A stretch of DNA of 64,000 nucleotides, taken from Clostridia bacterium. GTDB lineage: Bacteria; Bacillota; Clostridia; Christensenellales; CAG-314. The DNA lies in contig JAQVMT010000004.1 in NCBI GenBank assembly GCA_028703495.1, positions 42,479 to 106,478 on the forward strand. Reading direction: 5' to 3'. The position numbers and the translations under genes were made by a program. The notes below the pieces were generated by a model that saw only the letters and a program-made list of their open reading frames with translations, was not told the origin of the DNA and did no database searches. Shown here one piece after another: positions 1 to 64,000 of the stretch (positions are counted from its first letter, which is position 1; the number at the start of each line of letters is the position of its first letter).

Positions 1-192
1 TACTTAAACAAGAATAAATAGAATGGACACGAACAAGAGGTCTAATTCACATTAAAGATATGTGAAACCATTAGTATGATAATTACATTGTGGTCGGTGC
101 GTGTATATGCAAAGAAGTGCGTATTCAGCAAGCGGTATACCCCGACGGACTTGCGGATTTAAAGGAATATAGCAAAAGGAGTAGTGAATATA

Positions 193-750
193 ATGCAGGA
201 AATAAGAGGCACAACCATATGTGCGGTAAAAAGAGATAAAATGATTGCGATTGCCGGTGACGGGCAGGTTACGCAGGGACAGAGCGTGGTATTAAAGGGT
301 AACGCTAGGAAGGTCAGGAGAATTTACAACGACGAGGTTATCGTAGGCTTTGCCGGAACGGTATCCGACGCGTTTACGCTTACCGAAAAATTCGAGCAAA
401 TGCTTCAGAAGTATTCGGGAAACTTGATGAGGAGCGCGGTGGAGCTTGCGCAGCTTTGGCGTTCGGACAAAATGGTAAGACAGTTGGAAGCGACAATGCT
501 TGTTGCCAGCAGTAAGACCATACTTTTGGTTGACGGCACGGGAAATATTGTGGAGCCGGAGTGCGGCACGATAGCTATCGGCAGCGGCGGCAACTATGCA
601 TTTGCGGCGGCAAGGGCTTTGTTGAACGAAACTGACCTTTCGGCAGACGTTATTGCACGAAAGGCATTGGAGATCGCGTCGGACATCTGTATTTATACCA
701 ATAAAAACATCATTGTGGAATCCATTATGGATGAGGGGGATAATTTATGA
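193..750 (+). CDS. hslV: ATP-dependent protease subunit HslV (CodW-like, with a short N-terminal propeptide before the TTI catalytic threonines)
   Basis: Translation [15 protein letters not shown]...GDGQVT...GSGG matches the HslV/ClpQ Ntn-hydrolase fold. The 6-aa extension before TT resembles B. subtilis CodW. Stop overlaps the hslU start. AGGAG lies 12 nt upstream of ATG 193. A GTG at 184 is an alternative start. Confidence 0.9.
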
Positions 751-2042
751 GTATGACGCCCAGGCAAATCGTTGCCGAGTTGGACAGATATATCGTGGGA
801 CAGGACTTTGCCAAAAGAGCGGTTGCCATCGCTTTAAGAAACAGATACAGGCGAAGCAGACTTACCGAAGCCGAGCGCGAGGAAATCACGCCCAAGAACA
901 TAATTATGAAAGGACCTACGGGAGTAGGTAAAACCGAAATTGCAAGACGGCTTGCAAAGCTTGTCAAGGCACCGTTTATTAAGGTCGAGGCGACAAAGTA
1001 TACCGAGGTCGGCTACGTCGGCAGAGATGTGGAATCGATGGTAAGGGATTTGGTCGAGGTTAGCATTAGACTTGTCAAGGAAGAAAGCATAAAAAACGTA
1101 AAGGACAAGGCATATATGAGGGCGGTTGTTATTGTGGTTGAGGCTCTTTGGAAGAACAAGGAGATTTTGCCACCCAACATTGAAAAGAACGTGCTTACCG
1201 ACGAGGTGCAAAATCACCGTTTGGATCACCTTACGGTGGAGATTGAGGTTATCGAAACACCCAAGCCTATGGAAATCGCTCCGGGAATGGGTTCTATCAG
1301 CATAGGCAATATTTTAGGAGATATGGCACCCAAAAGGAAGCGCGTCAAGCGTATGACCGTCAAGCAAGCTTTGGAGTTTTTGGAAAGACAGGAAGCCGAC
1401 AAGCTTATCGATCAGGACAGCGTTAACACCGAAGCACTTATGAGAGCCGAAAACGAGGGCATAATCTTTATCGACGAGATCGACAAAATCGCAGGCAAAG
1501 GCAACACCAACGGTCCCGATGTGTCGCGTGAGGGCGTTCAAAGGGACATTCTGCCTATCGTCGAGGGCTGTACGGTTAACACAAAATACGGCAATATCAA
1601 GACCGATTATATACTTTTCATCGCAAGCGGTGCCTTTCATGTTTCGCAGGTGAATGAGCTTATTCCCGAGCTTCAGGGACGTTTTCCCGTTGTGGTGGAG
1701 CTAAACAGCCTCACAAAGGAAGACTTCGTGAAAATCTTGACCGAGCCGGAAAACGCAGTAACCTCGCAATATAGAAAGCTTTTAAAGGTGGACAACATCG
1801 ATTTGGAGTTTACACCCGACGGAATCGACGAAATTGCGACTGTGGCATACGACCTCAACAGCACATCCGAGGACATCGGCGCAAGACGTCTGCACAGCAT
1901 AATGGAGCATATTATCGAGCAGGTCAGCTTCGATATCAACGAAACCGGTGATGCAACGACGGTTGTTATCGACAAGGAATTCGTCATCAACAACCTCAGC
2001 AAGGAAACAAAAACGTACAACATCAAAAAGTACATTTTATAG
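747..2042 (+). CDS. hslU: ATP-dependent protease ATPase subunit HslU
   Basis: AAA+ motifs: Walker [16 protein letters not shown], Walker [11 protein letters not shown], and the intermediate I-domain. Translationally coupled to hslV. Confidence 0.95.
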
Positions 2043-2290
2043 TAGCAGATCTGTTTACGTGCTTGCGTATTCTGCGTTGAATGTTAAGAGCATTTATCGG
2101 TAGGGGCGAACCCATATGTTTTCGCTCGCAAAGCTGTCAGCGGAGCTGTTTACGTGTTCGCACTCGACCTGTGAGGTATGGTATGCGTAATAATCGGTAG
2201 GGGCGATTTACGTGCTTGCTCGTTCTGCATTGAATGTTAAGAGCATTTATTGGTAGGGGCGAACCCATGTGTTCGCCCGTCTGCCAAAAA
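2043..2290. repeat. Intergenic direct repeats (about 60-nt unit, two copies about 153 bp apart), each ending in the GGGCGAACCCATGTGTTCGCCC palindrome
   Basis: tttacgtgcttgc..ttctgc.ttgaatgttaagagcatttat.ggtaggggcgaaccca occurs at about 2055-2117 and about 2208-2272. The full palindrome is at 2257-2279. A degenerate copy is at 2103-2127. Confidence 0.8.
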
Positions 2291-2385
2291 GACGACCCGA
2301 TCCGAGCACTAACCAAAAAAAGCTAAAATAAGGTCGAAGAACGTGGCGGTCTACCAAAACGCTTGAACTGCAAAAACGAGGGGAA

Positions 2386-3066
2386 ATGAATCAAAAACCA
2401 AATCACATCGGAATAATTATGGACGGCAACGGGCGATGGGCGACAGCAAGGGGCAAAACTCGGCTTGCCGGGCATAGTGCGGGAGTGGAGGTTGCGTCCG
2501 ATGTTGTTAGGTATGCCATCAAATACGGCATTCCCTATTTGTCGTTGTACGCCTTTTCCACCGAGAACGCCAACCGACCAAAAGCCGAGGTGCAGGGGCT
2601 TATGAGGCTTGCCAGATCGGCGTTTGCAAAAAGCGATAAGCTTAACGAGCAAGGAATCCGTATACTTATTTCGGGAACGCCGCAGGGGCTCGATGATGAC
2701 TTAGTTCGCTCTATCGGCTTGATAGAGAAGTCAACCGCGAACAACCGCGCGATAACCGTCAATATCTGTTTCAATTACGGAGGAAGGCGGGAGCTGTCCG
2801 ACGCAGTCAACAAAATCATCGCAAGCGGCGTTAAATCCGTGGATGAGCAAAGCTTGCGCAATTATATGTATCACGGTGAGCTGCCCGACTGCGATGTTAT
2901 TGTGCGAACGGGCGGATATATGCGGCTAAGCAACTTTTTGATATACCAAAGCAGCTACAGCGAGCTGTATTTTACCGATACTCTTTGGCCGGACTTTTCC
3001 GAAAACGAATTTTTGCGCGTTTTGGAGTATTTCAAAGGCTGCAAAAGAAACTTCGGAAAGGTATAA
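2386..3066 (+). CDS. uppS: Isoprenyl transferase / undecaprenyl-diphosphate synthase
   Basis: HIGIIMDGNGRWA...YLSLYAFSTENANRP are the conserved cis-prenyltransferase motifs. Length is 226 aa. Confidence 0.93.
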   Translation: MNQKPNHIGIIMDGNGRWATARGKTRLAGHSAGVEVASDVVRYAIKYGIPYLSLYAFSTENANRPKAEVQGLMRLARSAFAKSDKLNEQGIRILISGTPQGLDDDLVRSIGLIEKSTANNRAITVNICFNYGGRRELSDAVNKIIASGVKSVDEQSLRNYMYHGELPDCDVIVRTGGYMRLSNFLIYQSSYSELYFTDTLWPDFSENEFLRVLEYFKGCKRNFGKV

Positions 3067-3102
3067 TCTGCAGGACATGCAAATACAACGGATTGAACGA
3101 AT

Positions 3103-3993
3103 ATGGATGAAGTAAAGAAGATAACATTATTCAGGAGAATTGTCACGGGCGCGGGCATCTGTATCGTGTTGGTGGGCAGTTTATTTCTAAGCTATTATAT
3201 AAGCTCGTTTTTTATCGACGCGCTTATTTGTTTGCTTATTGCCTTATGCACGATCGAGGTCTGGAGGGCGGTGGCAAAGTTCTCGGACAAGAGATTTTCG
3301 GTGCCGATGATAATTTTTGCCGTAACGACTGGTGTGGTTTGCAAGCTGCAGTTTCTGTATGGCAACACAAGCGGATACCTTTTCCCTTGGTCGCTGGCTT
3401 ATATGGCGATTTTTTTCTTCATTGGAGTGGTTATCGCCGTTATCAACGCAATTCCTGCGGATAAGCTGGTGTGTTATGCATTCACTCTCTTTTATCCCGC
3501 CGCCATAATGGAGTTCATGCTTATTGCATACTCTTACAATGCAAGCTTTGCTCATTCGGGAGTTTTGGCAATGAGTTTTATCTTCGCAGTGTCCTCGGGT
3601 ACGGACATTTTCGCCTATTTGGGCGGTACGATGTTCGGCAAGCATAAGCTTTGCCCCAAATTTAGCCCCAACAAAACCGTCGAAGGTGCAATAAGCGGTA
3701 TTGTCGGCGGACTTGTGGGAGCGGCTGTGGTTTATCTAATTTGCGAGTTGAGCGGATTGATCCCGATCGAATCCGTTTTTGCCGTGAATAAGTTCGTTAT
3801 TTATGCAATTATCGGTTTTTTAGGTGGCGTGTTTAATCAATTCGGGGACTTGCTTGCAAGTATGATCAAACGTTATGCGCAGGTCAAGGACTATGGCACG
3901 GCTTTGGGCAGTCACGGCGGCTTTATGGACAGATTCGACGGAATGATGTTTTGCGGTCTTGCAACGGCGATTGTATTCGTGCTTGCCGCATAG
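3103..3993 (+). CDS. cdsA: Phosphatidate cytidylyltransferase
   Basis: Multi-pass membrane protein with the CdsA C-terminal signature GTDIFAYLGGTMFGKHKL...SPNKTVEG...DRFDG. Confidence 0.9.
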   Translation: MDEVKKITLFRRIVTGAGICIVLVGSLFLSYYISSFFIDALICLLIALCTIEVWRAVAKFSDKRFSVPMIIFAVTTGVVCKLQFLYGNTSGYLFPWSLAYMAIFFFIGVVIAVINAIPADKLVCYAFTLFYPAAIMEFMLIAYSYNASFAHSGVLAMSFIFAVSSGTDIFAYLGGTMFGKHKLCPKFSPNKTVEGAISGIVGGLVGAAVVYLICELSGLIPIESVFAVNKFVIYAIIGFLGGVFNQFGDLLASMIKRYAQVKDYGTALGSHGGFMDRFDGMMFCGLATAIVFVLAA

Positions 3994-4022
3994 CCTTCGT
4001 CGGGCGCAAAAACGGAGTAATA

Positions 4023-5159
4023 ATGAAGAAAATTGCTGTTTTGGGATGTACGGGAAGCGTGGGAACGCAGACGTTGGAGGTAATCGATAAATGCGGTTAT
4101 CGGGTGTCGGCGTTGGTTGCACACTCCGACGTCGCGCGACTTGAGAGCTTTGCCGTCAGATTCAAGCCAGAGTTCGTAGGGCTGATTGACGGGCGGTTCT
4201 CCGATGAGTTTATTGAGTTTTGCGATAAAATCGGTTGCGAATACGCGACGGGCGTGCTTGTTATGGAAAGGGCGGCTCTTTGCGGCGACGTAATTTGTGT
4301 CAGTACGGCGGGAGTGCAGGCGATAGATCCGATAATTCACGCGTTGAACGCAGGAAAGACAGTTGCGCTCTCAAATAAGGAGAGCCTTGTTTGTGCGGGC
4401 GAGTTTATAATGGAAGCGGCAAAAAACGGCAATTTAATTCCCGTGGACAGCGAACATAATGCTGTTTTTCAGCTTGTCGAGGGCAGATCCGACGTCAAAA
4501 AAATAATTCTTACGGCAAGTGGCGGAGCGTTTTTCGGGAAAACCTCTGCGGAGCTGGCGCAGGTTACGCCCGAGGGCGCGACCTTCAATCCCAATTGGAA
4601 AATGGGCAAGAAAATCACCGTAGACAGCGCGACTCTTATGAACAAAGGGCTGGAGGTCATCGAGGCTTGCCGACTTTTCGGCGTGGAGGAAAAGGACGTC
4701 GAGGTTTTGGTACACAGACAGAGTGTCGTTCATTCGCTGGTGGAGTTTGCCGACGGCGGAGTGTTTGCTCTCCTAAACAACCCCGATATGAAATACCCGA
4801 TCAAATACGCGTTGGATTATCCCGAGCGCACGAGAAGCATAATTGAGCCGTTGGACTTGGTTAAGCTGCGCGAATTGACCTTTGAAAAGCCCGACAACGC
4901 GGCGTTTCCTTCGTTGGAGGTTGCAAGGCAGGCGATCCGATCGGGCGGTTTTTATCCAACGGTGCTGACGGCGGCGGACGATTGCGCGGTTTCCGCCTTT
5001 TTAAACGGCAAAATCCTTTTCACGCAGATTCCCGAGGTTATCGACTCCGCCATGCAAAAGTATCGTCCGTGTGAAGATTATGGCGTAACGGGAATACTTC
5101 GCGAATATGATAGAGTAAAAGCGTTTACCCAAAAGGAGCTATTTCGGACAAATGCTTGA
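4023..5159 (+). CDS. dxr: 1-deoxy-D-xylulose 5-phosphate reductoisomerase
   Basis: MKKIAVLGCTGSVGTQTL is the NADPH-binding N-terminus. LANKESLV, NPNW.MG and LMNKGLEVIEA motifs are present. Internal start at 4023 chosen within ORF 3951..5159. Confidence 0.93.
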   Translation: MKKIAVLGCTGSVGTQTLEVIDKCGYRVSALVAHSDVARLESFAVRFKPEFVGLIDGRFSDEFIEFCDKIGCEYATGVLVMERAALCGDVICVSTAGVQAIDPIIHALNAGKTVALSNKESLVCAGEFIMEAAKNGNLIPVDSEHNAVFQLVEGRSDVKKIILTASGGAFFGKTSAELAQVTPEGATFNPNWKMGKKITVDSATLMNKGLEVIEACRLFGVEEKDVEVLVHRQSVVHSLVEFADGGVFALLNNPDMKYPIKYALDYPERTRSIIEPLDLVKLRELTFEKPDNAAFPSLEVARQAIRSGGFYPTVLTAADDCAVSAFLNGKILFTQIPEVIDSAMQKYRPCEDYGVTGILREYDRVKAFTQKELFRTNA

Positions 5160-5305
5160 ATAGGTTGAAGTGCGCGTTTATGCGTATTAAGCTTAAATAA
5201 GCTGAAAGTGCGCGTTTATACTTTTGAAGCTTTAAACAAATTTAAGTGTGCGTTTATGCGTTTAAAGCTTAAACAAGTTGATAAATGCGTTTATGCGCGG
5301 TATAT
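5160..5305. repeat. Four degenerate tandem repeats of about 38 nt (aagtgcgcgtttatgcgt..aagctta) immediately after the dxr stop
   Basis: Read directly from sequence. The units loosely resemble the dxr 3-prime end (gcgtttaccc...gcttgaatag). Confidence 0.7.
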
Positions 5306-5361
5306 GAAAATAATGTTGCTAGCGGACGGCTAAATCCAATCGGCATTATTAACAGGAAGAT

Positions 5362-6750
5362 ATGATAAGTTTGGTGTGTGCCACTGTTGCGGGTGCATTA
5401 AGTACAATAGGCTACGTCTTAATCGCCCTTTTGATTTTGATGTTTATGATCACGATTCACGAGCTTGGGCATTACCTTTTCGGTAAGTTGTTCAAGTTTA
5501 AAATAAACGAGTTTTCCATCGGAATGGGACCTAAAATATTCCAAAAGAAGCTCAAAAGCGGCGAATTGTTTTCCATAAGGATAATACCGTTGGGTGGCTA
5601 TTGCGCGTTCGACGGAGAGGATTCCGAGGGCGTTAACGAAGCTAAAGCGCGCGGCGATAACCGAAACCAAGCCGAATCCGCGGGTGAAAGCGAAAGGAAC
5701 GGTGATGCTTCTACTCGAAGCTTGACAGGAAGCGAAGCCGATGAGGGCTTGCAAGCCGCACAGTCGAGCGATAACATTTCCGCCGATGCTCGCAACCAAT
5801 CCGACGGTCGCTTTGATATGATTCGTGACGAGGAAAGCGAGAGTCAAGGCGATCAAGGAAAAACGAGAGAAGGTGTTCCCAACCTTAAATTCAACGACCA
5901 CAAGCCGTACGAGCGTATTATCGTATTATTCGCGGGTGCGTTCTTCAACTTTGTGAGTGCGATAATAATCGCATTTATCGCGTTTTTATGCATAGGAAAT
6001 TATGCGCCGACCGTTGTATACGTTCAAAGCGATTCTCCCAACTTTCAATCGGGGGCGATATTAAAGGGCGACATGATTTACAAGGTTGACGGCAAGACGA
6101 TATACTTTTTCTCGGATGCGAGCAAATATTTGAGCCAAGCCGAGGGTGAAATCGAGCTTGTGGTTTACCGCGACGGCGAATACGTCACGATTTACGTCGA
6201 AAAGGGCGAATACAATCCCGACAGCTTGCTTTACACCGAGGACGAGGACGGCAATCAATATCTTGAGCTTGACGAAAACGGGAATGTTACGGTCTTAGAG
6301 TACAAGAGCGAGCCTACCGCAGACGGTTTGGGCATCATATTCAACGCGCAAAAGCTGGAGTTCGGAGTGGGGCGCGCTGCAATTTGGAGCGTGGGCTACT
6401 GTGTTCGCGCAGGCGGCTATATTTTGGAGTCCTTCGGCGATCTTATAACAGGGCAAGTCGCCATAAGCGAGGTCGGCGGACCTATCGCACTGATAAGCGC
6501 GACCACGCAGGTTGCCCGACAGGGACTGCAAAACACCTTGTTTTTGATAATCCTCATCTCGGTAAACCTCGCGGTTTTCAATCTGTTGCCGATACCCGCG
6601 TTGGACGGTTGCCGCATTATTTTCGTAATAATCGAGTGGGTTCGCGGCAAACCCGTCAACAGGAAGGTCGAGGCGATCATCCACACGGTCGGACTTATCG
6701 TGCTTTTCACCCTAGTAATAGGCATCGACCTTTTCAATCTGATATTCTAG
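5362..6750 (+). CDS. rseP: RIP site-2 metalloprotease (RseP/RasP, M50 family) with an unusual acidic low-complexity insertion of about 95 aa
   Basis: HELGHY lies in TM1, a PDZ-like segment follows (ILKGDMIYKVDGKTIYF), and LDG is near the C-terminus. The insertion DGEDSEGVNEAKARG...ESESQGDQGKTREG separates IPLGGY from TM2. Confidence 0.85.
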   Translation: MISLVCATVAGALSTIGYVLIALLILMFMITIHELGHYLFGKLFKFKINEFSIGMGPKIFQKKLKSGELFSIRIIPLGGYCAFDGEDSEGVNEAKARGDNRNQAESAGESERNGDASTRSLTGSEADEGLQAAQSSDNISADARNQSDGRFDMIRDEESESQGDQGKTREGVPNLKFNDHKPYERIIVLFAGAFFNFVSAIIIAFIAFLCIGNYAPTVVYVQSDSPNFQSGAILKGDMIYKVDGKTIYFFSDASKYLSQAEGEIELVVYRDGEYVTIYVEKGEYNPDSLLYTEDEDGNQYLELDENGNVTVLEYKSEPTADGLGIIFNAQKLEFGVGRAAIWSVGYCVRAGGYILESFGDLITGQVAISEVGGPIALISATTQVARQGLQNTLFLIILISVNLAVFNLLPIPALDGCRIIFVIIEWVRGKPVNRKVEAIIHTVGLIVLFTLVIGIDLFNLIF

Positions 6751-6761
6751 CGATTCGGCGT

Positions 6762-6946
6762 ACCGACAGCGGAGCTGTTTTAGTGCTGACGCGAATGGTG
6801 ACCGCCGTTCAACGTATAACCAAAGAATTATGTCGAGCAAACGACAGCGGAGCTATTTTCGGGCAGGCGCGAATGGTGACCTCCGTTCAACGTATAACCA
6901 AAGAATTATGTCGAGAAAACGACAGCGGAGCTGTTCTAGTGCTTCT
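6762..6946. repeat. Tandem repeat with a 78-nt unit (two full copies at 6791-6868 and 6869-6946, plus a partial leading copy)
   Basis: gcgaatggtgacc.ccgttcaacgtataaccaaagaattatgtcgag.aaacgacagcggagct is repeated. The terminal copy runs into gtgcttctcaatgtttataggtttattcgc, which resembles the rseP 3-prime end gtgcttttcaccctagtaataggcatcgacc. Confidence 0.85.
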
Positions 6947-7007
6947 CAATGTTTATAGGTTTATTCGCAAGGACAATTAATTACAGTTAAGCAAAAAGGA
7001 ATACTTT

Positions 7008-8051
7008 ATGGAACAAATACCTCAACGACAACCTACGAGGAGCGTCAAGGTCAAAAATACTGTTATCGGCGGTGGAAGCCGAATAAAAATTCAGTCAATG
7101 ACGACTGCACGCGTGACCGACGATGACATATGCGGTGAGCTTGCCGCGCTAAAAGCCGAGGGTTGCGACATTGTCCGCGTTGCGGTAAACGATGTTGCCG
7201 ATGCTTTGGCGATAAAGAGCCGTGACTTTTTGGGAATGCCCGTGGTTGCCGATATTCATTTCGATTATAAGCTAGCTTTGCTTGCCATTGAAAACGGTGC
7301 GGATAAGGTGCGCGTAAACCCTTCCAACCTCGGCGCAAGGGAAAATTTCGTCAAGGTAATACACTGCGCGCGCGCTCACCATGTGCCGATACGAATAGGA
7401 GCCAACTGCGGAAGCGTGCACGATGCTGTAAACGTAGGGCAAAGTGTGTCGGACTCTCTCAAGGAATACGTCGGAGTGTGCGAAAACGAGGGCTTCTACG
7501 ACATTGTCCTTTCGGTCAAAAGCAGTTCGGTTCTTCAAACGATCGAGCTTAACCGCGAGGTAAGCCGCATTTTCGATTATCCCCTGCATTTGGGGGTTAC
7601 CGAAGCGGGAACGCTAAGCGGCGGATCGATTAAAAACGCCATAGGCATCGGTGCGTTGCTTGCCGACGGCATCGGCGATACGATAAGGGTATCGCTTTCG
7701 GCGGCTCCGTATGAGGAGGTCGCTTGCGCAAAGCGGATACTCCGCGCCCTCGATCTATACGGTGGTGTAAAGATAGTAAGCTGTCCCACCTGCGGGCGCA
7801 AAAAGGCAGACGTCATTGCGCTTGCATCGGAGCTGGAACGTGCGACTTCATCGATAAACGCCGACATTACCATCGCGGTTATGGGCTGCGAGGTCAACGG
7901 ACCGGGCGAAGCCAAGCAGGCAGACTTGGGAGTTGCCGGTGCGGTAGGAGGCGGAGCCGTCTTGTTCGAAAAAGGAAAGCTTATCAAAAAGCTCACGAAA
8001 GAGGAAATAATACCCGAGCTACTCAAGTATATCGACAGCTACTCTAAGTAA
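7008..8051 (+). CDS. ispG: 4-hydroxy-3-methylbut-2-enyl diphosphate synthase (flavodoxin)
   Basis: GcpE TIM-barrel signature IQSMTT...VRVAVN...VADIHFDY...VNPSNLG. The C-terminal 4Fe-4S motif CPTCGR is present. Confidence 0.93.
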   Translation: MEQIPQRQPTRSVKVKNTVIGGGSRIKIQSMTTARVTDDDICGELAALKAEGCDIVRVAVNDVADALAIKSRDFLGMPVVADIHFDYKLALLAIENGADKVRVNPSNLGARENFVKVIHCARAHHVPIRIGANCGSVHDAVNVGQSVSDSLKEYVGVCENEGFYDIVLSVKSSSVLQTIELNREVSRIFDYPLHLGVTEAGTLSGGSIKNAIGIGALLADGIGDTIRVSLSAAPYEEVACAKRILRALDLYGGVKIVSCPTCGRKKADVIALASELERATSSINADITIAVMGCEVNGPGEAKQADLGVAGAVGGGAVLFEKGKLIKKLTKEEIIPELLKYIDSYSK

Positions 8052-8092
8052 GCTTCGATTCGCGCTCAAGATCTTGAAAAACTATTTAACAA

Positions 8093-8160
8093 GCACACGA
8101 AAGAGGAAATTATACCCGAGCTACTAAAGTATATCGACAGCTACTCGAAGAAAAGATAAA
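8093..8160. repeat. Post-stop echo copy of the last about 64 nt of ispG (7988-8051), including a new stop
   Basis: aagcacacgaaagaggaaattatacccgagctactaaagtatatcgacagctactcgaag matches aagctcacgaaagaggaaataatacccgagctactcaagtatatcgacagctactctaag at about 93% identity. Confidence 0.9.
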
Positions 8161-8277
8161 TTTGCTCGGTTACTTTATCGGAAATATAGTTACGGGATAC
8201 AAAAATGCAACGATAAACGGACGTTAATCGCGCGAGTTGGCGACGTCATATCGGTTTAGCGCAAACAAAGGTGGAAA

Positions 8278-9828
8278 ATGCAAGGTATTACGGCGACAAT
8301 CAAGGAGAAAACCAACGGCAGATACGGCGATTTGCGATTGAAAAGAGCCGTTTTTTCCAAATCCGTCGGAGTTGTTACTTTTTCGTTTACCACAATGAAG
8401 GCTCTTTCCGAAGGTCAGCGCGAGGAAATTGCCGCAATTGTCAAGGCTTCGGAATTTGCGGCTTTAAGCTTTGCTGCGGAGTTCTCTTTGGAAACGCGAA
8501 GTGTCAAAAGCATTTTAAACAGCGTTGTTTCCTTCACAAAATCCGATTTCTTCTCCGTTTTCAAGTTCCTTGAGGAAACGCCCAAGGCGATCAAGGTCGA
8601 GGGCGACGGCGAATTTAAGGTAACGTTTACCGTCGATTCGGATATGGCTCGAACATTTGAGCAAATGAGCTATGTCCCGTCGTTGACCGAATACCTGCAA
8701 AGCGTGTATGCAAGTAACATTTCGGTCGAGCTTATCGAAAAGCAGGAAGCAGATTTCGACTTGGCGCAGGCGGTCAAGGACATCGACTATCGACAGGATT
8801 TGGCACAGCTGGTTGCTATGGGAACGCCAAAGCGCGAGGTGCTGGTCGAAAGAATCGGCGCGGTCGTCGGCAAGGAGGTTTCGGGCAATCCGATTTACAT
8901 TTCCGACGTCGAGGAGGGCAACGTAGTTATTTGCGGCAATGTCATCGAGGTCGCCGCTTTCGACGTAAAGAAGGAAGCTTCCAAGGTCAAGAAGGTTTAC
9001 AAGTATACGATCGAGGACTTTACGGGAAAAATGAAGGTGGTTTACTTTGCCAAGGAGGACGACAAGGACATCTTAAAGGTGCATATGAACGACACTATTT
9101 TGGTTTTCGGCAAGGCGGCGGTCAACGAAACGGCACACGAAATGCAGGTCGTTGCAAAGTGCATAACCTATTGCCATATTCTCAAGGGAGAAAAAATCAA
9201 CGTGCTTTCGGTCGAGCCCAACGCCGATTACATAGTCGTCAAGCCTCAACCCTATGAGAAAATCGAACAGCAAAGCCTTTTGGACGTGCTTGCTCCTACC
9301 AAAAAAGAGGGTGACGGCAAAACCTACGTTGCTTTCGACTTCGAAACGACGGGATTGAAGGCATTGGAGGATAAAATTATCGAAATAGGGGCGGTCAAGA
9401 TCGAAAACGGTGAAATTACCGAGATTTTCTCGACCTTTATCAATCCGCAACGCCCGATCGGTGCAAGCTCCACCCAAATTACGGGCATAACCGACGATAT
9501 GGTTGCCGATGCACCCGTAATTACCGCCGTCATTCCCGATTTATATAAGTTTTGCTACGGCTCGACTATAATCGCTCACAACATTGACTTCGATTACGCC
9601 TTTTTGCAGTATTACAGTGAGCCGACCGGTTATATCTTCAACAACCCGCGCGAGGATACTTTGGCGTTGGCAAAAGCGTTTTTCCGCAAAAAGGAAAATT
9701 TGAAAAACTCGCCGCCTAACTTCAAACTCCAAAGCATCGCAAGAGTCCTTAACGTTCACCAAGACGAAGCACACCGCGCTTACGACGATGCCCGAGTTTG
9801 TGCCGAAATATTCCTTAAAATGCAGTAG
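8278..9828 (+). CDS. PolC N-terminal-half homolog: N-domain plus OB fold plus DEDDh 3-prime-5-prime exonuclease, with no PHP or polymerase core
   Basis: Exo motifs YVAFDFETTGL, ITGITDDMV and IIAHNIDFDYAFL...HRAYDDAR are almost identical in pattern to the PolC proofreading domain. The upstream segment VKKVYKYTIEDFTGKMKVVYFAKED...LVFGKA matches the PolC OB domain. It lies between ispG and rimP, where polC sits in Bacillus. Good RBS (aaaggtggaaaATG). Confidence 0.75.
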   Translation: MQGITATIKEKTNGRYGDLRLKRAVFSKSVGVVTFSFTTMKALSEGQREEIAAIVKASEFAALSFAAEFSLETRSVKSILNSVVSFTKSDFFSVFKFLEETPKAIKVEGDGEFKVTFTVDSDMARTFEQMSYVPSLTEYLQSVYASNISVELIEKQEADFDLAQAVKDIDYRQDLAQLVAMGTPKREVLVERIGAVVGKEVSGNPIYISDVEEGNVVICGNVIEVAAFDVKKEASKVKKVYKYTIEDFTGKMKVVYFAKEDDKDILKVHMNDTILVFGKAAVNETAHEMQVVAKCITYCHILKGEKINVLSVEPNADYIVVKPQPYEKIEQQSLLDVLAPTKKEGDGKTYVAFDFETTGLKALEDKIIEIGAVKIENGEITEIFSTFINPQRPIGASSTQITGITDDMVADAPVITAVIPDLYKFCYGSTIIAHNIDFDYAFLQYYSEPTGYIFNNPREDTLALAKAFFRKKENLKNSPPNFKLQSIARVLNVHQDEAHRAYDDARVCAEIFLKMQ

Positions 9829-10077
9829 CCGAGCAGCAAAGCTGCTTTTTATGGCTACGCCCCTTACCCGACAGGCAGCAAGGCTGCTTTTTATGGCTGT
9901 CGCGAACAATGGCTTTCGTTTAGCGGATATCGCATAAATAATCGTGTTGGCGACAGGCAGCAAGGCTGCTTTTATGGCTACGCTCCTTACCCGACAGGCA
10001 GCGAAGTTGCTTAATATTGCTGATGCGAATAACGGGTTGCGTTTAGCGGATATCGCATAAATAATCGTATTGGCGAC
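9829..10077. repeat. Tandem repeat, two copies of about 125 nt, each containing the sub-repeat gacaggcagcaaggctgctttttatggct and a short GCAGC-aag-GCTGC hairpin
   Basis: Read directly from sequence. ...cgtttagcggatatcgcataaataatcg.gttggcgac recurs at about 9918-9951 and about 10038-10077. Confidence 0.85.
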
Positions 10078-10168
10078 TGCTTAGCGGTATTTTCGGCGAA
10101 TATAAGCACATTTCGGTAATAAAACACATGAAAAAACGGAAAAATTATACAATTCGCTAGGAAAACAC

Positions 10169-10197
10169 TTGCAATTTCTCTACTTTTATGGTATTAT
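10169..10197 (+). promoter_or_regulatory. Sigma-A-type promoter candidate for the rimP-nusA-infB operon (TTGCAA, 17-nt spacer, TATTAT), followed by a leader of about 270 nt
   Basis: -35 TTGCAA at 10169-10174. -10 TATTAT at 10192-10197. Spacer is 17 nt. No ORF lies between it and rimP. Confidence 0.45.
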
Positions 10198-10466
10198 TCA
10201 TATACTGTTAATAGGTTGTTTTATTAGAGTAGGATTTTCATTCTGCTCTAATTCGTTGTTTGGGGTTTTTTGTAACCTCGGGAAGAACCGGTTGTCGTTC
10301 GATTGATACTAAACGCCGATAATAATAGGTACAAAGGCAAGCTTCGACTGTTGCTTTTTGTGCGGGGTTTGGTATTGGTTAATTCGATCGAAAGCGGTTT
10401 TTTGCGGCGTTTTTGCGCTTTGCGGCGAATGCGCGGGGCTTCACACCTTTTTGGAGCAAGGAGATT

Positions 10467-10931
10467 ATGGCAGGTAAAAAAAATGTCGATGCAATTAAGG
10501 AATTGGTGGAGCGGTATGCTTTACCTTTAGGAATTGAGGTCGTCGAGGTTAGATTGGAGAAATTGCACGACGGGCTGAACCTGACTGTGTTTATCGACAA
10601 GGAAGGCGGCGTCACAATGGACGACTGTGAGACTTTGCATCGTGCGATTGACGACCCGTTGGATGTTTTGAATCCCACGGACGATATGCCGTATACGCTT
10701 AACGTTTCTTCACTCGGTTTGGATCGTCCCTTAAAAACCCAAAGGGATTTCCAAAGGAATTTGGGCAAGGAAATTACGGTCAAGCTTTATGCCGCGCAGG
10801 ATGGCAAAAAGATGTTCGAGGGCTTTTTGAAGTCCTTCGACAACGAGAGCTTTACCATCGAAACCAAAAAAGGTGAGATATCGTTTACCATAAGCAAGGT
10901 CGCTCATATCGAGCCTCTTTTAAGGTTTTAG
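10467..10931 (+). CDS. rimP: Ribosome maturation factor RimP
   Basis: DUF150/RimP pattern LPLGIEVVEVRLEK...LNLTVFIDKEGGVTMDDCE. RBS ggagcaaggagatt precedes ATG 10467. Confidence 0.88.
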   Translation: MAGKKNVDAIKELVERYALPLGIEVVEVRLEKLHDGLNLTVFIDKEGGVTMDDCETLHRAIDDPLDVLNPTDDMPYTLNVSSLGLDRPLKTQRDFQRNLGKEITVKLYAAQDGKKMFEGFLKSFDNESFTIETKKGEISFTISKVAHIEPLLRF

Positions 10932-11165
10932 GATTAAGCGTGCGAGCGTTTGCATTTTATTCTTGAGATAAATGGTGCGCAAACCGCCCTCAAGGCGAGA
11001 GTGCGTGTTATCGAATAGGTGCGCAAAAGAAGGATAATATGTGCGTGTTTTAAGTCGTCCACAGCGAGCCGCTTGCAAATTATGGCGGAAGGGGGCGCAA
11101 GTGTTTTGCCTTTTTTATCAAAATTGGCACGAATATAGATACTGACAGGAGGACTGTTTGGGCTG

Positions 11166-12530
11166 ATGAAGAATAAGGAGTTTTTTGCCGCTATCGATGC
11201 GATTGAAAAAGACAGAGGAATCAACAAGGAAAGGTTGATGGCGGCTATAGAGCAGGGCTTGGCGACCGCTTACAGGAGAAACAACGGCGAAGCCAGCAAC
11301 GTGGAGATCAAGTCGGTACCCGAGCTGTATAAGATTGTCTTCAACGTATATAAAACGGTTGTGGACGAGGTGGAGGATCCCGAGAAGGAGATTTCTTTAG
11401 ACGAGGCTTTGGAGTCTAAAAGGAGCTACAAGGTAGGCGACAAATATTATACCGAGATTAAACCGTTTGAATTTTCACGTATTTCCGCGCAAACAGCCAA
11501 GCAGATTATTTTGCAGTCTATACGCGATGCCGAAAAGGAAATTGTCTATTCGCAGTTTATCCAAAAGGAAGGCGAGCTGATAACGGGCAGAGTTTGTCGC
11601 AAGAAGGATGACGGCACGTTGTTTGTGGCTATCGGAAAGGACGGACAAACCGAGGGTATTTTAAATACTAGCGATCAAAACCCCACTGAAAAGTTTTCTT
11701 TGGGAGATCCGATAAAGGTTTTCGTTAAAAAGGTCAAAGAAGGGACGAGTGGCGTTCAGGTTTTACTTAGCAGAGCGAGCGCAGGCTTTGTCGGCAAGCT
11801 GTTTGAGCTGGAAATTCCCGAAATAAAGGCAAATATCGTTCAGATTAAGGGTGTTGCCAGAGAAGCGGGCTATCGTACGAAAATCGCCGTGTACAGCACC
11901 GATCCCGGTATAGATGCCGTGGGCGCGTGCGTGGGACAGCACGGAGCCAGAGTTAACTCCATTATTGCCGAAATGTCGGGTGAAAAGATCGACATTATTC
12001 CATGGAGTGAGGATTTGATTGACTTCATTTCCTACACGTTAAGCCCCGCCAAGGTCAGTTGGGTAAGGCTAAACGAGGAAACCAAGGAAGCGACAGTTGT
12101 CGTTCCCGACGACAAGCTTAGCTTGGCAATCGGTAAGGAGGGACTCAATGCAAGACTTGCGGTAAGGCTGACAGGTTGCAAAATCGACGTGAAGAAGTTC
12201 TCTGATGCGGTACTAAGCGGTATGATGGAGGAGGAGGTCAACTCCGATCGTGAGCTTGCCGAAGCCGGCGCGAATCTCGTTATGGAGGGTGGTACTCTCG
12301 TAAACGGCGAGAAAATGCCCGACAATCCCTTCGATATATTGAATACGTCAGATGAGAACGAGGCTAAGGAAATCGAGCATGAGGCAGAGCCCGACAATCC
12401 CTTCGATATACTGAATACGTCCGATGAGAACGAGGCGAAGAAAATCGAGCATGAGGCAGAGCCCGACAAAACCGAGTTCGAGGACTTTATATTCGGGTTG
12501 GAGGACGTGAAGCCCAAGGACGATGATTAA
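11166..12530 (+). CDS. nusA: Transcription termination/antitermination factor NusA, with a duplicated acidic C-terminal segment
   Basis: N-terminal NusA domain, S1 domain and two KH domains (GACVGQHGARVNSII...AIGKEGLNARLA). The C-terminus is an acidic tail. Confidence 0.93.
   Translation: MKNKEFFAAIDAIEKDRGINKERLMAAIEQGLATAYRRNNGEASNVEIKSVPELYKIVFNVYKTVVDEVEDPEKEISLDEALESKRSYKVGDKYYTEIKPFEFSRISAQTAKQIILQSIRDAEKEIVYSQFIQKEGELITGRVCRKKDDGTLFVAIGKDGQTEGILNTSDQNPTEKFSLGDPIKVFVKKVKEGTSGVQVLLSRASAGFVGKLFELEIPEIKANIVQIKGVAREAGYRTKIAVYSTDPGIDAVGACVGQHGARVNSIIAEMSGEKIDIIPWSEDLIDFISYTLSPAKVSWVRLNEETKEATVVVPDDKLSLAIGKEGLNARLAVRLTGCKIDVKKFSDAVLSGMMEEEVNSDRELAEAGANLVMEGGTLVNGEKMPDNPFDILNTSDENEAKEIEHEAEPDNPFDILNTSDENEAKKIEHEAEPDKTEFEDFIFGLEDVKPKDDD
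12318..12461 (+). repeat. In-frame 72-nt tandem duplication inside the nusA tail (PDNPFDILNTSDENEAKEIEHEAE x2)
   Basis: Units at 12318-12389 and 12390-12461 are about 93% identical and the frame is preserved. Confidence 0.9.
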
Positions 12531-12531
12531 T

Positions 12532-12792
12532 ATGAACACTAAAAAAGTGCCTATGCGTATGTGCATGATCTGTCGGCAGATGTTCGATAAGAGGGAGCTG
12601 GTAAGGCTGGTTAAAACCGATGAGGGAGTGTTCGTTGACACTACCGGCAAAAGAAACGGCAGGGGCTCCTATGTGTGTTCGAATCCCGAATGTGTTAAAA
12701 AGTGTGCAAAGCATAAGGTTTTCAGGCAATTTGTCGGCGAAGGGGACTTTGAAAGAGTGTTGGGAGAGTTGGAGCGTGCAACGCAGAAATAG
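12532..12792 (+). CDS. ylxR: YlxR/RnpM (DUF448) RNA-binding protein
   Basis: KKVPMRMCMICR...DTTGKRNGRGSYVC is the DUF448 zinc-ribbon-like motif. It has the conserved position after nusA. Confidence 0.85.
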   Translation: MNTKKVPMRMCMICRQMFDKRELVRLVKTDEGVFVDTTGKRNGRGSYVCSNPECVKKCAKHKVFRQFVGEGDFERVLGELERATQK

Positions 12793-12854
12793 CAATTCTC
12801 GCTAATCCGAAAGTACGACAAATTCGTTTGATAAGCCAAGCGAAAAGGAGTCAA

Positions 12855-13178
12855 GTGATAACAAAGATCGCCGCATATATCAATTTCGCTATCAGGAAGG
12901 GCGACTGCGTATTCGGAACGGATAAGCTTGCGCTCACCGATAAAGCGGTTTATATAATACTCGTTTGCAATACGACGGGGGAAAGCACGGTTAAAAAGGC
13001 GGTAAAGCTGGCAAACAAATTCGATTGCGATATATATCGGGTGGACGGGCTAGGCGAATACACGCACAGGGCTACTAAGGTGATCGGAATTTCCGATAAG
13101 GAATTGGCTCGGGCTATACAGATTCAAGGGACAGAGGTTTTTATAAATTTACGGAGGTTAAACCAAATTGACGGCTAA
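12855..13178 (+). CDS. ylxQ: Ribosomal protein L7Ae-family protein (YlxQ/RplGA-like)
   Basis: L7Ae-like fold and conserved position between ylxR and infB. The start is uncertain. GTG 12855 follows AGGAG. TTG 12828 is the alternative. Confidence 0.7.
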   Translation: MITKIAAYINFAIRKGDCVFGTDKLALTDKAVYIILVCNTTGESTVKKAVKLANKFDCDIYRVDGLGEYTHRATKVIGISDKELARAIQIQGTEVFINLRRLNQIDG

Positions 13179-16100
13179 TAAATCAGATTCGAAGCAGGGT
13201 TCGTTAGACAACCTCAAACTTTTGCGAAGCGACGCGTACAGAAACAGTGAGGATCTCGTCAAGCTCGTAAAGGGTGCAAGGAAAAAGCTGGATATTATAT
13301 ACCGCTCCATTGACAACAAGGAGAGGGAGCTTTACGCTGTTATCGAAAATCGCAGGCAGGCAGAGGAAGAAGCGGCGGCGAATGAGTACGAGGCGATGGA
13401 GCAGTTTGCGGCGCAAAACGGGATTATTCCCGAGCCGATTGTCGCTGATACTGCCGACTTTGTCGAGCTTGCCATTCCCGACGAGCCTGAGATTAATCCA
13501 AAAAATGTCTTTGAGCAAAAGACCGAGGACAGGGCGGAGGTAACCGAAAAAGCCCAAGATGTCGATACTGCGGAAAAGGCGAAGGCGAATATAACCGACA
13601 CCGTCGAAACTCCAAAGCCGATTATCGCGGAAAAAGCCGAAATTGAAGTCGAAGCCGAGGTTAAGCCTAAGGTCCAAGCCGAGCAGAGTGCAACGTCGAA
13701 GGTGATTGTCGACAAGTCGGAAGCAAAGGACAGGAGCGAGATATCGGATAAATCGGGCAAGCCCAAGAAGAAGCCGAACGAAATGCCGCGTGGCGAGAAG
13801 CCGACCGAGCATAAAGAAGCCGCGCAAAGACCCTTTAAGCAGTCCGATGTTAATGCCGTTGATAAACCCACGGAAAAAGCAGTAGAAAAGCCTGCCAAAG
13901 CTGTCGAAGCACCCGCAGTGAAAGCGGAACCGGTTGAAGCCGCTCAAAAAGCCACCCGAACGGAAGATGCGGAAGCTGCCGTTGTAGGAACAAAGCAGGA
14001 GCCTACTGTTAGAAATATTGTAACCGATGGCGTTAAAATGGTGGAAAAGACCTATGTTGATGACAAGGGCAACGTCCGCACGAGGCGTTTCATCGACACC
14101 TCCAAGCCTGCATTTACGGCGAGGGCTCCAAGAGAGAAGACGGACAGATTTAAGCGTGACGGCACTCAAGATACGAGGGCGCCGAGAGAGGGCGGAAGAT
14201 ACAACGATTATAAGAAAGAGGGTTTCACTCCCAGAACAGGCACAACCGACAGACCTCCGCGTTTCGGTGACAAGCCCGTCAATAATAAGGACTCTTACGG
14301 AAAAGATGACGATGCGGTAAAGAGAGATCCCAAAAAGCCTACCGTTGTCAAGAAGTTTAACGATATTCCCGTTAAGGACACGGGAAAGACCTTCGGAAAC
14401 AAGAACAAGACGCCCGAAAGAAACAAGGACGAAAAGGGCGCATCCAAGCGTATAAAGGTAAGAGCCTTCGATGATTTCGAGGACGAGGACAGAATCGTAA
14501 ACCGTAAGCTCAACAAGAAAAAGGACAACAAAGCGGTTGAGCAGCCGATCAAAAAGATCGAGAGTGCGGTTGTTACGGGAACGGATATAAGCATCAAGGA
14601 TTTGAGCGAAAAGACGGGAGTTGCCGTCGGCAGTCTCATTAAGGAGCTGTTCAAGGAAAACGTGCTTAAGGGCATAAACGACCGAATCGATTTTACTCTT
14701 GCCGAGTACATCGCGGGCATTTTCGGAGTAACTCTCACGCAGAAGCTGGAAAAGACTGCGGAAGAGGTTGTCGAGGGAGGACTTTACGAGGACGACGGGT
14801 TGGTTGACGATCAAAAGAGACCGCCAATCGTTACCATTATGGGACACGTCGACCACGGCAAAACCTCTTTATTGGATGCTATCAGACAAACCAACGTCAC
14901 ACAGGGCGAAGCGGGCGGAATTACACAGCACATCGGTGCCTATCAGGTAACCATAAATGACGAGCCGATAACCTTTATCGACACGCCCGGTCACGAAGCG
15001 TTTACCGCAATGAGAGCAAGAGGCGCACAGGTAACGGATATTGCCGTTATAGTAGTAGCTGCCGACGACGGCGTAATGCCTCAAACAATCGAGGCAATCA
15101 ACCACGCGAAGGCTGCGAATGTACCTATCATCGTGGCAATCAATAAGATGGATAAGCCGCAGGCGAATCCGAACAACGTTATGACGCAGTTGACCGAATA
15201 CGGACTTGTCAGCGAGGAGTGGGGTGGCGATACGATTATGGTTCCCGTCAGCGCGAAAGCCAAAACCGGCATTAAGGAGCTGTTGGAGTCAATCTTGGTC
15301 GTTGCCGAAGTCAAGGAATTGAAGGCAAATTCGAATAAGAAAGCCAAAGGTACTGTTATCGAAGCCAAGCTCGACAAAAACAGAGGACCTCTTGCGACTT
15401 TACTTATTCAAAACGGTACGCTTCATGTCGGCGATTATGTTGTTGCGGGTATGGCTGCAGGCAAGGTCAAGGCTATGTCCGACGACAAGGGCAAATATAT
15501 CAAGGTGGCTCTGCCGGGAACACCGGTCGAGGTCTTGGGCTTTTCCGACGTTCCCAATGCGGGCGACTTCATTTATTCGGTGGATGAAAAGCTTGCAAAG
15601 CAGGTTGTAAGCGAGAGAAAGGACAAGGAAAAGGTGCTTAGGGCGCAAAACCAAACCGTGGTAAGCCTAGACGATGTTTTCAACAGAATTAATGAAGAAA
15701 ACATGAAGGTTTTGAACATAATAATAAAGTGCGATGTTCAAGGCACTATGGAAGCGTTGAAATCCAGTTTGGTTAAGATAAGCAACGAGGAAGTACGTAT
15801 CGTTCCCATTCACGGCGGTGTAGGAGCGATAACCGAAAACGACGTTATGCTTGCAAAGGCAAGTAATGCGATAATTATCGGCTTTAATGTGAGAGCGGAT
15901 AGCAACGCGAGAAATGCCGCCGAGCGCGAGGGCGTGGATATAAGAATTTACAGCATTATTTACGATGCCGTAGACGATATCACAAAGGCGATGAAGGGTA
16001 TGCTTGCACCCAAATTCAAGGACGAAATCATCGGACAGATTCAGGTCAGAGAGGTGTTCAAAATTTCCAACATCGGAACAATCGCAGGTTGCTACGTCAC

Positions 16101-16311
16101 GCAGGGCAAGGTTACCAAAACCGCCAAGGTCAGAGTTTATCGAAACGACGTCCTTGTGGCAAATTGCGAGATATTGTCGCTCAGACGCTTCAAAGATGAC
16201 GTCAAGGAGGTTGCCAAGGGCAACGAGTGCGGCATAGGGCTTGTCAACTACAACGATATCAAGGTGGACGACATCTACGAGGTTTACCAAACCGAAGAGG
16301 TCGAAGCGTAA
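13168..16311 (+). CDS. infB: Translation initiation factor IF-2 with an unusually long low-complexity N-terminal region (about 540 aa)
   Basis: G domain [12 protein letters not shown]...DTPGHEAF...NKMD. C-terminal beta-barrels are present. TTG start 13168 lies 9 nt after GGAGG. The N-terminus is K/E/P/A-rich. Confidence 0.93.
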
Positions 16312-16325
16312 TTATTTGACTGCAA

Positions 16326-16362
16326 AAGCCGACTTCGTAAAGGGTTGGCTTTTTCGGTTTTT
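16326..16362 (+). terminator. Intrinsic terminator candidate after infB
   Basis: aagccgac / gttggctt forms an 8-bp stem with one G-U pair. Loop is 11 nt. It is followed by tttcggttttt. Confidence 0.45.
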
Positions 16363-16433
16363 GGCGATAAAAAATCATATGCGGTGCAATGCGGTGGATA
16401 TCGACCGACAGTAACCGTTTGGGGGAGAAAATT

Positions 16434-16817
16434 ATGGCGAATTTAAGGACGGAGAAGCTCAATGCGGAGTTTCAACGGAACATCTACGATATTTTGAAAA
16501 ACAAGGTAAAGGATCCGAGGCTCACCGAAATGTTCACGGTGACTTCGGTTGTCGTTGATAAGGAATTGACCTACGCAAAGGTTCTTTTCAGCATTTACTC
16601 GACCGACGAGGCTAAAAAAGCCACCACCTTCGAGGCAATCAAGAGCAGCGCAGGCTTTGTGCGCCAACAACTGTTTAAGAGTATGCGTATAAGGTGCGTG
16701 CCCGAATTGGCTTTCTTTTTGGACAAGGGCGTGGACAAAGATCAACGCATCGATGATATTATCAAGCAAATTCATGAGCAGGACGAGAAAAAGACAGAGC
16801 CTTCTAACCAAGAGTAA
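16434..16817 (+). CDS. rbfA: Ribosome-binding factor A
   Basis: RLTEMFTVTSVVVDKELTYAKVLFSIY is the RbfA KH-like core. RBS gggggagaaaatt precedes the ATG. Confidence 0.9.
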   Translation: MANLRTEKLNAEFQRNIYDILKNKVKDPRLTEMFTVTSVVVDKELTYAKVLFSIYSTDEAKKATTFEAIKSSAGFVRQQLFKSMRIRCVPELAFFLDKGVDKDQRIDDIIKQIHEQDEKKTEPSNQE

Positions 16818-16912
16818 ACTTTTGTTGCGTGAATTAATTGCCCGTCGTCGGATTGTAATATTTAAGCTTATTCAAGCCGATTCGGTGCAATAAACAATGA
16901 AAATGCGGCAAT

Positions 16913-17905
16913 ATGCACCGCAGATTATTAAGAATGATTTTGGAAGAAATTAAGAACGCCATCGATAAAGCGATGTCGATTGCGATTATTTGCCACACAC
17001 GTCCCGATGCCGATGCAATAGGCGCATCGTTGGGACTTTGTAGTGCGTTGAAAAAGTACGGCAAGCGAGCCGACGTCTTTTGCGACGAGGAAAACATACC
17101 CGAAAGGCTGCTATTTTTGGAGGGCGGCAGGCTGATAGGCAACGAGCTTGTTGACGATTACGAGCTTTGGATTGCTATAGATTGCGGCGATGTTTACAGA
17201 TTGGGTAAGTTTTGGGATAGGTTTTCCGCGCATAAAAATACTGTTTGTGTGGACCACCATGTCATAACTAATGACAGATACGCGAGGATTAACTATGTCG
17301 AGGATTTTTCCAGCGCGAGCGAGATGGCTTTTGAGATTATCAAGTATATGAACATTCAACCCGATGTGGATATTGCAACCGACCTTATGGCAGGAATTAT
17401 CACCGACACCAACCGATTCGGCAATTCCAACACCACCTCGAGGAGCTTCCTTGCGGCGGGCGAGCTTATGCAGTATGGCGTCGACATAAACGAATTAAGC
17501 TTCAAGATTATTCGAGAGCTTTCCTATCCGAGAATCCGCTTAATCGGAGTGGCTATGGAAAGGATAAAGCTTTATTTTGGCGGCAGAGTGGCTCTAACCT
17601 ACGTTTTTTTGAGCGATTACGACAAATACGGAGCCACATCGGCGGATTCCGAGGGATTGGCGGACAGGACCTTGAATGTTGAGGGTGCGGAAATGGCGGT
17701 TTCGATTTCTCAAAGCGAGGCAAACGTGTATAAAATCAGTATGCGCGGAAGGCGAAACGCAAATGTTTGTGATGTTTGTCGGGTTTTCGGGGGCGGCGGA
17801 CACAGAGTTGCCGCAGGCTGTACGATAAAGGGCGATTATTACGACGTTTTAGATAAGCTGCTCAAAGCAATAGGGGACGAGCTGAACGTGCCGTTTAGAA
17901 GCTGA
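16913..17905 (+). CDS. nrnA: DHH-family phosphoesterase (NrnA-like oligoribonuclease / pAp phosphatase)
   Basis: CHTRPDADAIGAS, DCGD, VDHH and GGGH are the DHH/DHHA1 motifs. The start could be 16934. Confidence 0.85.
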   Translation: MHRRLLRMILEEIKNAIDKAMSIAIICHTRPDADAIGASLGLCSALKKYGKRADVFCDEENIPERLLFLEGGRLIGNELVDDYELWIAIDCGDVYRLGKFWDRFSAHKNTVCVDHHVITNDRYARINYVEDFSSASEMAFEIIKYMNIQPDVDIATDLMAGIITDTNRFGNSNTTSRSFLAAGELMQYGVDINELSFKIIRELSYPRIRLIGVAMERIKLYFGGRVALTYVFLSDYDKYGATSADSEGLADRTLNVEGAEMAVSISQSEANVYKISMRGRRNANVCDVCRVFGGGGHRVAAGCTIKGDYYDVLDKLLKAIGDELNVPFRS

Positions 17906-17906
17906 T

Positions 17907-18761
17907 ATGAACGGATTTTACAATATCAACAAGCCGACGGGACTTACAAGCAGCGACGTCGTCGGCAGAATAAGGCGCATTACGGGAGTAAAGCGCGTCG
18001 GACATCTGGGTACGCTGGATCCCGGCGCGGCAGGCGTTTTGCCTATTGCCGTGTCCAAATGCGCAAGGCTGTTCGACTTTTTGACCGAAAAACAAAAGAG
18101 CTACAGGGCGGAGTTTGTGTTTGGAGTGGAAACCGACACTTTGGATGCCTATGGTAAAATTACCGCTATAAAACCTTTTTCGGGCGACGAAAACGAGGTA
18201 AAGGCTTGTCTAAGGCAGTTTATCGGCAAAATCAAACAGTTGCCGCCCGCGTATTCCGCGCTTTCTGTCAACGGCGTGCGAGCCTATGATTTGGCTAGAA
18301 AGGGCGAGGCGGTCGAGCTTCAACCCAGACAGGTGGAGGTATTCGACTTTTCCCTCGTGCAAAAGACCGAGAATGGCTTTATTTTCGACATTTCCTGCGG
18401 CAGAGGCACTTATATAAGAAGCCTTGCACGTGATTTGGCGTACAGCCTCGATACCATCGGTTATATGAGTATGCTCATTCGCACCTCGTCGGGAATGTTT
18501 AAGCTTTGCGACAGTTACACGTTGGAGGAGATTGAAAAGGATCCTACGGGTACACTGCTTCCCGCCGATTATCCGCTTATGGCATTGGAAAAGGCGGAAT
18601 TTAACGCACGCGACGGCTTCAAACTGCTCAATGGTATCGCAATAAGCGGTATGCGCATGGACAACCGTCCGCGTCGGGTTTACATCGAAAACGAATTCGT
18701 CGGTCTGGGCGAGGCAACCGCCGACGGATTTAAATTGACGGTATTTCTCAAAGAGGATTGA
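17907..18761 (+). CDS. truB: tRNA pseudouridine(55) synthase
   Basis: KPTGLTSSDVV...GHLGTLDPGAAGVLPIAV is the catalytic-Asp motif. Confidence 0.93.
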   Translation: MNGFYNINKPTGLTSSDVVGRIRRITGVKRVGHLGTLDPGAAGVLPIAVSKCARLFDFLTEKQKSYRAEFVFGVETDTLDAYGKITAIKPFSGDENEVKACLRQFIGKIKQLPPAYSALSVNGVRAYDLARKGEAVELQPRQVEVFDFSLVQKTENGFIFDISCGRGTYIRSLARDLAYSLDTIGYMSMLIRTSSGMFKLCDSYTLEEIEKDPTGTLLPADYPLMALEKAEFNARDGFKLLNGIAISGMRMDNRPRRVYIENEFVGLGEATADGFKLTVFLKED

Positions 18762-18855
18762 CGGAGGCTTACTTTCAATAACGAGGCTATTACTTGTGTG
18801 CCTTCGGTATACCTATAAGTAACGTGGTTGAAGGGACATCGACACATCAAAGAAT

Positions 18856-19794
18856 ATGGATATAAGGATTTTTAACCAAAATGATGTCGAGCGGGGTCAG
18901 GTCGTCATTCTCGGATTTTTCGACTGTCTGCACAAGGGACATCTAAAGCTTATCGGCGAGGCGAAGGAAATTGCCGCAAGGGCGCAAACGGGTTGTGCTT
19001 TGATGACGTTTAAAAACAACCCTTTTGCGGTGCTTAGAAAAAATGACAAGCCTATATATACCTTTGCCGAAAGGTGCGACAAGCTTGTCGAGCTCGGCAT
19101 TGAAAGCGTGATTGCAATCGACTTCGATCGGGCGTTTATGAGCTTAAATAAGAGCGAATTCGAGATGCTTCTTGAAAAATGGTCGCCTGAAGCTATTGTA
19201 TGCGGATATGATTTTTCTTATGGCTGCGACAGGGGAAGCGTTGAGGATTTGGCGGCTTTTTGCAGGCGCAAAGGCATTCTTTTGCGCGTTGTCGGGGAAG
19301 TGGCGCAAGACGGCGAGCGCGTAAGCAGCAGTCGTATAAGACGTTGCCTTGCAGATGGCGATATGACACAGAGCTATCGACTTTTGGGCGAGTTTTACCG
19401 AATAAAGGGAGAGGTTTGCGGCGGAAGAAGAGTTGGGCGCAAGCTCGGATTTCCCACGGTTAATCTGGTCGGCAGTGATAAGCAGTTACCCAAAGCAGGC
19501 GTATACGGCGGACTTGTGGAAATTGACGGTACTGTTTATGCGGTGGCGGTGAACATCGGCGCAAAGCCCACCTTCGGCGATTTAAGCGAGAGCGTCGAGG
19601 GATATATATTGGGCTATTCGGGTGAGCTGTACGGGCAGTCGGTCACGCTCGGCTTGGCGGAACGCATACGCGACGTCGTTAAATTCGACGATTTTGAGCT
19701 TCTCAAAGCGCAGCTTGCACGCGACACCGCTTACATAGCAGCGCAGTCGGCAAGGTGGCGCGCAATGTCCGATGTTAACCAAAGCCGAACTTAA
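18856..19794 (+). CDS. ribF: Bifunctional riboflavin kinase / FMN adenylyltransferase
   Basis: GFFDCLHKGH is the nucleotidyltransferase motif. GGRRVGRKLGFPTVNL is the riboflavin kinase motif. Confidence 0.92.
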   Translation: MDIRIFNQNDVERGQVVILGFFDCLHKGHLKLIGEAKEIAARAQTGCALMTFKNNPFAVLRKNDKPIYTFAERCDKLVELGIESVIAIDFDRAFMSLNKSEFEMLLEKWSPEAIVCGYDFSYGCDRGSVEDLAAFCRRKGILLRVVGEVAQDGERVSSSRIRRCLADGDMTQSYRLLGEFYRIKGEVCGGRRVGRKLGFPTVNLVGSDKQLPKAGVYGGLVEIDGTVYAVAVNIGAKPTFGDLSESVEGYILGYSGELYGQSVTLGLAERIRDVVKFDDFELLKAQLARDTAYIAAQSARWRAMSDVNQSRT

Positions 19795-19918
19795 ATAATG
19801 ATATAATGCGGTGGCAAGCGGTGCGCGGAATTTGCAACGACTAAGCCCCGAATCAACTAAATAATGATATAATGCGGTATGCGGTGCGTTGCAGACCAAA
19901 AATGGCAGAAAGAGGAAA

Positions 19919-20794
19919 ATGAAGGGAAATATTGAAGATATTATTAGATTCGGGCCGAGCGGAAACTCAAACGAGTTTTTCGAAGAAGGGTACAAGCACA
20001 CCGAACAGGCGATAGCTTGGGTCGCGGAAAAGGGCTTGAATGCTTATGAGTACTCATTTGGCAAGGGTGTAAGCATTTCGGATGCAAAAGCCGCTCAAAT
20101 CGGCGCGCAGGCGGCGGCTTGCGGCGTTAAGGTTTCGGTACACGCGCCCTACTACATCAATTTAGCAAACCCTTCGGAGGAAATGATTGAAAAAAGCCTT
20201 GGGTATTTAGAGTCGAGCGCAACTAAAGTCCGTCTTTTGGGCGGCAACAGGGTGGTATTTCACGTTGCCACGGAGGGAAAGGCAGGCAGAGAGGCGGCTT
20301 TTGCCCTCTCCCTAGACAGAATGAAGCGTTTAACCGAATTCATTTACGAGAAAGGGTTGGACGACGTGTTGTTTTGTCCCGAAACCATGGGCAAGCGCGG
20401 ACAGATCGGTACATTGGAGGAGATTGCCGAGTTTTGCGCAATAGACAAAGTATTCGTGCCGACAATCGACTTCGGACATCTGAACGCGAGAGACTGCGGA
20501 GTTATTAACAGAGAGGGTTACGGGTACATTATCGAGTATTTGCTTGACAACATGGCATTAGAAAAGGTAAAATATATGCACGTTCATTTTTCAAAGATAA
20601 TGTTCGGTGCAAAGGGCGAAATCAAGCATTTAACCTTTGCCGATGAGGAATACGGACCGTGCTTCGAGCCTCTGGCGGAGCAACTCGTCAAACACGGACT
20701 GTTGCCCACTATTCTTTGCGAATCCGACGGAACGCAGGCAAAGGATGCTCTGTATATGAAAAACGCTTACATAAACGCGCTTGAGCGGCAGTAA
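19919..20794 (+). CDS. Xylose-isomerase-like TIM-barrel protein (AP endonuclease family 2 / Nfo-like)
   Basis: VHAPYYINLANPS...FHVATEG...IDFGHLNA resembles the endonuclease IV metal-binding pattern. Assignment is by pattern only. Confidence 0.55.
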   Translation: MKGNIEDIIRFGPSGNSNEFFEEGYKHTEQAIAWVAEKGLNAYEYSFGKGVSISDAKAAQIGAQAAACGVKVSVHAPYYINLANPSEEMIEKSLGYLESSATKVRLLGGNRVVFHVATEGKAGREAAFALSLDRMKRLTEFIYEKGLDDVLFCPETMGKRGQIGTLEEIAEFCAIDKVFVPTIDFGHLNARDCGVINREGYGYIIEYLLDNMALEKVKYMHVHFSKIMFGAKGEIKHLTFADEEYGPCFEPLAEQLVKHGLLPTILCESDGTQAKDALYMKNAYINALERQ

Positions 20795-20838
20795 GGTTTT
20801 ACCTAACGTGAAAACGTGCCGAATATAGACACTCGTTA

Positions 20839-20876
20839 AAAATCGCTTACATAAACGCGCTTGAGCGGCTGTAGGC
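20839..20876. repeat. Post-stop echo of the last about 38 nt of the preceding TIM-barrel gene
   Basis: aaaatcgcttacataaacgcgcttgagcggctgtaggc matches aaaacgcttacataaacgcgcttgagcggcagtaagg at 20759-20796. A third degenerate copy is at about 20905-20935. Confidence 0.85.
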
Positions 20877-20995
20877 AATAAAGGACACGTGCAAGCGGTG
20901 TGTATGTAAACGCCATATAAATAAACGCTTAATTTGTGCCATTATGGCGATAAAATGTATAATAAATCAACCGAGAGTCGGTTGGGAGGTAACAT

Positions 20996-22057
20996 ATGAA
21001 CAAAATCGAAAAGCTTTTCAATAACTGCAATGCCGACGCTTTTTTGATTACGTCGCAAAAAAACAGGTATTATTTTACCGGGTTCAACAGCACGGCGGGA
21101 TACCTCGTATTGACAAAGAACGGCGCAAGCTTTATTACCGACTTCAGGTACGGTGAAATGGCTCAATGTGTCAAGGAAAAGGGAATCGAGCTGTATATTT
21201 TGACGTACAAGGAATCCTTTGAAAAGGTCGCTGCTATTTTAAAGGCTGTCGGCGCAAGGACTGTCGGGTTCGAGGATAGCGAAATTACCGTTAGTGAGTA
21301 CAATTATTTCAAAGAGAAATTCGACGGATTCGAGCTTGTGCCGTGCGGTGCTGCCTTAGCAAAGGTAAAGCAGGTCAAAACCGCAGAGGAGCTTGCTTGT
21401 ATCGAAAAGGCGCAGGATGTTACCGACAAGGTGTTTTCGCATATGCTAAAGACCTTGAAGGTGGGAATGACCGAAATTGATGTTGCGGTTGAGTTGGAGT
21501 GCGCCATAAGGAAGCTGGGCGGCTCTGGGCTTGCGTTCGATACGATTATCGCATCCGGACTTAACAGCAGTAAGCCGCATGCGCATCCTACCGACAAAAA
21601 GTTGGAAAACGGCGATCCCGTAACGATGGACTTCGGTGCAAGATACGAGGGATACTGCTCGGATATGACGAGAACGGTATTTATGGGCGAACCGAATGCA
21701 GAGATGAGGCGCATATATAACATTGTTTATGAAGCGCAAATGCTTACCCTAAATACGATGAAGCCCGGCATGGAGGGTCGTGAAATCGACGCTATCGCAC
21801 GCGGAGTTATTGAAAAGAACGGCTTTGGTGAGTACTTCCAACACGGACTCGGACACAGTGTGGGCTTGGATATTCACGAAACACCAAACGCAAACCATCT
21901 GTGTTGCGATAAGTTCTATAAAAATATGCTCGTAACGGTGGAGCCGGGTATTTATGTCAGCGGAGTCGGCGGTGTAAGAATCGAGGACATGGTTGTGTTT
22001 ACAGAGGATGGTATCCATAACTTTACCAAGTCCGATAAGTCCTTGATTGTGCTGTAA
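20996..22057 (+). CDS. pepP: Xaa-Pro aminopeptidase (M24B family)
   Basis: HGLGHSVGLDIHE...VEPGIY...VRIEDMV are the pita-bread metal ligands. Confidence 0.9.
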   Translation: MNKIEKLFNNCNADAFLITSQKNRYYFTGFNSTAGYLVLTKNGASFITDFRYGEMAQCVKEKGIELYILTYKESFEKVAAILKAVGARTVGFEDSEITVSEYNYFKEKFDGFELVPCGAALAKVKQVKTAEELACIEKAQDVTDKVFSHMLKTLKVGMTEIDVAVELECAIRKLGGSGLAFDTIIASGLNSSKPHAHPTDKKLENGDPVTMDFGARYEGYCSDMTRTVFMGEPNAEMRRIYNIVYEAQMLTLNTMKPGMEGREIDAIARGVIEKNGFGEYFQHGLGHSVGLDIHETPNANHLCCDKFYKNMLVTVEPGIYVSGVGGVRIEDMVVFTEDGIHNFTKSDKSLIVL

Positions 22058-22274
22058 ACTAGTTGAAAGTCCGCGAAAATGCTTCGAGCTTATGCATAAT
22101 TGCATATGTGGGTAATTGCGATTGACGACAAACGACTGATAATCATTGCGGTCGTTGTCGATAAATTTGCGATGAGGAAATTGTTTTTTTGCAGCTTTAT
22201 CGGAGCGAAAAGGCAGAAATCGAGTTGATTTTGCGCTAATTAACGCAAATATTTCACATTCGATGTAAAAGCGA

Positions 22275-22304
22275 TTGACAATGATATTGCGACTGTGTTA
22301 ATAT
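22275..22304 (+). promoter_or_regulatory. Sigma-A-like promoter candidate upstream of efp
   Basis: TTGACA at 22275-22280 and a ttaatat -10-like element 17-18 nt downstream. Confidence 0.3.
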
Positions 22305-22522
22305 TTACGTTGTCGATTTTGTCGCGGGCTTTAATTTAAGCAATTGGTTGGAGGTTGCTCCGCAGCTTTTTTGACACGATAAGCATTGACGGGGAAAGCT
22401 TTGTTCTTAATTTAACAGGTTTGTTTTCGGTGATCGAGGCGCGTTAAAACTGCGTGCATGACGGCGCCGTTTGTAATAGTAATAGATAAATGCGCTACAA
22501 TTGCGCGTATGTAGGAGGCAAT

Positions 22523-23089
22523 ATGATTTTAGCAGGTGATTTTAGAAAAGGAATGACCTTTGTCGACGAAAAAGGCATGGTCTTTGTAATAGTGGACTTT
22601 CAGCACGTTAAGCCGGGCAAGGGCTCGCCCTTCGTCAAAACCAAGATAAAAAACGTTATGACGGGAGCAGTGTTGGAAAGAACGTTCAACCCTTCGGATA
22701 AATTCGAGAAGGCTCACATCGAAACCAAGACGATGGAGTATTTGTACAGCGATGGCGAAATATTTTACTTTATGGATCCCGAGAGTTATGAGCAATTGCC
22801 TTTGAATAAATCCCAGGTGGAAGACGCTTTAATGTATATGAAAGAAAATATGAGCGCGACCATCAAATTTTTCAAGGGTGAGGCTTTTTCGGTGGAGCCG
22901 CCTAACTTTGTCGAGCTTGCGATTACCGTGTGCGAGCCGGGCGCGGTGGGCAACACTGCGACCAACGTTACCAAGCCTGCAACCGTGGAAACGGGTTATG
23001 AGCTTTACGTACCGATGTTCGTCAACGAAGGTGACGTTATCAGAATCGACACCCGTACAGGCGAGTATATGGAAAGAGTTAAGGGTTAA
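22523..23089 (+). CDS. efp: Elongation factor P
   Basis: [11 protein letters not shown]...[13 protein letters not shown] has the conserved modified-Lys loop. gtaggagg RBS. Internal start 22523 chosen. Confidence 0.93.
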
Positions 23090-23135
23090 CCTTGATTGCG
23101 GTCGATATCTATACAAAGGTATAACAACGGATTAT

Positions 23136-23172
23136 GAAAAGTTAAGGGTAAATCTTTATTGCGATCGATGAG
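23136..23172. repeat. Post-stop echo of the efp 3-prime end
   Basis: gaaaagttaagggtaaatctttattgcgatcgatgagg matches gaaagagttaagggttaaccttgattgcggtcgatatc at 23073-23110. Confidence 0.8.
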
Positions 23173-23543
23173 GAGTCTAATGGTTATGCGCGTATTTGGC
23201 GTGTGCGCTTCCGCTGTCAGTTTTACTGCGGTTGATGGTGTAAATTATGCCCCTAACCGACTGACCTGATATAGCAGGGGGAATTGACGACGGCGGTCGC
23301 CGCTTTTTCTCGCGTTATATGCTTTGTATCCGCCGATGTGCTTATGCATTGCATATACAAGGCGAGAGTAAGCTGAAAGATTTTTTAAGCTTAGTGCGTT
23401 GTGCGATAAAGAAAATGCGAAGGACAATTACGTTCTTCGCATTTTTGCATACATATTTTTAAAGTGGGAACTATCTGCAACAGCCGTTAGAGAAACAGGG
23501 GCATCGGACTTCGCCTTCATGTAACTTATGATATTTCTGTGGA

Positions 23544-24158
23544 TTATCTGCAACAGCCGTTAGCGCAACAGTTGCAGCAGCAGTTTGCAAGGCAGGCATC
23601 GCCGCAGCAGCTTCCTGTGCAAGTGCCGTTATTTAGCCCGCCGCCCTCTTGGGTATAGGAATCGCGCGAGTTCTGCTTGCCCGAATCCGAGTAGCTGTAC
23701 TGATCGGCTTTCACCTCTTTTTTAGAGATAATTTTGTTTAGGTCGTTGAGCTGTTGTTTATACTTGGCGTTATCGGGATCCAGCTTCAAGGCAAATTCCA
23801 GCTGCTTACGCGCCTCGACGTACCAACTCTTTTTATAGTATAAAACCGACTGAAGGTAATGCCATTCGGCGTTTCTGTCATCGATGTCGTCCAAAATTTT
23901 TTGAGCCTCGTTAATCCTGTTTTCGGTCAACAGATCCCGTATTTCGTCATAGGAGGTCTTTCCGTTGAAGCTGTAAGGATGGCGTTTTACGTTTGCGTAT
24001 GCCTTTTCCAGTTCCTCAAGCTTCTTAATTGCCTGTTCGCCCTTTATGCCGACCGAAAAGCTGTCGTTGCTGTATTGCTCCTTCTTAATTCTGTAAGCCT
24101 CGTCGATCTCCTGAGGAGATGCGTTGGGCATAACGCCTAAAATATCATAATCGTTCAT
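23544..24158 (-). CDS. J-domain (DnaJ-like) protein with a TPR-like middle region and a poly-cysteine C-terminal tail
   Basis: DYDILGV...HPYSF is the J-domain, with H-P-Y in place of canonical HPD. The tail GTCTGSCCGDACLANCCCNCCANGCCR has 12 Cys in 27 aa. Confidence 0.7.
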   Translation of the reverse strand: MNDYDILGVMPNASPQEIDEAYRIKKEQYSNDSFSVGIKGEQAIKKLEELEKAYANVKRHPYSFNGKTSYDEIRDLLTENRINEAQKILDDIDDRNAEWHYLQSVLYYKKSWYVEARKQLEFALKLDPDNAKYKQQLNDLNKIISKKEVKADQYSYSDSGKQNSRDSYTQEGGGLNNGTCTGSCCGDACLANCCCNCCANGCCR

Positions 24159-24307
24159 ATAGGTTCTCCGTTGCAAGGCGCAAATGCCTTTGCGTTAATT
24201 ATCTTCCTTCGGCGAGTATCAAAAGAGCCGAATTGTAGAGTTATTGCTTTTCGTAAGCGCGTGCTAGCTATGCTTCCTCGTATTCGGCGAGTATCAAAAG
24301 AGCCGAA

Positions 24308-25168
24308 TCAACGTGGAAGAGGGGTGTATTTTTTGAAAATGTTTTCCGTTATACTTCTTACCGAGCGGTGAAAGACGTTATTCAACAGGCAGGTAAACTT
24401 TGAAAGGCGCATATCGTTGTACGCACCTGCGATGGAATTGAGGGTGGAATACATCATAAACTCCAGCTCCTCTCTGTTGTTGCTTACGAACTCGCCAGCC
24501 GTTGTGAAGCCTCCCAAGCAGGATATCAGCGGATTATATTTCTTACCGTCTGCGTCCTTTTGCAAATCGTCGAGAGCATCGATAAGATACACCCACTTGC
24601 CTATATTGTAGCACAAAACACCCGCAAGAGGATTGTATTTGTCGCCGAGTATAAAGTGAGCCAGTCTGTCCGACATTCGCGCGAAGGGATCGCAAACCTT
24701 GTCAATGGAGCTTTCTCTATGCTTTTCCATATCCAAAAGCTCGTTATAAATACCGTCGATTTGCGAATAGAAGCTTGTGCAAAGGTTTTTTGCGCGCTTG
24801 AAGCTGCCCTTGAGCGCACTCAAAGCCAATCTTTTTTTGATTCCGCCGTCATCGATGACGTCGTCAAGCAGATTAAAGTACATTAAAACGATGTTGCACG
24901 CGCTAAGCCTTTCGGAAACGGTATCGGGTGAAAGCATATCCATTCTCTTGACGGACAGCAAACAGCGGCTTTTGATGACCTCGGGTGAAAAATCGAGAAT
25001 TGCGTGGAACAGCACGTTGAAAAGGTTTATATCGTTGTTTACGCACAGCCTTATAGGGTGGCGGAAGCTGTTTTTGGTTGACATACATAGCTGGCACATA
25101 AAGGCTTGATAAAGTCCCCTTTGTCCCTCGCTCAACGATTCCTTTTCGATTTTCAAATATCCGTACAT
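24308..25168 (-). CDS. Hypothetical protein, DUF5685-like
   Basis: The N-terminus MYGYLKIEK..L.E.....Y.AFMCQLC resembles the MFGYV...YCGLC start of DUF5685 proteins. That family assignment is from memory, with no database check. Co-directional with the J-domain gene across a 149-bp gap. Confidence 0.5.
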   Translation of the reverse strand: MYGYLKIEKESLSEGQRGLYQAFMCQLCMSTKNSFRHPIRLCVNNDINLFNVLFHAILDFSPEVIKSRCLLSVKRMDMLSPDTVSERLSACNIVLMYFNLLDDVIDDGGIKKRLALSALKGSFKRAKNLCTSFYSQIDGIYNELLDMEKHRESSIDKVCDPFARMSDRLAHFILGDKYNPLAGVLCYNIGKWVYLIDALDDLQKDADGKKYNPLISCLGGFTTAGEFVSNNREELEFMMYSTLNSIAGAYNDMRLSKFTCLLNNVFHRSVRSITENIFKKYTPLPR

Positions 25169-25256
25169 ATTTTGCCTTATACCAATCCGCTTACATTTGC
25201 ACAAATTACATCGGCGGTTATTTGGTGTGTAATTTCCAAAAAAACTCGCTTGCAGT

Positions 25257-26249
25257 TTAAAGCTGGATAAATCCTACCTTCCTGTACACCTTGGAAAGAG
25301 TCTTTCTTGCCAAACAGTTTGCTTTTTCCGCACCCTGTCGCATAATTTCCGTTAAATAATCCTTATCGTCGAGCAACCGCTTTTGTTCGGCTTGAATAGG
25401 GGCGAGCTTTTGAATAACGGCATCGGCAACGGCATCTTTGAACACGGAATAGCCGCAATTTGCAAATTCTATCTCCGCCTCGTCGATGGTTTTATCAGAA
25501 AGCAAGGAATAAATGCCGAGGAGGTTGCTTATACCGGGTTTGTTGACCTCGTCGAAGCGCACTTCGCCATCGGAATCGGTGACTGCGGATCTGAATTTTC
25601 GCACGATGGCATCGGCATCGTCTAATAGGTAGATGCTTGCCTTTTCGTTCTCGTCGGACTTACTCATTTTCTGCGTAGGCTGTTGCAAGCTCATAATCTT
25701 TGCGCCTACCTTGGGAATGTAGCCATCGGGAACGGTAAAGGTGTCCGAATACTGCGCATTGAAACGAATTGCAATATCACGCGCAATCTCCAAATGCTGC
25801 TTCTGATCGGCACCAATAGGTACGAGGTCGGTTTTATAAAGCAGTATATCCGATGCCATTAATACGGGATAATCCATAAGTCCCATATTAATATTATCCG
25901 CATGCTTGGAGGACTTATCCTTAAACTGCGTCATTCGGTTCATTTCGCCGACATAGGTGATTGTATTTAGCACCCAGGTTAACTCGGCATGCGCGGGCAC
26001 GTGCGATTGCACGAAAAGAATGCTCTTTTGCGGATCGATGCCGCAGGCAATGTATAATGCCAAGGTCTCGTAGGTTTGACGGCGCAGCTCTGCAGGCACG
26101 CGCTTGACGGTTATGGAATGTAAATCCACAACGCAATAAATGCACTCGTAATCGTCTTGAAACTGTCCCCAGTTGCGTATAGCCCCCAAATAATTACCCA
26201 ATGTCAACTTGCCTGTGGGCTGTACGCCCGAAAATACTACCTTTTTCAC
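25257..26249 (-). CDS. trpS: Tryptophan--tRNA ligase
   Basis: SGVQPTGKLTLGNYLGA is the HIGH-class motif. KMSKSD is present. GTG start with GGAGG RBS. Confidence 0.93.
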   Translation of the reverse strand: MKKVVFSGVQPTGKLTLGNYLGAIRNWGQFQDDYECIYCVVDLHSITVKRVPAELRRQTYETLALYIACGIDPQKSILFVQSHVPAHAELTWVLNTITYVGEMNRMTQFKDKSSKHADNINMGLMDYPVLMASDILLYKTDLVPIGADQKQHLEIARDIAIRFNAQYSDTFTVPDGYIPKVGAKIMSLQQPTQKMSKSDENEKASIYLLDDADAIVRKFRSAVTDSDGEVRFDEVNKPGISNLLGIYSLLSDKTIDEAEIEFANCGYSVFKDAVADAVIQKLAPIQAEQKRLLDDKDYLTEIMRQGAEKANCLARKTLSKVYRKVGFIQL

Positions 26250-26336
26250 GCAATCCTCCTTTCCTTACTGTTATTCGCAAGGTTTATTTCATATAATGCG
26301 GTTCCGCTTCAACACAAAAAACCCGATAATTGAATA

Positions 26337-26362
26337 AAGGGGAGTTATACGCACCCCTTATT
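26337..26362 (-). terminator. Hairpin terminator candidate after the surface-protein gene
   Basis: On the minus strand AAGGGG-tgcgtataact-CCCCTT is followed by tattcaatt and a later T-run. Confidence 0.4.
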
Positions 26363-26423
26363 ATTACTTTTTATACTAATAGATGCCTTAAACACGCAAT
26401 GGTATTCACTTTCCGTGTTCGGC

Positions 26424-28454
26424 TTATTTCTTAGCCTTGTATTTTTTATTGTCGGCAACTTCCTCTTTGGGCTTGGAGAAAAGCATAAGAATGATTACGA
26501 CAACCAAAACGGCGGCAACGGCAATCAAAGATATAAACAACCAATCGATCTTGTTGTCATCCGTGGTGGGGTCCTCCTCCTTAGCGGCGATAACGGACAA
26601 ATAGCTGTATTCGGTTGTCTTGTTTCCGTTAAAGTCGTAAGCAGTGTATTCCACATAGAATGTATAAGCGGTACCATTGGGAGTAATTTCGGTAGGGATA
26701 TACTCTGTAGGTATCATATAGCTGACAGTTAAGGGAATTTCCACTACATCCTCGCTGCCCTTAATGCCCTTAAAGAGCTTAATGGTCGTTCTCGCGCTGT
26801 TAACGCCAACTCCGTCGTCCGAAACGGTTGGAGTGCTTATTGTGTAATCCTTATTGACGGTAATGTCGATATTCTCCGTAACGGAAATACTCGGAGCAGT
26901 ATTGTCCACAACGTAAACGGTGAAATACTCCTTTCCGTCCTTATATACGGTTTCGTTGCCAGAAGCGTCGACAACCTTATAGGTGAAACGCCAGCTACCC
27001 TCGGTCTTAACGGATACAGTGTTCGAGCTTTTTACATATGTCCACGTGCTTGAAGTAGGCGACATATAACCCAAGTAAACGGTTATTGTATCGATATCGT
27101 CTATTCCGTCCCACTCGTCATCCTTTTCTGTCGATGAGTAAACATATGCGGCACCGAACTTAAAGAGGTCGGACATGTACTCGTCATCTTCTTCCATCGA
27201 CGGGAACAAGCCCACATCATCGTCCTCGGTTTTTCTTTCAAGGTTGCCAATATTTGAGTAGAAGTAATCGAATACCTTGTCATCGTTAAACAAAGGCGCA
27301 AATTCGTCCTTGATAACGTTTACATACAAAACATATTTTATGTTGTCGGTAATATCCGAATACTGACTTGCATTTACCAAAAACTCAAACTTATAGAAAT
27401 CCTTTTCCATAAGGAAGGAACCCGAAACAGAGCTGGAAACCGCCGTCCAAACGGGGTTGCCTTCATCATCTGTAACCAGGTTGCCGTTCTCGTCGGCTTC
27501 GCCCGAATAAATCGAAAGATTAAGTCTGAATTTTGTCTCGCTCACAAGGCTCTTGAAATAGTCGCCTATCAGGCTGTTTGCCAAAATGGGGAAGGTGTAG
27601 TATTTGTCAACGGCGGCAATGGCATTTGAATAGACCTTATTGTCTCCCGCATCGTATTGCACTCTCTGAACCTTGAATACCTTTGTGGTGGTGGTGACTT
27701 CGTTCTCGTCCGTGGTAATTTCATCCTCTTGCGCAATTGCCTCCAAACCCGAATCCAATCTCACGATAGGAGAAATGAGGGCGGCTTCATCGGTCAATTC
27801 CTGCGTGCCGTTAGCGTTTGTAAGAGATTTGAAGACAACTACCTCTGTAGAGCTGCTGTTCGTTCCGCTTACAGTGAAGGCAAGCGAAGCCGTACTCTTT
27901 TTAAACGAAATAGCTTCGGTGATATTCAAGCTTTGTCCGTTTACGGTAAGCTCATATCCGCCTTCTCCGTTCTGAATAGCAAAGTCGATTTGAACGCCGT
28001 CGTCGGATACTGTCACAGGGATGTTGTCGCTGATATATTCGGTGTCCTTGCCCTTAATGGTGGTCGATCCGTTTAAGACATATCCGTCATCGACCGATAC
28101 GAGATCCAATTCAATCGTAACGTAATTAGCCGAATCGTCGGTATCCGTAATAACCATTTTAAGTGTTTCGAAATTAACGCCGAAAATCGACGAAAATCCG
28201 AACTTGCCTGTCAAAACGGTTTGTTTATAATAAAAACTGTTTGAAGTAGTCGCGTCCGCTGTCGTGCTTGCTCCAAGCGTAACGGCCAATCCGTTTGCAG
28301 ACGGACTTCCTACCGTTACGATGCCCGATGTCTTGGCGAAAATATAACTTCCCGTAATTTCCGAAGCACTAACTCCGGGAGCGTTAACACCCGCAAAGAG
28401 GGTGAAAACCAAAAGGGCAACCGCCACTAATCCAATAAAAACCTTGTTCTTCAC
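26424..28454 (-). CDS. Type I cell-surface protein (signal peptide, S/T/V/N/D-rich beta-rich ectodomain, C-terminal TM anchor)
   Basis: N-terminus MKNKVFIGLVAVALLVFTLFAGVNA. C-terminus WLFISLIAVAAVLVVVIILMLFSKPKEE...KKYKAKK. No catalytic motifs seen. Confidence 0.7.
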   Translation of the reverse strand: MKNKVFIGLVAVALLVFTLFAGVNAPGVSASEITGSYIFAKTSGIVTVGSPSANGLAVTLGASTTADATTSNSFYYKQTVLTGKFGFSSIFGVNFETLKMVITDTDDSANYVTIELDLVSVDDGYVLNGSTTIKGKDTEYISDNIPVTVSDDGVQIDFAIQNGEGGYELTVNGQSLNITEAISFKKSTASLAFTVSGTNSSSTEVVVFKSLTNANGTQELTDEAALISPIVRLDSGLEAIAQEDEITTDENEVTTTTKVFKVQRVQYDAGDNKVYSNAIAAVDKYYTFPILANSLIGDYFKSLVSETKFRLNLSIYSGEADENGNLVTDDEGNPVWTAVSSSVSGSFLMEKDFYKFEFLVNASQYSDITDNIKYVLYVNVIKDEFAPLFNDDKVFDYFYSNIGNLERKTEDDDVGLFPSMEEDDEYMSDLFKFGAAYVYSSTEKDDEWDGIDDIDTITVYLGYMSPTSSTWTYVKSSNTVSVKTEGSWRFTYKVVDASGNETVYKDGKEYFTVYVVDNTAPSISVTENIDITVNKDYTISTPTVSDDGVGVNSARTTIKLFKGIKGSEDVVEIPLTVSYMIPTEYIPTEITPNGTAYTFYVEYTAYDFNGNKTTEYSYLSVIAAKEEDPTTDDNKIDWLFISLIAVAAVLVVVIILMLFSKPKEEVADNKKYKAKK

Positions 28455-28866
28455 AAAAATTTTCCTCCGTTAAATAAACTAACCTAAATATCTTACTAAA
28501 AAGTTTAAGATAAGTCAATTAATTTTGTGTTAATTTTGATGTTTTTTGCCCTTAGCTACGCAATTAGGCTACACCGAACGGCAAAAACGAAGCCGAGCCG
28601 TACACGCGCCCAAAACCGAGCCAAAGCAAAGTTGCAGGCGTATTATAATTCGGCAAGCCGTACAAGTGCGCAAAAGGCATTCCGTACATGCGCCATATCT
28701 ATAAACATACACGTGATCAAAAGTGATTCCGTATGAATATGCCTTGAGATTCCGCGCCGAATCCAATAACATCCACGTGTTCAAAAGCCGCAACAGAACC
28801 TGTATGCAAGCTATGCCGAAGCACAGCCGCCGCATAACCGATACCCGAGAGGTTAAAGCTTAGCGT

Positions 28867-29655
28867 TTATTCGATGCTACCCTTGAATACCGAGAAGTAT
28901 CCCGAAAGGTCGAACTTTTTCCAAGGCTCTCTGTCCTCGGGCGGGTAGCACACAAAAACCATATTTGTCTTGGTTACGGGGTGGACGAAGCTCAATTTGA
29001 CTGCCCAAAGGGCGATTGGGAAGCCTTCGGCAAGCTTATCGCCTCCGTACTTATGATCGCCGAAAAGGGGATGTCCGATAGCCGAAAACTGCACTCTTAT
29101 TTGGTGGCTTCTGCCCGTTTGCAGCTGTATTTCCTCCAAGGAGATAATTTCGTTTACGGTTTCAAGCTCCTTGTAATTCAATTCGGCGAGCTTTGCTCCC
29201 TCGGTTCCCTGTGTGGCAACGTAGACAATGTTATTCGCGCTATGCTTCTTAAGGTAGTGCGACAGAACCCCCTGTTTTTCACGCATACTTCCCAAAATGA
29301 CGGCAAGGTATTTTTTCTCGACCTCTCTGTTGCGAATGGCTTCGGAGAGTCGCGAAGCGGCTTTGCTTGTTTTTGCCAAAACCATTACGCCGCCCGTAAC
29401 TCTGTCCAGCCGATGGACCAAGCCCAAATATACGTCGTTGGCTTTGCCGTCCCTCTCCTTAATGAAGGCTTTCAAAATGGTGAGCAAATCCGCGTCCTCG
29501 CTACTGTCCGCCTGCGAGGGCAAATACTGCGGTTTGGCAACTACGATGATGTGATTATCCTCGAACAAAATCGGGATATCTTCCATAGTGAATTCTCTCA
29601 TACGGTTTTCCTTTAATTCCATTTCTGCGTGATTGTGCGACTTTTCGGCAAGCAC
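28867..29655 (-). CDS. RluA-family pseudouridine synthase
   Basis: HRLDRVTGGVMVLAKT is the catalytic Asp motif. The start is probably internal, at about 29586-29601. Confidence 0.85.
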   Translation of the reverse strand: MLAEKSHNHAEMELKENRMREFTMEDIPILFEDNHIIVVAKPQYLPSQADSSEDADLLTILKAFIKERDGKANDVYLGLVHRLDRVTGGVMVLAKTSKAASRLSEAIRNREVEKKYLAVILGSMREKQGVLSHYLKKHSANNIVYVATQGTEGAKLAELNYKELETVNEIISLEEIQLQTGRSHQIRVQFSAIGHPLFGDHKYGGDKLAEGFPIALWAVKLSFVHPVTKTNMVFVCYPPEDREPWKKFDLSGYFSVFKGSIE

Positions 29656-29671
29656 TTCGTGTGCAAAACTG

Positions 29672-29985
29672 CATCACAGTGAAGCTTTATGTGCTTTCTC
29701 TTGTTGAACGCGATTGTATTTATTCTCATCTTTTGTAAGGGCGAACCTGTGTGTTCGACAGAATAGCTCAAGTCGGACAAGCAACACAGTGAAGCTTTAT
29801 GTGCTTTCTCTTGTTGAACGCGATTGTATTTATTCTCATCTTTTGTAAGGGCGAACCTGTGTGTTCGACAGAATAGCTCAAGTTGGACAAGCAACACAGT
29901 GAAGCTTTATGTGCTTTCTCTTGTTGAACGCGATTGTATTTATTCTCATCTTTTGTAAGGGCGAACCCATGTGTTCGCCCTTATA
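29672..29985. repeat. Tandem repeat, 120-nt unit, about 2.6 copies, each ending in the GGGCGAAC..GTTCG palindromic element
   Basis: acagtgaagctttatgtgctttctcttgttgaacgcgattgtatttattctcatcttttgtaagggcgaacc.gtgtgttcg occurs three times. The final copy has the perfect palindrome at 29958-29980. Confidence 0.9.
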
Positions 29986-30043
29986 AGCGATTTTACGGAT
30001 AGGTGACATCGGTACGTAGGCGAGGCTACGCTGTCGCTTTAAC

Positions 30044-30925
30044 TCAACTTAAATTCGATAGCAAAGCCGAGGCTCCGCAGGGCAATACGAGTTCTCCTTG
30101 CTCTACGGGCAGGCATACCTCATATGCCTCCAAATTCGGCTTTTTAAAGCGATTTGCGTGGAAGCTCAAGATGTTGCGCATAACCGATGGTTGAAGCCCC
30201 GTTGTGTAGCTGTTAATCAGCACGAACAAGGGGTTGTCGCTCAAAATTTTGACGGCGAGGTCTACGAAGTCGAAGATGTCGTCCTCAATCTTCCACAATT
30301 CTCCGTTGGGGCCTCTGCCGAAGCTGGGCGGATCCATTATTATGGCATCGTAGCAGCTTTGACGGTTAAGCTCACGTCTTATGAATTTCTTGCAGTCGTC
30401 CACGATGTAACGGATAGGGGCGTTCGAAAGCCCGCTTAGTTGAGCGTTTTGTCCTGCCCTCGTAACCATAGCCTTCGCGCTGTCAACGTGGCAGACGGAC
30501 GCGCCTGCTGCGGCGCACGCGACAGTGGCTGCACCCGTATAGGCGAAGAGGTTCAAAACCCTTATCGGAGAGCTTCTCGTGACCTTGGCTTTTTGGATAA
30601 TGTCGGTCATCAAAGCCCAATTTGCGGCTTGCTCGGGGAAAAGTCCCGTATGCTTGAAGCCCATCGGTTTTATCAAAAAACGAAGATTGCGCCACCCGAT
30701 TGTCCATTCGTCGGGGATTTGGGAATAATACTCCCACCTTCCGCCGCCCGAGCTGCTTCTGATATATCGTGCGTCAATGCCCTTGTAATCGGCAAGAGGC
30801 TTGTCGGCTTTCCAAATTACCTGCGGATCCGGGCGCAAAAGAGTATATTCTCCCCACCTTTCCAATTTTTCGCCGTCGCCCGTGGCGATGACTCGGTAAT
30901 CCTTCCATTCGTCGTTAATTTTCAT
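30044..30925 (-). CDS. Class I SAM-dependent rRNA methyltransferase (RlmI/RlmK-like)
   Basis: NLFAYTGAATVACAAAGA is the SAM motif I. DPPSFGRG is motif IV. A degenerate echo of its 3-prime end lies at 30003-30040. Confidence 0.8.
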   Translation of the reverse strand: MKINDEWKDYRVIATGDGEKLERWGEYTLLRPDPQVIWKADKPLADYKGIDARYIRSSSGGGRWEYYSQIPDEWTIGWRNLRFLIKPMGFKHTGLFPEQAANWALMTDIIQKAKVTRSSPIRVLNLFAYTGAATVACAAAGASVCHVDSAKAMVTRAGQNAQLSGLSNAPIRYIVDDCKKFIRRELNRQSCYDAIIMDPPSFGRGPNGELWKIEDDIFDFVDLAVKILSDNPLFVLINSYTTGLQPSVMRNILSFHANRFKKPNLEAYEVCLPVEQGELVLPCGASALLSNLS

Positions 30926-31678
30926 ATTTTTTTCAATTATTGGAGCAAAACGTCCTCGATTTTCCTTAACAGGTAAGAGACGGGCGAATATATGCTAAAT
31001 ACTGTGGCAATTCGTGTCGCATATTTGTTTTTTAACAGGCTCTCGGTTTGCTTTCTTTTGATTACCAATACACGCTTCTTGCGGATTATTGACTAGTACT
31101 CGGGTACATCTTGACCACTCGATAAACGGTTGTCGTTTTTTATAATATTGGCTCTCGGTTTGTTATACTTCTTGACCGCCTAATAAGCTCGTGTTGCGCT
31201 ATTGCTCTTTGAGTAAGCAACTTACGGCATAAACGCAATCAAAAAGCATTGCTCTTTATAATAATGCAAAAGTGCCGTTTGTGTCAATCGTTTTGGCAGT
31301 CGAATGAAAAATAACCAACCTAAGTTGTTATTATTGCAGATTTACAAACTAAGTTTTATAGTGGAAGCTACTTTGATAGTAAAATATAAGTAATTTTGCC
31401 ATAGTGTTTTAGGGTAGATATGTCGTGGAAGTTGCTTTGACGGTTAAATTATTGTATTTATTGCATAGAATTACAGTGGAGGTATTTTGTGAAAGTTGTT
31501 CTGATGGTAAACGAATGAGAAATTATTGCATAAATTACAGAGACTTTGGCAGCATACCGTCCGATATTATGGTATTTAATATAAGCGGTTTAAATGCTTG
31601 ACATTTCGGTGTGCTGTGTTATAATTGAGTTTGATGCGGCGGAGAACAAAATTACCGTATCTAAAGGAGTAGCTTTTT

Positions 31679-32026
31679 ATGAAAACACCTGGTCTTATTG
31701 GCAGTTATGTGCAATTGTGGAAACGTTACGTCGACTTTGGCGGTGTAACAGGTGTGGCAGATTTTTGGTGGGCTGTGTTGGCAGATTTTATCATTGCTTG
31801 TGTTTTAGGATCGCTTGGACAGTTTGTAGGCTTTATTTCCTACATATCTTACCTTTATTCGCTTGCGGTACTGATTCCCTCGATTGCTATCTGTATCAGA
31901 CGTTTGCGCGATGCAGGATATGCGTGGCAGAACATTTTCTGGATTTTTCTTCCTATTGCGGGTTGGATTATACTTGTTATTAAGTTTTGCAAGCCTACAG
32001 GATCTCAAATTCAAGGAAACGATTAA
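31679..32026 (+). CDS. DUF805-family inner membrane protein
   Basis: RLRDAGYAWQNIFWIFLPIAGWIILV is the typical DUF805 (YhaH-like) motif. RBS aaaggagtagc. Confidence 0.7.
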   Translation: MKTPGLIGSYVQLWKRYVDFGGVTGVADFWWAVLADFIIACVLGSLGQFVGFISYISYLYSLAVLIPSIAICIRRLRDAGYAWQNIFWIFLPIAGWIILVIKFCKPTGSQIQGND

Positions 32027-32323
32027 TCCGACCGAAAGATATTTGATTAATTCGCTTGACGATTAAGTCGATTTAATGTTGTTTTCTTCATTCTATCGAC
32101 AATAAAGGCACGCGCTACTGTTTTAATCGGTTTGCGCGTTTCTTTTTGCACTTTGGCAACATCGCGTCAAAGAATATTTACATTTTAACGTAATGCAAAA
32201 CAATAGATTACTCCGAAGAAAACCGCATCAAAATGTGTGTTATCAAGCGGATTAGTGGTTGAATTCGCTAGGTATATGCTTTGACACCTACAAGGGGAAG
32301 ATTATCGAATAAGGGTAAACGTT

Positions 32324-33175
32324 ATGGAAGGGAAGTTTTTAGTGGCGAGAGCGGGTTTGCATTTTTGGGAGGAGCCGCCCATTTCCGGTACGAAAGGAAG
32401 CGGAACGGTGTTTTTCGGGGGCTGTTTGCTTAAATGTGTGTATTGCCAAAACTACAAAATCAGCCGTAAGCCCTACGGAATGGCTTTGACGGGTGAGCAA
32501 TTGACGGATATTATCTGCTATTTGCAGGATTGCGGTGCGCATAACATCAATTTAGTGACGCCCTCGCATTACATTAAGCTTATGCCGAAGCTGCTGGAGA
32601 ATGCGAAGAAGCGGATTTCCATTCCGATTCTGTACAATTGCGGAGGCTATGAGAACCTCGAGGGGTTGAAGCGGCTGGACGGGCTTGTTGACATTTATTT
32701 GCCCGATTTCAAGTATGGAAACAACGCTTTGGGGCGGAAGTATTCGGGAATATCCGACTATTTCGACGTGGCTTGCGCGGCATTGGCGGAGATGCGCCGC
32801 CAGCAACCCGACTGCGTTTTCGACTCCGACGGAATTATGCAAAGGGGTATGCTTGTTCGCCATTTGGTATTGCCGGGAATGCTTGTCAACAGCAAAAAGG
32901 TACTAAAGTGCATTGCAGACTTGGATAAATCGCTTTACGTAAGCCTGATGTGCCAGTATTTTCCGCCGCGAAAGGAGCTTCCGTCGCCTCTCAACCGTCG
33001 CTTGACACAAGCCGAATACGACAATATTTGTTATTTCTTCGATTCGTGCGGTCTGTCGAACGGCTTCACCCAGGAGCTTTCGAGCGCGACCGAGGATTAC
33101 GTCCCCGACTTTGATTTAGACTTGCTCAAAGAGGTGTTGGACAAATCGACATCATTTTCCGATAAGAAAGAGTAA
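32324..33175 (+). CDS. Radical SAM protein, PflX-like (COG1313) putative activating enzyme
   Basis: HFWEEPPISGTKGSGTVFFGGCLLKCVYCQNY contains the CX3CX2C cluster in the PflX-family context. Confidence 0.75.
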   Translation: MEGKFLVARAGLHFWEEPPISGTKGSGTVFFGGCLLKCVYCQNYKISRKPYGMALTGEQLTDIICYLQDCGAHNINLVTPSHYIKLMPKLLENAKKRISIPILYNCGGYENLEGLKRLDGLVDIYLPDFKYGNNALGRKYSGISDYFDVACAALAEMRRQQPDCVFDSDGIMQRGMLVRHLVLPGMLVNSKKVLKCIADLDKSLYVSLMCQYFPPRKELPSPLNRRLTQAEYDNICYFFDSCGLSNGFTQELSSATEDYVPDFDLDLLKEVLDKSTSFSDKKE

Positions 33176-33179
33176 ACTC

Positions 33180-33400
33180 AATTAGTTATACCTGTCGCAG
33201 TTGTCTTGAACGGAGAAAAGTCCATTTCCGATAAGAAAGTGTAGGCATAATAAGGCATACATCTCGCAGTTGTTACAGACGAGCAAAGGACCTTTTCCGA
33301 CAAGAAAGGGTAAGCATAATTAAGTTTACCCTACCGAGGTTCTCTTGCGCGGGCAAAGGACCTTTTCCGACAAGAAAAAGCAGGTAAAATAAGTATCGGG
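33180..33400. repeat. Three tandem echo copies, about 60 nt each, of the radical-SAM gene 3-prime end
   Basis: The gene ends tcattttccgataagaaagagtaaactcaattagtta. Downstream copies read aaaagtccatttccgataagaaagtgtaggcataat, aaaggaccttttccgacaagaaagggtaagcataat and aaaggaccttttccgacaagaaaaagcaggtaaaat. Confidence 0.9.
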
Positions 33401-33812
33401 CGCTCAAAGGTTGAGCGTGTAAAGCAATGCTTTGTGCATTTTGGAAATATGACTTCAAGAATACGTTTGTCTTTATTCAGAAATTATACTAGCAAACACC
33501 TATTTTCAACATTTTTTGTCTAATCACTTGATTTTCTGTCAAGTTTTTGATAAAATATCCGATAGTAGAAACCGCAGTCGAATTTCTAGGTCCGATTTAA
33601 GCGGATTGTTTTTGTCGGTATCGAACGGTACTATAAAGTCAGTTCGGCTTTGCGGATGTTCCTATTTAGGGTTGGATATAGAAAACGATGCTGTCGCGCA
33701 GTTTTGTGGTTGCATGGCGGTTACAGTTATAAATGGATATAAGTTACCGTACGGCTTAACGTGTTTCCGCAATCCGGGAAAGGGTTGATGGAGCAAAGGA
33801 GGATATGCATAT

Positions 33813-34478
33813 ATGGACTGGCTGACGTTTTTCTCGCAATTACTGCCATTCTTGGGGGCGGGAATCGGGTTTATTTATGGTGCAAAGAAGCTTTTCAAGA
33901 AGAAGATCGCACTATATATGCAGCTTATCGTATGCGCACTCGGTTGTTTGATGCTCGGACGGTTGTTTGCCTTGGTAAATCTCGTTGCTATAGGCTCGAT
34001 ACCTCGAGGATTTCAAGTAGGGTTGTTGGGAACATTCGGGTGCTTTTTGTTCTTGTTTTCGGCAAATTTCGGACAGATGGACGGATTGGTTGACGGCCGT
34101 GAAAAGGAGTATCGCAAGTATAGATTGCTGTCGTTACTTGCGCCTGCGTGTATTTTGGCGATATATTTGCCCGTGCTGTTTGCCGATTGCGGTTTGGAGA
34201 TAAAAATTGTAACGGCGGTGATCGTATTTCCGATTTTGGAAGCGGCTTACTACAATCTCAAGCATTTGATTATGCCCGATGTGGATATGGGAATTCTGGA
34301 TTCCATACGCAAATACAACTTTGTTGCGCTTATACTGTCCTTGGTGTGTGCGATCGATTTGACCTTAAGTGCTTTCGAATGTCAAATCGGCTTGCTTATA
34401 AACGCCGTAATTATGGCGGCGGTTTGTCTTGTGCTTGTTCCGACACTGGATAGGGGGGCAAAGAAATGGACAATTTGA
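33813..34478 (+). CDS. Polytopic membrane protein, degenerate PrsW-like paralog
   Basis: Six or seven hydrophobic helices. It shares only the F.ILE..YYN motif with the next gene. The EExxK and H...N motifs are lacking. Confidence 0.5.
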   Translation: MDWLTFFSQLLPFLGAGIGFIYGAKKLFKKKIALYMQLIVCALGCLMLGRLFALVNLVAIGSIPRGFQVGLLGTFGCFLFLFSANFGQMDGLVDGREKEYRKYRLLSLLAPACILAIYLPVLFADCGLEIKIVTAVIVFPILEAAYYNLKHLIMPDVDMGILDSIRKYNFVALILSLVCAIDLTLSAFECQIGLLINAVIMAAVCLVLVPTLDRGAKKWTI

Positions 34479-35104
34479 TTTACATATTATTCTTTTGCAT
34501 TGTTGCGCCTTTGACACTGATGTTATTTCTGTTGGAGAAGAAGTCACGGCTTGTCGTCGGGTTTATGATAATAGGAATATGTATGTGCATATTCGTTGCC
34601 GAGATCAACGGATTATTGCTTGGCATACTCGGGAAAAACATATTCTACATCACAACGACGGTCACTCCCATTACGGAGGAAATTGTCAAGGCGTTACCCG
34701 TGTTATTCTTCGCTTTCGTCTTTTCGGACAAACGCGAAACCTTGCTTTCCATCTCTATGGCTGTGGGAATCGGGTTTGCGATACTAGAAAACTCTTACAT
34801 ATTGGTGAGCAATATCGATACGATATCGATCGGCTGGTCGCTGATACGTGGTTTCGGTGCGGGACTTATGCACGGAATATGCACCGCGGCGGTGGGTTAC
34901 GGCATTTCCTTTGTAAGAAAGAGGAAAAAGCTGTTCTACACGGGTACTTTCGCGCTTTTGTCTGCCGCGATCATATACCACGCGACATACAATTGCCTTG
35001 TGCAGTCGAACTTCAAATACGCAGGCTTTCTGCTACCCTTGCTTACGTATATTCCGATTGTAATTGCATTGATTAAACGTCGCAAAAAGACAAAAAGCGA
35101 ATAG
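34466..35104 (+). CDS. PrsW-family intramembrane metalloprotease
   Basis: TEEIVK (EExxK), GFAILENSYIL (FxxxENxxY) and HATYNC (HxxxN) are the three PrsW signature motifs. Overlaps the upstream gene by 13 nt. Confidence 0.7.
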   Translation: MDNLIYILFFCIVAPLTLMLFLLEKKSRLVVGFMIIGICMCIFVAEINGLLLGILGKNIFYITTTVTPITEEIVKALPVLFFAFVFSDKRETLLSISMAVGIGFAILENSYILVSNIDTISIGWSLIRGFGAGLMHGICTAAVGYGISFVRKRKKLFYTGTFALLSAAIIYHATYNCLVQSNFKYAGFLLPLLTYIPIVIALIKRRKKTKSE

Positions 35105-35241
35105 TGCTTTATTTGACTTATTACCTCCCCGATTCCAAACGCTTTAGCTTGGCGCGTGATTTGCATATTTGTATGCTGCAAACATAGCTGCAATCGGGCT
35201 TGTTAGTGTCCCCGAATCCATACGCTTTGGATTGAAAGGAG

Positions 35242-35607
35242 TTGCGCGGATTGAGTGTAAGGTATAAAAAAGGAGAAATGAATTTGGAAAATTGCGATAA
35301 AAAAAACAACTCGGTATCCGAATCGATGTCGGAGGAGTCGGTGATGACCTTTGGGACTTCCAAGGCAAAAAGGGAGCGCAAGCTGAAGCTTGTTTTGGCA
35401 ATCGAGCTGTGCGCATCGTTGTTTGTGTGTTTAATTATTGCTATGTGCATCAATTATTCTTTGGCTACACGCGACCGTGTGGGCTATATGCTTATCGACA
35501 TAGCTTCGGTATTCGGAACGCCTTCGGGACTTATCATTGCAGGAGTTATTTTCGGCATACTTGCAATTATCTTTATCATTATCTATATCAAGAAGCGCAA
35601 GAAATAG
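35242..35607 (+). CDS. Small membrane protein (two TM helices)
   Basis: Hydrophobic segments LVLAIELCASLFVCLIIAMCI and LIIAGVIFGILAIIFIIIYI, with a KKRKK tail. An alternative start is at 35278. Confidence 0.5.
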   Translation: MRGLSVRYKKGEMNLENCDKKNNSVSESMSEESVMTFGTSKAKRERKLKLVLAIELCASLFVCLIIAMCINYSLATRDRVGYMLIDIASVFGTPSGLIIAGVIFGILAIIFIIIYIKKRKK

Positions 35608-35631
35608 ATGTACTTGTTTTGCTGTTGCAAA

Positions 35632-35825
35632 GCCGTACGCGTGGAGCAATGGTATAAACGCAAGCTCGAACGCTTGACTAAAGACGGTTTGCGAAGGCGG
35701 ACGCGTGGAGCAATGGTATAAACGCAAGCTTGAACGTTTGACTAAAGATGGTTTGCGAAGCCGTACGTGTGTAGCAGTGGTATAAACGCAAGCTTGAACG
35801 CTTGACAAAAGACGGTTTGTAAGGG
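35632..35825. repeat. Tandem repeat, 64-nt unit x3
   Basis: ccgtacgcgtggagcaatggtataaacgcaagctcgaacgcttgactaaagacggtttgcgaag at 35632, 35696 and 35760. It loosely echoes the upstream gene end tatcaagaagcgcaagaaatag. Confidence 0.9.
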
Positions 35826-35884
35826 GTAGAAGGATAAAATATACATCTCGGCAGTGTCATAATCCCCAAAGTTATATTTTATTT

Positions 35885-36010
35885 GCGAATGAGTTCGGTG
35901 GTAATTGAGCTCATTTTTTATTCTTATTCGATGGGTTCGGTGGTAATCGGACTTTTTTTAATTCTAATCCGATAAGTGCGGTGGTAATTGAACTCATTTT
36001 GTTTTCTGTA
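35885..36010. repeat. Tandem repeat, about 43-nt unit x3. The first copy forms a terminator-like hairpin with a T-run.
   Basis: aATGAGTTCggtggtaattGAGCTCATtttttatt, followed by two degenerate copies. Confidence 0.8.
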
Positions 36011-36215
36011 AAAATTCGCTTTGATACGTGAAAAATAAATTAATTTACCTAACTGTGATAAAAGCCTATATTATTCTAAAGTTCATGATTAAAAAGCTTA
36101 TTCAAATGGTTTTTCCGAAGTAAAATGCGCCTGAAAAGATATTTCAAGCGCATTTATCCTAACGTTGTAAGTTGGTCGCCGTCATTTTTATATGCGGACC
36201 AAGCAATTCACGGTT

Positions 36216-39200
36216 TTATTTATCTGCGTAAGCAAAATAATGAATCCAAATATACGAATAGTAGCTTGCATCGTTGCCGCATACAATCGTAATTCTGTTT
36301 TCGTCGTTCACGTCCTCGATATGGGAGTCGAAGTTGGCGTAATATAGGCTTTTGTCGTATTCGATTAAGCCCTCGAGAGTGGGAGCTTTTTCGCTGTTAA
36401 ACTCCAAGAACTCGAGATTGTCGCAACCGCGGAAGGCGTTCGCGCCCACAACCTTCAGGGTTGACGGCAATACGATTCTCTTTACGTAAGTGTTGTTTTG
36501 CATAGCGAATGCCGATATTTTCACGACGCCCTCGGTTATAACCAAGGTTTCATCGGTGAAGTCGGAAATCATGATTATCATGGTTTTGGATCCGTTATAA
36601 AGGATACCGTTTTCCGAAACGTAATTACGATTCTTCTCGTCTACCTCGATGCTATCGACGGGGGAGTTAATAAAGGCAAACGGAATATCGAAGAAGCAAG
36701 TGCTTTCACTGATGAACACGTCAGTCAGCTTTGAGCAGCTGCGGAAGGCAAAGCTTCCGACAAATTCCAAGTCGCCCAAAGAAACCGAGTTTAGTCCAGA
36801 ACATTCGAACGAAGATCTGCCGATTGACACAACGTTTGCCAAATCGATTGAGTTAACGAAGCCGGCGTAAATGAATGCTCTGTCGGCAATGGATATTACC
36901 GTATCGGGAACGGCATACTCGGTGCCTTCCATTTGAGCGGGATACCATATTAACGAAGTAAGTTTTTTATCAAATAGAACGCCGCCTTGTGAGGCATAAG
37001 CCTCGTTGTCTTCCGAAACCTCGATGAATTTTACGTTTTTGCACTCAAAGAAGACTATTTCGCTTTCGATATCTGTCAAACCTTCGCCCAGATATATTTC
37101 CTCTAGTCCCGAATACGCGAAGCACTCGTATCCCAAATAGCTTATACAGGAGAAGTCGAAGGCGGTCAAACTTGTACAACCGTAGAAGACTCGAGAGTAT
37201 AGCTCGCACAAATCGCAGCCCAATTCGATGCTCGTAAGGCTTTCACAATTCATAAAGGCTTCATCCTCGACATAGTAACAGTCGGGAAAGCTTAATGATT
37301 TAAGAGATCTGCAATTTTTAAAAGCACAGCCGTATATCTCGTAGATGCAACCCAATACTTCGACACTCTCTAAGGAGTAGCAATTCTCGAAACCCGCCAA
37401 GCATTCGATGCTTTCCGGGATGGTGATTTCCTTTAATGAATGACAGTTGATGAAGGCTCCCTCGATATAATATACGCCTTCCATTCCCATAATGTACTCT
37501 AAACTAGTACAGCCATTAAACGCGCAATATATTTCCTCGACCGAAGCAGGAACAAAAATGGATTTCAGACTTGTGCAGTTTGCGAACATCCAATTCATAT
37601 TAGTTGTATTTTCGGGTAACGTTATGTTTTCAATGGACCTGCAGTTGAAGAAGGTCTGTCCACCGTTTAGTTCCTCGACATTTTCCAAGCCTACGACTTC
37701 GGTAAGTGAGGTAAAGCCCTTGAATGCGTCCGAGCCTAAGACGGTCAAGCCCTCACCCAATATAACCTTTGTAAGCAAAGGCTTTTCGGTTTCATTGATA
37801 TTTGAACCTATCATTCTGGAATATGCTAAAGTTCCTACTTCCATATCGATTATTTGATATGTATTTGAGAAGAAAGCCAAGCTACTAGAAGCTGTTCCAA
37901 GCATATTGCCGCCTGTTACGGTATCGGGAATTGTAAATTCTCCTGAGAAGTCCCATACCGATGTGGTGTACATCATAGTTTTATCGTTGTTGTACATAAT
38001 TCCTGTTGCTTCGTCCACGAACATATACTCATTGTCGTCCGAAACAGAAAAGCTCTTTAGAAATGAGTTGTTGCAGAAAGCTTCTTGCGAGATGGCGATA
38101 ACGTTATCGTGGAAGATAACTCTCTTTATACTTTCGGATCCAAACGCAAGTCCCTTAATATTGACACTTCCGTAGAAGTGCAATATTTCGAGATTAGTCA
38201 TGAAGCAGAATGAGAACCTTTGCATACTCGGACCTGTACCCAGATCGATGTCGCCGTGGAATTCCAAAATTCTGCAGTTCGGAATTGATGCCATAAAATC
38301 TCCCTTTGTTGTGAGGTTGCCATAGAAGTATACTTCCTCCAAGCTTTCTGCAGAGAAACACTGCTCGAAGGTTGCATCGGCGTAGCAGGTGAATTTCTTC
38401 AGATCACGTAAGCCGTTAAATGCTCGCGCTCCTACAGTAAGGGTTCCCGCTGGTAATGTAAGTTCCTCTAATTCCCAACAGAAATAAAAGCAGCTTTCGC
38501 CCACATACGTTAATTGAGTGTCCTGTAAGTTGATTGACTTCAATCCCAAACATTCATAAAAGCACAAATGATCAATTCGAGTTAGTTGCGAGCCTTCCTC
38601 GAAGGTTACCTTTTCCAGATAGAAACAGTAGATGAACACACTTTGCATCAATGCCGTAATTTCTTTGGGAATCCAAACCGACGTAAGGGTATAACATCTG
38701 CTGAATGCATTTCTACCGATTTCGGTTATTCCCATATCGTTGGGAATAGCCACATCACCTCCCTTGCCGTTGTACTTTTTTAATACTCCGTCTACAACGA
38801 TAAACTCCTCTACCTGATCGTTTTCTGCTTGTGCTTCGACTGTATCGACAATACCATCGAACCTGTCGCTTGTTACATTTAAGACATCGCCGTCGAAGTC
38901 GTAGCTCCCCGTTATCACATTATTTGCCGTAATGTTGTTCACTTCCTCGACTGGAAGATTAATTTCACCTAAATTGATTATTGTTTGGTTGAGAGCGTAG
39001 TCCATTAACATCAAGTAAAAGTCGCCGTCCACGTATTGCATAAAGTCGGTTACATCCAATCTGTATTCGTTGGCTTCACCTCGCTTCCACTTATATGCGG
39101 GTATCGCGTAGGGATACGCTGTACTCACCGTTTCTCCGCCGTCAACGCTCTTACAGATAAAGAAGTTTGAAAGATAGTGATTGTCATAAACCTCCATATT

Positions 39201-42197
39201 GACGTAAACCTTGTCGTTCTCGTAAACCAATCCCGCATCCAAAACCATAGGATTTTCCGAGTCGATAAGTATCGGGAAGGTCATGCTTTGAGTCGAATAT
39301 TCGCCTTCCCCATCGACTTCTGCTATAAGCTCTAATTCCAACTGCTGATTGTTGGAAAAAGCAAAGTCTTCAATTAAAATGTTTAAGATATGTGAAGGCA
39401 TACTCGCCGATCCGTTGTCTAAATAAGTGCTTGTAACGTCCACTGCATATGCTCCGTAATATTCCGTACCCGAGGCAACGTCTCTTAAAATGTATGTAAG
39501 CTTGGTGATGTTGCGCAACAAAGACAGATTTACGCGGAACAGCGCGCGATTTCCGTAGACTTGTTGAGATAATGCGATATAACTCTCATCGGTTTCGGGC
39601 CTTTCATAATCCATTCCTTCGGGCAAATTCCAAGTTATATATCCGCCGAACGGGATATAGTAATCCCACCCAAACAAGTTGTACAGCCCCATCAAAAAAG
39701 TGTTCGTAATGTACGGATCCTTATTGTCGTATGCCGTGGAGTCGAACACGAGAGCTTTCGTCCAATCGCCGTAAAAGCTTAGGAAAGGTATAGACAAATC
39801 TACATTATCTTTAGAGTTTAAGGATACGAAGCCTTCGACGTATATTCCATTCTCAAACTGATCCAAATAGGCTATGTCTTTATTCGTAAGATACAAGACC
39901 ACCGTAATTATAGCGGTTTGTCCGCCTTCTACCGTTACTGCCGTGCCTTCTATGGTGCCGTTGCTTACTGCAAGCGTCCAATCGGGATTTAACTCATACG
40001 GAACAAGTCCTAAATCGCCGTAATTGAAGGTTTCGGTAATTACGTCGGGATTTATCGCATAGCTTAAACTCTCGGTTCCGAAGTTTACCAAGTTGAATTT
40101 AAGAGTGTAAATTCCCTCTTTATTTTTGTCGTGACCGATGCTTAGGCTTGTCGAATCCTTTCCCGTCACCGAAAGGTACGCGTTGCTCAAGACGGCGGCT
40201 TGAACGTCGGCAAGTCCGCTTCCCTGATGTCTGGGCGAGTAAACCACGCCGTTTATGTCGCGAAGCGCAGTTGCCGTGCTCATCACCAGTTGCTTTGCAA
40301 CAGTTTGTTGCCGAGCCTCGCTTAGTTCCGGCATAGATTGCTTCAAATATTGCTTAACCGCAGTCAAAATACCTGCGGCGTTAGGCGAAGCCATACTCGT
40401 GCCGCTCATATAGCCGTATGCGTTTTTCAAATAACTGGAGTATACGTTACCACCGAAGGATGCAAAATCGATTCCCAACTCGAGGTTGCACAATGGTCCC
40501 CAAGCCGAATAGTCGTTTATGGTGTAATAGAAATCCTCTTTATCCAACCTTACGGTGATATTACTCTGCGAGCAAAGCCGTTCAATACTCAACGCATCTT
40601 CAAGATCCACGACGCAAAGAGCGAAGTCGAATTCATCGGACACCGAAGGCACAACATTCGTTTCGATCGTGTTTCCGACAATACAGCCAATAGCGCCTTG
40701 AGCCTGTGCATTGAGAGCCTTTTGCTCAAAGGACAACTCGCCGCGCTTTACGAACACAATTTTGTTCGTAACGTCGATGCCCTCATAGTCCTCGTCGACA
40801 CCAGTTCCCGCGATGAAAACAATTTCAAATTCTCCCGAATCGTTTTCGCCGAGCATTTTCCCGGTAAAGTCCAAAAGGATTTGACTTGCGGTTTGACAGT
40901 TCCTTATTGTGTACTTGCTTTCCCCGATAATAAAATAGAAATTTACCGTGCTTTCGACCGAAGCGGTAGCGTTAGCCGCGTTGTACGAGGCGGGACCGCT
41001 TATTGTGCCGGTATCGGGAATATCCGCCGAATCCCCGCCCGACGTATTTTCGATAAGGTAAGTTTTGCTGTATGAATTACCCGCCGAACATACGATCGTA
41101 ACGCCGACCTGTTTGGCAAGGTCGAGCGCGTTACAACAAAAGTCCATGCTCTCGCTTTGGTAGGTAGGAAATCCCATAGGAAAGCCCATCGAAATATTTA
41201 CAACATCCACCCCTAGCAAAATGCAGTCGTTCAGAGCGCTAATGATGTTGACTATGGTTGCGCTACCCTGTGCGTTTCCTACCTTCATAGCCACAATTTG
41301 CGCATCGGGGACAACACCCGTTATAACGTTGTCGTTACCTGTCAAAATACCCGAAACGTGAGTGCCGTGTCCGTTGTCGTCCTCCCCGCTCGCGTTTTTC
41401 GATACATAGTTGAATTGAAACGCAATTTTATCCGAATAATATGCCTTCGTGGCATTTGTTCTACTCGCACACGAAAGCTTGGGAATAATAGTGTTCAATT
41501 CGGCTTTGGTAAGTGATATGGATGACGGAGCCTGTGCAAAGGCGGTATTGGCTCGCATAATGCCGGTATCGATTACCGCAACGACCATTCCGTCACCTTG
41601 GTATTCGGTGCCGTTTGTGGCGATTCCGTTAGTGCTCATAACCGAGGAATAAACAGCTTCGGTGTCCACGCTGTTTATTACCATATCCGTAGATACGATC
41701 ACGTTTTTAACTCCCTCAATTTTGCATATGGTCGAAATATCTCCGTATCTGACCTCCGTTGTAAAGGCATTGAGCAGAGCCTTGATGCTGAAGTCGGCTT
41801 CGGTTACGTAGCCGCCTGCTACAAGTGCATCGATCACGCGTTTCTGCGTCACATCGATTTTTGCGGTAGCCAAGTCGCCCTCCGATGAACTCACGAACTC
41901 GGTAAAGGAACAAGACATATCCTGTTCGGAGTAAATTTCAACCAAAGAGTTTCCTTTGATTTCCACAATCACACCGACCATTTCGTCCGCACTGTGCAAA
42001 TCGGTTGCCCTGGTCACGTCGGCGCTTAACGCCGTGCTTATGTCCACCGTGCCATCGAAGACGGAAAAGCCCGCATTCCCAGACTCTACCTCGACGGGCG
42101 TTACGGTGACTCTGCCGTTGGCAAGACCGCAACCCGCCAGAATCAACGCCATAGCCGCCAACAAGTAGACTATCATTGACATCTTTCTGTTTTTCAT
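36216..42197 (-). CDS. Giant cell-envelope lipoprotein: S8 subtilisin-like peptidase with a PA-domain insert, a middle beta-rich region and about 900 aa of C-terminal BspA-type leucine-rich repeats
   Basis: Lipobox LILAGCG. Catalytic triad motifs VAVIDTGI, HGTHVSG and GTSMASP. PA insert between His and Ser. C-terminal repeats follow the IP..V..IG..AF..C..L pattern (for example ITEIGRNAFSRCYTLTSVWIP). GGAGG RBS before ATG 42197. Confidence 0.85.
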   Translation of the reverse strand: MKNRKMSMIVYLLAAMALILAGCGLANGRVTVTPVEVESGNAGFSVFDGTVDISTALSADVTRATDLHSADEMVGVIVEIKGNSLVEIYSEQDMSCSFTEFVSSSEGDLATAKIDVTQKRVIDALVAGGYVTEADFSIKALLNAFTTEVRYGDISTICKIEGVKNVIVSTDMVINSVDTEAVYSSVMSTNGIATNGTEYQGDGMVVAVIDTGIMRANTAFAQAPSSISLTKAELNTIIPKLSCASRTNATKAYYSDKIAFQFNYVSKNASGEDDNGHGTHVSGILTGNDNVITGVVPDAQIVAMKVGNAQGSATIVNIISALNDCILLGVDVVNISMGFPMGFPTYQSESMDFCCNALDLAKQVGVTIVCSAGNSYSKTYLIENTSGGDSADIPDTGTISGPASYNAANATASVESTVNFYFIIGESKYTIRNCQTASQILLDFTGKMLGENDSGEFEIVFIAGTGVDEDYEGIDVTNKIVFVKRGELSFEQKALNAQAQGAIGCIVGNTIETNVVPSVSDEFDFALCVVDLEDALSIERLCSQSNITVRLDKEDFYYTINDYSAWGPLCNLELGIDFASFGGNVYSSYLKNAYGYMSGTSMASPNAAGILTAVKQYLKQSMPELSEARQQTVAKQLVMSTATALRDINGVVYSPRHQGSGLADVQAAVLSNAYLSVTGKDSTSLSIGHDKNKEGIYTLKFNLVNFGTESLSYAINPDVITETFNYGDLGLVPYELNPDWTLAVSNGTIEGTAVTVEGGQTAIITVVLYLTNKDIAYLDQFENGIYVEGFVSLNSKDNVDLSIPFLSFYGDWTKALVFDSTAYDNKDPYITNTFLMGLYNLFGWDYYIPFGGYITWNLPEGMDYERPETDESYIALSQQVYGNRALFRVNLSLLRNITKLTYILRDVASGTEYYGAYAVDVTSTYLDNGSASMPSHILNILIEDFAFSNNQQLELELIAEVDGEGEYSTQSMTFPILIDSENPMVLDAGLVYENDKVYVNMEVYDNHYLSNFFICKSVDGGETVSTAYPYAIPAYKWKRGEANEYRLDVTDFMQYVDGDFYLMLMDYALNQTIINLGEINLPVEEVNNITANNVITGSYDFDGDVLNVTSDRFDGIVDTVEAQAENDQVEEFIVVDGVLKKYNGKGGDVAIPNDMGITEIGRNAFSRCYTLTSVWIPKEITALMQSVFIYCFYLEKVTFEEGSQLTRIDHLCFYECLGLKSINLQDTQLTYVGESCFYFCWELEELTLPAGTLTVGARAFNGLRDLKKFTCYADATFEQCFSAESLEEVYFYGNLTTKGDFMASIPNCRILEFHGDIDLGTGPSMQRFSFCFMTNLEILHFYGSVNIKGLAFGSESIKRVIFHDNVIAISQEAFCNNSFLKSFSVSDDNEYMFVDEATGIMYNNDKTMMYTTSVWDFSGEFTIPDTVTGGNMLGTASSSLAFFSNTYQIIDMEVGTLAYSRMIGSNINETEKPLLTKVILGEGLTVLGSDAFKGFTSLTEVVGLENVEELNGGQTFFNCRSIENITLPENTTNMNWMFANCTSLKSIFVPASVEEIYCAFNGCTSLEYIMGMEGVYYIEGAFINCHSLKEITIPESIECLAGFENCYSLESVEVLGCIYEIYGCAFKNCRSLKSLSFPDCYYVEDEAFMNCESLTSIELGCDLCELYSRVFYGCTSLTAFDFSCISYLGYECFAYSGLEEIYLGEGLTDIESEIVFFECKNVKFIEVSEDNEAYASQGGVLFDKKLTSLIWYPAQMEGTEYAVPDTVISIADRAFIYAGFVNSIDLANVVSIGRSSFECSGLNSVSLGDLEFVGSFAFRSCSKLTDVFISESTCFFDIPFAFINSPVDSIEVDEKNRNYVSENGILYNGSKTMIIMISDFTDETLVITEGVVKISAFAMQNNTYVKRIVLPSTLKVVGANAFRGCDNLEFLEFNSEKAPTLEGLIEYDKSLYYANFDSHIEDVNDENRITIVCGNDASYYSYIWIHYFAYADK

Positions 42198-42677
42198 ACG
42201 TTACCTCCAATTTGTTTTTTCATATAACCCTCCGAACCTGCCTATTGAATGAGCTTTTGCGAATCTGTTTTTTATTTTCTCGACTCCTATAAGAACGGAC
42301 GCATATAATTCATCCCTTTGAGTGAAAATTCGGACTGTATTCGTAAAGTTAGTCTGCGGTTCGAGAAGAACCGGGACACTACGCTCTGTTCCAAGCGACT
42401 GAAAATATTTGTCCCGTCAAAAAGACATTTTTTCCGTTATGTCGATTAAAATATCGCAGAATCCCGACTGCTGTCACTCTCGAACCTTCTCATGGAATAC
42501 GAAAAGAATTTAATCCAAAGCTCTCTGATATTTACCCTAAAACGCCGTATTTAAGGTTAATGTGCGTCATTTCAGCCCTGCATAAAAAACTCTCATTAAA
42601 AATAGCACATTATACTTGCTTTTTCAAGTCACATTTGATACAATACTAGACAAAAATTATGCTTTTTAGAGGATAGT

Positions 42678-43442
42678 ATGCTTATTTATGAATACAACCG
42701 CTCTGCATTGTCTAAATATGTTTATCATCAATTAGATCGGAATTTAAGTTTTGCGCAGCATATGCACAACAGCTACGAGTTTATTTGTTGCTTGGACGGC
42801 AAGATAGAAATTCTCTTGGAAAACAAATCATACTTAATGGAAAAGGGTGACTGTGTACTTATTCAGCCTATGCGCATACACGGATACAACACTCACGATT
42901 ATTCCAAGACCTATCTATGCGTGTTCTCCCAATCATTCATTGAGGACTTTCATGAAAAGTATAAGAATTTACAACCAAAACAGTTATTGTTCAAGGTGTC
43001 CGACTATGAGCTTTTGATAGAGACTCTTAACGGCACGGAGAACGAGTATCTGCAAAAAAGTTGTTTTTATAAGATACTTTTCGCATATTCCCAAAATGAA
43101 TTTTGCGCGTACAAAGTTAAGCAATTGTCCTTAAGTCACCAAATAATCGAGTTCATCGGAGAGCATTTTACAGAGAATATATCGCTTAAAACCTTGGGAA
43201 AGGAGTTGGGGTATTCTTACACCTACCTTTCGGCGGCGATAAAGAATTCGATGGGAACCTCTTTTGTGGAATTACTAAACGGATATCGTTTAAATTATGC
43301 CAAAAAGCTCTTGAATGAAACGGATATGAACGTGACCGAAATTATCTACAAATGCGGTTTCAATAGTATTCGTTGCTTCAACCGTAATTTCAGGCTTCAA
43401 TGTAATACTACGCCCAAAAGCTTCAGACTTGCCAACCGTTAG
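42678..43442 (+). CDS. AraC-family transcriptional regulator (cupin sensor plus HTH)
   Basis: The C-terminus ISLKTLGKELGYSYTYLSAAIK...IYKCGFNSIRCFNRNF is the AraC HTH pair. Divergent from the giant protease gene. Confidence 0.85.
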   Translation: MLIYEYNRSALSKYVYHQLDRNLSFAQHMHNSYEFICCLDGKIEILLENKSYLMEKGDCVLIQPMRIHGYNTHDYSKTYLCVFSQSFIEDFHEKYKNLQPKQLLFKVSDYELLIETLNGTENEYLQKSCFYKILFAYSQNEFCAYKVKQLSLSHQIIEFIGEHFTENISLKTLGKELGYSYTYLSAAIKNSMGTSFVELLNGYRLNYAKKLLNETDMNVTEIIYKCGFNSIRCFNRNFRLQCNTTPKSFRLANR

Positions 43443-44074
43443 TCACTTATGTATTCCTTCAAACATTACGGTAGGCATATTCCCGGTTGTTGGAGTGGAT
43501 TAGCCCTCTCAAACGTTGAAAAACATTCAAACCTCCGTTCGTGGAAAAAAACTAAGCCTTTGAACGGAACAGCGTACAAAAACCTTTGAGGGTTGAAGCA
43601 AACTTAGACTCCGAACCTCACGCCACATAATGTTGTTTATCCTTAAGGTAAAGTATCGGTAAAAAAACGTGTTCTTCATCGGCAATGATTTCAAGTGTTA
43701 TTAATATTACAGCATAATTCCATCTGCACTCTCAATCTCGATTTTCGACTGTATAATCAAATTGTGTGATTTTCTCTTTCTCTTCAAGCTTATTTTCGCT
43801 TACATATTATGACATTTCGTGCGGCATAATCGGAGAGAAAGCAAAGTACAATAGAAAGAGAGACAATAAACAGAAAACGCAATTGAGGCATCAGCAAAAA
43901 AGCTGCTGTATTTTGTATGCTTACTATCAAAGTTCAAGAGAGATAAAGGCAATATGCCTTTTGCTCCTTGCAATAAAGCAAACACAAGGTATTCATATAA
44001 AAGAACTGTAAGCGCGAACTCGTGTATTCGCGCGAAAGGTAAGACATTTCCTTACGATTGCATATAAACGGTAG

Positions 44075-44097
44075 GGGCGAACCCATGTGTTCGCCCG
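44075..44097. repeat. Palindromic element GGGCGAAC-CCATGTG-GTTCGCCC in the spoIIIAA upstream region
   Basis: Perfect 8-bp inverted arms. A degenerate relative GCGCGAAC-TCGTGTA-TTCGCGC is at 44018-44040. Followed by AAAGGG-ctttt-CCCTTT at 44103-44119. Confidence 0.85.
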
Positions 44098-44133
44098 AAG
44101 GTTAAAGGGCTTTTCCCTTTACTCAGGAGCGAA

Positions 44134-45027
44134 GTGGAGATATTAAAGAAGATACTGTCGCTGTTGATTTACGAGGCAGTCAAGAGCTTTGACGGCATTT
44201 ACGAAATCAGAATGAGGGTGAACGAGCCATTGACGCTAAATGTCAAAAACAAGTACGTGTGCGTAGGCGTTAACGGCATAGCGCAGAGAAAGGACGCCAT
44301 TACCGTTACTAAAAGCACGTTGGAGAGTGTCGTTCTGAATGCTTGCAATCGATCGGTTTATGCCTATTCCGAGCAGATAAAGAGGGGATACATTAACGTC
44401 GGGCAGGGCGTAAGGATAGGTCTTTGCGGCGAAACGGTTATGGAGAACGGACGGGTTATTTCGGTAAAAAATCCCGTCGCTCTTAACATCCGAATTCCTC
44501 ACGCGGTGAAAGGTTGTTGCAAGCCGCTTCTTAGATACCTCGAGCCGCTCAAAAGCGTGCTGATTGTATCGCCCTGCGGATGTGGCAAAACGACATTCTT
44601 AAGGGATTTAGCTATGGAATTGGGAAGCTCTTCGCGCGTAGACAACATAATGATAATCGACGAAAGGGGAGAGCTTGCGGGAGTAACCGAGGGCGAAAGC
44701 CTTTTTCATATACCCAAAGCCGACGTTTTGACAAATTGCGATAAAAAAACCGCAATCGAAAACGCCTTGCGGACGATGAACCCCGATATATTAGTAACAG
44801 ACGAGCTGTTTTTGCACGACATGGATAACATCAACGTATGCGCCAACGGCGGTGTCAAGGTATTTGCCAGTATTCACGCGGCAAGCTTCGAGGAGCTCGA
44901 CAGGCGCATCTCTACCGAAGCGTTGAACAAGATTTTCGAGCTGTATGTGTTCTTGAGCAAACGCAAGGGCGCGGGCACCTTCGAAGGGGTATTCGACCGC
45001 AACGGTAAACGCTTGGATGCGAATTAG
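44134..45027 (+). CDS. spoIIIAA: Stage III sporulation protein AA (ATPase)
   Basis: Walker A SPCGCGKTTFLRDLA and Walker B ILVTDEL. N-terminus EEIRMRVNEPL. GTG start. Confidence 0.88.
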   Translation: MEILKKILSLLIYEAVKSFDGIYEIRMRVNEPLTLNVKNKYVCVGVNGIAQRKDAITVTKSTLESVVLNACNRSVYAYSEQIKRGYINVGQGVRIGLCGETVMENGRVISVKNPVALNIRIPHAVKGCCKPLLRYLEPLKSVLIVSPCGCGKTTFLRDLAMELGSSSRVDNIMIIDERGELAGVTEGESLFHIPKADVLTNCDKKTAIENALRTMNPDILVTDELFLHDMDNINVCANGGVKVFASIHAASFEELDRRISTEALNKIFELYVFLSKRKGAGTFEGVFDRNGKRLDAN

Positions 45028-45136
45028 CCTTATATGCAAAGCAATCGGACGACATAAGGCGTTGAGGAGGAGCCAGGCACCTACTTAGGAGGGCTTGCAG
45101 CAATAATCAACGGGAAAAGCGCACAGGCATAAGTAT

Positions 45137-45649
45137 ATGCAAGACGGCGAACGCGTCGGAGGAAAGGACAGTGTGGTAAAAGCGATTCTTTGTGCGACAA
45201 TAGTTTTTTCCATGGGATATGTTTCCTTTGCTATCGGAAGGATGTACAGGAGAAAGGTTAGATTTTACGAGGAATTGCTTGCGTTTATCGCGGCATTGAA
45301 AATCGACATCAACTATAAGCAAAGCTTAATTGCAGACTTTGCGGGGAGCTTTGCTTGCTCGTCGGAGCTAACCGAAATTTTGGAGCTTTTTGCGTCGAAC
45401 AAAGCAGAGCCTTGCGGAGCGGCTATCGTGTTGAAGATATTTGGCGACGAGGAAAATGCAGAAATAGAGGAGTTTTTCTCGTATTTGGGAAAGAGCGATG
45501 CGGTTGCGCAAACCTCGCATTTGGATTTTTATGCTATCAGATTCGAGGAAAGATTGTGCACGGCAAAACAAAAATTGCAATCGGAGGGCAGGCTTTACGC
45601 GAAGCTGGGAATAATGCTGGCTTTGTTTATATGCCTGATTATCATATGA
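45137..45649 (+). CDS. spoIIIAB: Stage III sporulation protein AB
   Basis: About 170 aa, with N- and C-terminal TM helices. Position and size match SpoIIIAB. Confidence 0.75.
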   Translation: MQDGERVGGKDSVVKAILCATIVFSMGYVSFAIGRMYRRKVRFYEELLAFIAALKIDINYKQSLIADFAGSFACSSELTEILELFASNKAEPCGAAIVLKIFGDEENAEIEEFFSYLGKSDAVAQTSHLDFYAIRFEERLCTAKQKLQSEGRLYAKLGIMLALFICLIII

Positions 45650-45846
45650 GCATGGGAATCGAAGTTATATTCAAGATTGCTGCGATAGGGTTGATAACGG
45701 CGGTTGTCAATATTTTGCTGAAAAAAGCAGACAAGGACGAGCTTGCTACGCTCACGACAATCGCCGCGCTGGTTATTGTATTGCTGATAGTGGTGGATAT
45801 GCTGATACAACTCTTTTCCACACTTCAGGACTTGTTCAATTTTTGA
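45646..45846 (+). CDS. spoIIIAC: Stage III sporulation protein AC
   Basis: 66-aa two-TM protein MSMGIEVIFKIAAIGLITAVVNILLKKADKDE. Overlaps the spoIIIAB stop. Confidence 0.8.
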   Translation: MSMGIEVIFKIAAIGLITAVVNILLKKADKDELATLTTIAALVIVLLIVVDMLIQLFSTLQDLFNF

Positions 45847-45885
45847 GTTGTTGCTTGGCGTATACGGGATTTTACATGGTGAAAA

Positions 45886-46278
45886 ATGGGGTTTGTTCAA
45901 ATTCTGGGATTGGGCTTGATTGTGACGATGGCGATAGTGCTGCTCAAGCAAAGTCGCCCCGAGCTGGCTGTGCTTATCGGAATAGCCGGCGGAGTCGCAA
46001 TAATCATTCTCGTGATGGACGAGTTGTTCACGGTAGTCTACGCATTCTACGAGCTTGCAGAGCAAACAGGACTAAGCGACGGCATTTTCAAAAGCGTGCT
46101 GAAGATAATCGGCATAGGCTACCTCGCAGAGTTTTCCGCAAATATTTGTCTTGACGCAGGCAGTAAGAGCGTGGGCGAAAAGATTCTTTTTGCCGCGAAG
46201 GTTATCATAATGATTTCGGCTTTGCCGATACTTCAATCGCTGGTGGACGTAATTGCTTCTTTGCTGCAAATGACGTAA
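45886..46278 (+). CDS. spoIIIAD: Stage III sporulation protein AD
   Basis: ILGLGLIVTMAIVLLKQSRPE...KIIGIGYLAEFSANICLDAG is the SpoIIIAD pattern. Confidence 0.85.
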   Translation: MGFVQILGLGLIVTMAIVLLKQSRPELAVLIGIAGGVAIIILVMDELFTVVYAFYELAEQTGLSDGIFKSVLKIIGIGYLAEFSANICLDAGSKSVGEKILFAAKVIIMISALPILQSLVDVIASLLQMT

Positions 46279-46376
46279 CTCTAAATTCATCGGTCATATG
46301 TCGCGGCGTGGCACAAGCCTCGGGCTTTCGGGACGGAAAAACATCGAAAATCGCGTATAAGCGTGCGGTTGCGTAA

Positions 46377-47729
46377 ATGAGAATTGTTAAAAAATTACTC
46401 GGGTTTGCGGTAAAAACCATAATTATTGCAATTTTGCTTGCGATTATGTATTTTGCCGGTTATTGTGCAGGCAAGTACAAGAGCGACGAAAAGTCGAACG
46501 AAACGGGTGCCGATGCGGCTTTATCGAAATCGCTTCCGACTTATTGCTCTGCGTATGCCGCAAGCAACTCTTTCGCAGCGACATCAAAGGCTTGGCAAGG
46601 CTCTAAGGTCGGGTTGCTCTCCATATATGCGGACGGCACAGAGAAGTCAGTAGAGGAGCAATTGGACGAGGAGGTCGAAAAGCAGCTTGAACAGCTCATA
46701 ATCGAGGAGTTAGAGGCTTTGACCGAGGAGGAAGACACGGGGTTAATGGAAGGAGGCTTCGCCCAAAAGGTCAAATCGATTATAAACGGAGATTTCAAGC
46801 TTAATTCCGCTTCCTTTTTGGAAGCCTTGCTGAACTTGATTTTTAAGGATTTTTTGGAGCTCATTCCGACGTTAGGCGGCATTTTGGCTATCTGTGTTTT
46901 GAGTAGTGTTATCGTAAAGTTCAAGAGTAACGCTATGGAGTCTACGAACGATACGGTTTTTTATGCCTGTTACGGCTTAATAATCATCCTGACGTTGAGC
47001 GGCGTTTGGAGTCTGTATAAACTCACGTCCGACACGGTCGGGAAGATGCAAAGGCTTATGGAGGGGTTGATGCCCGTGTTGCTTACCTTTATGGTTGCAT
47101 TGGGCGGTAACGTAAGCGCGAAGGTTTACCAGCCCGCAATCGCGCTTTTGAGTAACGGCGTAGCAACGATAATTTTTAAAGCGGTGATGCCGTTGTTTAT
47201 AGTATCGGTGATATTTACCATACTGTCCAACCTTTCAAAAAACGTTCGGCTGGACAAATTCGCTTCCTTTTTTCGATCGGCGACGACCTGGATAATTGGA
47301 ATCACCTTTACGATTTTCACTTCTTTTCTGACTATGCAGGGCTTGACGGCTTCGACAATCGACGGAGTAAGTATTCGAGCGGCAAAGTTTGCCACAAAAA
47401 ATTACATACCGATTTTGGGCGGCTACCTAAGCGACGGCTTCGACCTGATTATGTCGAGTACAATGCTTATAAAAAATGCTTTCGGAGTAGCAGGCTTGGT
47501 GCTTTTGATTGTAGTCGTGCTTGCGCCGATAGTTAAAATATTGGCGTATATCATGGGTTTGAAGCTCATCTCCGCTATTACCGAACCGATAGCCGACAAG
47601 CGCATAACCTCGTTGCTATTCGACACGGCAAAGAATATGAATATACTTTTTGTGGTTGTGCTTGCGGTGGCGTTTATGTTTCTGATTACGGTAATGCTGA
47701 TTATTATGACCGGCAACGTGTTTACATAA
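46377..47729 (+). CDS. spoIIIAE: Stage III sporulation protein AE
   Basis: About 450-aa polytopic membrane protein with signal/TM at the N-terminus. Size and position as for SpoIIIAE. Confidence 0.8.
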   Translation: MRIVKKLLGFAVKTIIIAILLAIMYFAGYCAGKYKSDEKSNETGADAALSKSLPTYCSAYAASNSFAATSKAWQGSKVGLLSIYADGTEKSVEEQLDEEVEKQLEQLIIEELEALTEEEDTGLMEGGFAQKVKSIINGDFKLNSASFLEALLNLIFKDFLELIPTLGGILAICVLSSVIVKFKSNAMESTNDTVFYACYGLIIILTLSGVWSLYKLTSDTVGKMQRLMEGLMPVLLTFMVALGGNVSAKVYQPAIALLSNGVATIIFKAVMPLFIVSVIFTILSNLSKNVRLDKFASFFRSATTWIIGITFTIFTSFLTMQGLTASTIDGVSIRAAKFATKNYIPILGGYLSDGFDLIMSSTMLIKNAFGVAGLVLLIVVVLAPIVKILAYIMGLKLISAITEPIADKRITSLLFDTAKNMNILFVVVLAVAFMFLITVMLIIMTGNVFT

Positions 47730-48068
47730 ATATAGGGAATGGTGTTGCTCGGCAAGCAGTTATAATAATTAGACACCGGAACCACAAGCAATCAAAAGTG
47801 CAAAGGCACGTAAAGGCAAGCAATCAAAAGTGCAAAGCAACGTAGTTTTAAGTAAACTATATTGAGCGGCACAGTTAGTTCAAGTAAACTCAATCGGGCG
47901 GAGTTGTAACGGCGATCAAACATAATCGGGTGGCACCGTAATTTTAGTAAACTATATTGAGCGGCACAGAAACTATAGGCAAGCTTATATCGGGCGGAGT
48001 AGTAAAGGCAGGTTCGAACAGGCAATATTTTAAAGAGGCGCGGTGTTTGGACATGGCGAAGGAGAAAA

Positions 48069-48545
48069 ATGGCGTTATCGGCTTGGGTATTTTGTATTAC
48101 GGGAGTGGCGGTGCTTACGCTGATGGTAGACGTCTTGTTGCCGTCGGGCGATACCGCAAAGTACATAAAAGCGGTGTTTTCGCTCTTGACCGTGCTTATA
48201 TTGACATTGCCTATTCCGTCCATTTTGCGCGGAGAAACCTCAATAAGCTTTGAGGTTGCAGAGGTAGAAATTCAAGAGGGCTTTATCGACTACTTAACGC
48301 AGTCCAAGCTCGAGGTTGTCCAATCCGAAGCGGAGTATATATTAACGCAAAACGGAATCGAAGCAAGCGTTACCGCCTACGGCGAATTAACGGGCGGAAA
48401 CATCGAGCTTATTCTTTTGGAAATATATGTAAGCGGAGTAATAAACAACCAATCCTCACATATAGTAGTTAGTGAAAAAATAGAAAATTGCCTTGCGACT
48501 AAAGTCTATATCGATAAGAACATTATCAGCGTGATTTTCGTTTAA
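48069..48545 (+). CDS. spoIIIAF: Stage III sporulation protein AF
   Basis: MVDVLLPSGDTAKYIKAVFSLLTVLIL resembles B. subtilis SpoIIIAF VIDMLLPSSSMQKYAKMVVSLLLIV. Confidence 0.8.
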   Translation: MALSAWVFCITGVAVLTLMVDVLLPSGDTAKYIKAVFSLLTVLILTLPIPSILRGETSISFEVAEVEIQEGFIDYLTQSKLEVVQSEAEYILTQNGIEASVTAYGELTGGNIELILLEIYVSGVINNQSSHIVVSEKIENCLATKVYIDKNIISVIFV

Positions 48546-48622
48546 GTATCTATAAACGATATACGCAGTCGAAACGAGGTCGACGATATCAATAAGCTTA
48601 AAAAGGCTTTGTCAAGGGGTAA

Positions 48623-49138
48623 ATGCAGTGCAAAAAGCTTGAGGACAAAGGGTTAACGATGGAAAAGTCGGGTTTTTTTAAGAAGCTGAAAGGTGTGAAA
48701 AATATCGAGCTTATTTTTCTTATCGTGGTAGTTGCGGTGGTTGCACTGCTGTTTTTGGGAAACAAAGAGGAAACCGTCACTACGGATTTTCAAAGCTACG
48801 TTCTCAACCAGCAAAAGAGCCTGGAGGAGGTTATACATAAGATAGACGGCGTGGGAAGGGTAAGCGTTTTGATTACTTATTCCTGCGGAAGCGAGCAGGT
48901 TTACGCATATGAGGAGGTAACCGAAACCAAAAACGGAGTTACAAAGACTACAAAAGAGATGGTATATGTATCGGGCAAGCCTGTCGTGCTATACGAGCTT
49001 GCACCGGTGGTGAGCGGCATAATAGTGGTGGCAGAGGGCGCGGAGAACGCATTGGTAAAGCTGACTATTATTAAAGCAGTGATCGCGCTTATCGACGTGC
49101 CTGTGGCGAATATAGAGGTCTTTGCGTACGGAGGTTGA
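48623..49138 (+). CDS. spoIIIAG: Stage III sporulation protein AG
   Basis: C-terminus VSGIIVVAEGAENALVKLTIIKAVIALIDVPVANIEV is the SpoIIIAG ring-building motif. The start may be 48659. Confidence 0.8.
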   Translation: MQCKKLEDKGLTMEKSGFFKKLKGVKNIELIFLIVVVAVVALLFLGNKEETVTTDFQSYVLNQQKSLEEVIHKIDGVGRVSVLITYSCGSEQVYAYEEVTETKNGVTKTTKEMVYVSGKPVVLYELAPVVSGIIVVAEGAENALVKLTIIKAVIALIDVPVANIEVFAYGG

Positions 49139-49363
49139 TCGAGTTTATCGGGATACCTCGCGGCGTTTGACATAAAGGATACTAAGCAGCTTCATTTTAT
49201 GTAATTTCAGAGGGCGGCTTTTCGGGAGGGTTTGAAAAATACTAGGGCGTAGGCTACTGCGTTCGGGTGTTTTTGAAGGATTATCGAAAAGCTGCCGTAG
49301 AAATAGAATCCGAAGCAAATTAGTATATAAAACATTGAAAGGATCGGAGCAAGGAGGAGGACA

Positions 49364-49903
49364 ATGAAACTGAAATCAATTTTCACGCGTAAGAATCAAA
49401 AAGAGGGTGCAACCGTCAAGGACGGCATGAGCAGAAGCAAAAAGATTATAATTGCAACCGCAATGGTTTTGGTGTTGGCTCTGGCTGCATATCTGAACAT
49501 AGTGCTGCTAGACGGCGGAGCGCAAGCCGTATCGGGTGACGAAGTGAGCGGTGACATCTTTATGACGTACCGCGCAAACAGGCAAACCTCGCGCAATGAG
49601 GAAATCTCGAGCTTGGAAGCGGTATTGGCGTTGACGGGAAGCGAGTACGAAGAAAGCCGCAAGGAAGCCGCCAACAGTATGCTTAAAATAGTCGAGCTTA
49701 TGGAAACCGAGCTGATTTTGGAAAGCTTGATAAAGGCGAAGGGCTACGACGATGCGGTAGTAAATATGGGCATATACTCGGAGAACGTAAACGTAATGAT
49801 TAAGTGCGACGAGCTTACGCGTCAAGACACCGCGATAATATATTCGATAATAGCAGAAGAAACCGGAATCGATCCCAATTGCGTCAAAATCATACAGGTG
49901 TAG
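49364..49903 (+). CDS. spoIIIAH: Stage III sporulation protein AH
   Basis: N-terminal TM helix, then a YscJ/FliF-like domain. It is the last gene of the operon. Confidence 0.75.
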   Translation: MKLKSIFTRKNQKEGATVKDGMSRSKKIIIATAMVLVLALAAYLNIVLLDGGAQAVSGDEVSGDIFMTYRANRQTSRNEEISSLEAVLALTGSEYEESRKEAANSMLKIVELMETELILESLIKAKGYDDAVVNMGIYSENVNVMIKCDELTRQDTAIIYSIIAEETGIDPNCVKIIQV

Positions 49904-50008
49904 AGTTTATCACCACTGCGGTACGGTTAGGAAAAATTAACGGCAAAAAAAGCATAATTAACACGCAACAAGGCTGATTTAACGGCACTGCAAGGGAGAA
50001 TAAACTAC

Positions 50009-50360
50009 ACGGCAAGGCAGTACAACTTGATTGAGGTTGCGTTTACGTGACGGCAAACCTGACTTTTCGTGATATGCACCTTATCCGGTTTGAATAATTG
50101 TAGGGGCGAACCTATGTGTTCGCCCGCATTACGAAAAAGCCTTCAAAAAGAATCGAGCACGCAAAAGCCTCAATCACGATACGGCAAGGCAGTACAACTT
50201 GATTGAGGTTGCGTTTACGTGATGGCAAATCTGACTTTTCGTGATATGCACCTTATCCGGTTTGAATAATTGTAGGGGCGAACCTATGTGTTCGCCCGCA
50301 TTACGAAAAAGCCATCAATAAGAAGCGAGCACGCAAAAGCCTCAATCACGATACGGCAAT
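50009..50360. repeat. Tandem repeat, 172-nt unit x2, each carrying the palindromic element
   Basis: acggcaaggcagtacaacttgattgaggttgcgtttacgtga.ggcaaa.ctgacttttcgtgatatgcaccttatccggtttgaataattgtaggggcgaacctatgtgttcgcccgcattacgaaaaagcc... at 50009 and 50181. Palindromes at 50104-50125 and 50276-50297. Confidence 0.9.
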
Positions 50361-50375
50361 GCTTATTTCTAAGCT

Positions 50376-50624
50376 TTACAGCTTCGACAACGAATTATCT
50401 TTTACCTGCCTTACCGAAATCAAAAAGGATTGGCCGTTATTAAACGATATCTTCAAGGCGGTTCCGTCCTCAACAAAGGTTGCCGCATAGTATTCTTTCA
50501 TAATAAATTTCTTATCTAATAAGATGTCTCTTTCGTCCAAACGCCAAGTAGTATTCGTCATCTCGCGCAGAGTGGTCGCGCCCTGGTTGTCAACAGAAAT
50601 ATCTTTATCTTTTTCCATAATCAA
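50376..50624 (-). CDS. Small hypothetical protein (82 aa)
   Basis: ORF only. No recognisable motif. Divergent from the XRE gene. Confidence 0.35.
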   Translation of the reverse strand: MIMEKDKDISVDNQGATTLREMTNTTWRLDERDILLDKKFIMKEYYAATFVEDGTALKISFNNGQSFLISVRQVKDNSLSKL

Positions 50625-50764
50625 ACTCCTTGTCTAAGAATCAAATATTTTATGTATTATACAACAAATAATCAGTTTGCGCAAGTACTTCGTGCATACG
50701 AAGTATATTTTTACCATAAAAAATATACTTATATAGTGAAGAGTAGTTGTGGTGGGGTTGTAGT

Positions 50765-51004
50765 ATGACGTTATCTATGGCAGTTGCAGAGAGAATAGAG
50801 CAGTTATTGACAGAACACGATATGACACAGTATAGGCTTTCGATGAGGAGCGGTGTTGCGCAGTCGTCAATAAGCGATATGCGCGCGGCGAAAAACCAGA
50901 CGCCGAATTTGTTCCTAATTTACGAGTTATCGCAAGGATTCGGAATAACGCTTGCAGACTTTTTCGACAGCCCGACTTTCCGTGATGATTCCATTACAGA
51001 TTAA
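50765..51004 (+). CDS. XRE-family helix-turn-helix transcriptional regulator
   Basis: MTQYRLSMRSGVAQSSISDM is the HTH_3 pattern. Confidence 0.65.
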   Translation: MTLSMAVAERIEQLLTEHDMTQYRLSMRSGVAQSSISDMRAAKNQTPNLFLIYELSQGFGITLADFFDSPTFRDDSITD

Positions 51005-51179
51005 TAATGTATTAAGAATTATTTGCTAAAGATTACTTGCCTCAACCAAGTGCAACGCATTTCGGCAATAGGAGCTTACTTAAGGTTGTGCGCGTTTAAA
51101 AAAAGTAAGCCCGAAAGAGGTATGCGCTGTGTAGTCGTTTTCCCAAGTGTTTTTTGTGACGGAGGTTATGTAAATAAGA

Positions 51180-51962
51180 ATGAAAATTGCATTGATACAA
51201 ATGGCTGTGGGAAGGAGTAAAAGCAAGAATATTGCCGCCGCCGTCGATCTCATCGGTCAAGCCAAGACGGCGGGCGCAGAAGTTGCGGTATTGCCTGAGA
51301 TGTTTTGTTGCCCGTACGCCAACGCCGAGTTTATAGCCAACGCCGAGGAAAGGGACGGCGAAGCTCAAACCGCGCTGAAAGAAGCCGCCGCCGCGCAAAA
51401 AATCTATGTTATCGGCGGTTCCATTCCCGAAAAAGAGGACGGGAAGCTATTCAACAGCTGTTTTATCTTCAACGACAGCGGCGAAACGATCGCGCGGCAC
51501 AGAAAAATCCATTTGTTCGACATAAATGCCGAGGGGCAGTTTTTCCGTGAATCGGATACTTTTTCCGCCGGAAGTCAAGCTACGGTTTTCGACACACCGT
51601 ACGGCAAAATAGGTGTATGTATTTGCTTCGATATGCGCTTTGAGGAGCTTTGCCACGAAATGATGCTTTCGGGTGCAGAGGTTATTGTTGCTCCCGCCGC
51701 CTTCAATATGACGACAGGCCCCGCGCATTGGGAATTGCTTTTCAGACAACGCGCCGTTGACAATCAGCTTTTCACCATCGGGGTTTCGCCGTCGAGAAAC
51801 AGAAGGGCGTCCTATGTGGCTTACGGTAATTCGATTGCGGTCGATCCGTGGGGCAGGGTTATCGTCCGCGCCGGTTCCCGTCCGCAGCTGCTTATTGCGG
51901 AGTTGGAATTGCCACAAATTGCAAAGGTTCGCGCCGCCCTACCTATCGTCAATTTGACGTAA
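51180..51962 (+). CDS. Carbon-nitrogen hydrolase (nitrilase superfamily, omega-amidase-like)
   Basis: MKIALIQM...LPEMF (Glu)...HRKIHLFD (Lys)...GVCICFDMRFEE (Cys) is the catalytic E-K-C triad pattern. Confidence 0.85.
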   Translation: MKIALIQMAVGRSKSKNIAAAVDLIGQAKTAGAEVAVLPEMFCCPYANAEFIANAEERDGEAQTALKEAAAAQKIYVIGGSIPEKEDGKLFNSCFIFNDSGETIARHRKIHLFDINAEGQFFRESDTFSAGSQATVFDTPYGKIGVCICFDMRFEELCHEMMLSGAEVIVAPAAFNMTTGPAHWELLFRQRAVDNQLFTIGVSPSRNRRASYVAYGNSIAVDPWGRVIVRAGSRPQLLIAELELPQIAKVRAALPIVNLT

Positions 51963-52476
51963 TTGCCAATTACCGTGAAACGCGATAGGTTTGATATAAA
52001 GCCCGAACAAACACAAAGAAAAAGCGGTGCCCATATGTTTAGAGCAACAAAGATTGACTTTTGTTTTTAAAGTGGTAGTGGGAAGGCCGAAAAGAATCGC
52101 CTTTCCCACTATTATTTCCAATTACAAAATTGCCTTTCCCCTTACTCTTTAATTTGATATACGAATCGGGTTTCCGCTGTTATTTTTGATTACTGAATCG
52201 GGCATCCAATTATTCGGCATTTTGGGACATCGAATTCAATAATATTATTAGTTTTTCCGAAAACACTTTTGTCTTTGTGTAATACTCAAGTTTTCGGCAT
52301 TTTGGGACATCGAAAATAAATATTTTTCAAGATTTTTTGTATAAGCACAGTGTGCATAAAGAATATAGCAAAACCGCACAGTTACCTTTTTGAGCAATTG
52401 TGCGGTTAATATTCAATTCCGATGTATCTGATACTAATCCACTCGCCAAAATGCTGAAATTAGGCGTTACTTAGTA

Positions 52477-55400
52477 TTAGTCGTTTAATTTAAGATCGGT
52501 TTTGGTCTTTGCCGTGCCGTCTTCGGGACTGTCGTCCTTTTCGTGCGCGGCATCGGCTTCGCGTTGCGCGCTTATGTTGTCGCTTTCGGTGGCGGCGACC
52601 TTATCGTGAGCTTCAACCGCGGTCGTTTCGGCTTCGGGTTCGACCTTCAAGTCGGTTTTATCGGGCTTTTCGATGTTATTCTCAAGCTTCAAATCGGTTT
52701 CGGGTTCGACGGTTGCGGTCACGTCCTCGGATTTGTCCTCGGCTTTTTGCGCGGTCAAGTCGGTTGGCTCCTCTGCAAAGTCGGCTCTGGTTTCGGGAAG
52801 CTCGTCAAGGCAGTTGAAAGCGAATTTACACTGAATACTGTCAAGCTTGTCGAGTGCATTCTCGGCGGTTTTCTTATCTACGTTAAGGTCCTCGTCGATG
52901 AGAATCCATTTATTATCGTCATGGTTGGTAAACGGAGCAACGTCCAAGCAAGCCAAATACACCAAAAGCACCTGTGTATCGTCAAGCGATTGCCAATCCA
53001 AGCGGTTTTTCTTGGTATCAAGCACTTCCAATTCGATATTGTCGCCGAATTCCAATCCTAACTTCTTGTCGCTTATGTCGCGCAAGGTGCGGTTTGCCTG
53101 ACGAATGAACTTATCCAAATACTCTTGAGCCTGTTTATTTGAGTTAAACTGACGGTTGACGACGGCGGCAAGCTGTGCCTGTTGGGCTTCCAACAATTTC
53201 TTTGCCTGGGTCTTATTGCCGTACTTTTCCTTGGCATCCGTGAGGATGTTGTTTGCATTATCCAATTCGCCGCTTTTGTGCGTTCTTTCGTCGTTAAGCT
53301 CCTGAAGCTTTTCATCGCACTCTTTGCCGTGCTTGCTAAGCTCGCGCTTATTGGCTTTTTCAAATTTGGATATTTCCTCCTCTTTATCCTTAATGGCTTT
53401 GGCATTTTCCTCCAACTCCTTTTCGGTGTTCTTCTTATCGGCAACGGGGACGAGGATTATTTCCCTTGCCCACTTTATGTCGGAATCGTTTTGGCAGGCG
53501 TTGAGCTTATCCTCCGCATCCTTTTGCGAGGCTTTGTTCTTCTCCAACTCGGCATCGGCTTTGTCGAGCTCCTTCTTCAGCTTATCGCCGTTGGCTTTTT
53601 CAGCGGTGGGAATAGCGGCGAGGACAACCTGTTTGTCGTACTTTTCCTTGTCGGATTGCTCTTTCTTTGTCTTAAGCTCGGCAATTTCCTTTGCCAAAGC
53701 ATCGATTTTATCCTGTCCGTCGAACGGCTTTTCCTCGGTGGATTCCACGACCTTAATGTCGGTTTTCTCCTTATTGACCTCGGTAAGGAGGGCTTTTTGT
53801 CTGGCTTGGTTCTTCTCCAAATCCTTTTTGGCGGCGTTTTGTTCCTTCTTTAGCTCGTTTTGCTTGTCGTCGTTTTCCTTTTGGAGCTTATCTAGCTCGG
53901 CAAAAACGACATCGCCCTTGCCCTGCTTAAGAGCTTCCTTATATTCCTCCTGCGTAGGCGTAAGCTTCTTGCCGGCAAAGAAGTCCTTTTGCTTTACGGG
54001 CTCGCTTTGTGCGCGAAGCACGTTGGCTTTGGCTTGATCCAACTCCTTCTCGCTCTTATCCAGCTTTTCCAAAACTTCCTTTGCCTTTGCGATACGCTTA
54101 TTGGTTTCGTCGCGTTCTAGCTTCAAGCTCTTTAGCTTTTGCGCGAGGGTTTCGAAGAAGTGCTTTACGTCAACGGGTGTATAGCCCCTGCCAAAGTACT
54201 TTTGCGTTGTCTTGAGCTTGCGCTTGGGGTCGAGATCCTCCTCGGCTTCGGCAATTTGAAGCTCCAACTCCGCCAAGCGTTTTTCCAGCCCGTCCAGTTC
54301 GTTAAGAGCCTCGTCCTTTTCGCGTGAAACGGCGGCTTTCTTCTCGTCGAACATCTTTGCGGCTTCGAGGTTTTCGTTGCTCTTTTCCACGTTTCTGCGG
54401 TTATTGAGCTGTTCCTCATTGTACTGCGCCTGTGTAAAGCCCAAGGAGCGGATTTCGTCCGAGTTCTGCTTGATCTGCTTTTGCTTTTCCTGCTCGTCGC
54501 TTATCTGCTTGTTTAAATCCTGTATTTTTTGGTTTAGATCGGCTTGCTTCTTTTGCAGCTCCTCCAACTCTTTTTGCCGTTTATCCGCTTCTTTTTTGTC
54601 TTCGGCTTGCTTCTTTTCGGCTTCCTTGGCGGCAACCTGCGCTCTCAAAGCCTCTTCTTTCTGCTTATTCAGCTTATCCGCTTCGGCTTGCTTCTCGGCA
54701 ATCTGCTTGTCATAGTTTTTGAGGTCGTTATCTATCGAAGCGATTGCGGCGATAATTACGGCGCGTTTCTTATTTCCGTCCTCGGTTGCGTTATTTTTCC
54801 TTTCAAGCTCCTCAAGAGCTTTTTGCGCTTGTTCCTTACTTTTATGTAACGCGGCTTCTTCTTCCTTGAGCTGTGCCAACTGATGCTTCAATTCCTCGGA
54901 GTTATCCTTTTGCAGAATCTTTCTTGCCTTGTCGCTGTTGATTGCCACAAGCAGCTTTGCATCGTTCTTTTCGCGCGCTTTGTTCAGCTCCTCAAGCTCC
55001 TTCTTGGCATTATCCACGTTGGAGGAATCCACGCTGAAGCTTTCCTTCTCGTTTTCGATTTCCTTTATTTTTTCATCGATAGCAACCAATTCACCGCTTA
55101 GCTTATCCACATCGGCTTGACGTTCCTTTATCAATTCCTTGTTTTCGGGACGTTCGGCGAGCTTTCTCAACCTGTCGACTTCTCTTGAGTCGAAAACCTG
55201 CTTGCTCTCGTAATACGCCTGCTTGACCATGCCGAAAAATTCGGCGTTGCGGCTTCCCGTAAACTTATTGAAAAGCTCCTGATTTAACAAGCACTTTTCC
55301 AATGCATCCAAAAAGCTTCCCCCAATTTCTGCATCCAAATAGTCGATCACCGATTTATAGTTAAAGCCCAAAAGCACGAGTCTTCCGTTGACCTCGCCCG

Positions 55401-55644
55401 CCAAATAGCTGTTAAGCTTGTTCTTCACACTCTTGAGTCCGGCACAATATCTTTTGTCCTTCAACTCGAAAAAAATCTCGATATTGGCGTTTTTGGCGTA
55501 GATATCGCTACGAAAGACCTGATTGATGCAGTCGATTAGGTTCGTTGCGTGCGTCCAATCGTAGTTTTCGGCTTTGTCGTCCATCTCGAACTTCAAAGTC
55601 TGTTGTTCGACCAAGTCGTTGTAGTTGACCTTCAATAATTTCAT
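52477..55644 (-). CDS. Large cytoplasmic coiled-coil protein with SMC/Rad50/SbcC-like terminal head segments, lacking Walker A and the LSGGE signature
   Basis: About 800 aa of heptad-rich K/E/A/L/Q sequence. The C-terminal block LGLEFGDNIELEVLD...SLDDTQVLLVYLACLDVA...KWILIDEDLNVD...ENALDKLDSI aligns by pattern with the SbcC region TLSGGE...SLFLDEGFGTLD..ALDALDAL. The N-terminus MKLLKVNYNDL..QTLKF mimics a Rad50 head start, but no GxxGxGKS/T is present. GGAGG RBS before ATG 55644. Confidence 0.6.
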   Translation of the reverse strand: MKLLKVNYNDLVEQQTLKFEMDDKAENYDWTHATNLIDCINQVFRSDIYAKNANIEIFFELKDKRYCAGLKSVKNKLNSYLAGEVNGRLVLLGFNYKSVIDYLDAEIGGSFLDALEKCLLNQELFNKFTGSRNAEFFGMVKQAYYESKQVFDSREVDRLRKLAERPENKELIKERQADVDKLSGELVAIDEKIKEIENEKESFSVDSSNVDNAKKELEELNKAREKNDAKLLVAINSDKARKILQKDNSEELKHQLAQLKEEEAALHKSKEQAQKALEELERKNNATEDGNKKRAVIIAAIASIDNDLKNYDKQIAEKQAEADKLNKQKEEALRAQVAAKEAEKKQAEDKKEADKRQKELEELQKKQADLNQKIQDLNKQISDEQEKQKQIKQNSDEIRSLGFTQAQYNEEQLNNRRNVEKSNENLEAAKMFDEKKAAVSREKDEALNELDGLEKRLAELELQIAEAEEDLDPKRKLKTTQKYFGRGYTPVDVKHFFETLAQKLKSLKLERDETNKRIAKAKEVLEKLDKSEKELDQAKANVLRAQSEPVKQKDFFAGKKLTPTQEEYKEALKQGKGDVVFAELDKLQKENDDKQNELKKEQNAAKKDLEKNQARQKALLTEVNKEKTDIKVVESTEEKPFDGQDKIDALAKEIAELKTKKEQSDKEKYDKQVVLAAIPTAEKANGDKLKKELDKADAELEKNKASQKDAEDKLNACQNDSDIKWAREIILVPVADKKNTEKELEENAKAIKDKEEEISKFEKANKRELSKHGKECDEKLQELNDERTHKSGELDNANNILTDAKEKYGNKTQAKKLLEAQQAQLAAVVNRQFNSNKQAQEYLDKFIRQANRTLRDISDKKLGLEFGDNIELEVLDTKKNRLDWQSLDDTQVLLVYLACLDVAPFTNHDDNKWILIDEDLNVDKKTAENALDKLDSIQCKFAFNCLDELPETRADFAEEPTDLTAQKAEDKSEDVTATVEPETDLKLENNIEKPDKTDLKVEPEAETTAVEAHDKVAATESDNISAQREADAAHEKDDSPEDGTAKTKTDLKLND

Positions 55645-56208
55645 AATTTCCTCCGTTTTTTGCGTAACTCCGTACGCCCGTGCATAATAATGCAAGCCGA
55701 TGGCGCAGCCTAAACAACGAAAAGTTCACACTGCGACCTATAATACTTGGCAACATTATATAACATATCACTCTCTTTTGCAAGTGTTTTGCGGAATATC
55801 GCCGAAAATCCTCTGCAAAACTCATAATTTTTTGCATATATTCATTAAGACGATGCATAAACAACAATGTGCCGCTAATATATCGATGCTACTCTTTTGT
55901 TGCATTGGTATCGTTGCGAATCACCGAATATGTAACATGCGCATACCGCGTATATACCGAAGTTGCCCTTTTGTCGTGGCGGTATTTACGCGACTACTCA
56001 AATATGTAATATACGTACCACTAATGCCGAGGAGTCGGGAATCGAGCTTGAACCCGCCCTTCGAAGTAAATAGTCGGGAATATATGCAAAAACGCTTGCA
56101 ATTCGGCGTAAAATATGTAATAATTATTTTGGGGTGGGATAGATTTTACGTATTATGCGTGGCATAATACGTATACTAATCCGTATGCGTAATAAAAGGA
56201 GGTCAGAT

Positions 56209-57906
56209 ATGAGTAGCGTTGGTCTTTTAATCGAAAACGGTGTTCTGGTCAAGTACGAGGGCGGCGGTGAATGCGTTGTAAGCGAGGAAATTGTCGAGAT
56301 AGGCGAAGGCGCATTCTCCGATTCGGAGATTACCTCCATCGTTTTGCCGGAGGGAGTGGTAAAAATAGGCAGAAACGCCTTTAAAAACTGCAAGATGTTG
56401 ACGGAGGTCGGAATACCCTCGACCTTAGAGAAGCTAAGCTCCGGCTCGTTTTATGGTTGCGAGAGCTTGGAGTCAATCGACTTATCCACTGTGAAGTATA
56501 TTCCCGATAGGTCGTTTATGAACTGTGAAAGCCTTAAGGATATTCTTTTCTGTGCGGAGCTTGACAGCATCGGAAACAACGCCTTTGCCAACTGTACGAG
56601 CTTGGTTAATGTTGATTTGCCCCTTTGTATAAAGAGTATAGGCGATTCGGCATTTTATGCCTGCGTTAATCTGCTGGATATAACCATCTGTGCCGAAACC
56701 GAGTATATCGGCTCCAACGTCTTTTTAAGGGACGACGATTTGGTCGTGTCGGTGATAGGACTTGAGCCCAACGAGGATTGGGACGAGGAGTGGGACTTCG
56801 GCGGTTGCACGATTGTCTATATCGACGATAATTTGAGCCGCGAAAACCTTTGTGGCAACTGTGACGCGTGCGGCAAATCCTGCGAGGACTCTGCCGAACC
56901 CGTCGTTCAAACCGAGGTCGCCGAGGATATCGAGTGTGACCAACCCGAGAGCCAAGCTCATCCGGAATGCGAAACAGCATGCGAAACGGACTGTGCGGAA
57001 CCCGAGAGCCAAGCTCAACCCGAATGCGAAAGCACAGGCGATGCCGATACAAACGAATGCGAAGGAGAATGCACAAAGGAATCGGATACTGCCGATGCCG
57101 AAAGCTGCGCGGCAGTTGACGAAGGTGAAGCCGTTAACGATGGCTTAACATGTGTGGGACAAGATATAAACGATACTTGTGCCGATACGGAGCATGACGG
57201 TGATAAAAAGGGTGAAGAATCTCCAGCCGAAGAATCAGACGAAGCAAAGGTTTTTCAAACCGATGCCGATGAAGAAAAAGTGATTACCGAAAAAGAAACG
57301 GGAACCGGAACAGATGAAGAAAGAGTGATTACCGAAAAAGAAACAGAAACCGAAACAGAGAGCGATATATATAAGGAAACCGATGCCGTTGAGTACGGCG
57401 CTCCTACTAAGGCGCAGGATGTTGCAATTGAATTTGAGGACGAGGACGAGGTCGGCGAACCGAGATTCGAGATTGTCGAGGGAGTGTTGACCGCATACTA
57501 CGGAGAGAGCAAGAGAGTAGTAATTCCCGAAGAGGTTACCGAAATCGACGACTATGTATTTTTCGGGCACAAGGAAATTCAAGAAGTAGGATTCCCGACA
57601 GGACTAGCGAGGATCGGGAAGCAGGCGTTTTACGAGTGCGAGCTTATCAAATCGGTCGTATTGCCCGATTCGTTGATGTCAATAGGAGCGATGGCGTTTT
57701 CTGCGTGTAAGTCGCTTACCTCGGTGTATATTCCCAAAGACGTGGTGAGCATCGATTTTAACGCATTTTCCTTTTGCGACAAGCTTACGATATATTGCGG
57801 TGTGGAAAAGGAGCCGTTCGGCTGGCATCCCGACTGGAATCTGTTTATGCGGCCGGTGGTTTGGGGCTACGTTCCCGACAAGGACGGCGCAACGAACGCA
57901 GACTAA
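56209..57906 (+). CDS. BspA-type leucine-rich-repeat protein, no signal peptide, with a central Cys-rich acidic tandem-repeat linker
   Basis: LRR_5-like units IVEIGEGAF..., VVKIGRNAFKNC, SIGNNAFANCTSL and SIGAMAFSACKSL occur at both ends. The linker carries CDQPESQAHPECET / CAEPESQAQPECES and EEKVITEKETGTGT / EERVITEKETETET repeats. Strong RBS aaaggaggtcagatATG. Confidence 0.75.
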   Translation: MSSVGLLIENGVLVKYEGGGECVVSEEIVEIGEGAFSDSEITSIVLPEGVVKIGRNAFKNCKMLTEVGIPSTLEKLSSGSFYGCESLESIDLSTVKYIPDRSFMNCESLKDILFCAELDSIGNNAFANCTSLVNVDLPLCIKSIGDSAFYACVNLLDITICAETEYIGSNVFLRDDDLVVSVIGLEPNEDWDEEWDFGGCTIVYIDDNLSRENLCGNCDACGKSCEDSAEPVVQTEVAEDIECDQPESQAHPECETACETDCAEPESQAQPECESTGDADTNECEGECTKESDTADAESCAAVDEGEAVNDGLTCVGQDINDTCADTEHDGDKKGEESPAEESDEAKVFQTDADEEKVITEKETGTGTDEERVITEKETETETESDIYKETDAVEYGAPTKAQDVAIEFEDEDEVGEPRFEIVEGVLTAYYGESKRVVIPEEVTEIDDYVFFGHKEIQEVGFPTGLARIGKQAFYECELIKSVVLPDSLMSIGAMAFSACKSLTSVYIPKDVVSIDFNAFSFCDKLTIYCGVEKEPFGWHPDWNLFMRPVVWGYVPDKDGATNAD

Positions 57907-58325
57907 AGACTTTGATTTAAGCGTGTTTGCGCTAAATCGGTCTTATATCCGTTTATTTAAGTATCCACCGAAGCGAAAGACGTTTCGGGCGGCGAACGCG
58001 GTATCTACGTGATATAAACTAGAACTGTTACACTGTATTCGCGAATAAAAAAGGTATCCACCGAAGCGAAAGACGTTTTGGATAGAAGCATATATATGTT
58101 TATATACTAAGCTGCATTAATTTATGTAGAATTAGTTGCGGAATTAGTATAATAGTGCGATTTGCGTAATGCAAGCCGAGTGCAAGCCCTAAATACATAT
58201 ACAGATGGCGAGAGACGGAGTTACTCTTTCCGTTTATCGCAAAATGTGTCGGTATCACGGGCACGCGCGATTGTATGCGCAACGCGAGTCGTTCGGCGGT
58301 CAGCCGTCGGACAAAGGAGGAAATT

Positions 58326-58952
58326 ATGTGGTGGCAGGAACTGAGCTTACTAAGTAAGATTCTGTTTTGCACGGCAAGCGGAACTACTATTTTTATGATA
58401 TTGCAAACGATATTGTTGTTGTTCGGTTTCGGCAACAGCGGCGACAGCTTCGAGGGTGACGATATCGACACGGATTCATTGGATATGGGCGACAACGATG
58501 CGGAGCCTTACGATGGTGCGGAGGACAGTATTACGGGTCTCGGCGGAATGAAGCTATTTACGTTCAGGGGCATAATCGCGGGACTTGCGATTGGCTGTTG
58601 GGCAGGCTTTTTGATGTTGAGCTTGGGGCTTGAAATATGGCTCTCCTTATTGATAACGGTGGTGGTTTTCTTTGTGGTATTGGTACTTTATGCGTGGGCT
58701 TTCCGATCTGCTATGAAGCTGCAGCAGGAAGGAAACATCAAAATCGAACAGGCGGTCGGCAAAACCGCAACCGTGTATGTACCTATTCAGCCAAATATGG
58801 AAATCGGGGGCAAGGTAACCTTTGTCTTTCAGGAGAGGTTTTTGGAAAAGGATGCGATATGCGAGGAGGATACTAAAATCCCCGTCAATCAACAGGTCGA
58901 AATCGTGGGCGTAACTGACAACGGCGTATTGATTGTGCATTCCTTGGACTGA
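58326..58952 (+). CDS. NfeD-like membrane protein (YuaF-like, flotillin-associated, C-terminal OB-fold)
   Basis: Two TM segments then a beta-rich C-terminus (KVTFVFQERF...VEIVGVTDNGVLIVHS). Positioned upstream of the flotillin gene, as for B. subtilis yuaF-floT. RBS aaaggaggaaatt. Confidence 0.75.
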   Translation: MWWQELSLLSKILFCTASGTTIFMILQTILLLFGFGNSGDSFEGDDIDTDSLDMGDNDAEPYDGAEDSITGLGGMKLFTFRGIIAGLAIGCWAGFLMLSLGLEIWLSLLITVVVFFVVLVLYAWAFRSAMKLQQEGNIKIEQAVGKTATVYVPIQPNMEIGGKVTFVFQERFLEKDAICEEDTKIPVNQQVEIVGVTDNGVLIVHSLD

Positions 58953-59196
58953 TAATTATCCGTTTTCTAACGACTGTCGGGGACCGCCCGAGGACCTCGT
59001 TGCAAACGTAATATCGAAATCTCGTTAATACGGATTTGGTATGATTGGATTTGTAAGCCCAAACGTCGAATGTGATTTAAACTTAAAAATATTGAGTTGG
59101 CGTAAGAAGTCGAACAATATTTGAAGCATTTCGACGTTATTGATGGAATAGAGTTTGTAAAAATGCAAACAGATAGAATTACAGGAGGTAATAACA

Positions 59197-60600
59197 ATGT
59201 TCGGATTAATGCTTGAAGCAACCGGAGGCGCGGTAATAGGAATTATCGTTGCAATCGTGGTTGTTGTGTTTACTTTTATATTATTGATTGCCAGTAGGTA
59301 TCGTAAATGTCCTTCGGATAAAATTATGGTCGTTTACGGTAAGGTCGGCAGTAACAAGGACGGAAGTGCAAGAAGTGCGAAATGTATCCACGGCGGTGCT
59401 GCTTTCGTTTGGCCGTTCTTCCAAGGGTATCAGTATATGGACCTAACGCCCATTTCCATTATGGTGGATTTGAAGAACGCGTTGAGCCGCCAAAACATTC
59501 GTATCGACGTGCCCAGCACCTTTACAATCGGTATCAGCACGGAAACGGGTATTATGCAAAACGCCGCTGAAAGACTGCTTGGATTGAAATTCGTTGAGAT
59601 TCAGGACCTTGCAAAGGACATCATCTTCGGACAAATGCGTTTGATTATTGCTACTATGGAGATCGAAGAAATCAACACAGACAGAGATAAGTTTTTGGAG
59701 CAGGTCAGCAGAAACGTCGAAACAGAGTTGAAGAAAATCGGACTTCGCTTGATAAACGTTAATATCACCGATATCAACGATGCTTCGGGATATATCGAGG
59801 CTTTGGGTAAGGAAGCTGCCGCAAAGGCAATCAACGACGCAAAAAAGACCGTCGCCGAAAAGAACAGAGACGGTAGCATCGGTGAAGCCAACGCCTTGAG
59901 GGAGCAGAGAATCGAGGTTGCGGACGCCAACCAAATGGCGGTTAACGGCGAAAACGGAGCTCTTGCTAAGATCTCACAATCCAACGCCAGCAGGCGCGAG
60001 GTAGAAGCCGAGTCAATGAGGAGAGCTACCGCCGCCGAAAAGATTGCACAAGCCAAGGCATTGGAGGATGCGTATTCCGCAGAGATGAACGCCGAAAAAG
60101 CCAGAGCCAGCAGAGAACAGGCGACCTTGGAAGCTAACGTTATCGTAAAGGCAGAAATTGAAAAGCGAGAGATGGAAATTCAAGCCGAAGCCAAAGCCGA
60201 GCAAATGCGCCGTCAGGCGCGAGGCGAAGCGGACGCTATCTTCGCAAAAATGCAAGCAGAAGCCAAGGGTATCGAGGAAGTACTTACCAAGCAAGCCGAG
60301 GGCTTTAAACAGGTTGTTGCTGCCGCGGGCGGAAATGCCAACGACGCCGTAAAGCTCATGATCTCCGATAAGCTGGAGAATTTGGTAAAGACACAGGTGG
60401 AAGCGATCAAGAATATCAAGATAGACAAGGTAACCGTTTGGGATGGTGCCAACAACAAGGACGGCAAGACTGCGACCTCCAACTTCATAAGCGGCTTGTA
60501 CAAATCCGTTCCGCCGTTAAACGAGCTGTTCGATATGGCAGGAATGAAATTACCCGAGTATTTGGGTAAGGAAAAAGCCGAGCAGCCCGAAGCCGAATAA
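59197..60600 (+). CDS. floT: Flotillin (SPFH/band-7 domain, FloT-like)
   Basis: N-terminal TM helix, an SPFH domain, then a long EA-rich coiled-coil flotillin region (AEKIAQAKALEDAYSAEMNAEKARA...). Confidence 0.88.
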   Translation: MFGLMLEATGGAVIGIIVAIVVVVFTFILLIASRYRKCPSDKIMVVYGKVGSNKDGSARSAKCIHGGAAFVWPFFQGYQYMDLTPISIMVDLKNALSRQNIRIDVPSTFTIGISTETGIMQNAAERLLGLKFVEIQDLAKDIIFGQMRLIIATMEIEEINTDRDKFLEQVSRNVETELKKIGLRLINVNITDINDASGYIEALGKEAAAKAINDAKKTVAEKNRDGSIGEANALREQRIEVADANQMAVNGENGALAKISQSNASRREVEAESMRRATAAEKIAQAKALEDAYSAEMNAEKARASREQATLEANVIVKAEIEKREMEIQAEAKAEQMRRQARGEADAIFAKMQAEAKGIEEVLTKQAEGFKQVVAAAGGNANDAVKLMISDKLENLVKTQVEAIKNIKIDKVTVWDGANNKDGKTATSNFISGLYKSVPPLNELFDMAGMKLPEYLGKEKAEQPEAE

Positions 60601-60819
60601 ACATCGGAACAAAGAAAAAGCCGATGAACGCTGAAGCTTAGTTGCATAGGCACAAATAAAAAATCGATGCGTGCTAAGCCTATTTGCATCGGTACGAAGA
60701 AAAGAATAAACACCCGTAAACGCGGTTGCTCCTCGACAATTCGGGGCGCAAATCGTGCTTTGCGGGTTTTTTCACGCCTGACAAGTATTTATGCTTGTTT
60801 TCTTGGCTTTTCGCTCGAC

Positions 60820-60890
60820 CATTATTAAAATGCATTTAAGCAAATTCACAAGCTTTTCGATGTCACCTGCGCCTAAAACGAGAACCGTTC
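60820..60890. repeat. Post-stop echo (minus strand) of the murC 3-prime end
   Basis: aagcaaattcacaagcttttcgatgtcacctgcgcctaaaacgagaacc matches aagcaaattcacaagtttttctatatcacctgcgcccaaaacgataac at 60911-60960. Confidence 0.85.
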
Positions 60891-60910
60891 TCTTGCTTGT
60901 GATTAACTCA

Positions 60911-62383
60911 TTAAAGCAAATTCACAAGTTTTTCTATATCACCTGCGCCCAAAACGATAACAGTGTCGCCGTTGCGTGCCGTTTGCTTTATCTGCTTTAT
61001 GCATTCATCAAAGCTTTCCGCGAGGAAATACCGCGTACAATCAGTGTCGGCATAGGGCGAAGTCGAAAGCTTTTGAAGTTCGGCAAGCAAGTCCGATGAC
61101 ATACCACCTAAAACAGGCTTTTCTCTGGCGGCATATACGGGAAGCAGGATTACTGAATCCGCTAAATTCAAGCTCGCCGCAAATTCGGTTAGGAATGCTT
61201 TTGTGCGTGTATATGTGTGCGGCTGAAAAACCGCAAGCAACTTGCCCGAGGTCATTGCCCTTGCGGTCGAGATTGCCGCCGAAAGCTCGGTCGGGTGGTG
61301 CGCATAATCCAAAACTACGTTCAATCCGTTTTTCTCGATACGGCTAAATCGGCGGTAAACGCTTTCAAAGCTTTCCAATGTCCGTGCCGATGCGGCAAGG
61401 TCGGCACCTATACAGCATGCAGCGCAAAGTGCCGCCGCTGCGTTGTATGCATTGTGCCGCCCGAATACGCGCATATTCACCCGTTCGCACTGCCCGTCAG
61501 CCTCGACGTCGAAAACCAAAGGAGCAACCGAGCGCACTCGTACTGTCATTCGGAATGCATCATCTTTTACTGATTTGTCTTTATTGTCCTCGTTCGTCGG
61601 AGAAAGGTTGTTTTCTTTGTCATTGGGACCTACTTCGTTCCCCAAAACGGCGAAGCTTGCTGTTTTGCATGCGGCATTTGCCTTTACCAATTCACAAAGC
61701 TCGGGAGCTTGGTTGCAGTACACCGCAACTCCTTCGCCATCGATATTCGAAATGAATCGCCCGTAGGCATCAAGCATGCTTTGTCGTGTCTTATAGAAAT
61801 CGACATGGTCGTATTCAACGTTAAGAATAACGCCGATTTTCGGAAAAAGGCGCAAAAACGCGCTCTTGTACTCGCACGCTTCTGCGACCGCAACGTTTGT
61901 ACCGCCAACGTAATTGCGGCCGTTAAGCAGTCCTCCCACAAAACAGGCGGGCGAATACCCCAAGCTCTTGAGAATGTGATACACCATTGCTGTCGTGGTG
62001 GTTTTTCCGTGTGTTCCGGAGATCGCGATCGGACAGTCGAAAGCATTGAAGTATCGTCCGAGAAGCTCCTCTCGGCTCAAAATCGGAATACCCGACCTTT
62101 TGGCTTCGGCAAGCTCGCAGTTGCATGCGGGAATAGCGGCGGAGACTACGACGAGATCGGCTCCGCAAACGTGCTTTCTCCTGTGTCCGCAGTTTAGTTT
62201 AACGCCACTTTGTTCGAGCAAATGCCTTATCTCACGTACGTCCGAGGGAGTGCTCGAAGGGTTACGACTGCATGATCGGTCGGAGCCGCTGACGTCGTTG
62301 CCCAACTCTGCCGAGTGCAGAGCAAGCGCACTCATTCCAACACCCAAAATTCCGATAAAGTGTATTCTCATAATTATATACAT
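60911..62383 (-). CDS. murC: UDP-N-acetylmuramate--L-alanine ligase with two low-complexity insertions
   Basis: Mur ligase motifs IHFIGILGVGMSALA, GTHGKTTTT and DYAHHP. The inserts are SGSDRSCSRNPSSTPSDVREIRHLLEQSG and GPNDKENNLSPTNEDNKDKSVKDD. Start at 62383 or 62368. Confidence 0.88.
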   Translation of the reverse strand: MYIIMRIHFIGILGVGMSALALHSAELGNDVSGSDRSCSRNPSSTPSDVREIRHLLEQSGVKLNCGHRRKHVCGADLVVVSAAIPACNCELAEAKRSGIPILSREELLGRYFNAFDCPIAISGTHGKTTTTAMVYHILKSLGYSPACFVGGLLNGRNYVGGTNVAVAEACEYKSAFLRLFPKIGVILNVEYDHVDFYKTRQSMLDAYGRFISNIDGEGVAVYCNQAPELCELVKANAACKTASFAVLGNEVGPNDKENNLSPTNEDNKDKSVKDDAFRMTVRVRSVAPLVFDVEADGQCERVNMRVFGRHNAYNAAAALCAACCIGADLAASARTLESFESVYRRFSRIEKNGLNVVLDYAHHPTELSAAISTARAMTSGKLLAVFQPHTYTRTKAFLTEFAASLNLADSVILLPVYAAREKPVLGGMSSDLLAELQKLSTSPYADTDCTRYFLAESFDECIKQIKQTARNGDTVIVLGAGDIEKLVNLL

Positions 62384-63069
62384 GACCTCCGTCACAAAAA
62401 CTTCTTGGGAAAAAGTCGCGCGTCTGCTGGGCAACAGGTAGCCCTTTGACCGAAGGGAGCGTATATAGATATACACGACCACTGCTAAGAGCTACACGTA
62501 GCCCGCATCACACGATGAATTATTTCAAGTGTCCCTCCCGAGCATTTGAACAACGATGCTCTTTTTGCTTCAGCAAGATTTATATTCGGTTTTGCCCAAT
62601 TATTATATGCAAAAACGGATTTATGCTCTACTTTGGCTGTTTTGTGTAAACGATATTTCAATTCTTTTTGTACCGAAACGCTTTTTGTCAATTTGCGAAG
62701 TCGACGTTTCAAAAGACCGAGCAAGTGAAGGGGCGATAATGCATGCGCGCAAGAATTGCTCTCATATCGAAAAAATATTGCAGTAATGCGAAAAAAATCA
62801 CTATTTGGCAAAAAAATTTAATGCACTAAAATGTAGGAACAAAATGCGGGAGCTTGCTCACAGGCATTTGAGACGACCATTTCAAGCTCGGAAGCACGGT
62901 TTTAGTATAAAACCGTGGAATAAACGCAGTTTATTATGGTTTCAAGCGTTAGCGCAGAAAACATATTCTGATAGGTTATAATATTACTACCTTAAATTAG
63001 TTGCTTTATTTGACGAAATTTGATAAAATAACAAGGTATAACCGATAGGTTATAAGCGGGGGCTGGTAA

Positions 63070-63327
63070 ATGATCACGGAAGTTAAGGTAAAAATTGTAC
63101 ACGACCCGACAGGAAAGCTCAAGGCGGTGGCTTCGGCTGTGTTTTGCGGCTGTTTGGTTGTGCACGACATCAAAATCATCTAAGGGAAGCGGGGATTGTT
63201 CGTTTCGATGCCGTCGAGGACAAACAAGGACGGCGAGCATATGGATATCGTTCACCCGATAGATGCGGCGTTCCGAGCCAAACTCCAAAGCGTTATTATC
63301 AGCGAGTACAAAAAACTGTCGGAGTGA
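63070..63327 (+). pseudogene. spoVG: spoVG interrupted by a single in-frame TAA (63181-63183)
   Basis: MITEVKVKIVHDPTGKLKAVASAVF..LVVHDIKII-stop-GKRGLFVSMPSRTNKDGEHMDIVHPID...ISEYKKLSE matches the SpoVG pattern (...[22 protein letters not shown]...DIAHPIN) across the stop, in one frame. Confidence 0.75.
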
Positions 63328-64000
63328 AGCGGAGTTTGTTTTTCCCCTTGACCTTAGATTAATGCTAATTTGCCTCTTAGAATGTATATTTCATTGAGGT
63401 CTTTTTGTTGTAGGGTTTCAAAAATGCTTGCACATATCGCTACAATAAAGCTACGCTCGTTTGTTTCGATACATAAAAATACATGCAAATTACGTTGCTT
63501 GAGACTGTGCTTTTTGGTCTGTTTTTCCCCAAAATGCTTTGATCGTTGCTTGAGTCAGTCCGTTAAAGACAACTTTTTCATTGCGTGGCATGAATACGGG
63601 TTGCAGGAAAATATGTTATAAGCTCGTTTTGATGTGTTTTTTTGTGCGATTCTGTTTGATCGAATAATTATTACTCTTTAAAAATTAAGCTTTGCGAATT
63701 AAGCTTCGTGAGCGGTTTTTTAATTTTGTCTTTGCCGATTGAGCGGCTTTCCGTTAGATAAAGGCGAACTAAAACATAATAGATAATGAGCGAAACAAAA
63801 CCGAAGAAGCCGTTAATTGACAAAGTAAGTTTCACCGATTTGCCACAATATCTTCTACCACGCTCCATACTGTGGAGCTTCCTTTTGCAAATAACAGATC
63901 GAAAAAAACTTCTCTTTGTTATAGGGAAGTTTTTTAAGTGCTTGACTTAGGGATATTAATGTGGTATTATGGTTACGCGTGTGGAGCAGACGGATATAAG

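What the first reader, a model, noticed from the sequence alone, without database searches (positions are those of the whole stretch)
1..64000. Genes are routinely followed by an echo copy of their own 3-prime end, and most intergenic regions are degenerate tandem repeats
At least eight genes on both strands are followed within 0-100 nt by a degenerate direct copy (about 75-93% identity) of their last 30-70 nt, usually including the stop. These are ispG (7988-8051 vs 8093-8160), the TIM-barrel gene (20759-20796 vs 20839-20876), efp (23073-23110 vs 23136-23172), rlmI (minus strand, 30044-30080 vs 30003-30040), the radical SAM gene (three echoes, 33180-33400), murC (minus strand, 60911-60960 vs 60830-60890), and probably rseP and dxr. 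Nearly every other spacer contains tandem repeats with units of 38-172 nt: 2043-2290, 5160-5305, 6762-6946, 9829-10077, 24208-24309, 28560-28800, 29672-29985, 31350-31560, 35632-35825, 35885-36010, 47780-48010, 50009-50360, 52213-52314 and 57961-58078. In-frame tandem duplications also occur inside genes, for example nusA 12318-12461 and the BspA linker. The simplest reading is an unusually high rate of short tandem duplications of about 40-180 nt. Purifying selection would retain only those that fall in spacers or straddle a stop codon, which reconstitutes an intact gene plus a downstream fragment. A functional role cannot be excluded. The echoes could act as 3-prime UTR structure or as back-up stops.
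Basis: seen in the sequence. Interest (0 to 1): 0.7.

Follow-up and report, generated by a model that had tools for sequence, protein, structure and literature searches.

The report
Spacers crowded with local DNA duplications
In this uncultured spore-forming Clostridia genome the DNA between genes holds short local duplications about 18 times more often than in other bacteria, including copies of six genes' last 30-70 bases just downstream; this is most likely copying errors that survive where they do no harm, not a new device.

Summary
A self-comparison finds 20 local direct-repeat loci in 64 kb. That is 3.1 per 10 kb, against 0.17 per 10 kb in 1.3 Mb of control loci. Complex internal repeats occur in 39% of spacers of at least 100 nt, against 2.1% in controls. 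Five of 48 genes pass the 3'-echo threshold, against 3 of 1087 control genes; a sixth, efp, is significant in a separate test. None has a 5' echo. A second assembler reproduces 54.6 kb of the window without a mismatch, so this is not an assembly artefact.

Not confirmed: the rlmI, dxr and rseP echoes and the 28560-28800 repeat.

Best explanation: slippage or template-switch duplication, filtered by selection. The two youngest arrays show 7-10 nt microhomology arms. Only 2 of 23 loci lie inside genes, and both are in frame. Four loci are tandem reiterations of a GTAG-tagged REP hairpin with junctions inside the hairpin, a behaviour already described.

Eleven loci are X-Y-X: two copies separated by an unrelated 19-86 nt filler. 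In 4 of 6 echoes the similarity stops within 2 nt of the stop codon (P about 2e-4). This is unexplained.

The "truncated PolC" is a widespread family of about 510 aa and is not the cause. Moderate interest.

The parts
7986..8153 (+). ispG 3' echo. X1 7986-8051 is the last 66 nt of the CDS including TAA. Y 8052-8087 is an unrelated filler. X2 8088-8153 is the echo, 91% identical, with the stop changed to AAA.
   Evidence: identical in Logan contig L001
20759..20874 (+). Echo of the 3' end of the TIM-barrel (AP_endonuc_2) gene. X about 36 nt, 94% identical, offset 80. The similarity ends 1 nt after the stop. The echo stop is TAG.
   Evidence: identical in L212
23073..23169 (+). efp 3' echo, 34 nt, about 82% identical, offset 63. 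It runs 17 nt past the stop.
   Evidence: L212
23471..23571 (-). Echo of the 3' end of the DnaJ-like gene 23544-24176(-). 27-28 nt, 93% identical, offset 73. The similarity ends at the stop; the echo stop is TAG. A canonical terminator hairpin follows the echo.
33155..33393 (+). Four 69-nt units that start in the last 20 nt of the radical SAM CDS. A core, TTTCCGAyAAGAAA, is invariant in 13 of 14 columns in all four units. The rest of the unit is about 60% conserved.
   Evidence: L088
60833..60964 (-). murC 3' echo. X 56 nt, 87.5% identical, offset 76. The similarity ends 2 nt past the stop; the echo stop is AAA. Five of seven differences are synonymous third-position changes.
   Evidence: L091
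2054..2279 (+). Cluster of a GTAG-tagged REP hairpin with flanking DNA. It holds one degenerate copy, one copy truncated after GGGGCGA and one intact copy. Offset 153, 91% identical.
5164..5297 (+). 38-nt x3.6 degenerate array that starts 5 nt after the dxr stop.
6764..6943 (+). 78-nt x2.3 array, 91% identical, that starts 14 nt after the rseP stop. Each unit holds CAGCGGAGCTG followed by a T-run.
   Evidence: Logan contigs break here
9833..10077 (+). 124-nt x2.0 array that starts 5 nt after the stop of the exonuclease gene. It holds four GCAGCAAAGCTGC + T5 hairpins.
   Evidence: L001
12317..12469 (+). In-frame 72-nt x2.1 duplication in the C-terminal tail of nusA, 95% identical, with a 9-nt microhomology arm GCCCGACAA.
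19792..19888 (+). X-Y-X repeat: 34-nt copies, 88% identical, offset 66. Each copy holds an extended -10-like TGATATAAT. The first copy overlaps the ribF stop.
24208..24308 (-). X-Y-X repeat: two identical 26-nt hairpin modules (TTCGGC..GCCGAA) 75 nt apart. The first starts on the last base of the DUF5685 gene's stop codon.
29671..29985 (+). 110-nt x2.8 array, 97-98% identical, with the pattern X(87) Y(23) X Y X. The junctions lie inside the REP hairpin and only the last hairpin is intact.
31361..31540 (+). Old 64-nt repeat, 70% identical, in the divergent spacer between rlmI and the DUF805 gene.
35625..35819 (+). 64-nt x3.0 array, 89-91% identical, that starts 18 nt after the stop of the gene at 35251-35607.
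35889..36007 (+). 41-nt x2.9 array. Each unit is a terminator-like hairpin followed by a T-run.
44071..44096 (+). Single intact copy of the GTAG-REP hairpin GTAGGGGCGAACCCATGTGTTCGCCC.
47786..48009 (+). A 17-nt x3.4 repeat followed by a 77-nt X-Y-X (81% identical, offset 96), inside the spoIIIA operon between AE and AF.
   Evidence: L089
50009..50362 (+). 172-nt x2.0 array, 97% identical. Each unit holds an intact REP hairpin. The microhomology arm is 7-10 nt (ACGGCAA..).
52207..52327 (+). X-Y-X repeat: 43-nt copies, 84% identical, offset 80, in a convergent spacer.
57257..57359 (+). In-frame 45-nt x2.3 repeat in the BspA-type LRR protein gene.
57961..58081 (+). X-Y-X repeat: two 28-nt hairpin modules (CCGAAGCG..CGTTTCGG), 96% identical, 93 nt apart.
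60602..60703 (+). 43-nt x2.4 array that starts 2 nt after the stop of the Band_7 gene.

Best explanation
These are real mutational by-products and not a device. In this lineage, short local duplications of 26-172 nt arise by replication slippage or template switching, and by further expansion once two copies exist. Selection then sorts them. Events inside genes are removed unless they are in frame and fall in a tolerant tail or linker. Events that touch promoters or start codons are removed. Events in the DNA just after a stop codon, including those that copy the end of the gene, are harmless, so they persist and decay. Hairpins are preferred breakpoints at a minority of sites, above all one GTAG-tagged REP element.

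Shown here: the excess over other genomes, the position and frame filter, the age spread, the microhomology arms of the two youngest arrays, and the junctions inside REP hairpins.

Inferred: the mechanism of the primary event, and that the cause is rate and not retention.

Not explained by this model: the unrelated filler Y between two-copy repeats, and the stop-codon boundary of four echoes.
For: EXCESS
- 18-fold more loci per kb than controls.
- 39% against 2.1% of spacers hold a repeat.
- 3' echoes in 5 of 48 genes against 3 of 1087.

REAL SEQUENCE
- A second assembler gives 0 mismatches over 54.6 kb, and the copies have diverged from one another.

SELECTION FILTER
- 2 of 23 loci lie in CDS and both are in frame.
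- There are no 5' echoes in 47 genes.
- Arrays sit next to the upstream stop and leave 60-120 nt free before the next start.

CONTINUING PROCESS
- Identities run from 70 to 100%, and longer units are younger (rho = +0.46).

MICROHOMOLOGY ARMS
- 9 nt in nusA and 7-10 nt at 50009. This is the signature of microhomology-mediated tandem duplication, reported as universal in bioRxiv 10.64898/2026.02.28.708716.

REP LOCI
- Upstream copies are truncated within the hairpin and only the last copy is intact.
- A further case lies in the 3.1 kb upstream of the window.
- REPs reiterated in tandem with flanking DNA are described in PMC3733652.

NO SHARED SIGNATURE OF A DEDICATED ELEMENT
- Apart from the REP, the loci share no motif.
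- No known RNA family or tRNA was found.
- No RT, transposase or cas gene was found among the window proteins scanned.
Against: - Eleven two-copy loci are X-Y-X. Their Y is unrelated to either flank and has no template in the window. A single simple tandem duplication cannot make this.
- In 4 of 6 echoes the similarity stops within 2 nt of the stop codon (P about 2e-4). The one clear control echo, in L080, runs at least 55 nt past the stop.
- The radical SAM array keeps a core invariant in 13 of 14 columns in non-coding copies while the rest of the unit has decayed. That hints at constraint on the copies.
- The hairpin association is only modest overall (mean z = -1.46 against -0.84, p = 0.04).
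- There is no close relative: ispG is at most 51% identical to any other protein. Copy-number polymorphism and rate could therefore not be measured.
Confidence: 0.68

Rival explanations
1. Some or all of the repeats are functional cis-elements: multiplied terminators, promoter or operator iterons, or 3' UTR modules kept by selection. In this view the echoes are sites that happen to overlap gene ends.
For: - The core of the radical SAM array is invariant in 13 of 14 columns in all four units while the flanks have decayed.
- The 26-nt copies at 24208 are identical, yet their flanks are unrelated.
- The 35889 array is three terminator-like hairpins with T-runs, and the 9833 array holds four.
- The copies at 19792 each carry an extended -10-like TGATATAAT.
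Against: - The loci share no motif, and the radical SAM core is specific to its locus.
- Most units show no excess structure.
- There is no Rfam match.
- The echoed segments are ordinary coding ends of unrelated housekeeping genes.
- Echo stop codons are mutated in 6 of 7 copies.
- The identity spectrum looks like neutral decay.
Confidence: 0.15
2. The echoes are scars of gene-end replacement. DNA from a diverged strain recombined into the gene through one homologous and one illegitimate join. That brought a new gene end plus a few tens of bases of foreign flank (X1-Y) and left the resident gene end (X2-Z) behind.
For: - This explains why the similarity stops at the stop codon and why Y and Z are unrelated.
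- Differences between X1 and X2 lean towards third codon positions. I counted 10 of 16 by hand from the rows, including 5 synonymous changes of 7 differences in murC.
Against: - The third-position bias is not significant against a model with one constrained and one neutral copy (P about 0.1-0.2, my own estimate).
- It requires the foreign flank to end only 20-45 nt after the stop in five separate events.
- It predicts 5' scars as well, and none is seen.
- It does not explain the non-genic X-Y-X loci or the arrays.
- No second strain is visible in the assemblies.
Confidence: 0.08
3. The repeats are artefacts of metagenome assembly, for example unmerged contig ends, strain bubbles placed in tandem, or amplification chimeras.
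For: - A scaffold-gap duplication of exactly this kind exists in a relative, L084: 100 N flanked by duplicated sequence.
- Logan contigs break inside the three youngest arrays, so the copy numbers of those arrays are not independently confirmed.
Against: - The window has no N.
- The copies are 70-97% identical, not identical.
- An independent assembler reproduces 54.6 kb, including all six echoes and the degenerate arrays, with 0 mismatches.
- Artefacts would not avoid coding sequence or respect the reading frame.
Confidence: 0.03
4. A REP-associated tyrosine transposase (RAYT), or a similar nuclease that acts on hairpins, drives the duplications throughout the genome.
For: - The dispersed hairpin has the GTAG head and the GC-rich palindrome of GTAG-REPs.
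- Four of its five window loci and the one upstream locus are duplicated, with junctions in the hairpin at the 2054, 29671 and upstream loci.
- Tandem arrays of the same 26-mer occur in other organisms: L101, L152 and L162.
Against: - Only 4 of 23 window loci contain this element.
- The other units have unrelated sequences and no GTAG tag.
- No Y1 transposase turned up among the window proteins scanned.
Confidence: 0.1

Closest known systems
Microhomology-mediated tandem duplication and slipped-strand tandem repeats (bacterial minisatellites, VNTRs)
   Same: - Head-to-tail copies of tens to hundreds of bases.
- Short microhomology arms at the ends of the youngest arrays.
- Further expansion to 3-4 copies.
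- Only in-frame events are tolerated in genes.
- The copies decay with age.
   Different: - The density is about 18 times that of 80 other bacterial loci.
- Half of the loci are two copies separated by an unrelated filler and not by a second full unit.
- Echo boundaries coincide with stop codons.
- Copy-number polymorphism, the usual hallmark, could not be tested.
GTAG-tagged REP elements and their tandem clusters (BIME-like), PMC3733652
   Same: - The dispersed element GTAG-GGGCGAAC-(6 nt loop)-GTTCGCCC has the GTAG head and the GC-rich palindrome.
- It is extragenic.
- It is reiterated in tandem together with flanking DNA.
   Different: - It accounts for only 4 of 23 loci.
- All copies here are in one orientation.
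- No RAYT gene is present in the window.
MIRU (mycobacterial interspersed repetitive units)
   Same: Tandem units of 40-100 nt in spacers inside operons, abutting or overlapping the stop codon of the upstream gene. This comparison rests on my own knowledge of Supply et al. 1997.
   Different: MIRUs are one dispersed sequence family present at many loci. Here every locus has its own unit sequence.
Diversity-generating retroelement template and variable repeats
   Same: A near-copy of the 3' end of a gene lies a short way downstream of that gene.
   Different: - The mismatches are not adenine-specific: about 5 of 16 echo-side mismatch bases are A.
- No reverse transcriptase was found among the window proteins scanned.
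- The targets are housekeeping genes.
CRISPR adaptation and ectopic 'neo-CRISPR' spacer integration (repeat duplicated around an inserted spacer)
   Same: The X-Y-X architecture: a duplicated segment flanks an unrelated insert of a few tens of bases.
   Different: - X ranges from 26 to 87 nt and Y from 19 to 86 nt, so there is no ruler.
- There are no cas genes.
- No array is built from one shared repeat.

Membership tests
Slippage- or MTD-derived tandem repeats | Head-to-tail copies of a unit with similarity over the whole unit | tested here: met
   Met for 12 loci. Not met for 11 X-Y-X loci, whose Y is unrelated to either flank.
Slippage- or MTD-derived tandem repeats | Microhomology arm repeated after the last copy | tested here: inconclusive
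   9 nt at nusA and 7-10 nt at 50009. It is 2-3 nt or unreadable in the older arrays.
Slippage- or MTD-derived tandem repeats | Copy number varies between strains | not testable with these tools
   No second sample or close relative exists in the collections.
GTAG-tagged REP | GTAG tetranucleotide next to a GC-rich imperfect palindrome, in many extragenic copies | tested here: met
   Six loci in 67 kb. One variant carries a compensatory change in both arms, GGGCAAAC/GTTTGCCC. The definition is taken from PMC3733652.
GTAG-tagged REP | Associated RAYT (Y1 transposase) gene in the genome | not testable with these tools
   None was found among the window proteins scanned. The rest of the genome is not available.
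Diversity-generating retroelement | Mismatches between template and variable repeat confined to adenines of the template | tested here: not met
   Read: the mismatches involve all four bases, and about 5 of 16 are A on the echo side.
Diversity-generating retroelement | Reverse transcriptase gene next to the repeats | tested here: not met
   No RT domain was found in the window proteins scanned.
CRISPR or neo-CRISPR | Repeats of constant length and sequence with spacers of regular size, plus cas genes | tested here: not met
   X is 26-87 nt, Y is 19-86 nt, every locus has a different X, and there are no cas genes.
MIRU-like dispersed minisatellite | The same unit sequence at many loci | tested here: not met
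   K-mer and self-BLAST analyses show that only the REP hairpin is dispersed.
Integrated element that carries a replacement gene end (attL/attR) | An element with an integrase lies between the two copies of the gene end | tested here: not met
   Only 20-45 nt lie between the copies.
Scaffolding or assembly duplication | Identical copies that flank a gap or contig join and are not reproduced by other assemblers | tested here: not met
   No N, diverged copies, and 0 mismatches to six Logan contigs. Compare the true artefact in L084.

The most novel reading that the evidence does not exclude
A breakpoint hot spot sits at the first bases after stop codons. This is where translation ends and the transcript becomes naked. 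In this lineage, replication or repair there repeatedly restarts from a template a few tens of bases upstream after adding unrelated filler. That would give gene-end echoes whose similarity stops exactly at the stop codon, and arrays that begin 0-18 nt after stops. It would be a translation-boundary-linked duplication process, which as far as I know has not been described in bacteria.
Probability: 0.12. Interest if true: 0.65.

Novelty: new variant of a known kind. Interest (0 to 1): 0.4.

Why it matters
Bacterial spacers are normally short and free of repeats. This window, the only part of the genome examined, has 21% spacer DNA, and a quarter of that is recent local duplication, even inside the spoIIIA and uppS-to-nusA operons. 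If the whole genome is like this, it would be a natural case for studying how small duplications arise, persist and decay, and how non-coding DNA can grow in a prokaryote.

Practically, such sequence breaks short-read assemblies and leaves pseudo-fragments of gene ends that annotators can mistake for pseudogenes.

The stop-codon-anchored X-Y-X echoes do not fit the textbook duplication model. If they recur genome-wide, they would point to a breakpoint preference or recombination history worth experimental study.

Tried and rejected
SEARCH FOR RELATIVES
- Close relatives, to test whether echoes are conserved. A genome-contig scan with ispG gave nothing above 51% identity, and the protein search gave the same result.
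- The nearest syntenic relatives, found through the exonuclease protein (39% and 38% identity). L082-L084 have only AT-rich low-complexity minisatellites, which vanish under a low-complexity filter. L085-L087 have none.
- An apparent strain-specific 113-nt echo at the dxr stop of L084. It is a 100-N scaffold gap.
- More of the same genome. Only 3.1 kb upstream of the window could be reached.
- The REP hairpin as a probe for relatives. It is too widespread: more than 120 stretches with GC from 32 to 65%.
- The sample. Nothing was found in the literature for SRR22315503.

ORIGIN OF THE FILLER Y
- A template for Y was sought on both strands of the window.
- Y was compared with the sequence after X2 and before X1.
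- No similarity was found in any of these tests.

OTHER IDEAS
- A motif shared by spacers: only generic A/T-rich words turned up.
- Hairpins as a general cause: the association is weak.
- DGR, CRISPR-like and integrative-element readings failed their defining features (see the membership tests).
- Known RNA families and tRNAs: none.
It is in fact the repeat at 57257-57359 in the 583-aa LRR gene.

Full report
WHAT THE WINDOW IS

The gene order is hslV-hslU-uppS-cdsA-dxr-rseP-ispG-(PolC-like exonuclease)-rimP-nusA-ylxR-infB-rbfA-truB-ribF. The window also holds efp, trpS, murC and a complete spoIIIA operon. Together these mark a spore-forming member of the Bacillota. NCBI lists the ispG protein as 'MAG: Clostridia bacterium', on a contig of 123,699 nt. 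The next most similar ispG among 5.8 billion proteins is only 51% identical. The lineage therefore has no close sequenced relative. The window has no N, no tRNA and no Rfam match.

Mostly yes. Tandem Repeats Finder and a self-BLASTN recover nearly all of the listed repeats at the stated coordinates. Almost every direct repeat in the window is local, with an offset of 43-172 nt.

I tested the last 70 nt of each of 48 genes against the next 250 nt, using the other genes' downstream regions as the control. The efp echo is weaker but significant (z = 11).

The rlmI, dxr and rseP echoes and a repeat at 28560-28800 are not distinguishable from shuffled sequence.

The in-frame repeats in nusA (72 nt) and in a BspA-type LRR gene (45 nt, 57257-57359) are confirmed.

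IS IT MORE THAN CHANCE OR THE USUAL BACKGROUND?

The 80 loci fetched with ispG from other bacteria, 1.32 Mb in all, served as controls.

- The same pipeline finds 0.174 local repeat loci per 10 kb there, against 3.1 per 10 kb in the window.
- With a low-complexity filter, 13 of 33 window spacers of at least 100 nt hold an internal direct repeat of at least 40 bits, against 8 of 378 control spacers.
- 3' echoes occur in 5 of 48 window genes at the score threshold of 30, against 3 of 1087 control genes (Fisher p = 5.6e-6). 5' echoes occur in 0 of 47 window genes against 4 of 1045 controls.
- Spacers make up 20.8% of the window, and repeats fill about a quarter of that.

IS IT AN ARTEFACT?

Six contigs assembled independently (Logan) from run SRR22315503 match the window over 54,574 of 64,000 bases without one mismatch. 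They cover all six echoes and the degenerate arrays.

These contigs end inside the three youngest arrays (6764, 29671 and 50009). This is what true near-identical repeats do to a short-k assembler. It also means that the copy number of those three arrays rests on the MAG assembly only.

Both assemblies use the same reads, so an error at the level of the reads is not formally excluded. However, copies that differ by 3-30% cannot be amplification or joining errors, and artefacts would not avoid coding sequence. A true scaffolding duplication (100 N flanked by duplicated sequence) does occur in a relative, L084. It shows what such an artefact looks like.

ANATOMY

There are two classes.

1. Twelve loci are whole-unit tandem arrays of 2.0-4 copies.
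2. Eleven are two copies (X, 26-87 nt) separated by a segment Y of 19-86 nt. Y has no detectable similarity to the sequence after the second copy or before the first, and none to anything else in the window on either strand. Five of the six echoes belong to this second class.

In ispG, the TIM-barrel gene, the DnaJ-like gene and murC, unconstrained BLAST alignments end within 2 nt of the last base of the stop codon. If boundaries were spread evenly over a unit of about 80 nt, four such cases in six would have a probability of about 2e-4. The one strong echo in the controls (L080) runs at least 55 nt past its stop, as a plain duplication should.

The echo copy of the stop codon is changed in 6 of 7 units: to TAG three times, to AAA twice and to CAG once.

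The differences between a gene end and its echo lean towards third codon positions. I counted 10 of 16 by hand. This is not significantly more than expected when one copy is constrained and the other is free.

POSITION

Only 2 of 23 loci lie wholly inside coding sequence, which is 79% of the window (p = 9e-13). Both have periods divisible by three.

Arrays in spacers begin 0-18 nt after the upstream stop at eight loci: 19792, which overlaps the stop by 3 nt, and 2054, 5164, 6764, 9833, 24208, 35625 and 60602. In co-directional spacers they leave about 60-120 nt untouched before the next start. Four convergent spacers hold seven loci. One locus lies in a divergent spacer. The duplications therefore cluster at gene 3' ends and spare promoters and start codons.

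CLUES TO MECHANISM

- The two youngest simple arrays end with a short repeat of their first bases: 9 nt in nusA and 7-10 nt at 50009. This is the mark of microhomology-mediated tandem duplication. A 2026 preprint reports that this process is the dominant route to tandem repeats in bacteria, archaea and eukaryotes, and that it rises when Okazaki-flap processing is impaired.
- Identity rises with unit length (rho = +0.46). This fits faster loss of long repeats.
- The only dispersed repeat is a 26-nt hairpin, GTAG-GGGCGAAC-CyrTGT-GTTCGCCC, at five loci in the window and one more in the 3.1 kb upstream.
- That hairpin has the defining features of GTAG-tagged REP elements. One copy carries a compensatory change in both arms.
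- At four window loci and the upstream locus it is duplicated together with flanking DNA. At the 2054 and 29671 clusters the upstream copies are cut within the hairpin and only the last copy is intact. [quoted passage not shown]
- Several other units are hairpins too: 24208, 57961, 35889 and 9833. Overall the excess of structure over other spacer DNA is modest (mean z = -1.46 against -0.84, p = 0.04).

INTERPRETATION

The best-supported account is a high standing load of small local duplications made by slippage or template switching, expanded by further slippage, and filtered by selection so that only harmless ones remain.

The window cannot say whether the load reflects a higher rate or weaker removal. 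The long spacers, even inside the spoIIIA and uppS-to-nusA operons, and the strong protein divergence fit either reading.

The 516-aa OB-fold plus exonuclease protein belongs to a family of hundreds of proteins of about 510 aa in Clostridia MAGs. It sits at the same syntenic position in relatives, and one group of those relatives has no such repeats.

WHAT THE ACCOUNT DOES NOT EXPLAIN

- The origin of Y.
- The stop-codon boundary of four echoes.
- The core of the radical SAM array, TTTCCGAyAAGAAA. It is invariant in 13 of 14 columns in all four units, three of them non-coding, while the rest of the unit is about 60% conserved. The core is specific to that locus.

I considered four further readings: selected cis-elements, gene-end replacement by recombination with a diverged strain, a hairpin nuclease (RAYT) as a general driver, and a breakpoint hot spot just after stop codons. 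Each explains part of the data, and none could be tested without the whole genome or a second strain.

DGR, CRISPR-like and integrative-element readings fail their defining features (see the membership tests).

VERDICT

This is a real and statistically strong peculiarity of this genome. It is built from a known kind of mutation, with one known sub-class (tandem REP clusters) and one feature that remains unexplained (stop-anchored X-Y-X echoes). Interest is moderate. It would rise if the stop-anchored boundary holds genome-wide.

Noticed in passing
The contigs have GC contents from 32 to 65%. The 26-mer often lies next to a sister hairpin, GGGCAGACAC..GGTCTGCCCCTAC. Such wide distribution of an identical REP is striking. 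Tandem arrays of it exist elsewhere: L101 (5 copies at 51-nt spacing), L152 and L162.
   Followed up: partly
window 8278-9828 (+): A 516-aa protein with only the N-terminal, OB and exonuclease parts of PolC sits at the canonical polC position between ispG and rimP. It belongs to a large family of about 510 aa in Clostridia MAGs. Where these organisms encode the polymerase part was not determined.
   Followed up: partly
window 62483-64000: About 1.5 kb upstream of murC has no ORF above 108 aa and no Rfam match. A Logan contig ends at 62896. It may be a decayed gene or an undescribed RNA.
   Followed up: no
window 44134-49903: The spoIIIA operon (AA to AH) has unusually long internal spacers of 77-339 nt. 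One of them holds repeats (47786-48009).
   Followed up: no
window 33155-33393: Four direct copies of TTTCCGAyAAGAAA lie 69 nt apart. The first lies in the last codons of the radical SAM gene, and a 637-nt spacer follows. The arrangement looks like an iteron or operator array and could be a real regulatory site.
   Followed up: partly
L084 7395-7507: An apparent 113-nt insertion at the dxr stop in one of three MAGs that are 99.5-99.8% identical is a 100-N scaffold gap flanked by duplicated 22-nt repeats. This is a true assembly artefact in a public genome.
   Followed up: yes
L082/L083 about 1230-1270; L082 11688-11887, 13134-13298, 14589-14724, 17389-17529: The nearest syntenic relatives (32% GC) carry AT-rich minisatellites with short units in the same kinds of spacer. 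One 20-nt unit differs in copy number between strains (2 against 3 copies).
   Followed up: partly
L090 1330-1470 (1.7 kb upstream of the window start): After topA lies a variant REP with compensatory changes in both arms (GGGCAAAC/GTTTGCCC). It is followed by a 43-nt direct repeat whose second copy begins with a remnant of the hairpin's 3' arm.
   Followed up: partly
window 7986-8159: The ispG echo is in frame with ispG, and the 36-nt filler has no stop. Read-through of the TAA at 8049-8051 would add 36 codons that repeat the C-terminal 21 residues. This is probably coincidence, because the other echoes are out of frame.
   Followed up: partly

Follow-up and report, generated by a model that had tools for sequence, protein, structure and literature searches.

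A GTAG-headed palindromic repeat in a Clostridia genome is probably a REP element of the type that accompanies subclass 2.4 transposases

Repeat copies and their genomic neighborhoods

The window analyzed here, a 64-kb stretch of DNA from a Clostridia genome, has a G+C content of ~46% and a rising cumulative GC skew. It contains the operon from spoIIIAA to spoIIIAH, and the host is therefore an endospore-forming Firmicute. Copies of one short palindrome are found in four intergenic regions of the window: (i) between hslU and uppS, both on the plus strand; (ii) between the genes for a pseudouridine synthase and a SAM methyltransferase, both on the minus strand, where three copies are antisense to both neighbors; (iii) between an araC-family gene and spoIIIAA, both on the plus strand, where the last of two copies is 38 nt upstream of spoIIIAA; and (iv) downstream of the plus-strand gene spoIIIAH, where two copies are followed by a small minus-strand ORF and then by a CN hydrolase (nitrilase-family) gene. 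Three of the four regions are located 3' of a co-directional gene. None of the nine copies overlaps a called gene, no T-run follows any of them, and no terminator-like structure was called at these sites. A preliminary description of this DNA had stated that the repeat always lies in non-coding DNA and that, never being followed by a U-tract, it is not a typical intrinsic terminator; both statements hold. No promoters were called at the copies in the window, and no Rfam covariance model matched the window at the gathering score.

The same description had defined the repeat as a 23-nt palindrome, GGGCGAAC-CCATGTG-GTTCGCCC. The repeat is real, but this definition is one base (an extra G) too long: the 23-mer is absent from the window even at up to three mismatches, and so are its arms combined with a 7-nt center. 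The corrected unit is the 22-nt sequence GGGCGAAC-CCATGT-GTTCGCCC, whose 8-bp arms enclose a 6-nt loop. The copy at position 2257 reads GGGCGAACCCATGTGTTCGCCC (22 nt, arms of 8 bp, loop CCATGT), and the segment 2250-2280 is GGTAG GGGCGAAC CCATGT GTTCGCCC G.

Scanning the window with the corrected unit revealed three exact copies (2257-2278, 29959-29980, and 44075-44096) and two copies with a single mismatch that changes the loop to CTATGT (50104-50125 and 50276-50297). These five intact copies compare with none expected from 100 shuffles of the window. Four degenerate copies with four or five mismatches were found by a Hamming scan (2104-2125, 29739-29760, 29849-29870, and 44012-44033); the last is the degenerate relative near spoIIIAA that had earlier been placed at 44018-44040. 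All nine copies, across all four regions, are on the plus strand. Each is directly preceded by a tetranucleotide head, either GTAG (five copies) or GTAA (four copies), and not by the hexanucleotide GGTAGG proposed at first. The identical 22-mers occur in three unlinked regions, in two of which the complete 26-mer, GTAG included, is identical. A search of the window for other GTAG-headed families gave 15 candidates versus 4-14 in shuffles; only the present family stands out. The individual copies and the regular arrays that contain them are listed in Table 1.

The copies show the features by which GTAG-tagged REPs are recognized (Di Nocera 2013; Nunvar 2010), namely, a stem-loop palindrome, a 5' GT[AG]G tetranucleotide, and an extragenic location, and are called REPs below. 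The GTAA head of four copies lies outside the published GT[AG]G degeneracy.

Table 1. REP copies and REP-containing tandem arrays in the 64-kb window
Feature	Position	Strand	Remarks
Degenerate REP GTAG-GGGCGAACCCATATGTTTTCGC, 3' arm decayed	2100..2125	+	4 mismatches; folds no better than shuffles
Truncated REP head GTAGGGGCGA fused to TTTACGTGCTTGC at a junction within a local head-to-tail duplication	2197..2206	+	
Intact REP, GTAG head + GGGCGAAC-CCATGT-GTTCGCCC	2253..2278	+	hslU/uppS spacer; fold -9.9 kcal/mol, z = -3.9
Tandem array, 110 nt x 2.8, three REPs head-to-tail	29671..29977	.	
Degenerate REP, GTAA head, loop CTGTGT, 3' arm GTTCGACA	29735..29760	+	unit 1 of the 110-nt array
Degenerate REP, same sequence as the copy at 29735	29845..29870	+	unit 2 of the 110-nt array
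Intact hairpin, GTAA head	29955..29980	+	last unit of the 110-nt array; fold -12.1 kcal/mol, z = -7.0
Variant REP GTAA-GCGCGAAC-TCGTGT-ATTCGCGC	44008..44033	+	fold -8.5 kcal/mol
Intact REP, head-to-tail with the copy at 44008	44071..44096	+	38 nt 5' of the spoIIIAA start codon
Tandem array, 172 nt x 2.0, two REPs; bounded by microhomology ACGGCAA	50009..50359	.	
Intact REP, loop CTATGT	50100..50125	+	unit 1 of the 172-nt array, 3' of spoIIIAH
Intact REP, loop CTATGT	50272..50297	+	unit 2 of the 172-nt array

Single-stranded DNA folds of the intact copies have energies of -9 to -12 kcal/mol, with z-scores of -2.8 to -7.0 relative to shuffles, and the palindrome folds equally in both orientations. 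At 29953-29986 the GTAA head of the copy at 29959 pairs with a downstream TTAT, and the stem is thereby extended to 14 bp ("double-foot"-like). In the copy at 44012, the second stem pair carries a G-to-C change together with the complementary change in the opposite arm; therefore, stem pairing is preserved.

Tandem arrays and flanking sequences

Within a region, the multiplicity of REPs comes from head-to-tail tandem arrays. Besides the two regular arrays, which confirm the earlier remark that the repeat is often embedded in tandem repeats, a third, irregular head-to-tail array occupies 2040-2280. The microhomology at the boundaries of the 172-nt array indicates that the REP was passively duplicated there. 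Apart from a weak upstream motif, the four regions have unrelated flanks; thus, the family is not merely one duplicated segment, the outcome against which the preliminary description had cautioned.

The weak motif common to the regions, TTTAYGTGCTTGC, is located 50-60 nt 5' of the REPs. An upstream motif GTTTACGTG(C/A)T(T/G)GC was observed near REPs at 2053-2066, 2148-2161, 2206-2219, 50041-50054, and 50213-50226; at up to two mismatches it has six matches versus 1.8 expected, one of which (3973-3986) is away from REPs. The GTTTACGTG-type motif may be a decayed 3' half of a REP (cf. ATGTGTTCGC) or a part of a larger mobile unit. The upstream 50-60 nt were also considered as a remnant of a transposase C terminus, and this idea was rejected: an HMM of 12 C-terminal halves, compared with the six-frame translation, found nothing beyond GEHxGSPL (E ~2). 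The motif TTTAYGTGCTTGC, too, may be a decayed 3' half of a REP. In the viral contigs L124 and L134, the heptanucleotide GTTTACG also lies 3' of the REP.

The intact REP of region (iii) lies 5' of the GTG start of spoIIIAA and is therefore within the leader or promoter region of the sporulation operon. A second small hairpin, AAAGGGCTTTTCCCTTT, is located at 44105-44121, in the interval (44097-44133) between the REP at 44071-44096 and this GTG start.

Many further intergenic tandem arrays, with units of 38-123 nt in 2-3.6 copies, are free of REPs: 5164-5297, 6764-6939, 9833-10077, 33156-33320, 35625-35819, 35889-36007, and 60602-60703. Several of their units hold a hairpin of their own; the array at 35889-36007 consists of a terminator-like hairpin with a T-run, repeated three times. 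The spacers that contain these arrays are much shorter in related genomes of the same gene order, and the present Clostridia genome seems to be characterized by tandem duplication between genes. Another feature of the window is a minus-strand ORF of 1993 aa (36216-42197) encoding subtilase (S8), PA, and Fn3-like domains together with seven stretches of BspA-type leucine-rich repeats; its predicted product is probably a cell-surface protease.

Strain, relatives, and assembly breaks

Only one protein, from one sequencing run, matches the HslU encoded in the window at 100% identity, and no other exceeds 74%; the nearest named matches come from MAGs labeled "Clostridia bacterium". Exact-protein look-ups found the strain in one public run only, SRR22315503, with the same regions as the window. 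In the short-read Logan assembly of this run, the contigs are 100% identical to the window but are interrupted at the tandem and REP arrays or inside them: L120 ends at window position 6834, L135 starts near 50330, and L136 ends within the array at 29671-29977, ~106 nt beyond the methyltransferase gene. Contig breaks at these positions are consistent with a repeat and give no copy count.

The spacer between hslU and uppS is 344 nt long here versus ~100 nt in the syntenic genomes with HslU proteins of 73-74% identity, and the syntenic hslU-uppS spacers of these nearest genomes contain no REP. The longer spacer is consistent with an insertion followed by local amplification; the relatives are too distant to define its boundaries.

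Distribution of the hairpin in other genomes

The hairpin was sought in one genome per species, 185,579 species in total, using the pattern GGGCGAACCNNTGTGTTCGCCC, which covers the hairpin alone; the GTAG head was not part of the query. The pattern specifies 20 bases, so that ~1 chance match is expected in the 596 Gb scanned on both strands. The scan yielded at least 136 matches in at least 119 loci from many phyla. The sources include Oscillospiraceae, other Clostridia, Syntrophomonadaceae, Bacteroidota, Nitrospirota, Desulfobulbaceae (cable bacteria), Chloroflexota, Gammaproteobacteria, Planctomycetota, Desantisbacteria, and WOR-3, among others. More than 100 genomes contain the hairpin together with its GTAG head, and the identical site is present in more than 20 phyla. 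Among the matches listed, GTAG precedes 113 of the 133 whose flank is intact. No homology between the window and any of the 119 loci listed was detected.

Several features of these matches characterize the family outside the window. Matches inside long ORFs are depleted, amounting to 43 of the 136 listed (32%) although long ORFs occupy 82% of the loci. Of the 136 matches listed, 65 are accompanied within 150 nt by an inverted partner hairpin with GTAG facing outward, and among these the commonest partner stem is GGGCAGAC. Single copies make up 13 of the 23 listed matches in Firmicutes and 47 of the 113 in other phyla, proportions that are not clearly different. The 26-mer also occurs in 11 viral contigs. 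One of them, L134, carries seven 110-nt units, each composed of the present REP and an inverted GGGCAGAC REP with a spacer between them, and is a textbook BIME/REPIN array. Neither an inverted partner nor a GGGCAGAC-type hairpin was found in the window; therefore, the terms BIME and REPIN do not apply to the copies described here.

In several unrelated genomes (L125, downstream of the REP, and L049, L015, L069, and L101), an intact copy is immediately followed by tandem repeats, with a period of ~12-20 nt, of only the REP's 3' half (..TGTGTTCGCCC), which suggests slippage or breakage within the hairpin. A preference of the hairpin for the G-rich strand, taken by GC skew as a proxy for the lagging-strand template, was also considered. 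The 136 matches listed divide 57 versus 79 (p = 0.07), in the wrong direction, and the same test per locus gives 32 versus 30; the idea is unsupported. The uniform plus-strand orientation in the window (four of four independent regions) is not significant.

Association with Y1 transposase genes

The loci were searched for transposase genes by tblastn with N- and C-terminal protein halves from which the hairpin-encoded part had been excluded. A Y1/HUH transposase gene with the motifs NHxH, WQ, and YIxNNP is present in 14 of the 119 8-kb loci listed. Such a gene usually occurs about once per genome, and hence less than one co-occurrence would be expected. In approximately 10 of the 14 loci, the hairpin is inserted in-frame between the HuH and Tyr motifs (L004, L014, L059, L088, L090, L108, L109, and others), and in the rest it is located within ~100 nt of the gene. 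A case from the Clostridia is the Alkaliphilus MAG locus L042, in which the REP lies just 3' of the transposase gene.

The transposase ORFs are ~190-250 aa long and share a common order of segments. The HuH motif (MPNH[IFV]H.II) comes first, followed by VGADLRVCP, a spacer of variable length, GEH[IMT]GSPL, and finally WQRNYYEHIIR and YIxNNP. The segment VGADLRVCP is encoded by the partner hairpin, and GEH[IMT]GSPL is the present hairpin read on the complementary strand. In several loci, a conserved stretch precedes GTAG on its 5' side, and the other strand encodes ...GEHIGSPLH-VVQWFKTMTTNEYI... at this place. The proteins match the Pfam family Y1_Tnp above its cut-off; their only NCBIfam match, REP_Tyr_transpos (E = 1e-13 to 1e-17), is below the equivalog cut-off, and no solved structure matches them by sequence. 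The two in-frame hairpins are separated by ~4 to ~60 codons (L014, 1888-2647; L059, 2091-2736; L088, 5725-6403), and the intervening sequence may itself be repetitive, as with ETHETGSGE... in L014 and the RVCPDEN units in L059.

No Y1 transposase gene was found in the 64-kb window, where tblastn with two subclass-2.4 proteins detected only the hairpin-encoded peptide. RAYTs usually occur once per genome, and therefore absence from 64 kb says little. For the present Clostridia genome, we infer a RAYT link.

Nature of the element

The element probably belongs to the GTAG-tagged REPs, and among these to the "canonical long REP" type, which accompanies the TnpA_REP/RAYT proteins of TnpA_Y1 subclass 2.4. 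The observations behind this assignment are the anatomy of the repeat, its non-random copy number and extragenic location, the identity of hairpin and GTAG across phyla, and the association with subclass-2.4-like genes in other genomes. The assignment supports the REP/RAYT reading. A site for a REP-associated tyrosine transposase, one of the possibilities raised in the preliminary description, is thus favored by the combination of GTAG with a palindrome, by its recurrence in more than 100 genomes, and by the Y1/HUH genes in 14 of the 119 loci listed. From the label "REP/BIME-like or MITE-like" given there, the REP-like part is retained and the BIME-like part is dropped, the alternating orientation being absent from nine copies that are all on the plus strand.

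By analogy with the systems of E. coli and S. maltophilia, dispersal could proceed as follows. At a replication fork, for instance, or wherever else the plus strand becomes single-stranded, the palindrome of 22 nt would fold into the 8-bp hairpin, and a monomeric HUH/Tyr enzyme would bind this hairpin together with the unpaired 5' GTAG. GTAG would then guide the cut at a nearby dinucleotide, and strand transfer would seed new intergenic copies. Local multiplication would follow by ordinary tandem duplication of a REP with its flank. We infer that the transposase that moved the copies is, or formerly was, encoded in the present genome. Besides the absence of a Y1 transposase gene from the 64-kb window, two points count against this explanation. 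Four copies have GTAA, and changes in the last two positions of the tetranucleotide abolish cleavage in the tested systems; copies with a GTAA head or decayed arms are probably no longer substrates. In addition, what moves in the current model is an inverted doublet (REPIN), whereas the copies here are single or head-to-tail.

A broader reading joins these observations, and we regard it as doubtful. The 26-nt REP would be near-invariant across bacteria and have its master copy in-frame in subclass-2.4 tnpA_REP genes, and enzyme and substrate would thus move together between phyla. In the present Clostridia lineage, unlike in the REPIN model, it would spread as single hairpins of one orientation on the lagging-strand template and trigger head-to-tail amplification of itself and its flank, possibly via breakpoints in the hairpin (2197-2206; units at 29739 and 29849).

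It is possible, although on balance rather unlikely, that the copies are relics, seeded long ago by a subclass-2.4 transposase since lost, and that their present number reflects only passive tandem duplication and drift. Such a history would agree with the degeneration of four of the nine copies, with the four GTAA heads, which are probably not cleavable, and with the local tandem arrays that account for most of the multiplicity, one of them bounded by simple microhomology. REPtrons have also been deleted in many E. coli strains (PMC3733652). The lack of a transposase gene within the 64-kb window points the same way but carries little weight for a gene usually present once per genome. The base-identical 22-mers in three unlinked regions, two of which share the identical 26-mer including GTAG, speak against old relics and argue for recent copying or ongoing homogenization.

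We consider it improbable that the repeat is primarily an RNA element, transcribed at gene ends and acting in mRNA 3'-end protection, in pausing or termination, or as a processing mark. Three of the four regions are suitably placed 3' of a co-directional gene, and the palindrome would fold equally in a transcript of either direction; furthermore, E. coli REPs are reported to stabilize upstream mRNA and GTAG REPs to lie mostly 3' of coding regions (PMC3733652). However, no copy is followed by a T/U tract, no Rfam match was found in the window, and one region is antisense to both of its neighbors. The asymmetric GTAG, retained across phyla, and the presence of the hairpin inside transposase genes point to a recognition element at the DNA level. 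An effect of the hairpin on neighboring transcripts would be secondary, and the RNA reading explains a secondary use at most. An operator, by which a host transcription factor or nucleoid protein would control the neighboring genes, is very improbable: the perfect 8-bp inverted repeat with a 6-bp spacer, its intergenic position, and the copy upstream of spoIIIAA have the form of such a site, but the neighbors are functionally unrelated (hslU/uppS, a pair of rRNA or tRNA modification genes, spoIIIA, and a CN hydrolase gene), the same site is found, in more than 20 phyla, beside unrelated genes and inside Y1 transposase genes, the copies are tandemly reiterated and decay freely, and the regulator site mentioned in the preliminary description found nothing in its favor.

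As a GTAG-tagged REP, the repeat provides a defined family for a poorly sampled Clostridia genome, whose HslU shares no more than 74% identity with any from outside the strain, and it accounts for inflated intergenic spacers and for breaks in the short-read assembly. A member of the Firmicutes thereby joins the hosts of a REP/transposase system for which most descriptions concern Cyanobacteria, Bacteroidetes, and Proteobacteria. The conservation of hairpin and GTAG across phyla makes the sequence a convenient probe with which to screen metagenomes for REP systems of subclass 2.4.

Comparison with known REP systems

GTAG-tagged REPs are palindromes of 20-40 bp that usually occur in more than 100 copies per genome; the window holds nine copies in four regions per 64 kb. 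Subclass 2.4 reportedly corresponds approximately to the RAYT Group 4 of Bertels et al. 2017. TnpA_Y1 subclass 2.4 was defined by Quentin et al. 2018 (PMC6006769) by the motifs NH[IFV]H, WQ, and YIxNNP. Its canonical long REPs have a 5' GT[AG]G and three consecutive G-C base pairs at the bottom of the stem, they are often inserted in-frame in the transposase gene, and the hosts named are Cyanobacteria, Bacteroidetes, and "various phyla" (PMC6006769). The present repeat resembles them in several respects: (i) three G-C pairs form the stem foot after the head (arms GGGCGAAC / GTTCGCCC), (ii) the copies are dispersed extragenically and the family is spread patchily over many phyla, and (iii) the identical hairpin is found in-frame in transposase genes, as seen in the loci of other genomes only. 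It differs from the published description in its host, an uncultured spore-forming member of the Clostridia, in the GTAA head of four copies, in the arrangement of the copies, which are only single or head-to-tail, and in having no tnpA_REP within the 64-kb window.

The superfamily of GTAG REPs described by Di Nocera et al. 2013 (PMC3733652) comprises 24 families from 8 phyla, with no mention of Firmicutes or Clostridia. The unpaired terminal GTAG, the G+C-rich stem (6-13 bp in that superfamily), and the intergenic location are common to these REPs and to the present one, and in their clusters, too, units are reiterated in tandem with flanking DNA (PMC3733652). Most described families have loops of 2-4 nt, whereas the loop is 6 nt (CYRTGT) here.

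Better-known systems share parts of this architecture. E. coli REP/BIME and Pseudomonas REPIN elements are likewise short extragenic palindromes with a GTAG head that are linked to a Y1 transposase present in single copy; however, E. coli REPs are imperfect, bulged, and alternating (BIME), REPINs are inverted doublets, and neither arrangement occurs in the window. The subterminal hairpins of IS200/IS605 also combine a single-stranded DNA hairpin with a 5' guide tetranucleotide read by a Y1 HUH transposase, but they bound a tnpA (and tnpB) element, whereas the hairpins of the window are solitary and enclose no gene. The E. coli and S. maltophilia enzymes bind the folded single strand and require GTAG for cleavage, which is abolished by changes at positions 3 and 4; cleavage takes place at a CT dinucleotide to either side of the hairpin, and strand transfer follows (PMC3479197, PMC8266576). 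The closest tested architecture is that of the S. maltophilia REP (SMAG; Corneloup et al. 2021, PMC8266576), which likewise consists of GTAG and a perfect 8-bp palindrome, and for whose TnpA_REP the binding of folded single-stranded DNA, GTAG-dependent CT cleavage, and loop-specific recognition were demonstrated. SMAG has a 3-nt loop, another stem sequence, and an enzyme of subclass 2.5, and it differs in these respects from the present REP. The Clostridia genome represents a new host lineage for a known, well-described family and not a new kind of element.

Follow-up and report, generated by a model that had tools for sequence, protein, structure and literature searches.

The analysed window, a stretch of 64,000 nucleotides from a Clostridia bacterium, contains an open reading frame with an ATG start codon that encodes a protein of 516 amino acids and lies where the earlier note had placed it (Table 1). 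The gene order around it was found to be uppS-cdsA-dxr-rseP-ispG-(516-aa gene)-rimP-nusA-ylxR-infB, in which rimP is the first gene of rimP-nusA-ylxR-infB. The protein is 100% identical to the NCBI entry MDD4291209.1, 'exonuclease domain-containing protein [Clostridia bacterium]', and an identical 516-aa protein is contained in an independent Logan assembly. Small duplications flank the gene.

Table 1. Coordinates of the gene, its domains and its neighbours in the window
Feature	Position	Strand	Basis and remarks
ispG, upstream neighbour, helps to define the polC slot	7008..8051	+	Pfam GcpE, E 5e-115; synteny table
Shine-Dalgarno-like AAAGGTGG	8267..8274	+	3 nt between its end and the ATG; read off the sequence
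PolC-derived stand-alone exonuclease gene (NTD, OB, linker, DEDDh exonuclease)	8278..9828	+	ORF and translation; 516 aa, stop codon included
N-terminal domain (NTD), residues 1-185, PolC NTD counterpart	8278..8832	+	Two alpha/beta type II KH-like subdomains, then a long helix
OB fold, residues about 190-301, PolC OB counterpart	8845..9180	+	Pfam, hhalign, AF2 model
Linker, residues 302-347, in place of the PHP-N segment of PolC	9181..9318	+	Without hhalign match to PolC
Beta-clamp-binding-like pentapeptide QQSLL, residues 331-335	9268..9282	+	Family consensus Q-x-[DNS]-[LM]-F
DEDDh 3'-5' exonuclease, residues 348-516	9319..9825	+	Pfam, TIGR00573, 2p1j, hhalign
rimP, downstream neighbour, helps to define the polC slot	10413..10931	+	Pfam RimP_N and RimP C-terminal domain; synteny table

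Chromosomal slot of the gene

The slot had been described earlier as that of polC, between rseP/proS and rimP. The presence of rseP upstream and rimP downstream was confirmed, whereas proS is absent from this position and the upstream neighbour is ispG, which follows rseP. That this is the ancestral polC locus is borne out by the synteny table, in which the same slot holds full polC in Petroclostridium, Defluviitalea and other Clostridia; at four loci (L034, L057, L067 and L080) full polC occupies exactly the slot between rseP/ispG and rimP-nusA-ylxR-infB. Roughly 40 GTDB species, together with several long contigs, carry the short gene between rseP/ispG and rimP-nusA-ylxR-infB. At one further locus in that table, L041, polC lacks any of the usual neighbours. 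The 516-aa gene is best explained as the positional ortholog of polC, cut down to the non-polymerase modules of PolC.

Domain architecture and homology to PolC

The earlier note had proposed a profile or BLASTP-type comparison with PolC. In the hhalign comparison of the family profile with 18 full PolCs, the two were found to be colinear with an E-value of 3.7e-79, the match stopping at PolC position 586, and each domain also matched separately. The best NCBIfam model was PolC PRK00448 (E 4e-49), with 167 bits against a cutoff of 873, and TIGR01405 gave 147 bits against a cutoff of 1043; the protein is thus PolC-like but not a PolC. The top fold match in the PDB was the Enterococcus faecium PolC 9qpc, and the AF2 model of the whole protein is confident (pLDDT 88). 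The absence of PHP and palm/fingers domains, as claimed earlier, agrees with the lack of any Pfam match to PHP or DNA_pol3_alpha in the 516-aa protein, with the end of the hhalign match at position 586 and with a linker unlike PolC. The core reading of a stand-alone protein with PolC-type NTD, OB fold and exonuclease but no polymerase core is supported by both hhalign and synteny.

Structure comparison showed that the NTD folds as type II KH-like subdomains, and on its own it matched the PolC NTD with 88% hhalign probability. The PolC NTD was predicted to be KH-like by Timinskas et al. (PMC3919608), and this PolC-specific feature, an NTD with two KH-like subdomains, is present in the 516-aa protein. 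The NTD resembles the RNA-binding KH folds of NusA, Era, RbfA, KhpB and S3; the same KH-like fold class also takes in two protein-protein modules of the replisome, DnaA domain I and DciA. The OB fold, claimed earlier to precede the exonuclease, was found in the expected stretch (VKKVYKYTIEDFTGKMKVVYFAKED) and lies N-terminal to the catalytic module as in PolC. Pfam detected it as tRNA_anti-codon at residues 216-296 with an E-value of 5e-6 and 26.7 bits, slightly below the 27-bit cutoff, and hhalign of the OB fold alone gave 98.2% probability (E 4.5e-14) in alignment to PolC 214-319. AF2 models it as a beta barrel of five strands, and its residue G220 is kept in 353 of the 354 family members. 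An unrelated fold of the first 340 aa had been named as evidence against the PolC reading; instead, both the NTD and the OB fold match their PolC counterparts in hhalign.

In the exonuclease domain, the Exo I (D354/E356), Exo II (N435/D439) and Exo III (H499/D504) residues are all present in the arrangement DxE, NxxxD and Hx4D, and the translation contains the PolC-form motifs YVAFDFETTGL, ITGITDDM, AHNIDFD and HRAYDDA reported earlier. The catalytic DEDDh residues are kept in 350-353 of the 354 members (at least 98.5%). Pfam RNase_T covers residues 351-512 (E 6e-34, 118 bits against a cutoff of 24), and the 115 bits obtained with TIGR00573 dnaq (cutoff 71.5) give the protein a DnaQ-like membership at the domain level. 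By sequence score the domain is nearest to PolC exonucleases: besides the best NCBIfam model being PolC, the top PDB sequence match was the Thermotoga maritima PolC exonuclease domain 2p1j (E 1e-32, 116.8 bits), with Escherichia coli epsilon at about 46 bits and weaker matches below 23 bits in the same table. No RNase T chain occurs among the PDB sequence matches of the protein. The exonuclease alone aligned to PolC 417-579 in hhalign with 100% probability (E 8.5e-67). In an NJ tree composed only of family and sampled PolC exonucleases, 43 of 50 bootstraps put the family exonucleases into a clade apart from those of the sampled PolCs. The last helix of the exonuclease domain is also the end of the protein, and neither the translation nor the AF2 model shows an epsilon-like C-terminal tail.

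Linker and putative clamp-binding motif

The linker, about 45 residues long (300-349 in the hhalign run), did not match any part of PolC. It holds a conserved Y318-x-x-V-x-P323-x-P-Y element, of which Y318 and P323 are each kept in 349 of 354 members, and residues 311-330 reach a pLDDT of 87-91 in the AF2 model. In 111 of 115 members the pentapeptide that follows stands at a constant distance before the exonuclease (median 16 aa), against a background rate of 0.056 per 45 aa. Its Q is kept in 342 of 354 members (97%), and 339 of 354 have F or L at position 5; in the window motif this position is L, where the family usually has F. The segment is modelled as coil with a pLDDT of about 71, in keeping with the clamp-binder feature of a conserved pentapeptide in a flexible, exposed segment. 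PolC has QLSLF at its extreme C-terminus and clostridial DnaE1 is annotated with QMSLL. As a prediction from a short linear motif, the pentapeptide is like those of the beta-clamp-binding type.

Family and search for a polymerase

At E<=1e-30 the family comprises 340 clusters (50% identity). The best 150 of the 340 are of the short type, about 500-540 aa save some shorter partials, and none is of PolC length; the median length of 354 members is 513 aa. The carriers are Clostridia of the gut and rumen with the labels Christensenellaceae, Ca. Scatosoma, Ca. Coproplasma and Ca. Neoclostridium. The family is large, old and under purifying selection. Its architecture is common to hundreds of divergent lineages and therefore long predates the source genome, which leaves the earlier link to the small duplications of this genome unsupported. 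No description of the family was found in the available portions of two large Pol III surveys (2013 and 2026), nor do these portions list a carrier genome, and a search for literature on PolC in Christensenell* gave nothing relevant.

A Pfam scan of the large ORFs identified no polymerase in the 64-kb window; of the two largest ORFs there, one encodes an LRR-repeat S8 protease and the other a 1071-aa protein without Pfam match. The sole tblastn match of 39 PolCs to the window was the OB-to-exonuclease region (8869-9822), with no PolC-core remnants downstream of the gene or elsewhere. In about 45 loci of very divergent members no polymerase gene lies within 10 kb, and when 89 related loci were scanned for ORFs of 700 aa or more, these came down to purL, infB, antisense artefacts, DUF5717 and an SLH protein. 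Extension of the window by way of identical proteins led to short Logan contigs at most. Among the matches listed for 80 GTDB loci, no assembly has the short gene and PolC together, and no taxon label is shared between short-type and PolC-type loci. Likewise, none of the matches listed in a metagenome scan with a PolC-core profile (80 PolCs, an arbitrary sample) comes from a carrier contig. Nine DnaE1-only Firmicutes are given among the complete genomes of the 2026 survey, and none of those listed in its available portion belongs to Christensenellales.

Comparison with known systems

PolC (B. subtilis, G. kaustophilus 3F2B, E. faecium 9QPC; PRK00448, TIGR01405) and the window protein have homologous NTD, OB fold and DEDDh exonuclease in the same order, the same chromosomal slot and the same type of putative clamp-binding pentapeptide. 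On the other hand, PolC has about 1430 aa, its exonuclease is inserted in PHP and its clamp motif is C-terminal, whereas in the 516-aa protein the exonuclease is terminal and the predicted clamp motif is newly placed in the linker between OB fold and exonuclease. Neither half of PHP is present, nor is the palm/thumb/fingers core, the HhH motif or PolC's C-terminal tail for clamp binding; with the palm/thumb/fingers, PHP and HhH missing, the protein cannot polymerise.

E. coli DnaQ (epsilon) is likewise a separately encoded DEDDh proofreader, and the window protein passes the dnaq cutoff. However, epsilon is devoid of the NTD and OB fold, its C-terminal tail that binds the PHP domain of alpha is absent in the window protein, and the window exonuclease scores 46 bits to epsilon as compared to 117 to the PolC exonuclease. 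The clamp motif of epsilon, reportedly QTSMAF beside the catalytic domain, comes after the exonuclease, whereas the putative motif of the window protein comes before it. Exo-DnaE1 fusions (Bacteroidetes), DinG (8zef) and Cas2-DEDDh (8fy9) also combine a DnaQ-like DEDDh domain with other modules and give similar domain-level matches, but their partner domains are different, none has the PolC NTD and OB fold and none lies in the polC slot. The exonuclease-less PolC of Clostridia and Negativicutes (NTD-OB-PHP-Pol3-HhH; Timinskas et al. 2014), exemplified by the 1191-aa enzyme of Acidaminococcus, is likewise a natural PolC variant in the same classes. It represents the reciprocal deletion, with the polymerase kept and the exonuclease lost, and its existence shows that exonuclease and polymerase can come apart as modules.

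Discussion

The preferred reading, which we put at about an even chance, is that of a PolC-derived, clamp-tethered proofreader that acts in trans, probably for DnaE1. In such a mechanism the linker motif would dock the protein at primer termini onto the sliding clamp DnaN. The OB fold would grip the single-stranded template or the frayed 3' end, and the exonuclease would take off misincorporated 3' nucleotides; the KH-like NTD would probably retain a replisome contact of PolC. As a separately encoded proofreader it would be a functional analogue of E. coli epsilon, and it would continue a job already performed in Bacillus subtilis, where the PolC exonuclease corrects DnaE errors in trans (PMC5627055). 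A putative epsilon-binding surface is conserved in clostridial DnaE1, and in some Clostridia DnaE1 occurs alone (PMC3919608). With the PHP proofreader of clostridial DnaE1 also intact (PMC3919608, PMC12926913), the need for a second proofreader is not obvious. Taken at the level of sequence, the locus suggests that the carrier lineages lost the PolC polymerase and kept its proofreader at the polC locus, and most likely they replicate with DnaE1 alone. A wider proposal, that the whole gut and rumen Christensenellales-like radiation discarded the PolC polymerase, replicates with DnaE1 only and uses the NTD-OB-exonuclease protein as a free proofreader with its own clamp motif, is tentative and we put it at somewhat under an even chance.

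An earlier duplication of polC is possible but less probable. Here a copy elsewhere would keep the polymerase, in full or exonuclease-less form, and the copy at the ancestral locus would be an extra or complementary exonuclease. The exonuclease-less PolCs of Clostridia and Negativicutes make such a complementary partner conceivable, polC can lie off its canonical slot as at L041, and nearly all the complete clostridial genomes that were surveyed have PolC. This course requires an extra duplication and a relocation, and the exact positional orthology makes a reduction in situ simpler; moreover, the conserved clamp motif favours an autonomous protein, and the lack of any assembly with both genes among the 80 GTDB loci listed argues weakly against it. 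Gene fissions usually leave the two halves side by side. A split PolC, in which the protein would assemble non-covalently with a separately encoded PHP-Pol3 core into a PolC holoenzyme, is accordingly hard to reconcile with about 45 divergent loci having no polymerase gene adjacent or within 10 kb. The protein does supply every module that a bare PHP-Pol3 core lacks, and E. coli offers a model in epsilon and alpha, where the exonuclease is a separate protein that binds to a PHP domain; but the PolC exonuclease sits inside PHP, and the PHP-N segment is here deleted and replaced rather than kept, which together with the lack of a nearby polymerase gene makes a simple split unlikely. Its own clamp motif and its end at the last exonuclease helix, without an epsilon-style PHP-binding tail, point the same way, and we consider this reading quite improbable.

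Many DEDDh enzymes are RNases, and the NTD is like RNA-binding KH folds. A non-replicative nuclease, with the KH-like and OB modules binding RNA or damaged DNA and the DEDDh domain trimming rRNA or tRNA 3' ends or acting in repair, would also suit a gene that adjoins ribosome-maturation genes and whose relatives are in some database entries named '3'-5' exoribonuclease'. These names, however, are generic automatic labels, and the rimP-nusA-infB neighbourhood carries no functional information because it is inherited from polC. The exonuclease is nearest to PolC proofreading domains (116.8 bits to 2p1j as compared to about 46 to epsilon), no RNase T chain is among its matches, its KH-like fold class also covers the replisome modules DnaA domain I and DciA, and the clamp-binding-type motif indicates DNA replication or repair; this reading is improbable. 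That polC is decaying here as a pseudogene, or that the assembly or a frameshift has created an artefact, could be imagined since the window comes from a metagenome-assembled genome and small duplications lie on both sides of the gene, but it is extremely improbable: 354 divergent sequences share the architecture, the length and the catalytic residues, the identical protein occurs in an independent assembly, and a confident model goes with the lack of PolC-core remnants in the window. The conservation across the family effectively rules this candidate out. An ancestral, pre-fusion form of PolC was also rejected, as the family is limited to some Clostridia whereas PolC is far more widespread, and a simple fusion cannot give the exonuclease-inside-PHP topology. 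In a PADLOC search for an anti-phage defence nuclease only generic DEDDh domain matches were obtained (residues 347-515), and the context is a conserved housekeeping operon, for which reasons a defence nuclease was rejected as well. A likeness of the N-terminus to the PolC of L041 ('WIKDP') was found to be coincidental by BLASTP.

The division of labour in the clostridial PolC and DnaE1 system is a question raised by Timinskas et al. (PMC3919608). If the wider proposal on the Christensenellales-like radiation is true, a PolC plus DnaE1 replisome would have been naturally converted to an E. coli-like replisome of alpha plus separate epsilon. A large lineage keeping only the proofreading and accessory modules of PolC would be evidence from a natural experiment that DnaE1 could be the sole clostridial replicase, and selection could then act on the PolC exonuclease, NTD and OB fold for a function separate from PolC polymerisation. 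The family also makes the role of the PolC N-terminal domain easier to approach. A member of 498 aa carries the name 'DNA polymerase-3 subunit alpha (Gram-positive type)' in at least one database entry. With such misnaming, the PolC presence and absence calls of orthology tables may be wrong for these abundant gut lineages, and so may the gut Firmicutes predicted as targets of PolC inhibitors (ibezapolstat).

Domain content of the short gene

The translation of the PolC-like reading frame (the short gene) contains every motif quoted in the earlier note, and AAAGGTGG was read from the window sequence upstream of its ATG. By Pfam, an RNase_T/DEDDh exonuclease occupies residues 351-512 of the window protein (E 6e-34) and a borderline OB fold residues 216-296 (E 5e-6), while no PHP or Pol III alpha domain was detected. 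The top NCBIfam model was PolC PRK00448 (E 4e-49), for which the protein scored 167 bits, the equivalog cutoff being 873, and the top sequence match among solved structures was the Thermotoga maritima PolC exonuclease domain (2p1j, E 1e-32), followed by E. coli epsilon (E 1e-11). Having neither polymerase nor PHP and scoring far under the cutoff, the protein is not a PolC; at the domain level it belongs to the DnaQ-like exonucleases. It is named 'exonuclease domain-containing protein' by NCBI, and NCBIfam and Pfam hold no dedicated family spanning its full length. No polymerase gene was found anywhere in the 64-kb window, and the tblastn matches of 39 PolC proteins to the window were confined to the OB-to-exonuclease part of the short gene.

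Coordinates of the short gene, neighbouring repeats and other features of the window
Feature	Position	Strand	Remarks
Last 76 nt of ispG, including stop codon	7976-8051
Repeat of the ispG end	8078-8153		87% identity; 102 nt downstream, in the intergenic region between ispG and the short gene
Short gene	8278-9828	+	516 aa, ATG start; ORF and translation
Y-x-x-V-x-P-x-P-Y element	9229-9255		Residues 318-326, linker
Spacer repeat region	9833-10077		Four copies of the hairpin and T-run unit GCAGCAARGCTGCTTTTTATGGCT
108-nt direct repeat	9847-9954 and 9970-10077		87% identity; between the short gene and rimP
Subtilase (S8)	36216-42197	-	1992 aa; PA, Fn3 and BspA-type leucine-rich repeats
SpoIIIAE homolog	46377-47729	+
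ORF	52477-55695	-	1071 aa; no Pfam match
Second BspA-LRR protein	56155-57906	+	583 aa

Homology to PolC

From the loci returned by the genome scan 39 full-length polC genes were taken, and 18 aligned PolCs were compared with 50 family sequences, profile against profile. A single colinear alignment joined family positions 5-518 to PolC 4-586 (probability 100%, E 3.7e-79). Each segment also matched alone: the N-terminal domain (family 13-159, PolC 25-170; 88%, E 2.9e-6), the OB fold (within family 186-302, PolC 214-319; 98.2%, E 4.5e-14) and the exonuclease (within family 346-516, PolC 417-579; 100%, E 8.5e-67). The linker (family 300-349), compared alone, matched nothing in PolC although the flanking OB fold and exonuclease do, and hence the PHP-N segment of about 95 residues lying between these two domains in PolC has been deleted and replaced. 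The PolC parts after the exonuclease, namely PHP-C, Pol3, HhH and the C-terminal tail, are absent from the family. AlphaFold2 modelled the window protein confidently (mean pLDDT 88.4), and the pTM was low (0.52), which may be read as domains without fixed relative orientation. Its best PDB match by Foldseek was the cryo-EM structure of E. faecium PolC (9qpc, E 7.6e-18, 386 aligned columns), so the predicted structure agrees with the sequence homology. The colinear match, the separate segment matches and 9qpc together bear out the earlier reading of PolC-like domains without a polymerase core.

The polC slot and the short-type family

The short gene is preceded by uppS, cdsA, dxr, rseP and ispG and followed by rimP, nusA, ylxR and infB. 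Of the synteny proposed in the earlier note, rseP and the rimP side were found, whereas proS was not, the adjoining upstream gene being ispG. The position between rseP/ispG and rimP-nusA-ylxR-infB is held by the short gene in at least about 40 GTDB species representatives and on long contigs, among them a JGI scaffold of 2.39 Mb and a contig of 973 kb. Exactly this slot holds full-length polC in Petroclostridium sp. X23, Defluviitalea phaphyphila and two further loci (L034, L067, L057 and L080), and the upstream half of the synteny is retained in Lachnospiraceae. Among the matches listed, short-gene loci were labelled Christensenellaceae, Christensenella sp., Ca. Neoclostridium, Ca. Scatosoma, Ca. 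Coproplasma or 'Clostridia bacterium', and PolC-type loci were labelled otherwise. In an unrooted NJ tree of 154 exonuclease domains, with a Lachnospiraceae-heavy PolC sample, 43 of 50 bootstraps set the family apart from the PolCs in the sample, consistent with a single origin. Two full-length PolCs of the set are atypical: that of L041 (9005-13063, 1353 aa) is shortened in its N-terminal region and is not flanked by the usual ispG/rimP surroundings, and that of L040 (7801-11865) is without the C-terminal QLSLF clamp motif present in all others.

A word-indexed search returned 840 relatives, the best 120 of which were nearly all 490-565 aa long with the domain content of the window protein. 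When 1.84 billion cluster representatives were searched exhaustively with HMMER, 340 clusters reached E<=1e-30. The top 150 of these were short-type, none being as long as PolC; most measured about 500-540 aa, and some were shorter, partial sequences. Identity of members to the window protein is only about 30%, and the six DEDDh catalytic positions are kept in 348-353 of 354 full-length members, whose median length is 513 aa. This conservation of length and catalytic residues, with an identical protein in an independent Logan assembly, excludes a pseudogene or assembly artefact. The source of one member (P0278, 498 aa, JGI) calls it 'DNA polymerase-3 subunit alpha (Gram-positive type)', so that surveys built on orthology tables could count such genomes as PolC-positive despite a protein without polymerase.

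A clamp-type motif in the linker

The linker element Y-x-x-V-x-P-x-P-Y, which PolC lacks, is modelled with high confidence; its Y318 and P323 equal the catalytic residues in conservation, each being kept in 349 of 354 members. The family consensus has a pentapeptide 16 residues ahead of the exonuclease, Q-x-[DNS]-[LM]-F, with Q kept in 342 of 354 members, L, M, F or I at position 4 in 349 and F or L at position 5 in 339. Under a relaxed pattern, 111 of 115 members carry the motif at this site, and elsewhere in these proteins the pattern turns up at a background rate of 0.056 per 45 residues. It lies in coil of lower pLDDT (about 71), as would be expected of a short linear motif. The pentapeptide has the form of the bacterial beta-clamp-binding motif, reportedly QL[SD]LF (Dalrymple et al. 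2001), and clamp binding is predicted. PolCs in the analysed set end in ...PESNQLSLFD; the family has thus lost this C-terminal clamp motif along with the polymerase and carries a motif of that type at a new site. In the window the pentapeptide reads QQSLL, very close to QMSLL, annotated as the clamp motif of a clostridial DnaE1 (Timinskas et al., PMC3919608).

Proposed function and origin

An intact, conserved PolC-type DEDDh exonuclease is thus joined to the PolC N-terminal domain, OB fold and a clamp-binding-type motif at the polC locus, with no polymerase module. We infer that DnaN would recruit the protein to primer termini, where it would act as a free-standing proofreader and clear mismatched nucleotides from 3' ends. 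Such a role has two precedents. One is epsilon of E. coli, a separate subunit that itself carries a clamp motif. [quoted passage not shown] A putative epsilon-binding surface is reportedly conserved in clostridial DnaE1, even though Clostridia are not known to have an epsilon. Some Clostridia reportedly have DnaE1 alone, and the question whether DnaE1 might be the main replicase of Clostridia was raised by the same authors (PMC3919608). The short gene would most simply have arisen by reduction of polC in situ, in a lineage whose replication had passed to DnaE1 and in which selection kept only the proofreading and accessory modules.

The earlier note had proposed either a paralog or one half of a split polC. 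A paralog beside a full PolC or an exonuclease-less one is possible, if doubtful; exonuclease-less PolC (NTD-OB-PHP-Pol3-HhH) is documented in Acidaminococcus and some Clostridia (Timinskas et al., PMC3919608). Half of a non-covalent split PolC is improbable, as plain fission is hard to square with the deleted PHP-N segment, with the lack of a PHP-binding tail in the window protein, and with about 45 divergent loci in which no polymerase gene lies within 10 kb. The KH-like fold class and the gene neighbourhood, these two only, suggest a role in RNA processing; however, the neighbourhood is inherited from polC, and the fold class also takes in modules for replisome interactions, among them DnaA domain I and DciA.

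The domains of the protein are known, and the proposed mechanism is plausible and of known type. A 2026 Pol III survey, in its accessible parts, admitted stand-alone DnaQs only if close to validated ones or confidently modelled with DnaE, and these parts make no mention of a PolC remnant. In the literature searched we found no description of the architecture, nor of the relocated clamp motif or the status of the gene as a residue of polC.

Flanking repeats and other genes

The short gene of several relatives begins within the end of ispG, with an overlap of 11 nt (L091, 10001-11551; L093, 10001-11521), which suggests translational coupling there. In the window, the duplication of the ispG end leaves 226 nt between the two genes. 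The spacer to rimP measures 585 nt, against only 45-150 nt in relatives, and the intact hairpin and T-run unit occurs nowhere else in the window. The suggested link between the short gene and the small duplications of this genome was not supported.

The 1071-aa ORF lies in strongly negative AT skew (+ strand, -0.29), and the independent Logan assembly calls it as a 1055-aa gene, likewise with no Pfam match. The subtilase and the 583-aa BspA-LRR protein are probably surface proteins. Since a SpoIIIAE homolog is present and spoIIIAA-AE lies downstream of the same operon in relatives, the source organism is probably an endospore former.
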